43,053 nt of DNA, taken from the NCBI RefSeq assembly GCF_006345805.1, contig NW_021834956.1, positions 1 through 43,053 on the forward strand, given 5' to 3'. The notes below the pieces were generated by a model. That model saw only the letters and a list, made by a program, of their open reading frames with translations. It did no database searches and was not told the DNA's origin. The stretch comes from Octopus sinensis. Lineage: Eukaryota. A program made the translations under genes and the position numbers. Below, in pieces: positions 1-43,053 of this stretch (position 1 is the first letter of the stretch; each line of letters begins with the position of its first letter).

Positions 1-34
<34 letters not shown>

Positions 35-50
35 CTATATATATTGTATA

Positions 51-269
51 CTCTTTTACTCTTTTACATGTTTCAGTCATTTGACTGTGGCCATGCTGGA
101 GCACCGACTTTTGTCCAGTAGATCGACCCGAGGACCTATTATTTGTAAACCTAGTACTTATTCTATCGGTCTCATATACTGAACCGCTAAGTTATGGGGA
201 CGTAAACACACCAGCATCGGTTGTGAAACTATGTTGGGAGGACAAACACAGACACAGTAACATACACAC

Positions 270-304
<35 letters not shown>

Positions 305-483
305 TATATATATTCATATATACGACGGGCTTCCTTCTGTTTCCGTGTACAAAATCCACTGACAAAGCTTTGGTTGGTCCGTAGGCTATGGTAGAAGACA
401 TTTGCCCATGGTGCCATGTAGTGGGATTGAACCCGGAACCATGTGGTTGGTAAGCGAGCTACTTCCCATACAGACACTCCTGT
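51..483 (-). mobile_element. tRNA-derived SINE (octopus-type) with internal (TACA)n/(TA)n
   Basis: The minus strand has a tRNA-like head (B-box-like GGTTCAATCCC) followed by ..ATGGGCAAATGTCTTCTAC.. and the tail ..GTAAAAGAG. The same family recurs at 1333 and 7848. Confidence 0.85.
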
Positions 484-887
484 TTATTAACCTGAGAACA
501 AGTTGAAGGTGAGCTCTGACTGGTTGTATGCAAATTAGTTCATTAATGGGATCCGGAACACTCGAGGGAGAAAAAAAATTTCGTGGCTGGGTCAAATGAG
601 ACGATGCGACCACCTTGGGTATGGGTGGACTGTGCTCACACACGCACAACACCCACACATATGATACAACATGCAAAGACGCACACTCGTAGCTATTTAT
701 GCTTTAAAAATGTTGACCTTAAAACCGTGACATTCTGAAGAAATTTGTATGAGTGTGTGGGTCAGCCAATATGTGTGGTGTGTGTGTGTGTGCTTTCATT
801 TCTGTTTCGCTGAATTTGTGAAAGCGGGACGGAGAAGTTGTTGACATCGATAACAATTTTCGTATATTGCTTCTTCTTTTTTTTTAT

Positions 888-990
888 TTTTTCAGTCATT
901 AAATTGCGCCATGCTGGGTTACTGCCTTGCAGGATTATTAGTCGAACCAATTGACCTCATTAAAGTACATTTTTCAGCCTGGTAAGTATC
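888..990 (-). mobile_element. Degenerate SINE 3' fragment (second copy ~2160-2262)
   Basis: ttcagtcatt..gccatgctgg..tagtcgaac..cagcctggta matches the SINE tail seen at 72-170. Confidence 0.6.
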
Positions 991-1020
991 CGCTCAGTTT
1001 ATATATATATATATATATAT

Positions 1021-1247
1021 CAGTAACAATAAGGGTGAAATTAATTAATTTGGAATAATTATTAATTACACCAAGTAGATTTCGGCATGTAAAAGCCTCA
1101 TTCGAGGAAAATTTAAGTAATACTAAGCAATTAAGGGTTTAGCAACTGAGATCCCCTTTTAGTAGAAGAATAGCTATAACTCTTTGACTGCTATTTCTAA
1201 ATTCGGTGTGTGGTGAGGCAATTCGTTGCTAAACCCTTATTGCTTAG

Positions 1248-1250
<3 letters not shown>
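1021..1250 (-). mobile_element. Penelope-like terminal-repeat relic with 27-bp inverted arms (copy 2 at ~2291-2525)
   Basis: Flanked by (TA)n. Arms 1120-1146 and 1225-1250 (perfect in copy 2: 2391-2417 and 2498-2524). Decayed hammerhead-like core at 1080-1104. Confidence 0.5.
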
Positions 1251-1289
<39 letters not shown>

Positions 1290-1332
1290 ATATATAATAT
1301 ATTATATAGATGTAATCTATATATATTGTATA

Positions 1333-1760
1333 CTCTTTTACTCTTTTACATGTTTCAGTCAGTTGACTGTGCCATGCTGGAGCACCGCTTTTGTCCAGTA
1401 GATCGACCCGAGGACCTATTATTTGTAAACCTAGTACTTATTCTATCGGCTCATATACTGAACCGCTAAGTTAATGGGGACGTAAAAACACCAGCATCGG
1501 TTGTGAAACTATGTTGGGAGGACAAACACAGACACAGTAACATACACACACATACATACATACATACATACATACATATTATATATTATATATTCATATA
1601 TACGACGGGCTTTCTTCTGTTTCCGTGTACAAAATCCACTGACAAGCTTTGGTTGGTCCGTAGGCTATGGTAGAAGACATTGCCCATGGTGCCATGTTAG
1701 TGGGATTGAACCGGAACCATGTGGTTGGTAAGCGAGCTACTTCCCATACAGACACTCCGT
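1333..1760 (-). mobile_element. Duplicate copy of the SINE at 51-483
   Basis: Part of the 1.28-kb duplication. Confidence 0.85.
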
Positions 1761-2533
1761 TTATTAACCTGAGAACAAGTTGAAGGTGAGCTCTGACTGG
1801 TTGTATGCAAATTAGTTCATTAATGGGATCCGGAACACTCGAGGGAGAAAAAAATTTCGTGGCTGGGTCAAATGAGACGATGCGACCACCTTGGTATGGG
1901 TGGACTGTGCTCACACCACGCACAAACACCCACACATATAGATACATGCAAAGACGCACACTCGTAGCTATTTATGCTTAAAAATGTTGACCTTAAAACC
2001 GTGACATTCTGAAGAAATTTTATGAGTGTGTGGGTCAGCCAATAGGTGTGTGTGTGTGTTGTGTGTGCTTTCATTTCTGTTTCGCTGAATTGTGAAAGCG
2101 GGACGGAGAAGTTGTTGACATCGATAACAATTTTCGTATATTGCTTCTTCTTTTTTTAATTTTTTCAGTCATTAAATTGCGCCATGCTGGGTTACTGCCT
2201 TGCAGGATTATTAGTCGAACAATTGACCTCATTAAAGTACATTTTTCAGCCTGGTAAGTATCCGCTCAGTTTATATATTATATAATATAATCAGTAACAA
2301 TAAAGGGTGAAATTAATTAATTTGGAATAATTATTAATTAACCAAGTAGATTTCGGCATGTAAAAGCCTCATTCGAGGAAAATTTAAGTAATACTAAGCA
2401 ATTAAGGGTTTAGCAACTGAGATCCCCCTTTTAGTAGAAAGAATAGCTATAACTCTTTGACTGCTATTTCTAAATTCGGTGTGTGGTGAGGCAATTCGTT
2501 GCTAAACCCTTAATTGCTTAGTATATAATATAT

Positions 2534-2612
<79 letters not shown>

Positions 2613-2613
<1 letters not shown>

Positions 2614-2850
2614 CAGTCCTTAAATCGTAGTCTTCGTTTCTGCTGGGGGCTCTTTCCATAAAGAAGTTTAGCATATAGCATCTGTTTAGGGATCCTCTGA
2701 TCATTAATCTAAAGAAAATGTCCAGTCCATCATTATTCTCTGTGCTTTTATAATTTGACAAATTCAACCTCTCTTCTCTGGGCAACATATTTTCATTTTG
2801 ATGCTTTTAAAATATGAAAATTACTTTGACAGTCATTGACCAGAACAAGA
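2613..2850 (-). mobile_element. RTE-type LINE ORF C-terminal fragment, decayed
   Basis: The minus frame reads WTGHFL*INDQRIPKQMLYAKLLYGKSPQQKRRLRFKDC, resembling RTE RWxGH...RIPKQ.LYGEL...RxKD. Confidence 0.65.
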
Positions 2851-4175
2851 TGAAGATCTCAGTCAGTAAAGGAATTTGTCTGGGGTCAGCAAAGTTTGAA
2901 GATATTCTTTTTAGTTTTATAAAGTCACTAAAAGTCTTACGTTTTCTCAATTTATAGAAAACACTTTTATAAATGAGTTTATTGTTTTCGCATTAAATGT
3001 TAAACTAAATTTGCTCCAGCTGGTCTATATAAACAGTAACCAATAACTTTGAACAGCCTTATTATTTTGTTGTGTATTTACATGGCATATAATGTGTGAA
3101 TAGAATTTCTCCCCCAGTTATCCAAGCAAAAAATCAGAAACTTATGTTATCAATTTATTTAGAAGAATTTTGTACAAAGTTTGATACAAAATAATTGTGT
3201 TGTGTCTGGGGAGAGTCATTCTCTTTTAGTGCCTTATTATTTAACACACTCAACGGTAAAATTTCGTCTTGATTTAATAGTAATTATCAATTTCTGAATA
3301 AAGTTTCTTTTTATCTAATTTAAATATCTTGATTATTTAATTTGAAAACAATCAGGTTTGTTCACTTCTATCACAAAAGAATCCAATAAAAAGTGGAGAA
3401 TACTTATGAATCTTCCTTTCCAATTCCACAAAAGTCTGCTCGGTAGAGCTTCCTGTCACATCTTATAATGTACATAAAGGTCTCATGTGTGTTACTTATT
3501 TAATCTTGGTCTCTGCTGTAAGAACTTGAAATCTAATTTCAAATTAAAATAACAGTGGAGTAATATGAAGGTAAATATTGTAAGGAAGAATTGTACTCTT
3601 CCTTTATCTGAAGTTATTTAAAAAGAGGGAGACACTGTGGCTTTTCCACAATCACATGCAATTAAAACAACAAATGTTGTGTCATTATTTTATTATCTCA
3701 GACTTTTTCAGCACAGCTATTGTTTAATTATAATTTTTTTGATTTATTTTCATATGTATAATAGTGAAGTTTTATTTTTACTGACGAAAATTTCAGTAAT
3801 TAGTAAATAACGAAGGTCATAAAGTAAGAATATAAAATTAGAATATTGTATATTGCACTCAAAACCCCCTGAATTTTTATTCAACCACCACCACTTTGGA
3901 GAGGCCTGTCTTAAACCACAACAGGACAAAGTGAGATATATCCTTAGATACATCATGTATTATATAGAAATACTATCTCTATAGGATATATAAAGGGAAA
4001 AGACATCAATATATATATATATACCAGGCATTCTACTCTCAGCTAAAAATGAAGGTAGATAGCTATCAATATAGCAGAAGATATTAAAGCTGTCTATATA
4101 ACAATGGGGTTGTTTAGGGAGGGGATTAGATATACAACAACAGCAACAACAATAATGAACATTTCAAAGTTTGTC

Positions 4176-4181
4176 TTTATT
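4176..4181 (-). promoter_or_regulatory. Candidate polyadenylation signal (AATAAA) ~240 bp after the stop codon
   Basis: TTTATT on + strand; this hexamer is frequent by chance in AT-rich DNA. Confidence 0.3.
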
Positions 4182-4422
4182 TTAAATGTGAATTTTAAGA
4201 AAGGAGCCAAACCAGTGAATGGATCACTATGTGGTTGATATACCTGCTAGAATTAGCAGCTAAATTCACACGATATCACTGTACAGAAGGGCATATTGGA
4301 CAATGTGGTTGTGGGTTCTCTTTGGAAATAGGCATGATGGTCTTGGCTGGTATGTGTTTGATCATAAGTCTCTGTTTGGTCAAGGTTAATCTGAGGCTAA
4401 ACAACAACAGTTACACAGAAAT

Positions 4423-4622
4423 TCACTTTGCGTCTAATGACAGACATTCCATCGCAGCGACACATTCAGCTTCTTCAAGAGCTGCACGTAATGTTGCGTG
4501 TGTCCGTGTTTCTGGGTCGCAATTTTTGAACCATTCGTAAAGCATCAGGTAGCCTTGTTTTACAGCGTCAATAGACTCATCATCAATTTTCAGTTTAGTT
4601 GTATCAACTCCTAAAACTATCG
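4423..4622 (-). CDS. Terminal coding exon: rest of the death domain, ends TGA
   Basis: Polypyrimidine tract then ttttgcag|cg. [10 protein letters not shown]...[13 protein letters not shown] is a death-fold pattern. It lies within ORF 4423..4677. Confidence 0.85.
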
Positions 4623-7600
4623 CTGCAAAAGACACAACAATAAGAGATAAATGCAACAACATCAACAATATTAACAATAATATAAAAGATGTGTGTTGTT
4701 ATAAACATAACAAAGAAACTATTTCAAGAGAGAAATATAAAAAAATAGCTAAGAAACAAGAAAATTATAAGACATTGTTTTCTATTTCTAGGGATGATGA
4801 GAAAAATAACAAAGTGGTTAAATTAATGGAGATTTAAAAAAAAACATTAATTGAAGTTTACACTTGAGAATCTTTTAAGGTAAACCGATGGCAGATGTGT
4901 TTGTGAAGGCAAAAGTGCATGAGAACCTAAAGAATCAACATAGGGTACCAACAGGCAAACCATTTGATCCATTCATTTCCTCTGCTCAATATTTCTGGGA
5001 GAGTTGTAGGGATAGAGACCCCTGGCATTTCTTCCATTGGGGCCTATCAGATGTAACCATCATTATATATTTTGGTTGGATTCCCAAGCATCAACAACTA
5101 AGTCTATGGATATCATCCAACTATTTAGTGCTTGGTCTACCCCTGGGTCTCCTACTCCATTGGTTTGACTTTGAGAACCTGTCTTGTAATTCATTCCTGC
5201 GACATTCTGATCACATGTCCTAGGTACCAGAGATGTGAAGAAGTGGCTCAACCTGGAGAGACTCCCAGATCTCTGAACTATACATCCTATTGGGTAACAT
5301 TACTCCAGAGACCCTTTAGAAGAATCCCTTATATCTGTCTTAATCTGGCAGATTTCAGATCTGATACTCAAAGGGTCATGAAAGTAATGTCTCTCTGTGA
5401 AATCAATCACCTTGCAAAGTTCCCAAAATGACACTGAAAATCAAATGAATAATGATAGACCAACAGTCGATTATTCTCAGTCAAATCCAATCCTTTTTGA
5501 ATCTACTCCAGATTCAATCAATTCTCCTGAACCCATTCAGTTATTCTTATGTCTCAGTGAGAGAGAGAAACCAGCCATGGTCTGGCTTCACTTGTGAATA
5601 TTCATTTTCTGGCAAATTTCCTTAGAGTCATTCTCTCTTTTTGGATGTGGGGAATATGATATGATTTGGCTGTGTCACCCCTATACTAAGTCTGTTTTTA
5701 CTGAAGCATTTACAAACATATGTAATGTGGTAAAGTCATTTCAATATGGCAATATAAAAGAGAGAATACCAAACTAATTCCCTATGGATACCGTATTTAT
5801 TACAACGAGTGGCTGTAAACGTATCTAACGAGCGAAAGTTAGATACGTTTACAAGCCACTCGTTGTAATAAATACTGTATCCATAGGGAATGAGTTTGGT
5901 ATTTTATTTATTACACACGAATAAACGACCACATTTTATTAACCCAATAACTAAATTCTTCACGTTTAGTTGTTACTTATGAATGACAAAAGTAGTGCCG
6001 TCACCGGGACCTCGGGTCATCACCATGAATTGACCAATCAGAAGCAGCGCTGTCACCGTTACCTCGGGTCATCACCATGGATTGACCAATCAGAAGCAGC
6101 GCTCGTAGTATCTGACATATGTTAGATACCAAAAATATCTCAAAGTGTTCTCACTCACATGTGTGTAATAATTGCAATTATCACTTTCAAACACAATAAC
6201 CCAATCCCTAATGGCTTCAAGAAGACCCTAACTCATGGTCTTTTGATGGAGTAAAGACGAACCAAAAACGTTGTCATTAACTCAGCTGTTTACCCTTAAC
6301 ATATTTTTCTTATTTCTTCCAATATTAAATGCTACTTGTATTTTCTTGTGTATCCACAATTACCAACCTCAGTGGATACTTTATGAAATACCAGTAATAT
6401 TATTAATAGAATTTATTTTGCAGCTAACCATTCCACTGGAAATTAGGAATGTAACCTGTTCTCTTTCATCCTGACAAATGAAATAGCTCAGGTGAATGTA
6501 AAATTTATAGAAATCAATTAGGTAGTGTAATTTTATACTCACCTACTTGCCACCAATCTCTTCCTAACCTCTTAGCCACTCTCAGAAGATCCTTCTCCTT
6601 CAGCTCTGGACTCCCTGAAATAAATATTTCCAAATTTTATAATTTATACTAAATTTCTTAATCTTTATTCTTGAGGCAAGCTTATCATCAATGGTCAACT
6701 GGTGACCACTATGATTTTGGTCAACCTTTTTAATCTATGTAATAGCTCAATATTTTGGTCCACAACAAAATAGATTAAACTTCTTAAACTTCGTCTCTCT
6801 ATCAAGACATCCTACATAATCTATCAATGTTGCATTTATCACATTTAATTATCATTTGATAAGACTATTTTTCTCACAGTTCTCTATTTCCCTTCTTATA
6901 TCTGTACCAAACCTGTGACACACATTTTTCTCATCTTCTGCTTAATTCTAATGTCAAACAAGGTGTTTTCCAAAGACCTAATCACAAATACACGGCAGAC
7001 AAATTCATGTAGGATAAACATACACCTGACATCTTTGTTAAGGGTTGATGTTGGTAATCTTGAATCGTAACTCCGCACATCCCAGTTCACAAGAACATCA
7101 TCTGATTCAGGAAATATTTTAAGACTCCTTAATAAAGAAGTTCTTTAAAACCCTTTATTCCCCAAAAGTTTTGGCTTATCTATTGCTTATAAGATGTCTT
7201 CTTTTTGTGCTATTATCTCGATGCCTCTACTCTTGTGGGACAATGAGGTAGTGTACCATCACCCTAAACAGTTTCTCTTTAACCTTTGACATGCTTTCTT
7301 CTGCTACTTTGAATTTCACTTATTTCTGCTGAGCTTTGCCCAATGACGGCAACATTTATTTGCCTTCAACCCTATTCTTGACCAACTAATTAATTAATAC
7401 AGTCTATTCAGAACTATTTGCATATCCTTTTGCTCTGTTGTTTGTGTTGTTATGTCATTCATTAATGTCGTCTTAGGGGACTTCACTCGAGTTATTTCTT
7501 CTGATCAATCTGCTGATCTAATAAACATTTCCATAACAAGTACAAACAAAATGACTGATATTGTGCAACCCACGGCAATTCCAGTCTCACGACGATGCGA

Positions 7601-8073
7601 GTCTGTTGTGAAATATTCTGTCCTGAAGCGCATTTTGAAATTATTACAGCAACTCTTCATTAGATTCTTAATCTTTTCTCGTATATAAAAGACGTCCGTT
7701 GTTTTCAGCAACAATTCGTGTAGTACAGAACGATAAGCATTAACCTGATCAAGCCATACAACATTCAAATCGCTTTTGTTCTTCTTTGTATCTTGTATCG
7801 CATCCCAGATTCAAAATGCAAGTTCCACACATTCAGGGATTCCTGTCTTCTCTCTTTTACTCTTTAATCTTTTATTTGTTTCAGTCAGTTGACTGTGGCC
7901 ATGCTGGAACACCGACTTTAGTCGAGCATATCGATCCCAGGACTTATTCTTTGTAAGCCTGGTACTTATTCTATTGGTCTCTTTTCTCGAACAAATAAGT
8001 TACGGGGACGTAAACAAACCAGCATCGGTTGTCAAGTGATGTTGGGGGAACAAACACAGACACACAAACTTAA

Positions 8074-8129
<56 letters not shown>

Positions 8130-11100
8130 ATATATATACATATATGCGATGGGCTTCTTTCTGTTTCCGTCTACCAAATCCACTCACAAGGCCTTGCTCG
8201 GCCCGAGGCTATAGTAGAAGACATTTGTCCAAGGTGTCACGCAGTGGGAATGAACCCAGAACCATGTGGTCGGTAAGCAAGCTACTTACCACACAGACAC
8301 TCTTTAATAGAATTACTTTACAGTTAAACTTTCAAAAAACGCAATTTTTTACATTATTGAGAGACATTCCTATCAGCAATGGTCAATTGGTAACCATTAT
8401 GATTTTGGTCCACATTTTTCTAGTTTCTGTTCACCTGTTTACCCCTAAACAACAACATATCTTAGTTCTTGGTTCCAAAAGACAATATTAACTCTATTGT
8501 GTTTTCTAATTTATCCATTTTTCCATCCATGGCAACAAAGATTTTATGAAATTTCAGCGATATATTTCATCGACTCCTTTTGCAGCTAACATTTCAAATG
8601 GAGATTAGAGATGGGCCCTGTTCTCAGTCCTTCTGACAAACAAAACAGCTCAGGGAGTGGAGAATTTATAGGAATCAGTTAGGTACATTGATTTCTATAA
8701 ATTTTTCCATTGCTTGTGTTTTATGGCAACGAATTGGTCATAGCAAGTGGAGGCGCAGGGCTTAATGGTTAGGGTATTTGACTCATGATTGTAAGATTGG
8801 GGTTTCGATTCCTTCACCAGGCAATACGTTGCGTTCTTGAGCAAAACACTTCCATTCACTCAGCTGGCAAAAATAAGTAATTTTACAGCGAACTAGTGTC
8901 CTGTTCAGGGAGGAATGTATACGCTAGAGAAACCGGGAAACCAACCCTATGCCTCTTATGGGATAACATAATTAGGTACAGTTATTTCATACTCACCAAC
9001 TGGTCCTGCCACCATCTGGACTTCCATCTTTGACGAATTTGGACCAACTGAAAAATACATTTCAAAGTGGTTTTAGTAAAATTTCTTTATCCTTTCTAAT
9101 AATCGATATTTTATTATTGTGAGACATTCGTGTCATCACTGATGACAACATGCTTTTGGAGAACATTTGTATGCTTTCTACAGTGGGGCCAAGTAATGGT
9201 TCACTATTTGAGTCCACAACAGAATAGACTACACTTAACAACCCTTCTCTGTCTCTTAAGTCATCCAACAATTCTAACAATTCTGAAATTATCTCATTTA
9301 ATTATCCCCTAATAAGCGATTTTCTCTTAGCTTCGTTTGGGTTTTCTTATATTTGTGCCAGATCTATGACAAGACATCTCTAATCAACATTCGTCTCATC
9401 TTCTGCTTAAATCCAGTGTCAACCAAGTTGAGCATCGAAGTCCTAGCCTCAAACACGACATACCACTTCCAGACGGATATATATCTATATCTATCTATTT
9501 GTTTTGCAAGATTTTTGATGTGAAATGGTGTGTTGAAACAGATATTGTTGTGTTTAGGAATGGTCATTTTGCCAGTTTAGCCAATAAAAACACACGCACT
9601 ATATATTTGGTGTTACTTTGCTTCAGCATTATTTATTTTTTACTTTAATCTTATTTCGGCAAGAGTTCTTTCATCACACTCCTGTGACCTCATCAGTGGT
9701 CCTTTGCTTTCTTCTTTCTTATTTGTGTGTCTCTCCTTACTAACCATCAGCCCTTTTGTATTTTGTATTCCTATTGTACGTGTCCTCATTTGTGCATGCG
9801 TATACCTCTATGTGTGTCTATGTTTAGTTAGTGTGCGTGGGGGGGGGTTGAAGTGCCTGTAATATTTGTATCTCCTGTTTATATACGTACGTGTAATTTG
9901 TTTTTGCTTTTGGCCGAAATAAGATTAAGATTAATATAAAAAATAAATAAGACTGAAGCAAAGTAACACCAAATATATAGTGCGTGTGTTTTTATTGGCT
10001 AAACTGGCAAAATGACCATTCCCAAATACAACAATATATCTATCTATCTCTCTCTCTATATATATATATATAGATAGATATATATGTATATATATATATA
10101 CACTTGCTCTCTTTAATTTTAATTACCCACATCACAGTTCTCCAGAATGTAATCAGATGTGGGGAAATATCTGAAGATATTTCAATGTCATTCATCCTCC
10201 TGAATAAAGCAGGTCGAACAGAAAGTGACATCAGGTCTAACAGGAAGTGATATCTCGTGTCCTAAATTAACACACTACATTCACACAAAACCTCATTAAC
10301 GACATAAAACTTGTCGTCCACACATTACTGCTGTGAAAATATTTGAAACGGTTCAGAAGAACTGATACTCGGGAATACTAATCTATACATCAATCAAAGT
10401 TTCCCACCCTTTTGATGTCCCCTCTCTAATGTTGGTTCCTAAACCCTCAGTTGAGATTTTCTTATTGAGTCTCCTATTTTATAAAGGCTCACTCTGATAT
10501 TCATATAAATGCAGTTGTTTTTAATTATCGGCTTCCGGAGATATTGATAAATCATTAATCACTCTAATCACACACAAGATGTCGGTATTTACTGATAGAA
10601 TCTTGGTGATTTATTGGTATTTAGTCACCATTTATAATTCAGTATTCTTTATTATTTTTATGTTGCAGAAAGTAACCATCTTGAAGTGTGACAAGTCTTC
10701 TAATTGGACAAGAACAATGTTTAGTGGGAGTAGTGAGAGACATAATATGACAGAGAAAAGACACCTGGAACATCTTTTATCAAAAGTGTGCTTGATTAAG
10801 GCAGAACTGGATCTACACAACAATATGAAATACAATATTCCACACCATAAAGCCCATGAGACAAACAGACAGATCATACAGTATTCTTACCCAAACTATT
10901 TTTGCTCGTTATATTCTGTCTACACATATGGCATCGTTTAGGTATCTTTTGGGGACAGCATTTCTTACACAGCGAAAGATGTTTACATGGAAAGAACGTC
11001 TCTGTGGCCACTTCGTCTTCACAAAACACACATCTGAGGAACAAAAACATGAACACATCCCATTAATAACATTCATTTATAACAAATATTACATTGTGTG

Positions 11101-11761
11101 CATATTTACAGTAGAGAATATTATGCGACACCACAATTAAACAATTACATATGGGCGAATTTGTGAGTATATAAATGCAGACACAGACACACAGACACAG
11201 ACACACAAACACAGACACAGATACACACACACACACATACACACATATATATATATATATATAAATGGACACAAATATTAATAAATATATGTCATGACAT
11301 TGATACATCACAAAAACTGATTTACGCAAAGTGAACAACATATATTCCAGAAATATAATTCACATATATACATACACACATACATAGATACATACATACA
11401 TACATACATACATACATACATACATACATACATAAATACATACATACATACGTACATACAACATACATGCATATGTTTAGATGGGCTGGACACATCGCCC
11501 GGCTCACCGATAATCTGTGGACACGCGCAGAAGTCGAGTGGTACCCGCGTGAGCGGAAACGACTACCCGGAAGGCCTCCACGACGGTGGAGTAACGATTT
11601 CAGGAGGACGATTGGGATCACGTGGATGAGGAAGGCGCGATCCAGAGAGGAGTGGACAGCGTTCTGTGACCAGCGGTGTCAAATGGACGCCTAACGGACT
11701 GGTCGGTCAAGGTGATATATATGTATGTATGAATATATGTATGAACGTATGTATATATATG

Positions 11762-11796
<35 letters not shown>

Positions 11797-12795
11797 ATAT
11801 ATACATACATACATACGTACATACGTACGTACATACATGCATACATACATGCATACATATAACACTTGATTGTATCTAATCTGTTTTAGAAGTCGTCTAT
11901 ACTTAGACATTTGACTTTGAATTTTATGGATGGACAGATAGGACACAATTCCTACAGCTTCATGTATGGCTGATCCATGCCACAAAACAGGTCATTGTTC
12001 TAAATTAGAGTAATGACTTTAGATTTATATACGATATGTGTGTACATAACCAGGGAATTATTTTCAAAAGTGATGAGTTGAATGCAGTAAATGTCATGTT
12101 TCCATCTGCCATCACTGCACCACAAACTTCAGATTGATCTCAGGTCATTACAAGGTACATTGTTATTCAATGACTGAAAGACTGTGAGAAATAGTTCAAC
12201 TACCTGATTGGTCCCTTCAGTGCCTGATCCATGCGTCTTCCTCCACCATGGCTGTGGAATAAATAGCAAGTTACATTTCGTTACACAGAGACACCACAGA
12301 GACACTCTAATTTACAGTAGAGAATATTATGCGACACCACAATTAAACATTTACATATGGGAATTTGTGAGTATATATAATGCAGAACAGAGACCAGACA
12401 CAGACACAGACACACCAGACACAGACCACAGACACAGACACACCACATACACACATTATATATATAAATGGACACAAATATTATAAGTATATGTCATGAC
12501 ATTGATACATCACAAAAACTGATTTACGACAAAGTGAACAACATATATTCCAGAAATATAATTCACTTATATATATATATATATATATATGTGTGTGGTG
12601 TGGTTGTGTCCGAGTCAGTCGCCATGATAGATTGTTAGCCGCTACACACATTTTTTTCTCTCCTTGTTTCTATCCTTGTTTTTTTTTTTTCGTCCCGTGT
12701 CCTTTCTGTAGAAGAGCGAAGGCTCGAAACGTAAAAGACTTTTTCCATTCCTTCAATACCACCTGTCATCTTCTTTTGTTTTTTTCGTAAACTCT

Positions 12796-12844
<49 letters not shown>

Positions 12845-12886
12845 ATATATATATATTATTTATATATATATATATGTATATATATG

Positions 12887-12918
<32 letters not shown>

Positions 12919-12929
12919 CGTATATGTTA

Positions 12930-12965
<36 letters not shown>

Positions 12966-14439
12966 GGGTGGAAATAAATATTCGTAATGTCAAATTCTTT
13001 CTTTATTTAATTTCTAATGAACATAAATGGGATATACCACTATTATATATTTGCATACACATGCATAAACTAACGAATATGCAAAAGAAACTAATAAATT
13101 ATAGTAACTAAGGAATTTATATACAATTATAAATATTTAGGGGTGAAAAAGTATTCGTACAGAATATAAAGAACTGATAATTCTGATTTAATACTTCGTA
13201 GCATAACCATTATTCAGTTCCACTTCAACCAATATCTTCTTGTAGTTCTTCACCAATGACTCGCATGTTTCTTTAGGATTTTTTTCCTATTCTTCTTGAC
13301 AAATTTTCTTCAAATCTGTAATGCATGTTGGGGCTCTTGAATTTCAGTTTTCAAATAACGCCACAAATTTCCAATGGGGTTCAAGTCAGGTGACAGGCTT
13401 GGCCATTACAATAATTTTATATTGTGATTGACAATCCATATTTGGTAGACTTCACCGTGTGCTTAGGGCCGTTACCCTATTGTAAAACCCACCCTTCACA
13501 AAGCTGGAGCTTTTCACAGAGTCCCATAAATTATTGTTCAAAATATTTTGGTACATCTCTGCATTCATTCTACCATCTATCACATGTAAATTGCCAGTAC
13601 CATTTGCAGAGAAACCCCCCACACCCTCCAATCTTTACGGTAGGTTGTGTTTTTACTCCAAACATGGGTAAGCGAATTTCGTCCAAACAATTCAATTTTC
13701 GTCTCGTCTGTCCATAGAACATTTTCCCAGAATGTATCAGATTTATCTTTATGTTCATAACAAATTTTAAACGGGCATCTCTATGCCTTTTAGTCAACAG
13801 AGGAGTTTTTCTAGGAGAGCGTAACTTCAGTTCATTCCTATGAAAACTCCTTTCTGGTGATTATTGCGTTTTTTTCCGATTCTTCTCTTCATTTTTCTTA
13901 AAGATCTTGGGGAAATCTTGCGTGGTGCTCCGGATCTTATTCTGTTTTCAACAGTTCCCGATTCCTTATATCTTTGAATAATGAAGATATGGTAGTAAGC
14001 GGAATACAAAGTGTCTCTGATATTTTCCTGTAACTTTTACCTACTTTCTACAGTTCAATAATTAAGTTTTTCACTGAATTTGTGAGTTCTTTACTTTCGC
14101 CATTATTGCGATATTACTTTATGTTGTCTCAGTGCTGAATGAAGAAGCTAGTGTTTTGACACTCAAAAATGAAAACTGATAAGATTATTGGAATAAACAA
14201 GAATTTCTAGTAAAAAAAATTTTAACAGTATTTTGTGGCATAGAAAATCATACATTTATTCTGTACGAATACTTTTTTCACCCTAAATATTTATGATGTA
14301 TATAAATTCATTAGTTACTATAATTTATTAGTTTCTTTTGCATATTCTTAGTTTATGCATATGTAAGTGAATATAGTATTGGTATATCCCATTTATGTTC
14401 ATTAGAAATTAAATAAAGATTTTGACAGACGAATATGTA

Positions 14440-14502
<63 letters not shown>

Positions 14503-14506
14503 ATAT

Positions 14507-14570
<64 letters not shown>

Positions 14571-15247
14571 TACATGTATGTATCTATGTATGCATGTAAA
14601 TACATATATATGTATTATTCATGTATGTACACTAATTGTATGTGTTTGTAGGCGATTTTCTCAGGATAGCTCACATGGACATGGCTGGCTGGGACAGAGA
14701 AGACAGAGGAATAATCTGTTGGTAGAGAGATAAATTCCATCACTTCACTATTTACTTCTACATTTTCTCATTGGTCCCAAATCTTTAAAATAGGGAACTG
14801 AGAGAGGTGGGTTGGGATTTTAGGAGAGGTATAACAGTCAACGCAACCAATCATTTGAATGTAATCAAAATAGTGTTCTTTCTTTAATTAGCTTAACAAC
14901 TGCATATTTTTTATTGTTCTTCTTACTGCTGTTGTCTAACCTTTCCTTAAGCCACTAAGACAGTATAATGTATCAGTAGAATGAAAACAATATAAACATA
15001 TAAACACGGTTATATACAAAACAGAAAATGTAATGGTTTATCTTGTCATTGCCAGTGAATACTTACTGCGTTGGTCGGAATAACATATTTAACGTCTTTT
15101 TTAAATTTTCCTTTTTTATTAGGTCCAATGGTGTTCTGCCAATTTTGTTTTTACAGTAAAAGTTGGCCCCGTGGTGGGCTAGGTAGCTGGCAACTACCAC
15201 ACCAGAGCACCTTTTCTCGTCGTTTCCCAGTTTCAGCTCTACGCAGA
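4423..15247 (-). CDS. 3' part of a spliced Mind bomb-like gene: last ankyrin-type repeat + RING-HC + death domain (exons 15247-15067, 11033-10891, 9047-8997, 6614-6543, 4622-4423)
   Basis: All five exons have AG/GT boundaries with matching phases (2,1,1,1) and splice to a 214-aa stop-free frame: [214 protein letters not shown]. Domain calls are by motif recognition. Confidence 0.85.
4985..5700 (-). mobile_element. RTE-type LINE 3' fragment, decayed, in the last intron
   Basis: Frameshifted pieces [45 protein letters not shown]. The 5' boundary is approximate. Confidence 0.8.
5765..5903. repeat. Near-perfect hairpin: 65/66-bp arms, 8-nt loop GAGCGAAA
   Basis: Arm 5765-5829 is the reverse complement of 5838-5903 with 2 mismatches and one 1-nt bulge. 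Confidence 0.95.
6000..6103. repeat. 2 x 52-bp tandem repeat containing TTGACCAATCAGA
   Basis: 6000-6051 and 6052-6103 differ at 3 positions. Confidence 0.95.
6543..6614 (-). CDS. Exon: 72-bp phase 1-1, first helices of the death domain ([23 protein letters not shown])
   Basis: ttatttcag|gg...gtag|gtgagt. The L..VA..LG.DW..V/LA..LG pattern is completed by the next exon. Confidence 0.85.
7150..7845 (-). mobile_element. Non-LTR retrotransposon RT fragment (R2/NeSL-like, RLE group), decayed
   Basis: [34 protein letters not shown]...FKMRF...[18 protein letters not shown] matches RT motifs ending at a degenerate (F/Y)xDD region. Confidence 0.85.
7848..8303 (-). mobile_element. tRNA-derived SINE, same family as 51-483
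   Basis: Colinear similarity to 51-483, including the internal (TA)n. Confidence 0.85.
8747..8965 (+). mobile_element. Second tRNA-derived SINE family; insertion flanked by a TTAGGTACA duplication (8679-8687, 8972-8980)
   Basis: A-box-like GGCTTAATGGTT and B-box-like GTTTCGATTCC, then TTCTTGAGCAAAACACTT. The paralogous intron at 6511-6543 lacks the insert. Confidence 0.7.
8997..9047 (-). CDS. Exon: 51-bp phase 1-1 linker ([17 protein letters not shown])
   Basis: tatttttcag|tt...gttg|gtgagt; open and frame-preserving between the RING and death-domain exons. Confidence 0.7.
9480..10040. mobile_element. Penelope-like relic: ~120-bp inverted arms (9541-9660, 9913-10037) around a spacer with a hammerhead-like core
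   Basis: The arms are near-exact reverse complements. The minus strand has CTGATGAG-GTCAC-aggagt-GTGAT-GAAA at 9696-9669. Microsatellites flank both ends. Confidence 0.6.
10891..11033 (-). CDS. Exon: RING-HC finger (C-x2-C-x11-C-x-H-x3-C-x2-C-x8-C-x2-C)
   Basis: 143 bp, ttcctcag|atgt...ttgg|gtaag. All eight Zn ligands are present, with MIB/IAP-type CxHxxxC spacing. Confidence 0.9.
11105..12568. repeat. Dispersed duplicate of a ~260-bp intronic segment (11105-11365 and 12312-12568)
   Basis: Shared tttacagtagagaatattatgcgacaccacaattaaac ... cagaaatataattcac. Confidence 0.92.
11470..11715 (+). mobile_element. RTE-type LINE 3' end inside a (TACA)n tract
   Basis: [40 protein letters not shown] is a typical RTE ORF C-terminus, followed by a short 3' UTR running into microsatellite. 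Confidence 0.88.
12590..12800 (+). mobile_element. Penelope-like solo terminal repeat with hammerhead-like motif, between (TA)n tracts
   Basis: CTGTAGAA-GAGC-gaag-GCTC-GAAACGTA at 12706-12733; ends ctctccc(TA)n; homologous to 42966-43053 on the minus strand. Confidence 0.6.
12961..14436 (-). mobile_element. Tc1/mariner transposon relic with ~200-230-bp terminal inverted repeats
   Basis: The left TIR (~12961-13190) is the reverse complement of ~14255-14436. TA at the left end; decayed transposase inside. Confidence 0.95.
13188..14103 (-). pseudogene. Tc1 transposase pseudogene
   Basis: Pieces [61 protein letters not shown] and GYATKY*, with multiple stops, frameshifts and internal deletions. 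Confidence 0.93.
15067..15247 (-). CDS. Exon: terminal ankyrin-type repeat ([25 protein letters not shown])
   Basis: 181 bp, tttgtag|tc...acgca|gtaagt. Resembles the last ankyrin segment of Mind bomb proteins (IACFLAANGADL..RNKKGQSPLDL, from memory). Confidence 0.85.
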
Positions 15248-15391
15248 CTACAAATGATGAAATATAAAATGATGAGTTAAAGATTACACAAACATATACT
15301 AAAGATGCCCCAAATTAAACAACAGTTCAACTACATTTACACATAGTTTGTTTCCCCAGTGATTAAACTATTCACAGAGTTGATTTCTTAC

Positions 15392-15444
15392 ATCATCTCT
15401 TAGTTGAGTCCACTTTTCATTATCATTTGTTTTTACTTTACGTT
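15392..15444 (-). CDS. Candidate upstream exon (ERKVKTNDNEKWTQLRDD), 53 bp, one base short of phase compatibility
   Basis: ttttgtcttaatgtag|aa...gatgat|gtaaga, open frame. It ends in phase 0 but the next exon needs phase 1. Confidence 0.5.
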
Positions 15445-15889
15445 CTACATTAAGACAAAAATTATGATCATTATATTGAACAAAACACACATTAGTGGTC
15501 AACGTTATTGCTTAACAATGATATTTAATGAGTAAATATTTACTTGCCAATCACAAATGTCACAAACTATTCAATAAAAACACAATATAAAGTTATTATA
15601 ACATCAAGTCAAATATACAACGTATAAGGACAGAAATGTCTCAATAATGAAAGACAACAAACCAACAAGAACCTATCTCTACAACTGGCTTGATAGAGCC
15701 AAATGGCCATAGCAAGAGAAATACTTACGGAAGAGTATTGTATATATAAATATAACAACCCAAATATTGTAAGTTATACCAGAAAAGATAATACCAACAA
15801 CATAACAAGGCCCTCAAGCATAACAACTAAATTAAAAACACACAGACATATCTAAACAGATCAATAATGTTTCCTTAATTAAGTGGATT

Positions 15890-16115
15890 TGAAAGAAAAG
15901 CTGGATATATAAGGCATCGGATGTTGTGTGCGAGAGAGAAGACTGCGATGGTATTATTATGTAATGCATATGGATGAAGACAGCTGCATCAAGAAGTGCA
16001 GATCTTTAATTGTGGAAGGAAAGTGCGGAAGGGGTGGACCCAGGAAGACGTGTGATTAGTGGTGAAAAGACCATTAGACATTGGGCCGCACAGAGCAGAT
16101 GACAAAGGACTGAGT
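15890..16115 (+). mobile_element. RTE-type LINE ORF C-terminal fragment
   Basis: KLDI*GIGCCVRERRLRWY...MDEDSCIKKCRSLIVEGKCGRGGPRKT, decayed. Confidence 0.82.
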
Positions 16116-16614
16116 CATAGAAAGCACACGGAAACAGACATGGAGCCCTGATAGCTCCTCAGCTGGCCAGTTCATGTCAAAGAGTGCAACGTCTGCCAGC
16201 ATAGAAAAACGTGATGATGATGAATTAATAAAAAAATGTTTTGATGATGAATGTGACGAAAGAGAAGAACGAACTGGTGTCACGATTGAGTTTGTGCACC
16301 AACACATTATAGTTGATAAACTGTTCAAACTGTTTGTCGGATGGAAAATTCCAGTTGGTGGAGAGGTCACTGGTTTCTCACACCAAAGTAGACATTACTA
16401 CAATACACAGATAATCATCAACTGATTGAAGAAATAGTCCCACATATCTAGTGTCCTTTATTTATGCGGGTAGCAGGGAGTTGCTTGAATTCTGCAACGG
16501 TTAACAATAGTGATGGATAGATGTGAATGCCTTTGCATGATTTGTATATATATATATAAGTTTCAGCTCAGAGCTGCGGCCATGGTGATGCACCGCCGTT
16601 TTTATATATATTAT

Positions 16615-16673
<59 letters not shown>

Positions 16674-16770
16674 GTGTGTGTGTGTGTATATATTTTATAT
16701 TATATATCATAATATTATACATATATGTATATATATACATATATATATATATAATATATATATAATATAT

Positions 16771-17048
16771 ATCATCATCATCATCATCATCATCATCGTT
16801 TAACGTCCGCTTTCCCGCGCTAGCACGGGTTGGACGGTTTGACCGGGTCTGGGAAGCCAGGGGCCGCACCAGGCTCCAGTCTGAATCTGGCAGAGTTTCT
16901 ACGGCTGGATGCCCTTCCTAACGCCAACCACTCCGTGAGTGGATTGGGTGCTTTTTACGTGCCACCTGCACAGGGGCCGGAGGGTCCGGCATCGTCACGA
17001 TCGGTTCGAGCATTTTAACGTGTCAGCGGCACGGGGGCAACGAGGTCT
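16771..17048 (-). mobile_element. 3' part of a non-autonomous retroelement with (GAT)n tail, RTE-related
   Basis: The minus strand has GGTTGGCGTTAGGAAGGGCATCCAGCC...GCGGACGTTAAAC followed by (GAT)n. The family is recalled from octopus-type repeats. Confidence 0.7.
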
Positions 17049-17110
17049 GGGGTACTTTGGGGATCGGGTACTTTGGGGATCCAGGGTACTTTGGGGATCC
17101 GGGGTACTTA
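17049..17110. repeat. ~17-bp minisatellite (GGGTACTTTGGGGATCC) x ~3.5
   Basis: Read directly from the sequence. Confidence 0.9.
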
Positions 17111-17520
17111 GAATGGGTAGGGGGTATGTGGAATTGCTGCAGAAAGCAGCCCGGGTCTTTGTAGTCACAGCATTTATCGTCACTGAGTAACGTAATTAGG
17201 TAGAGGAAAGAAATACAGATATTCTAGAGTTGAGTTGGGGAGGGGGGGGGTCCAGTTGAGGCGGGTAATATAGGAGAGCAACCAGTGGGGAAGGTTGGGG
17301 TAAGGAGGAACGATGGCAGGAAGGGTTGGTGTAGGTTCCTAAAAATAAAAACGTAGGATATTACGAGGCGGGAGTACTAAAGGGGATGGTCGGAATGAGG
17401 CAGTGTCAGGAGGAGGAAGCGTAAATCGGTGGGCAGTTGATGAGCTATGGCGCTAGCAGCTTGTCTTTTCACAGTGAAAGCATATGAGGAGAAGGGGTAG
17501 TGGGGGGAGGAGGAGGGAGT

Positions 17521-17712
17521 AGGGCGTACCCGTTGTAGATGAGTAAGGCGTATCCGGTGTAGATGGTGAGAACAGGGTATACTGGTATTGGTGGTGGGGT
17601 GAGAACAGTGTTCCACCGATTGGTGGTGGTGGCGGTGAGAACAGTAATCACCGGTATTGGTGGTGGGGGTGAGAACATGTTCATCGGTATTGGTGGTGGG
17701 GGTGGGGGCGGG
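17521..17712. repeat. G-rich minisatellites: ~21-24-bp unit (GGCGTA..CG.TGTAGATG) x2 and ~33-bp unit (GGTATTGGTGGTGGGG..GAGAACA) x ~4
   Basis: Read directly from the sequence; abuts the satellite junction. Confidence 0.85.
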
Positions 17713-17717
17713 CGCAT

Positions 17718-20700
17718 CGCCAATGGCGGAAAGATGGGAAGAGATGGGATTACGGCTTGAGGTAGCCTAAGGTAAATTTTGTAGAGAGAGAGATAGGAAA
17801 GATAAATCAAGTTATGGCGAAGGCTTGAAAGTAGCCTAAAAGGTTAAATTTTCGTAACAATGTATGAATAAACGTAGTAACAACGAATAAAAATAGTAAG
17901 ATAAATTTTTAAAAACTTGCTGCGGGCATCGATCGGGAGTTGAAATTGAAGAAGAAAGTAAGTTGAATTGGGAATTTAAATTGTAGAATCGTAATGGTAA
18001 TGGCGATTTTCAAGTTTTAGCATAAGAAGAAGAAGAGGAGGAAAAAGACCGCCAATGGCGGAAAGATGGGAAGAGATGGGATTACGGCTTGAGGTAGCCT
18101 AAGGTTAAATTTTGTAGAGAGAGAGATAGGAAAGATAAATCAAGTTATGGCGAAGGCTTGAAAGTAGCCTAAAAGTTAAATTTTCGTAACAATGTATGAA
18201 TAAACGTAGTAACAACGAATAAAAATAGTAAGATAAATTTTTAAAAACTTGCTGCGGGCATCGATCGGGAGTTGAAATTGAAGAAGAAAGTAAGTTGAAT
18301 TGGGAATTTAAATTGTAGAATCGTAATGGTAATGGCGATTTTCAAGTTTTAGCATAAGAAGAAGAAGAGGAGGAAAAAGACCGCCAATGGCGGAAAGATG
18401 GGAAGAGATGGGATTACGGCTTGAGGTAGCCTAAGGTTAAATTTTGTAGAGAGAGAGATAGGAAAGATAAATCAAGTTATGGCGAAGGCTTGAAAGTAGC
18501 CTAAAAGTTTAAATTTTCGTAACAATGTATGAATAAACGTAGTAACAACGAATAAAATAGTAAGATAAATTTTTAAGAACTTGCTGCGGGCATCGATCGG
18601 GAGTTGAAATTGAAGAAGAAAGTAAGTTGAATTGGGAATTTAATTGTAGAATCGTAATGGTAATGGCGATTTTCAAGTTTTAGCATAAGAAGAAGAAGAG
18701 GAGGAAAAAGACCGCCAATGGCGGAAAGATGGGAAGAGATGGGATTACGGCTTGAGGTAGCCTAAGGTTAAATTTTGTAGAGAGAGAGATAGGAAAGATA
18801 AATCAAGTTATGGCGAAGGCTTGAAAGTAGCCTAAAAGTTTAAATTTTCGTAACAATGTATGAATAAACGTAGTAACAACGAATAAAAATAGTAAGATAA
18901 ATTTTTAAGAACTTGCTGCGGGCATCGATCGGAGTTGAAATTGAAGAAGAAAGTAAGTTGAATTGGGAATTTAAATTGTAGAATCGTAATGGTAATGGCG
19001 ATTTTCAAGTTTTAGCATAAGAAGAAGAAGAGGAGGAAAAGACCGCCAATGGCTGAAAGATGGGAAGAGATGGGATTACGGCTTGAGGTAGCCTAAGGTT
19101 AAATTTTGTAGAGAGAGAGATAGGAAAGATAAATCAAGTTATGGCGAAGGCTTGAAAGTAGCCTAAAAGGTTAAATTTTCGTAACAATGTATGAATAAAC
19201 GTAGTAACAACGAATAAAAATAGTAAGATAAATTTTTAAGAACTTGCTGCGGGCATCGATCGGGAGTTGAAATTGAAGAAGAAAGTAAGTTGAATTGGGA
19301 ATTTAAATTGTAGAATCGTAATGGTAATGGCGATTTTCAAGTTTTAGCATAAGAAGAAGAGGAGGAAAAAGACCGCCAATGGCTGAAAGATGGGAAGAGA
19401 TGGGATTACGGCTTGAGGTAGCCTAAGGTTAAATTTTGTAGAGAGAGAGATAGGAAAGATAAATCAAGTTATGGCGAAGGCTTGAAAGTAGCCTAAAAGG
19501 TTAAATTTTCGTAACAATGTATGAATAAACGTAGTAACAACGAATAAAAATAGTAAGATAAATTTTTAAGAACTTGCTGCGGGCATCGACCAGGAGTTGA
19601 AATTGAAGAAGAAAGTAAGTTGAATTGGGAATTTAAATTGTAGAATCGTAATGGTAATGGCGATTTTCAAGTTTTAGCATAAGAAGAAGAAGAGGAGGAA
19701 AAAGACCGCCAATGGCGGAAAGATGGGAAGAGATGGGATTACGGCTTGAGGTAGCCTAAGGTTAAATTTTGTAGAGAGAGAGATAGGAAAGATAAATCAA
19801 GTTATGGCGAAGGCTTGAAAGTAGCCTAAAAGGTTAAATTTTCGTAACAATGTATGAATAAACGTAGTAACAACGAATAAAAATAGTAAGATAAATTTTT
19901 AAAAACTTGCTGCGGGCATCGATCGAGAGTTGAAATTGAAGAAGAAAGTAAGTGAATTGGGAATTTAAATTGTAGAATCGTAATGGTAATGGCGATTTTC
20001 AAGTTTTAGCAAAAAGAAGAAGAGGAAAAACCCGCCAATGGCTGAAAGATGGGAAGAGATGGGATTACGGCTGGAGGTAGCCTAAGGTTAAATTTTGTAG
20101 AGAGAGAGATAGAAAGATAAATCAAGTTATGGCGAAGGCTTGAAAGTAGCCTAAAAGGTTAAATTTTCGTAACAATGTATGAATAAACGTAGTAACAACG
20201 AATAAAAATAGTAAGATAAATTTTTAAAAACTTGCTGCGGGCATCGATCGAGTTGAAATTGAAGAAGAAAGTAAGTTGAATTGGGAATTTAAATTGTAGA
20301 ATCGTAATGGTAATGGCGATTTTCAAGTTTTAGCATAAGAAGAAGAAGAGGAGGAAAAAGACCGCCAATGGCTGAAAGATGGGAAGAGATGGGATTACGG
20401 CTTGAGGTAGCCTAAGGTTAAATTTTGTAGAGAGAGAGATAGGAAAGATAAATCAAGTTATGGCGAAGGCTTGAAAGTAGCCTAAAAGGTTAAATTTTCG
20501 TAACAATGTATGAATAAACGTAGTAACAACGAATAAAAATAGTAATATAATTTTTAAGAACTTGCTGCGGGCATCGATCGGAGTTGAAATTGAAGAAGAA
20601 AGTAAGTTGAATTGGGAATTTAAATTGTAGAATCGTAATGGTAATGGCGATTTTCAAGTTTTAGCATAAGAAGAAGAAGAGGAAAAAGACCGCCAATGGC

Positions 20701-23700
20701 GGAAAGATGGGAAGAGATGGGATTACGGCTTGAGGTAGCCTAAGGTTAAATTTTGTAGAGAAGAGATAGGAAAGATAAATCAAGTTATGGCGAAGGCTTG
20801 AAAGTAGCCTAAAAGGTTAAATTTTCGTAACAATGTATGAATAAACGTAGTAACAACGAATAAAAATAGTAAGATAAATTTTTAGAAACTTGCTGCGGGC
20901 ATCGATCGGGAGTTGAAATTGAAGAAGAAAGTAAGTTGAATTGGGAATTTAAATTGTAGAATCGTAATGGTAATGGCGATTTTCAAGTTTTAGCATAAGA
21001 AGAAGAAGAGGAGGAAAAAGACCGCCAATGGCGGAAAGATGGGAAGAGATGGGATTACGGCTGGAGGTAGCCTAAGGTTAAATTTTGTAGAGAGAGAGAC
21101 AGGAAAGATAAATCAAGTTATGGCGAAGGCTTGAAAGTAGCCTAAAAGGTTAAATTTTCGTAACAATGTATGAATAAACGTAGTAACAACGAATAAAAAT
21201 AGTAATATAAATTATTAAGAACTTGCTGCGGGCATCGATCGGGAGTTGAAATTGAAGAAGAAAGTAAGTTGAATTGGGAATTTAAATTGTAGAATCGTAA
21301 TGGTAATGGCGATTTTCAAGTTTTAGCATAAGAGAAGAAGAGGAAAAAGACCGCCAATGGCGGAAAGATGGGAAGAGATGGGATTACGGCTTGAGGTAGC
21401 CTAAGGTTAAATTTTGTAGAGAGAGAGATAGGAAAGATAAATCAAGTTATGGCGAAGGCTTGAAAGTAGCCTAAAAGGTTAAATTTTCGTAACAATGTAT
21501 GAATAAACGTAGTAACAACGAATAAAATAGTAAGATAAATTTTTAAAACTTGCTGCGGGCATCGATCGGGAGTTGAAATTGAAGAAGAAAGTAAGTTGAA
21601 TTGGGAATTTAAATTGTAGAATCGTAATGGTAATGGCGATTTTCAAGTTTTAGCATAAGAAGAAGAAGAGGAGGAAAAGACCGCCAATGGCGGAAAGATG
21701 GGAAGAGATGGGATTACGGCTTGAGGTAGCCTAAGGTTAAATTTTGTAGAGAGAGAGATAGGAAAGATAAATCAAGTTATGGCGAAGGCTTGAAAGTAGC
21801 CTAAAAGGTTAAATTTTCGTAACAATGTATGAATAAACGTAGTAACAACGAATAAAAATAGTAATATAAATTTTAAGAACTTGCTGCGGGCATCGATCGA
21901 GTTGAAATTGAAGAAGAAAGTAAGTTGAATTGGGAATTTAAATTGTAGAATCGTAATGGTAATGGCGATTTTCAAGTTTTAGCATAAGAAGAAGAAGAGG
22001 AGGAAAAAGACCGCCAATGGCGGAAAGATGGGAAGAGATGGGATTACGGCTTGAGGTAGCCTAAGGTTAAATTTTGTAGAGAGAGAGATAGGAAAGATAA
22101 ATCAAGTTATGGCGAAGGCTTGAAAGTAGCCTAAAAGGTTAAATTTTCGTAACAATGTATGAATAAACGTAGTAACAACGAATAAAATATAGTAAGAATA
22201 AATTTTTAGAACTTGCTGCGGGCATCGATCGGGAGTTGAAATTGAAGAAGAAAGTAAGTTGAATTGGGAATTTAAATTGTAGAATCGTAATGGTAATGGC
22301 GATTTTCAAGTTTTAGCATAAGAAGAAGAAGAGGAGGAAAAAGACCGCCAATGGCGGAAAGATGGGAAGAGATGGGATTACGGCTTGAGGTAGCCTAAGG
22401 TTAAATTTTGTAGAGAGAGAGATAGGAAAGATAATCAAGTTATGGCGAAGGCTTGAAAGTAGCCTAAAAGGTTAAATTTTCGTAACAATGTATGAATAAA
22501 CGTAGTAACAACGAATAAAATAGTAAGATAAATTTTTAAGAACTTGCTGCGGGCATCGATCGGGAGTTGAAATTGAAGAAGAAAGTAAGTTGAATTGGGA
22601 ATTTAAATTGTAGAATCGTAATGGTAATGGCGATTTTCAAGTTTTAGCATAAGAAGAAGAAGAGGAGGAAAAAGACCGCCAATGGCGGAAAGATGGAAGA
22701 GATGGGATTACGGCTTGAGGTAGCCTAAGGTTAAATTTTGTAGAGAGAGAGATAGGAAAGATAAATCAAGTTATGGCGAAGGCTTGAAAGTAGCCTAAAA
22801 GGTTAAATTTTCGTAACAATGTATGAATAAACGTAGTAACAACGAATAAAAAGTAAGATAAATTTTTAAGAACTTGCTGCGGGCATCGATCGGGAGTTGA
22901 AATTGAAGAAGAAAGTAAGTTGAATTGGGAATTTAATTGTAGAATCGTAATGGTAATGGCGATTTTCAAGTTTTAGCATAAGAAGAAGAAGGAGGAAAAA
23001 GACCGCCAATGGCTGAAAGATGGGAAGAGATGGGATTACGGCTTGAGGTAGCCTAAGGTTAAATTTTGTAGAGAGAGAGATAGGAAAGATAAATCAAGTT
23101 ATGGCGAAGGCTTGAAAGTAGCCTAAAAGGTTAAATTTTCGGAACAATGTATGAAGAAACGTAGTAACAACGAATAAAAATAGTAAGATAAATTTTTAAG
23201 AACTTGCTGCGGGCATCGATCGGGAGTTGAAATTGAAGAAGAAAGTAAGTTGAATTGGGAATTTAAATTGTAGAATCGTAATGGTAATGGCGATTTTCAA
23301 GTTTTAGCATAAGAAGAAGAGGAGGAAAAAGACCGCAATGGCTGAAAGATGGGAAGAGATGGGATTACGGCTTGAGGTAGCCTAAGGTTAAATTTTGTAG
23401 AGAGAGAGATAGGAAAGATAAATCAAGTTATGGCGAAGGCTTGAAAGTAGCCTAAAAGGTTAAATTTTCGTAACAATGTATGAATAAACGTAGTAACAAC
23501 GAATAAAAATAGTAATATAATTTTTAAGAACTTGCTGCGGGCATCGATCGGGAGTTGAAATTGAAGAAGAAAGTAAGTTGAATTGGGAATTTAAATTGTA
23601 GAATCGTAATGGTAATGGCGATTTTCATTTCAAGTTTCAGCATAGAAGAAGAGAGGAAAAAGACCGCCAATGGCGGAAAGATGGAAGAGATGGGATTACG

Positions 23701-26700
23701 GCTTGAGGTAGCCTAAGGTTAAATTTTGTAGAGAGAGAGATAGGAAAGATAAATCAAGTTATGGCGAAGGCTTGAAAGTAGCCTAAAAGGTTAAATTTTC
23801 GTAACAATGTATGAATAAACGTAGTAACAACGAATAAAATAGTAAGATAATTTTTAAGAACTTGCTGCGGGCATCGATCGGAGTTGAAATTGAAGAAGAA
23901 AGTAAGTTGAATTGGGAATTTAAATTGCAGAATCGTAATGGTAATGGCGATTTTCAAGTTTTAGCATAAGAAGAAGAAGAGGAGGAAAAAGACCGCCAAT
24001 GGCGGAAAGATGGGAAGAGATGGGATTACGGCTTGAGGTAGCCTAAGGTTAAATTTTGTAGAGAGAGAGATAGGAAAGATAAATCAAGTTATGGCGAAGG
24101 CTTGAAAGTAGCCTAAAAGGTTAAATTTTCGTAACAATGTATGAATAAACGTAGTAACAACGAATAAAATAGTAAGATAAATTTTTAAGAACTTGCTGCG
24201 GGCATCGATCGGAGTTGAAATTGAAGAAGAAAGTAAGTTGAATTGGGAATTTAAATTGTAGAATCGTAATGGTAATGGCGATTTTCAAGTTTTAGCATAA
24301 GAAGAAGAAGAGGAGGAAAAAGACCGCCAATGGCGGAAAGATGGGAAGAGATGGGATTACGGCTTGAGGTAGCCTAAGGTTAAATTTTGTAGAGAGAGAG
24401 AGGAAAGATAAATCAAGTTATGGCGAAGGCTTGAAAGTAGCCTAAAAGGTTAAATTTTCGTAACAATGTATGAATAAACGTAGTAACAACGAATAAAAAG
24501 TAAGATAAATTTTTAAGAACTTGCTGCGGGCATCGATCGGGAGTTGAAATTGAAGAAGAAAGTAAGTTGAATTGGGAATTTAAATTGTAGAATCGTAATG
24601 GTAATGGCGATTTTCAAGTTTTAGCATAAGAAGAAGAGGAGGAAAAGACCGCCAATGGCGGAAAGATGGGAAGAGATGGGATTACGGCTTGAGGTAGCCT
24701 AAGGTTAAATTTTGTAGAGAGAGAGATAGGAAAGATAAATCAAGTTATGGCGAAGGCTTGAAAGTAGCCTAAAGGTTAAATTTTCGTACAATGTATGAAT
24801 AAACGTAGTAACAACGAATAAAAATAGTAAGATAATTTTTAAAACTTGCTGCGCGCATCGATCGGGAGTTGAAATTGAAGAAGAAAGTAAGTTGAATTGG
24901 GAATTTAAATTGTAGAATCGTAATGGTAATGGCGATTTTCAAGTTTTAGCTTAGCAGAAGAAGAAGAGAGGAAAAAGACCGCCAATGGCGGAAAGATGGG
25001 AAGAGATGGGATTACGGCTTGAGGTAGCCTAAGGTTAAATTTTGTAGAGAGAGAGATAGGAAGATAAATCAAGTTATGGCGAAGGCTTGAAAGTAGCCTA
25101 AAAGGTTAAATTTTCGTAACAATGTATGAATAAACGTAGTAACAACGAATAAAATAGTAAGATAAATTTTTAAGAACTTGCTGCGGGCATCGATCGGAGT
25201 TGAAATTGAAGAAGAAAGTAAGTTGAATTGGGAATTTAAATTGTAGAATCGTAATGGTAATGGCGATTTTCAAGTTTTAGCATAAGAAGAAGAGGAGGAA
25301 AAAGACCGCCAATGGCTGAAAGATGGGAAGAGATGGGATTACGGCTTGAGGTAGCCTAAGGTTAAATTTTGTAGAGAGAGAGATAGGAAAGATAAATCAA
25401 GTTATGGCGAAGGCTTGAAAGTAGCCTAAAAGGTTAAATTTTCGTAACAATGTATGAATAAACGTAGTAACAACGAATAAAAATAGTAAGATAAATTTTT
25501 AAGAACTTGCTGCGGGCATCGATCGGGAGTTGAAATTGAAGAAGAAAGTAAGTTGAATTGGGAATTTAAATTGTAGAATCGTAATGGTAATGGCGATTTT
25601 CAAGTTTTAGCATAGAAGAAGAAGAGGAGGAAAAAGACCGCCAATGGCGGAAAGATGGGAAGAGATGGGATTACGGCTTGAGGTAGCCTAAGGTTAAATT
25701 TTGTAGAGAGAGAGATAGGAAAGATAAATCAAGTTATGGCGAAGGCTTGAAAGTAGCCTAAAAGTTTAAATTTTCGTAACAATGTATGAATAAACGTAGT
25801 AACAACGAATAAAAATAGTAAGATAAATTTTTAAGAACTTGCTGCGGGCATCGATCGGGAGTTGAAATTGAAGAAGAAAGTAAGTTGAATTGGGAATTTA
25901 AATTGTAGAATCGTAATGGTAATGGCGATTTTCAAGTTTTAGCATAAGAAGAAGAAGAGGAGGAAAAAGACCGCCAATGGCGGAAAGATGGGAAGAGATG
26001 GGATTACGGCTTGAGGTAGCCTAAGGTTAAATTTTGTAGAGAGAGAGATAGGAAAGATAAATCAAGTTATGGCGAAGGCTTGAAAGTAGCCTAAAAGTTA
26101 AATTTTCGTAACAATGTATGAATAAACGTAGTAACAACGAATAAAAATAGTAATATAATTTTTAAGAACTTGCTGCGGGCATCGATCGGAGTTGAAATTG
26201 AAGAAGAAAGTAAGTTGAATTGGGAATTTAATTGTAGAATCGTAATGGTAATGGCGATTTTCAAGTTTTAGCATAAAGAAGAAGAGGAGGAAAAAGACGC
26301 CAATGGCGGAAAGATGGGAAGAGATGGGATTACGGCTTGAGGTAGCCCTAAGTTTAATTTTGTAGAGAGAGAGATAGGAAAGATAAATCAAGTTATGGCG
26401 AAGGCTTGAAAGTAGCCTAAAAGGTTAAATTTTCGTAACAATGTATGAATAAACGTAGTAACAACGAATAAAAATAGTAAGATAAATTTTTAAGAACTTG
26501 CTGCGGGCATCGATCGGGAGTTGAAATTGAAGAAGAAAGTAAGTTGAATTGGGAATTTAAATTGTAGAATCGTAATGGTAATGGCGATTTTCAAGTTTTA
26601 GCATAAGAAGAAGAAGAGGAGGAAAAAGACCGCCAATGGCGGAAAGATGGGAAGAGATGGGATTACGGCTTGAGGTAGCCTAAGGTTAAATTTTGTAGAG

Positions 26701-29700
26701 AGAGAGATAGGAAAGATAAATCAAGTTATGGCGAAGGCTTGAAAGTAGCCTAAAAGGTTAAATTTTCGTAACAATGTATGAATAAACGTAGTAACAACGA
26801 ATAAAAATAGTAAGATAAATTTTTAAGAACTTGCTGCGGGCATCGATCGGGAGTTGAAATTGAAGAAGAAAGTAAGTTGAATTGGGAATTTAAATTGTAG
26901 AATCGTAATGGTAATGGCGATTTTCAAGTTTTAGCATAAGAAGAAGAGGAGGAAAAGACCGCCAATGGCGGAAAGATGGGAAGAGATGGGATTACGGCTT
27001 GAGGTAGCCTAAGGTTAAATTTTGTAGAGAGAGAGATAGGAAAGATAAATCAAGTTATGGCGAAGGCTTGAAAGTAGCCTAAAAGGTTAAATTTTCGTAA
27101 CAATGTATGAATAAACGTAGTAACAACGAATAAAAATAGTAAGATAAATTTTTAAGAACTTGCTGCGGGCATCGATCGGAGTTGAAATTGAAGAAGAAAG
27201 TAAGTTGAATTGGGAATTTAAATTGTAGAATCGTAATGGTAATGGCGATTTTCAAGTTTTAGCATAAGAAGAAGAAGAGGAGAAAAAGACCGCCAATGGC
27301 GGAAAGATGGGAAGAGATGGGATTACGGCTTGAGGTAGCCTAAGGTTAAATTTTGTAGAGAGAGAGATAGGAAAGATAAATCAAGTTATGGCGAAGGCTT
27401 GAAAGTAGCCTAAAAGGTTAAATTTTCGTAACAATGTATGAATAAACGTAGTAACAACGAATAAAATAGTAAATATAAATTTTAAGAACTTGCTGCGGGC
27501 ATCGATCGGGAGTTGAAATTGAAGAAGAAAGTAAGTTGAATTGGGAATTTAAATTGTAGAATCGTAATGGTAATGGCGATTTTCAAGTTTTAGCATAAGA
27601 AGAAGAAGAGGAGGAAAAGACCGCCAATGGCGAAAGATGGGAAGAGATGGGATTACGGCTTGAGGTAGCCTAAGGTTAAATTTTGTAGAGAGAGAGATAG
27701 GAAAGATAAATCAAGTTATGGCGAAGGCTTGAAAGTAGCCTAAAGGTTAAATTTTCGTAACAATGTATGAATAAACGTAGTAACAACGAATAAAAATAGT
27801 AATAAATTTTTAAGAACTTGCTGCGGGCATCGATCGGGAGTTGAAATTGAAGAAGAAAGTAAGTTGAATTGGGAATTTAAATTGTAGAATCGTAATGGTA
27901 ATGGCGATTTTCAAGTTTTAGCATAAGAAGAAAAGAGGAAAAAGACCGCCAATGGCGAAAGATGGGAAGAGATGGGATTACGGCTTGAGGTAGCCTAAGG
28001 TTAAATTTTGTAGAGAGAGAGATAGGAAAGATAAATCAAGTTATGGCGAAGGCTTGAAAGTAGCCTAAAAGGTTAAATTTTCGTAACAATGTATGAATAA
28101 ACGTAGTAACAACGAATAAAAATAGTAAGATAAATTTTTAAGAACTTGCTGCGGGCATCGATCGGGAGTTGAAATTGAAGAAGAAAGTAAGTTGAATTGG
28201 GAATTTAAATTGTAGAATCGTAATGGTAATGGCGATTTTCAAGTTTTAGCATAAGAAGAAGAAGAGGAGGAAAAGACCGCCAATGGCGGAAAGATGGGAA
28301 GAGATGGGATTACGGCTTGAGGTAGCCTAAGGTTAAATTTTGTAGAGAGAGAGATAGGAAAGATAAATCAAGTTATGGCGAAGGCTTGAAAGTAGCCTAA
28401 AAGGTTAAATTTTCGTAACAATGTATGAATAAACGTAGTAACAACGAATAAAAATAGTAATATAAATTTTTAAGAACTTGCTGCGGGCATCGATCGGGAG
28501 TTGAAATTGAAGAAGAAAGTAAGTTGAATTGGGAATTTAAATTGTAGAATCGTAATGGTAATGGCGATTTTCAAGTTTTAGCATAAGAAGAAGAGGAGGA
28601 AAAAGACCGCCAATGGCGGAAAGATGGGAAGAGATGGGATTACGGCTTGAGGTAGCCTAAGGTTAAATTTTGTAGAGAGAGAGATAGGAAAGATAAATCA
28701 AGTTATGGCGAAGGCTTGAAAGTAGCCTAAAAGGTTAAATTTTCGTAACAATGTATGAATAAACGTAGTAACAACGAATAAAAATAGTAAGATAAATTTT
28801 TAAAAACTTGATGCGCGCATCGATCGGGAGTTGAAATTGAAGAAGAAAGTAAGTTGAATTGGGAATTTAAATTGTAGAATCGTAATGGTAATGGCGATTT
28901 TCAAGTTTTAGCATAAGAAGAAGAAGAGGAGGAAAAAGACCGCCAATGGCTGAAAGATGGGAAGAGATGGGATTACGGCTTGAGGTAGCCTAAGGTTAAA
29001 TTTTGTAGAGAGAGAGATAGGAAAGATAAATCAAGTTATGGCGAAGGCTTGAAAGTAGCCTAAAAGGTTAAATTTTCGTAACAATGTATGAATAAACGTA
29101 GTAACAACGAATAAAAATAGTAAGATAAATTTTTAAGAACTTGCTGCGGGCATCGATCGGGAGTTGAAATTGAAGAAGAAAGTAAGTTGAATTGGGAATT
29201 TAAATTGTAGAATCGTAATGGTAATGGCGATTTTCAAGTTTTAGCATAAAGAAGAGGAGGAAAAACCGCCAATGGCGGAAAGATGGGAAGAGATGGGATT
29301 ACGGCTTGAGGTAGCCTAAGGTTAAATTTTGTAGAGAGAGAGATAGGAAAGATAAATCAAGTTATGGCGAAGGCTTGAAAGTAGCCTAAAAGGTTAAATT
29401 TTCGTAACAATGTATGAATAAACGTAGTAACAACGAATAAAAATAGTAAGATAAATTTTTAAGAACTTGCTGCGGGCATCGATCGGGAGTTGAAATTGAA
29501 GAAGAAAGTAAGTTGAATTGGGAATTTAAATTGTAGAATCGTAATGGTAATGGCGATTTTCAAGTTTTAGCATAAGAAGAAGAAGAGGAGGAAAAACCGC
29601 CAATGGCGAAAGATGGGAAGAGATGGGATTACGGCTTGAGGTAGCCTAAGGTTAAATTTGTAGAGAGAGAGATAGGAAAGATAAATCAAGTTATGGCGAA

Positions 29701-32700
29701 GGCTTGAAAGTAGCCTAAAAGGTTAAATTTTCGTAACAATGTATGAATAAACGTAGTAACAACAACGAATAAAATAGTAATAAATTTTTAGAAACTTGCT
29801 GCGGGCATCGATCGGAGTTGAAATTGAAGAAGAAAGTAGTTGAATTGGGAATTTAAATTGTAGAATCGTAATGGTAATGGCGATTTTCAAGTTTTAGCAT
29901 AAGAAGAAGAAGAGGAGGAAAAAGACCGCCAATGGCGGAAAGATGGGAAGAGATGGGATTACGGCTTGAGGTAGCCTAAGGTTAAATTTTGTAGAGAGAG
30001 AGATAGGAAAGATAAATCAAGTTATGGCGAAGGCTTGAAAGTAGCCTAAAAGGTTAAATTTTCGTAACAATGTATGAATAAACGTAGTAACAACGAATAA
30101 AAATAGTAATATAAGTTATTAAGAACTTGCTGCGGGCATCGATCGGGAGTTGAAATTGAAGAAGAAAGTAAGTTGAATTGGGAATTTAAATTGTAGAATC
30201 GTAATGGTAATGGCGATTTTCAAGTTTTAGCATAAGAAGAAGAGGAGGAAAAAAGACCGCCAATGGCGGAAAGATGGGAAGAGATGGGATTACGGCTTGA
30301 GGTAGCCTAAGGTTAAATTTTGTAGAGAGAGAGATAGGAAAGATAAATCAAGTTATGGCGAAGGCTTGAAAGTAGCCTAAAGGTTAAATTTTCGTAACAA
30401 TGTATGAATAAACGTAGTAACAACGAATAAAAATAGTAAGATAAATTTTTAAGAACTTGCTGCGGGCATCGATCGGGAGTTGAAATTGAAGAAGAAAGTA
30501 AGTTGAATTGGGAATTTAAATTGTAGAATCGTAATGGTAATGGCGATTTTCAAGTTTTAGCATAAGAAGAAGAAGAGGAGGAAAAAGACCGCCAATGGCT
30601 GAAAGATGGGAAGAGATGGGATTACGGCTTGAGGTAGCCTAAGGTTAAATTTTGTAGAGAGAGAGATAGGAAAGATAAATCAAGTTATGGCGAAGGCTTG
30701 AAAGTAGCCTAAAAGGTTAAATTTTCGTAACAATGTATGAATAAACGTAGTAACAACGAATAAAAATAGTAAGATAAATTTTTAAGAACTTGCTGCGGGC
30801 ATCGATCGGGATTGAAATTGAAGAAGAAAGTAAGTTGAATTGGGAATTTAAATTGTAGAATCGTAATGGTAATGGCGATTTTCAAGTTTTAGCATAAGAG
30901 AAGAGGAGGAAAAAGACCGCCAATGGCGGAAAGATGGGAAGAGATGGGATTACGGCTTGAGGTAGCCTAAGGTTAAATTTTGTAGAGAGAGAGATAGGAA
31001 AGATAAATCAAGTTATGGCGAAGGCTTGAAAGTAGCCTAAAAGGTTAAATTTTCGTAACAATGTATGAATAAACGTAGTAACAACGAATAAAATAGTAAT
31101 AGATTTTTAAGAACTTGCTGCGGGCATCGATCGGGAGTTGAAATTGAAGAAGAAAGTAAGTTGAATTGGGAATTTAAATTGTAGAATCGTAATGGTAATG
31201 GCGATTTTCAAGTTTTAGCATAAGAAGAAGAAGAGGAGGAAAAAGACCGCCAATGGCGGAAAGATGGGAAGAGATGGGATTACGGCTTGAGGTAGCCTAA
31301 GGTTAAATTTTGTAGAGAGAGAGATAGGAAAGATAAATCAAGTTATGGCGAAGGCTTGAAAGTAGCCTAAAAGGTTAAATTTTCGTAACAATGTATGAAT
31401 AAACGTAGTAACAACGAATAAAAATAGTAAGATAAATTTTTAGAAACTTGCTGCGGGCATCGATCGGGAGTTGAAATTGAAGAAGAAAGTAAGTTGAATT
31501 GGGAATTTAAATTGTAGAATCGTAATGGTAATGGCGATTTTCAAGTTTTAGCATAAGAAGAAGAGGAGGAAAAAGACCGCCAATGGCGGAAAGATGGGAA
31601 GAGATGGGATTACGGCTTGAGGTAGCCTAAGGTTAAATTTTGTAGAGAGAGAGATAGGAAAGATAAATCAAGTTATGGCGAAGGCTTGAAGTAGCCTAAA
31701 AGGTTAAATTTCGTAACAATGTATGAATAAACGTAGTAACAACGAATAAAATAGTAAGATAAATTTTTAAGAACTTGCTGCGGGCATCGATCGGGAGTTG
31801 AAATTGAAGAAGAAAGTAAGTTGAATTGGGAATTTAAATTGTAGAATCGTAATGGTAATGGCGATTTTCAAGTTTTAGCATAAGAAGAAGAAGAGGAGGA
31901 AAAGACCGCCAATGGCGGAAAGATGGGAAGAGATGGATTACGGCTGGAGGTAGCCTAAGGTTAAATTTTGTAGAGAGAGAGAGGAAAGATAAATCAAGTT
32001 ATGGCGAAGGCTTGAAAGTAGCCTAAAAGGTTAAATTTTCGTAACAATGTATGAATAAACGTAGTAACAACGAATAAAAATAGTAATATAATTTTTAAGA
32101 ACTTGCTGCGGGCATCGATCGGGAGTTGAAATTGAAGAAGAAAGTAAGTTGAATTGGGAATTTAAATTGTAGAATCGTAATGGTAATGGCGATTTTCAAG
32201 TTTTAGCATAAGAAGAAGAGGAGGAAAAAGACCGCCAATGGCGAAAGATGGGAAGAGATGGGATTACGGCTTGAGGTAGCCTAAGGTTAAATTTTGTAGA
32301 GAGAGAGATAGGAAAGATAAATCAAGTTATGGCGAAGGCTTGAAAGTAGCCTAAAAGGTTAAATTTTCGTAACAATGTATGAATAAACGTAGTAACAACG
32401 AATAAAAATAGTAAGATAAATTTTTAAGAACTTGCTGCGGGCATCGATCGGAGTTGAAATTGAAGAAGAAAGTAAGTTGAATTGGGAATTTAAATTGTAG
32501 AATCGTAATGGTAATGGCGATTTTCAAGTTTTAGCATAAGAAGAAGAAGAGGAGGAAAAAGACCGCCAATGGCTGAAAGATGGGAAGAGATGGGATTACG
32601 GCTTGAGGTAGCCTAAGGTTAAATTTTGTAGAGAGAGAGATAGGAAAGATAAATCAAGTTATGGCGAAGGCTTGAAAGTAGCCTAAAAGGTTAAATTTTC

Positions 32701-35700
32701 GTAACAATGTATGAATAAACGTAGTAACAACGAATAAAAATAGTAAGATAAATTTTAAGAACTTGCTGCGGGCATCGATCGGGAGTTGAAATTGAAGAAG
32801 AAAGTAAGTTGAATTGGGAATTTAAATTGTAGAATCGTAATGGTAATGGCGATTTTCAAGTTTTAGCATAAGAAGAAGAGGAAAAAGACCGCCAATGGCG
32901 GAAAGATGGGAAGAGATGGGATTACGGCTTGAGGTAGCCTAAGGTTAAATTTTGTAGAGAGAGAGATAGGAAAGATAAATCAAGTTATGGCGAAGGCTTG
33001 AAAGTAGCCTAAAAGGTTAAATTTTCGTAACAATGTATGAATAAACGTAGTAACAACGAATAAAAATAGTAAGATAAATTTTTTTTAAGAACTTGCTGCG
33101 GGCATCGATCGGGAGTTGAAATTGAAGAAGAAAGTAAGTTGAATTGGGAATTTAAATTGCAGAATCGTAATGGTAATGGCGATTTTCAAGTTTTAGCATA
33201 AGAAGAAGAAGAGGAGGAAAAAGACCGCCAATGGCGGAAAGATGGGAAGAGATGGGATTACGGCTTGAGGTAGCCTAAGGTTAAATTTTGTAGAGAGAGA
33301 GATAGGAAAGATAAATCAAGTTATGGCGAAGGCTTGAAAGTAGCCTAAAAGGTTTAATTTTCGTAACAATGTATGAATAAACGTAGTAACAACGAATAAA
33401 AATAGTAAGATAAATTTTTAAGAACTTGCTGCGGGCATCGATCGGGAGTTGAAATTGAAGAAGAAAGTAAGTTGAATTGGGAATTTAAATTGTAGAATCG
33501 TAATGGTAATGGCGATTTTCAAGTTTTAGCATAAAGAAGAAGAGGAGGAAAAACCGCCAATGGCGGAAAGATGGGAAGAGATGGGATTACGGCTTGAGGT
33601 AGCCTAAGGTTAAATTTTGTAGAGAGAGAGATAGGAAAGATAAATCAAGTTATGGCGAAGGCTTGAAAGTAGCCTAAAAGGTTAAATTTTCGTAACAATG
33701 TATGAATAAACGTAGTAACAACGAATAAAAATAGTAAGATAAATTTTAAGAACTTGCTGCGGGCATCGATCGGGAGTTGAAATTGAAGAAGAAAGTAAGT
33801 TGAATTGGGAATTTAAATTGTAGAATCGTAATGGTAATGGCGATTTTCAAGTTTTAGCATAAGAAGAAGAGGAGGAAAAAGACCGCCAATGGCTGAAAGA
33901 TGGGAAGAGATGGGATTACGGCTTGAGGTAGCCTAAGGTTAAATTTTGTAGAGAGAGAGATAGGAAAGATAAATCAAGTTATGGCGAAGGCTTGAAAGTA
34001 GCCTAAAAGGTTAAATTTTCGTAACAATGTATGAATAAACGTAGTAACAACGAATAAAATAGTAAGATATTTTTAAGAACTTGCTGCGGGCATCGATCGG
34101 GAGTTGAAATTGAAGAAGAAAGTAAGTTGAATTGGGAATTTAAATTGTAGAATCGTAATGGTAATGGCGATTTTCAAGTTTTAGCATAAGAAGAAGAAGA
34201 GGAGGAAAAAGACCGCCAATGGCGGAAAGATGGGAAGAGATGGGATTACGGCTTGAGGTAGCCTAAGGTTAATTTTTGAGAGAGAGATAGGAAAGATAAA
34301 TCAAGTTATGGCGAAGGCTTGAAAGTAGCCTAAAAGGTTAAATTTTCGTAACAATGTATGAATAAACGTAGTAACAACGAATAAAAATAGTAAGATAAAT
34401 TTTTAAGAACTTGCTGCGGGCATCGATCGGGAGTTGAAATTGAAGAAGAAGAAGTTGAATTGGGAATTTAAATTGTAGAATCGTAATGGTAATGGCGATT
34501 TTCAAGTTTTAGCATAAGGAGAGGAGGAAAAAGACCGCCAATGGCTGAAAGATGGGAAGAGATGGGATTACGGCTTGAGGTAGCCTAAGGTTAAATTTTG
34601 TAGAGAGAGAGATAGGAAAGATAAATCAAGTTATGGCGAAGGCTTGAAAGTAGCCTAAAAGGTTAAATTTTCGTAACAATGTATGAATAAACGTAGTAAC
34701 AACGAATAAAATAGTAAGATAAATTTTTAAGAACTTGCTGCGGGCATCGATCGGGAGTTGAAATTGAAGAAGAAAGTAAGTTGAATTGGGAATTTAAATT
34801 GTAGAATCGTAATGGTAATGGCGATTTTCAAGTTTTAGCATAAGAAGAAGAAGAGGAGGAAAAACCGCCAATGGCGGAAAGATGGGAGAGATGGGATTAC
34901 GGCTTGAGGTAGCCTAAGGTTAAATTTTGTAGAGAGAGAGATAGGAAAGATAAATCAAGTTATGGCGAAGGCTTGAAAGTAGCCTAAAAGGTTAAATTTT
35001 CGTAACAATGTATGAAAACGTAGTAACAACGAATAAAAATAGTAAGATAAATTTTTAAGAACTTGCTGCGGGCATCGATCGGGAGTTGAAATTGAAGAAG
35101 AAATGTTGAATTGGGAATTTAAATTGTAGAATCGTAATGGTAATGGCGATTTTCAAGTTTTAGCATAAGAAGAAGAGAGGAAAAAGACCGCCAATGGCTG
35201 AAAGATGGGAAGAGATGGGATTACGGCTTGAGGTAGCCTAAGGTTAAATTTTGTAGAGAGAGAGATAGGAAAGATAAATCAAGTTATGGCGAAGGCTTGA
35301 AAGTAGCCTAAAAGGTTAAATTTTCGTAACAATGTATGAATAAACGTAGTAACAACGAATAAAAATAGTAAGATAAATTTTAAGAACTTGCTGCGGGCAT
35401 CGATCGGAGTTGAAATTGAAGAAGAAAGTAAGTTGAATTGGGAATTTAAATTGTAGAATCGTAATGGTAATGGCGATTTTCAAGTTTTAGCATAAGAAGA
35501 AGAAGAGGAGGAAAAGACCGCCAATGGCGGAAAGATGGGAAGAGATGGGATTACGGCTTGAGGTAGCCTAAGGTTAAATTTTGTAGAGAGAGAGATAGGA
35601 AAGATAAATCAAGTTATGGCGAAGGCTTGAAAGTAGCCTAAAAGGTTAAATTTTCGTAACAATGTATGAATAAACGTAGTAACAACGAATAAAAATAGTA

Positions 35701-38700
35701 AGATAAATTTTTAAGAACTTGCTGCGGGCATCGATCGGGAGTTGAAATTGAAGAAGAAAGTAAGTTGAATTGGGAATTTAAATTGTAGAATCGTAATGGT
35801 AATGGCGATTTTCAAGTTTTAGCATAAGAAGAGAAGAGGAGGAAAAAGACCGCCAATGGCGGAAAGATGGGAAGAGATGGGATTACGGCTTGAGGTAGCC
35901 TAAGGTTAATTTTGTAGAGAGAGAGATAGGAAAGATAAATCAAGTTATGGCGAAGGCTTGAAAGTAGCCTAAAAGTTTAAATTTTCGTAACAATGTATGA
36001 ATAAACGTAGTAACAACGAATAAAAATAGTAAGATAAATTTTTAAGAACTTGCTGCGGGCATCGATCGGGAGTTGAAATTGAAGAAGAAAGTAAGTTGAA
36101 TTGGGAATTTAAATTGTAGAATCGTAATGGTAATGGCGATTTTCAAGTTTTAGCATAAGAAGAAGAAGAGGAGGAAAAAGACCGCCAATGGCGGAAAGAT
36201 GGGAAGAGATGGGATTACGGCTTGAGGTAGCCTAAGGTTAATTTTGTAGAGAGAGAGATAGGAAAGATAAATCAAGTTATGGCGAAGGCTTGAAAGTAGC
36301 CTAAAAGTTTAAATTTTCGTAACAATGTATGAATAAACGTAGTAACAACGAATAAAAATAGTAAGATAAATTTTAAGAACTTGCTGCGGGCATCGATCGG
36401 AGTTGAAATTGAAGAAGAAAGTAAGTTGAATTGGGAATTTAAATTGTAGAATCGTAATGGTAATGGCGATTTTCAAGTTTTAGCATAAGAAGAAGAAGAG
36501 GAGGAAAAAGACCGCCAATGGCTGAAAGATGGGAAGAGATGGGATTACGGCTTGAGGTAGCCTAAGGTTAAATTTTGTAGAGAGAGAGATAGGAAAGATA
36601 AATCAAGTTATGGCGAAGGCTTGAAAGTAGCCTAAAAGGTTAAATTTTCGTAACAATGTATGAATAAACGTAGTAACAACGAATAAAAATAGTAAGATAA
36701 ATTTTTAAGAACTTGCTGCGGGCATCGATCGGGAGTTGAAATTGAAGAAGAAAGTAAGTTGAATTGGGAATTTAAATTGTAGAATCGTAATGGTAATGGC
36801 GATTTTCAAGTTTTAGCATAAGAAGAAGAGGAGGAAAAACCGCCAATGGCGAAAGATGGAAGAGATGGGATTACGGCTTGAGGTAGCCTAAGGTTAAATT
36901 TTGTAGAGAGAGATAGGAAAGATAAATCAAGTTATGGCGAAGGCTTGAAAGTAGCCTAAAAGGTTAAATTTTCGTAACAATGTATGAATAAACGTAGTAA
37001 CAACGAATAAAAATAGTAAGATAAATTTTTAAGAACTTGCTGCGGGCATCGACCAGGAGTTGAAATTGAAGAAGAAAGTAAGTTGAATTGGGAATTTAAA
37101 TTGCAGAATCGTAATGGTAATGGCGATTTTCAAGTTTTAGCATAAGAAGAAGAAGAGGGTGAAAAAAGACCGCCAATGGCGGAAAGATGGGAAGAGATGG
37201 GATTACGGCTTGAGGTAGCCTAAGGTTAAATTTTGTAGAAAGAGAGATAGGAAAGATAAATCAAGTTATGGCGAAGGCTTGAAAGTAGCCTAAAAGGTTA
37301 AATTTTCGTAACAATGTATGAATAAACGTAGTAACAACGAATAAAAATAGTAAGATAAATTTTTAAAACTTGCTGCGCGCATCGATCGGAGTTGAAATTG
37401 AAGAAGAAAGTAAGTTGAATTGGGAATTTAAATTGTAGAATCGTAATGGTAATGGCGATTTTCAAGTTTTAGCATAAGAAGAAGAAGAGGAGGAAAAAGA
37501 CCGCCAATGGCTGAAAGATGGGAAGAGATGGGATTACGGCTGGAGGTAGCCTAAGGTTAAATTTTGTAGAGAGAGAGATAGGAAAGATAAATCAAGTTAT
37601 GGCGAAGGCTTGAAAGTAGCCTAAAAGTTTAAATTTTCGTAACAATGTATGAATAAACGTAGTAACAACGAATAAAAATAGTAAGATAAATTTTTAAGAA
37701 CTTGCTGCGGGCATCGATCGGGAGTTGAAATTGAAGAAGAAAGTAAGTTGAATTGGGAATTTAAATTGTAGAATCGTAATGGTAATGGCGATTTTCAAGT
37801 TTTAGCATAAGAAAAAGAGGAGGAAAAGACCGCCAATGGCGAAAGATGGGAAGAGATGGGATTACGGCTTGAGGTAGCCTAAGGTTAATTTTGTAGAGAG
37901 AGAGATAGGAAAGATAAATCAAGTTATGGCGAAGGCTTGAAAGTAGCCTAAAAGTTTAAATTTTCGTAACAATGTATGAATAAACGTAGTAACAACGAAT
38001 AAAAATAGTAAGATAAATTTTTAAGAACTTGCTGCGGGCATCGATCGGGAGTTGAAATTGAAGAAGAAAGTAAGTTGAATTGGGAATTTAAATTGTAGAA
38101 TCGTAATGGTAATGGCGATTTTCAAGTTTTAGCATAAGAAGAAGAGGAGGAAAAAGACCGCCAATGGCGGAAAGATGGGAAGATGGGATTACGGCTTGAG
38201 GTAGCCTAAGGTTAAATTTTGTAGAGAGAGAGATAGGAAAGATAAATCAAGTTATGGCGAAGGCTTGAAAGTAGCCTAAAAGTTTAAATTTTCATAACAA
38301 TGTATGAATAAACGTAGTAACAACGAATAAAAATAGTAAGATAAATTTTTAAGAACTTGCTGCGGGCATCGATCGGGAGTTGAAATTGAAGAAGAAAGTA
38401 AGTTGAATTGGGAATTTAAATTGTAGAATCGTAATGGTAATGGCGATTTTCAAGTTTTAGCATAAGAAGAAGAAGAGGAGGAAAAAGACCGCCAATGGCT
38501 GAAAGATGGGAAGAGATGGGATTACGGCTTGAGGTAGCCTAAGGTTAAATTTTGTAGAGAGAGAGATAGGAAAGATAAATCAAGTTATGGCGAAGGCTTG
38601 AAAGTAGCCTAAAAGGTTAAATTTTCGTAACAATGTATGAATAAACGTAGTAACAACGAATAAAAATAGTAAGATAAATTTTTAAGAACTTGCTGCGGCA

Positions 38701-41700
38701 TCGATCGGGAGTTGAAATTGAAGAAGAAAGTAAGTTGAATTGGGAATTTAAATTGTAGAATCGTAATGGTAATGGCGATTTTCAAGTTTTAGCATAAGAA
38801 GAAGAGGAGGAAAAAGACCGCCAATGGCTGAAAGATGGGAGAGATGGGATTACGGCTTGAGGTAGCCTAAGGTTAAATTTTGTAGAGAGAGAGATAGGAA
38901 AGATAAATCAAGTTATGGCGAAGGCTTGAAAGTAGCCTAAAAGGTTAAATTTTCGTAACAATGTATGAATAAACGTAGTAACAATAATAAAATAGTAAGA
39001 TAAATTTTTAAGAACTTGCTGCGGGCATCGATCGGGAGTTGAAATTGAAGAAGAAAGTAAGTTGAATTGGGAATTTAAATTGTAGAATCGTAATGGTAAT
39101 GGCGATTTTCAAGTTTTAGCATAAGAAGAAGAAGAGGAGGAAAAAGACCGCCAATGGCGGAAAGATGGGAAGAGATGGGATTACGGCTTGAGGTAGCCTA
39201 AGGTTAAATTTTGTAGAGAGAGAGATAGGAAGATAAATCAAGTTATGGCGAAGGCTTGAAAGTAGCCTAAAAGGTTAAATTTTCGTAACAATGTATGAAT
39301 AAACGTAGTAACAACGAATAAAAATAGTAAGATAAATTTTTAAAACTTGCTGCGCGCATCGATCGGGAGTTGAAATTGAAAGAAAGTAAGTTGAATTGGG
39401 AATTTAAATTGTAGAATCGTAATGGTAATGGCGATTTTCAAGTTTTAGCATAAGAAGAAGAAGAGGAGGAAAAAGACCGCCAATGGCTGAAAGATGGGAA
39501 GAGATGGGATTACGGCTGGAGGTAGCCTAAGGTTAAATTTTGTAGAGAGAGAGATAGGAAAGATAAATCAAGTTATGGCGAAGGCTTGAAAGTAGCCTAA
39601 AAGGTTAAATTTTCGTAACAATGTATGAATAAACGTAGTAACAACGAATAAAAATAGTAATATAAATTTTTAAGAACTTGCTGCGGGCATCGATCGGGAG
39701 TTGAAATTGAAGAAGAAAGTAAGTTGAATTGGGAATTTAAATTGTAGAATCGTAATGGTAATGGCGATTTTCAAGTTTTAGCATAAGAAGAAGAAGAGGA
39801 GGAAAAACCGCCAATGGCGAAAGATGGGAAGAGATGGGATTACGGCTTGAGGTAGCCTAAGGTTAAATTTTGTAGAGAGAGAGATAGGAAAGATAAATCA
39901 AGTTATGGCGAAGGCTTGAAAGTAGCCTAAAAGGTTAAATTTTCGTAACAATGTATGAATAAACGTAGTAACAACGAATAAAAATAGTAAGATAAATTTT
40001 TAAGAACTTGCTGCGGGCATCGATCGGGAGTTGAAATTGAAGAAGAAAGTAAGTTGAATTGGGAATTTAAATTGTAGAATCGTAATGGTAATGGCGATTT
40101 TCAAGTTTTAGCATAAGAAGAAGAAGAGGAGGAAAACCGCCAATGGCGGAAAGATGGGAAGAGATGGGATTACGGCTGAGGTAGCCTAAGTTAAATTTTG
40201 TAGAGAGAGAGCAGGAAAGATAAATCAAGTTATGGCGAAGGCTTGAAAGTAGCCTAAAAGGTTAAATTTTCGTAACAATGTATGAATAAACGTAGTAACA
40301 ACGAATAAAAATAGTAAGATAAATTTTTAAGAACTTGCTGCGGGCATCGATCGGGAGTTGAAATTGAAGAAGAAAGTAAGTTGAATTGGGAATTTAAATT
40401 GTAGAATCGTAATGGTAATGGCGATTTTCAAGTTTTAGCATAAGAAGAAGAAGAGGAGGAAAAAGACCGCCAATGGCGGAAAGATGGGAAGAGATGGGAT
40501 TACGGCTTGAGGTAGCCTAAGGTTAAATTTTGTAGAGAGAGAGATAGGAAAGATAAATCAAGTTATGGCGAAGGCTTGAAAGTAGCCTAAAAGGTTAAAT
40601 TTTCGTAACAATGTATGAATAAACGTAGTAACAACGAATAAAAATAGTAAGATAAATTTTTAAGAACTTGCTGCGGGCATCGATCGGGAGTTGAAATTGA
40701 AGAAGAAAGTAAGTTGAATTGGGAATTTAAATTGTAGAATCGTAATGGTAATGGCGATTTTCAAGTTTTAGCATAAGAAGAAGAGGAGGAAAAAGACCGC
40801 CAATGGCGAAAATGGGAAGGAGATGGGATTACGGCTTGAGGTAGCCTAAGGTTAAATTTTGTAGAGAGAGAGATAGGAAAGATAAATCAAGTTATGGCGA
40901 AGGCTTGAAAGTAGCCTAAAAGGTTAAATTTTCGTAACAATGTATGAATAAACGTAGTAACAACGAATAAAAATAGTAAGATAAATTTTTAAGAACTTGC
41001 TGCGGGCATCGATCGGGAGTTGAAATTGAAGAAGAAGTAAGTTGAATTGGGAATTTAAATTGTAGAATCGTAATGGTAATGGCGATTTTCAAGTTTTAGC
41101 ATAAGAAGAAGAGGAGGAGGAAAAGACCGCCAATGGCGAAAGATGGGAAGAGATGGGATTACGGCTTGAGGTAGCCTAAGGTTAATTTTGTAGAGAGAGA
41201 GATAGGAAAGATAAATCAAGTTATGGCGAAGGCTTGAAAGTAGCCTAAAAGTTTAAATTTTCGTAACAATGTATGAATAAACGTAGTAACAACGAATAAA
41301 AATAGTAAGATAAATTTTTAAGAACTTGCTGCGGGCATCGATCGGGAGTTGAAATTGAAGAAGAAAGTAAGTTGATTGGGAATTTAAATTGTAGAATCGT
41401 AATGGTAATGGCGATTTTCAAGTTTTAGCATAAGAAGAAGAGAGGAAAAAGACCGCCAATGGCGGAAAGATGGGAAGAAATGGGATTACGGCTTGAGGTA
41501 GCCTAAGGTTAAATTTTGTAGAGAGAGAGATAGGAAAGATAAATCAAGTTATGGCGAAGGCTTGAAAGTAGCCTAAAAGGTTAAATTTTCGTAACAATGT
41601 ATGAATAAACGTAGTAACAACGAATAAAAATAGTAAGATAAATTTTTAAGAACTTGCTGCGGGCATCGATCGGAGTTGAAATTGAAGAAGAAAGTAAGTT

Positions 41701-42965
41701 GAATTGGGAATTTAAATTGTAGAATCGTAATGGTAATGGCGATTTTCAAGTTTTAGCATAAGAAGAAGAGAGGAGGAAAAAGACCGCCAATGGCGGAAAG
41801 ATGGAAGAGATGGGATTACGGCTTGAGGTAGCCTAAGGTTAAATTTTGTAGAGAGAGAGATAGGAAAGATAAATCAAGTTATGGCGAAGGCTTGAAAGTA
41901 GCCTAAAAGGTTAAATTTTCGTAACAATGTATGAATAAACGTAGTAACAACGAATAAAAATAGTAATATAAATTTTTAAGAACTTGCTGCGGGCATCGAT
42001 CGGGAGTTGAAATTGAAGAAGAAAGTAAGTTGAATTGGGAATTTAAATTGTAGAATCGTAATGGTAATGGCGATTTTCAAGTTTTAGCATAAGAAGAAGA
42101 AGAGGAGGAAAAAGACCGCCAATGGCTGAAAGATGGGAAGAGATGGGATTACGGCTTGAGGTAGCCTAAGGTTAAATTTTGTAGAGAGAGAGATAGGAAA
42201 GATAAATCAAGTTATGGCGAAGGCTTGAAAGTAGCCTAAAAGGTTAAATTTTCGGAACAATGTATGAAGAAACGTAGTAACAACGAATAAAAATAGTAAG
42301 ATAAATCTTTAAGAACTTGCTGCGGGCATCGATCGGGAGTTGAAATTGAAGAAGAAAGTAAGTTGAATTGGGAATTTAAATTGTAGAATCGTAATGGTAA
42401 TGGCGATTTTCAAGTTTTAGCATAAGAAGAAGAGGAGGAAAAAGACCGCCAATGGCTGAAAGATGGGAAGAGATGGGATTACGGCTTGAGGTAGCCTAAG
42501 GTTAAATTTTGTAGAGAGAGAGATAGGAAAGATAAATCAAGTTATGGCGAAGGCTTGAAAGTAGCCTAAAAGGTTAAATTTTCGTAACAATGTATGAATA
42601 AACGTAGTAACAACGAATAAAAATAGTAAGATAGATTTTTAAGAACTTGCTGCGGGCATCGATCGGGAGTTGAAATTGAAGAAGAAAGTAAGTTGAATTG
42701 GGAATTTAAATTGTAGAATCGTAATGGTAATGGCGATTTTCAAGTTTTAGCATAAGAAGAAGAAGAGGAGGAAAAAGACCGCCAATGGCGGAAAGATGGG
42801 AAGAGATGGATTACGGCTTGAGGTAGCCTAAGGTTAATTTTGTAGAGAGAGAGATAGGAAAGATAATCAAGTTATGGCGAAGGCTTGAAAGTAGCCTAAA
42901 AGGTTAAATTTTCGTAACAATGTATGAATAAACGTAGTAACAACGAATAAAAATAGTAATATAAT
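17718..42965. repeat. Satellite-like tandem array, ~331-bp monomer, ~76.5 copies head-to-tail
   Basis: 77 counted occurrences of the GCCAATGG anchor (two with a 1-bp indel) from 17719 to 42781, spaced ~322-334 bp. No insertion or inversion seen. Confidence 0.99.
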
Positions 42966-43053
42966 AGGAGAATTCATAAAAAAAGACGAGACAAGTAGCG
43001 TAGACAAAAAAAGACTTTAACGTTTCGAGCCTACGCTCTTCCACACAGCAAGC
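42966..43053 (-). mobile_element. Penelope-like terminal repeat fragment with hammerhead-like motif, truncated by the window end
   Basis: The minus strand reads GTGGAA-GAGC-gtag-GCTC-GAAACGTT...GAATTCTCCTA, homologous to 12706-12800. Confidence 0.6.

Follow-up and report, generated by a model that had tools for sequence, protein, structure and literature searches.

How a 25-kb array of a short tandem repeat came to lie next to a gene in Octopus sinensis, and what kind of DNA it represents, are the questions raised by this locus. The window analyzed here is an entire contig of 43,053 bp, which is unplaced in the PacBio-based O. sinensis assembly. From the structure of the array, its junctions and the related loci, we conclude that the array is probably young, selectively neutral or selfish satellite-type DNA that forms a macrosatellite-like locus. 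The features on which the argument draws are listed in Table 1.

Table 1. Features of the window (positions are counted from its first nucleotide).
Feature	Position	Strand	Basis
LOC115231070, short MIB2-like RING-Death protein of O. sinensis	4426..15086	-	P0063 (XP_029657020.1) maps at 100% identity
CDS exons of LOC115231070	15086-15066, 11032-10892, 9048-8995, 6612-6544, 4623-4426	-	
(TA)n microsatellite, target tract to the left of the insertion	16603..16771	.	TRF; collinear with O. vulgaris L003 and L004 to 16771/16772; (TA)n in both
SINE-like dispersed repeat	16772..17038	-	Copies in L001 (two), L002 and L003 at 82-87% identity
18-bp minisatellite GGGTACTTTGGGGATCC, 3.4 copies	17050..17109	+	TRF
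G-rich, purine-rich unique sequence within the insertion	17110..17516	+	Composition
G-rich minisatellites, 24-bp (2 copies) and 33-bp (about 4.6 copies), running straight into the first monomer	17517..17719	+	TRF, sequence
Array of a 331-bp (330-333 bp) non-coding monomer, 76 full copies and 1 partial copy	17718..42964	+	TRF, anchor splitting, BLAST
Right junction with TA remnant ATATAATA, and 89-bp right flank to the contig end	42959..43053	.	Homology to related loci

TRF described the array with a period of 330, 76.6 copies, 97% matches and 2% indels, and splitting at the anchor CGCCAATGG produced 77 units, the last of which is about 185 bp long. Unit lengths ranged from 322 to 336 bp, and most were 329-332 bp. 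When a 333-nt consensus was used in BLAST, all 77 matches fell on the + strand, and neither a foreign insert nor an inverted unit was found among them within the array. The mean identity to the consensus was 98.6% (range 95.8-100% over the 76 full-length BLAST matches), with approximately 1.1% substitution cells and 1.05% indel columns. Substitutions drop to approximately 0.5% outside a variable GAA tract, and 76 of the 125 deletion cells lie in or adjoin homopolymers, as expected for long-read consensus error. These values bear out the initial annotation, made from the sequence alone, which had described a homogeneous 25-kb array of about 76.5 head-to-tail copies with few substitutions and no insertions or inversions. 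As in satellite DNA, the units run head to tail in one orientation, the array reaches tens of kilobases (25.2 kb, on an unplaced PacBio-based contig), and the monomer codes for neither protein nor known RNA.

The mean pairwise distance between units is flat with lag, so that no higher-order period appears and a higher-order repeat organization is ruled out. A hidden 165-bp dimer or other internal period was also rejected, as the circular autocorrelation stays inside the shuffle null; the sole internal repeat is a duplicated motif of about 30 bp, GGCTTGA..GTAGCCTAA..GGTTAAATTTT, at unit positions of about 37 and 106. Variants common to several units are scattered irregularly, except for local block duplications (e.g., units 58-61 and 64-67), and this pattern fits repeated unequal exchange. 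The units do not decay toward the edge of the array, with units 1-3 having one substitution apiece.

Several stops per unit interrupt each of the six frames of the consensus. The ORFs of the array are mostly 34-36 aa (the commonest is 34 aa, and the longest, at 97 aa, is created by indels), and none is of histone size. A coding repeat of the mucin or silk type is ruled out, since all frames are closed. Rfam returned only noise at E-values up to 10 (the archaeal sR52 model scored 20.9-25.7 bits against a gathering score of 50), ARAGORN found 0 tRNAs in the array, and the predicted RNA fold was no better than that of shuffled sequence on the two strands (z = -0.8 and -0.06); together, these results rule out an RNA gene array (rDNA, 5S, tRNA or snRNA). 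The earlier statements that no frame stays open around the unit and that the monomer is not rDNA-, tRNA-, snRNA- or histone-like are thereby upheld. The initial annotation had further suggested a structural, heterochromatic or non-coding RNA role. Nothing points to any of these or to a centromeric role, and gene-region sequence bounds the array on both sides. No CENP-B-box-like motif was seen by eye in the monomer. A polyadenylation site at the right end (AATAAA 11-12 nt before the end of the array) was considered and judged to be due to chance, because each unit contains two AATAAA, about 13% of the unit positions would qualify by a rough estimate, and there is no A tail.

The + strand of the array was known to be purine-rich from the first description, and we measured 66% purines across the array (A 39.5, G 26.7, T 24.9 and C 8.9%) with a GC skew of +0.50 along its full length. 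This skew already begins at about 17046, approximately 700 bp ahead of the array, among 18-, 24- and 33-bp minisatellites that are absent from that description; the region 17046-17717 contains 40.6% G and 65% purines. The monomer is AT-rich with short palindromes, and a polypurine tract of approximately 25 nt (AAGAAGAAGAAGAGGAGGAAAAAGA) is present once in every unit. The observed/expected ratio of CpG is 1.51 in the array compared with 0.59 in the flank, and this retention of CpG fits a young age. The strong strand asymmetry, the polypurine tract as a candidate motif and the retained CpGs would also suit a functional non-coding locus, for instance, one that gives rise to piRNAs or a long non-coding RNA, or that acts as a regulatory element in cis or forms triplexes. 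However, predicted RNA stability does not exceed that of shuffled sequence on either strand, no Rfam family is matched, and the array is missing from the related loci and is therefore not conserved. We regard such a function as extremely improbable.

The related loci (L001-L005) are approximately 95-97% identical to the window and to one another, and none is singled out as the orthologue. Relative to them, the stretch of approximately 26.2 kb from 16772 to about 42960 is an insertion, since two O. vulgaris loci join the left and right flanks directly inside (TA)n. In L003, both flanks meet in one (TA)n, which constitutes an empty site; in L004, they are joined likewise, and the tract holds only a MITE-like element of approximately 230 bp. 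L001 and L002 remain collinear with L003 across the insertion site, and L005 stops about 0.5 kb short of it and is uninformative on the empty site. The right flank is the homologue of the sequence immediately to the right of (TA)n in the related loci, with 93.5% identity between 42959-43047 and L003 25308-25217 and 97.6% identity between 42967-43047 and L004 26878-26797. The (TA)n at the site is found in three different states in three loci, and the tract appears to be an insertion-prone hotspot that also collects SINE-like and MITE-like insertions. Recent amplification, as initially proposed, fits these data: related loci whose empty site is intact lack the array, its CpGs are retained and its edges show no decay.

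The array stops 89 bp before the contig end, and its copy number and 25-kb length rest on this single unplaced contig. If an assembly artefact were involved, the repeat would be real, and its length or its join to the locus would have been made by the assembler through (TA)n, the SINE-like repeat or the tandem repeat. Both junctions indeed lie in low-complexity TA sequence, the long-read consensus, to judge from its many homopolymer indels, was imperfectly polished, and the contig is unplaced and ends shortly past the array in an assembly made by PacBio sequencing and Hi-C (Li et al. 2020, cited in PMC13282606). Nevertheless, the 89 bp to the right of the array are precisely what the related loci lead one to expect, which a random misjoin would not yield, and the units have irregular shared variants and are not identical copies. 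An artefact of this kind is very unlikely in our estimation.

The insert is made up of the SINE-like repeat with its (GAT)n tail, approximately 670 bp of G-rich minisatellites and the 331-bp array. We use the label "SINE-like" only, because ARAGORN finds no tRNA head. By eye, the 18-bp minisatellite resembles the next segment of the SINE-like consensus. A Helitron or TIR element, for which terminal inverted repeats, or 5'-TC...CTRR-3' with a 3' hairpin and insertion between A and T, would be expected, was ruled out by the insert ends: there are no terminal inverted repeats of at least 9 nt between them, the right end ...AATAGTAA lacks CTRR, and on the left the insert starts with the (GAT)n tail that belongs to the SINE-like repeat.

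We propose a putative mechanism for the origin of the array. A short 331-bp seed may have reached, or arisen in, the insertion-prone (TA)n tract, after which unequal sister-chromatid exchange or replication slippage would have amplified it and kept it uniform in place. As an alternative to in-place amplification, a rolling-circle copy may have formed before integration. The array would then have no sequence-specific function, a view that derives solely from the absence of signals.

The main rival to this mechanism is that the insert is a composite SINE-tailed non-LTR retroelement, either SVA/LAVA-like or a non-autonomous LINE derivative with tandem 5' monomers. On the minus strand, its order would be 5'-array, C-rich minisatellites, SINE-like 3' part, (GAT)n-3'; its RNA would have been reverse-transcribed into (TA)n from the (GAT)n tail and 5'-truncated within a monomer, and the repeat region would have ballooned later. 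The (GAT)9 tail of the SINE-like repeat, read as (ATC)9 at 16772-16797, directly abuts (TA)n, as a single retrotransposition would leave it, and a copy of this repeat in L001 (33654-33882) likewise has its tail against (TA)n. The far end of the insert is arbitrary, as the array ends mid-unit at about unit position 185, which is expected for 5' truncation; a 3' tail at one boundary and an arbitrary 5' end are the marks of SVA-like elements. The 5' part of the SINE-like repeat is absent or diverged past about 17038, so that its body is cut or diverged approximately 60-100 bp short of the longest copies, and the purine contents of the G-rich leader (65%) and the array (66%) suggest one unit. Moreover, SINEs are reported to make up 11.6% of the O. 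vulgaris genome, with recently active LINE and SINE insertions (PMC13282606).

However, no second copy of this architecture occurs in approximately 200 kb of Octopus sequence (L001-L005 and the window flanks), and the region 17046-17717 has no match in L001-L005. A target-site duplication is unreadable in the TA-rich sequence, where the only matches from our search were TA-rich (ATATAATA, which is not flush with the junction) and are expected by chance in (TA)n. A length of 26 kb far exceeds known retrotransposition products, and in-place expansion would therefore be needed anyway. Additionally, the array is T/C-rich in the SINE sense orientation, a composition that retroelements seldom have on their sense strand. 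The same layout is also explained by two independent insertions into the hotspot. We consider an origin as a composite retroelement unlikely, and we rate as slightly less likely still the specific claim that the insert is a single mobile unit, namely, a cephalopod composite retroelement like SVA or the tandem-monomer LINEs. If this were true, a SINE-derived 3' end would allow transcripts that contain satellite sequence to be copied into (TA)n tracts by the LINE machinery, which would provide a seeding route for new satellite arrays in gene-rich octopus regions, caught here just after one seed had reached 25 kb.

An origin of the repeat from the flanking sequence was ruled out, as BLAST and nhmmer searches of the window flanks with the consensus gave no match. 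The monomer and the G-rich leader are both absent from these flanks and from the approximately 200 kb of related Octopus sequence, a sample that is small next to the whole genome. No match was obtained in metagenome contigs with an exact 33-mer and a degenerate motif or in prokaryote genomes and viral contigs with the degenerate motif, and the repeat was not found in plasmids, all of which are poor proxies for octopus DNA. Array-derived peptides compared with 5.8 billion proteins also gave no match, nor did the 34-aa and 58-aa ORFs of the array in exact look-ups or a LINE-tail ORF in a protein search. Four 19-22-mers of the monomer retrieved 0 papers in the full-text literature. No octopus or other cephalopod satellite described individually was found in the searchable literature, and the 331-bp repeat consequently has no name.

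These searches bear on another possibility, in which the array is the edge, or a small outlier, of a heterochromatic satellite (pericentromeric or subtelomeric) that is abundant in Octopus and would be one of the 80 satellite families identified by automated annotation in O. vulgaris. In Table S1 of PMC13282606, the most detailed annotation of octopus repeats, the class "Satellite" accounts for 3.12% of the O. vulgaris genome and comprises 80 families, which are given there only as a total. Satellites of this kind typically have monomers of such a length that are AT-rich and contain short palindromes, and they are similarly homogeneous; the contig, in addition, is unplaced and breaks just past the array. 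However, sequence homologous to one genic locus bounds the array on both sides within 26 kb, so that it is an interstitial block, not the edge of a domain spanning megabases. Higher-order repeat structure is lacking, and the metagenome, prokaryote, viral and protein-space searches were empty, although these are poor proxies for octopus. We find it unlikely that the array is an edge or outlier of such a satellite family. As young satellite-type DNA, the array could still be one of many in an abundant genome-wide satellite; this would alter its description as single-locus but not as satellite.

Interstitial euchromatic satellite arrays exist, such as the 1.688/359-bp satellite of Drosophila and TCAST of Tribolium. 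Compared by architecture, the octopus array resembles classical animal satellite DNA in having non-coding, AT-rich monomers that measure a few hundred bp, follow one another head to tail and are highly identical within the array, in its short palindromes and A-tracts, and in its length of tens of kb flanked by genic sequence, whereas its strand asymmetry of 66% purines is unusually strong. Macrosatellites or large VNTRs, such as human D4Z4, DXZ4 and RS447, are similar in forming long arrays of very high homogeneity within or beside a gene, and the octopus array is possibly single-locus and probably variable in copy number as well; in contrast, its unit is 0.33 kb without an ORF, and theirs are several kb. 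SVA and LAVA are composite retrotransposons with an internal VNTR, and mouse L1 is a LINE with tandem 5' monomers. The octopus insert shares with them a 3' module that derives from a SINE and has a simple-repeat tail at the boundary, an internal tandem module and an arbitrary 5' end. It is nevertheless about 10 times longer than SVA/LAVA-type elements, has no readable target-site duplication and carries a (GAT)n tail instead of poly(A), and a second copy was not found in L001-L005 or the window flanks. Similar to transposon-borne tandem repeats of molluscs, the array forms part of an insertion and has a mobile element physically linked to it, but the insert lacks terminal inverted repeats of at least 9 nt and Helitron-type ends, and the linked element is SINE-like.

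By itself, the array does not point to a new kind of biology and would be ordinary satellite-type DNA. The locus nonetheless offers a clean example of an octopus satellite, in which both junctions are present and related copies provide an empty site, and suggests that a 25-kb array can arise recently within a gene cluster, at a (TA)n tract into which SINE-like and MITE-like elements insert as well. The locus may be of use as a marker when array-length polymorphism, gaps in octopus assemblies or the seeding of satellites are studied.

The gene models of the paralogues place the insertion site in an intron of a MIB2-like gene. LOC115231070 is annotated as MIB2-like (ANK-RING-Death), its product matches RING zf-C3HC4_3 (E = 4e-9), and the (TA)n tract lies approximately 1.7 kb upstream of its annotated start. 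The main consequence of the array would be that the RING-Death exons are parted from any upstream ANK exons, which may be why the annotated gene begins only at 15086.

The array proved to be a single tract, for which Tandem Repeats Finder gave a period of 330, 76.6 copies, 97% matches and 2% indels. Splitting at the anchor CGCCAATGG yielded 77 units (76 full, range 322-336 bp, and a last one of ~185 bp), and BLAST with the 333-nt consensus returned 77 matches, all on the + strand, with 98.6% mean identity over the 76 full-length matches. Neither an interruption nor an inverted unit was found within the array. Its composition is A 39.5, G 26.7, T 24.9 and C 8.9% (66% purine), with a GC skew of +0.50 throughout. 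The initial annotation had described a homogeneous head-to-tail array of ~76.5 copies with few substitutions, free of insertions and inversions, purine-rich on the + strand, lacking a frame open around the unit and unlike rDNA, tRNA, snRNA or histone genes, with very recent amplification or active homogenisation as its reading; the description itself is right on each checkable point.

Each of the six frames of the consensus contains several stops per unit, and the ORFs of the array are short (34 aa is commonest; the longest, 97 aa, exists solely through indels). Rfam searches at permissive E-values found no credible family within the array, ARAGORN found zero tRNAs, and the RNA fold of either strand was no better than dinucleotide shuffles (z = -0.80, -0.06). 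The earlier suggestion of a satellite or macrosatellite is supported by the structure of the array, which is that of satellite DNA, and the suggested non-coding RNA role is not supported, given folds at the shuffled level and no Rfam family; we regard a functional RNA or regulatory locus as highly improbable. The array was also rejected as an rDNA, tRNA or histone array and as a TIR- or Helitron-borne repeat, the ends of the insert showing neither inverted termini nor Helitron ends.

Substitutions occupy ~1.1% of cells relative to the consensus, or ~0.5% when the GAA/GAG tract that closes the unit and varies in length is left aside, and indel columns ~1%. Since 76 of the 125 deletion cells lie in or adjoin homopolymers, part of the unit variation is probably long-read consensus error. 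Mean pairwise unit distance is flat with lag, which rules out a higher-order repeat; variants common to several units show irregular scatter and a few local block duplications (e.g., units 58-61 and 64-67). A 165-bp dimer or other cryptic sub-period is absent from the unit; the only sequence repeated within it is a motif of ~30 bp, present twice and carrying a small stem, GGCT...AGCC. Three substitutions are shared more widely than any others, at unit positions 11, 127 and 184 (20, 9 and 10 units). Each changes G to T on the purine-rich strand, and G>T makes up 42 of the 126 substitution cells; either mutation biased towards one strand or a few variants that spread could explain this.

Five related loci were obtained through paralogous proteins, the O. 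sinensis contigs (GCA_006345805.1) being reached via relatives of the LOC115231070 protein. L003 aligns collinearly with window 1-16771 (94-97% identity), this left alignment stopping at L003 25300; L003 25308-25217 corresponds to the 89-bp right flank, 42959-43047 (93.5%). Both flanks meet there within one (TA)n tract, ...(TA)n AGGGAGAATTCAC..., and L001 and L002 are collinear with L003 across the site. The flanks are likewise joined in L004 (left 95.3%, right 97.6% identity), where the (TA)n contains only a palindromic MITE-like element of ~230 bp. Because the flanks are joined in L003 and L004, the ~26.2 kb at 16772-~42960 is extra in the window relative to the related loci. These are ~96% identical to one another; any or none of them may be the orthologue, and the insertion is either paralogue-specific or species-specific. 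L005 (VCDQ01007368.1) stops ~0.5 kb before the equivalent site, and assembly breaks may recur at the (TA)n tract. The O. sinensis assembly combined PacBio sequencing and Hi-C, to judge from the title of Li et al. 2020 (cited in PMC13282606). An assembly artefact of length or join is very unlikely, as the right flank is exactly the sequence expected.

Features of the window and related loci
Feature	Location	Strand	Remarks
LOC115231070 CDS exons	15086-15066, 11032-10892, 9048-8995, 6612-6544, 4623-4426	minus	XP_029657020.1 maps at 100% identity
Decayed mobile-element pieces, introns of window gene (jointly)	7505-7768, 11467-11694, 13455-14036	minus, plus, minus	Reverse-transcriptase fragment (RVT_1, E = 8.7e-7); ORF resembling LINE C-terminal tail; Tc1-like transposase fragments
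Tandem duplication, ~1.3 kb	1-2583		1-1308 vs 1278-2583, 96.2%
MITE-like elements, palindromic, ~225 bp	1031-1253, 2303-2527		One in each duplicate
Hairpin palindrome, ~140 bp	5764-5905		Near-perfect
Intronic (TA)n tract, window	16603-16771		Followed by SINE-like repeat and array
Intronic (TA)n tract, L003	25300-25460		Empty
Intronic (TA)n tract, L004	26880-27260		MITE-like element
SINE-like dispersed repeat	16772-~17038	minus	(GAT)9 tail adjoins (TA)n
G-rich leader	17046-17717		18-bp minisatellite, G-rich unique sequence, 24- and 33-bp minisatellites
331-bp array	17718-42964	plus	Ends mid-unit at right, 89 bp from contig end
L001, L002, L005	O. sinensis, other contigs
L003	O. vulgaris CATOCA020000001.1, 11.07-11.11 Mb
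L004	O. vulgaris CATOCA020000001.1, 4.87-4.94 Mb

Within the insertion, the G-rich leader shares the purine bias of the array (65%), and monomer and leader are absent from the window flanks and all five loci. Copies of the SINE-like repeat are present in L001, L002 and L003, one of them also with its tail against (TA)n. The intronic (TA)n tract is an insertion hotspot. We consider ordinary satellite or macrosatellite DNA, with no evident sequence-specific function, the probable identity of the array. A seed of the 331-bp unit would have come to rest in the insertion-prone (TA)n tract, where unequal exchange or slippage would then have multiplied it and kept the copies uniform; alternatively, a rolling-circle copy may have preceded integration. 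The main rival, in which the whole insert goes back to a single SVA-like composite retroelement, the repeat module of which expanded afterwards, draws on the SINE-like tail exactly at the boundary and the arbitrary far end, both marks of target-primed reverse transcription; a target-site duplication is unreadable in the TA-rich borders, and we regard this origin as unlikely. By eye, the 18-bp minisatellite GGGTACTTTGGGGATCC (17050-17109) resembles the next segment of longer SINE-like copies, GGTACTGGCATCGGCTAC in L001, and may have arisen by expansion of part of that element.

The proposed recent amplification is supported by retained CpG (observed/expected 1.51, against 0.59 in surrounding sequence), by first units no further from the consensus than middle units, and by the insertion being extra relative to the related loci. 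Unit divergence of 0.5-1% is well under the 3-5% between related loci and, with a published calibration (Jukes-Cantor 0.065 ~ 18 My; PMC13282606), suggests an age of at most a few million years, an upper bound because divergence includes sequencing error. The literature searched contained no full-text match to the monomer and no description of an octopus or cephalopod satellite. The word 'satellite' is absent from the text of the 2026 O. vulgaris repeat annotation (PMC13282606); its Table S1 counts 80 'Satellite' families that total 87.5 Mb (3.12% of the genome), and the monomer may well belong to one of them. That the array is a block of abundant heterochromatic satellite seems to us unlikely. 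The array is genuine, a satellite-type repeat that is new or has at least gone undescribed. It gives no indication of a new mechanism; of interest are the association with a SINE-like element and the clean filled- versus empty-site evidence that a gene cluster has recently gained 26 kb.

Animal DNA makes up the left 17.7 kb, in which (TA)n and (ACAT)n microsatellites are numerous and a RING-finger exon occurs. In a protein search, its concatenated candidate exons matched solely O. sinensis and O. vulgaris 'E3 ubiquitin-protein ligase MIB2-like' proteins, a cluster that includes XP_029657020.1, 'uncharacterized protein LOC115231070 isoform X2 [Octopus sinensis]'. Since the insertion site is intronic in paralogue gene models (upstream of the last ANK exon) and the annotated CDS begins only at 15086, we infer that the insertion may have severed the RING-Death part of the gene from upstream exons, before which the contig ends. 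The window copy (4426-15245, minus) is annotated without N-terminal ANK exons. Short MIB2-like ANK-RING-Death genes form a large family in Octopus (51/51 matches), with many members on one 12-Mb O. vulgaris scaffold and ~96% identity in non-coding sequence between copies. A word-indexed protein search found no homologue of the LINE-tail ORF. The tandem duplication at the left end is single-copy in O. sinensis L001, and its MITE-like elements are 86-87% identical to the one in the L004 (TA)n. The hairpin palindrome, with sub-threshold Rfam miRNA-model matches on both strands, is probably a foldback or MITE-type element.
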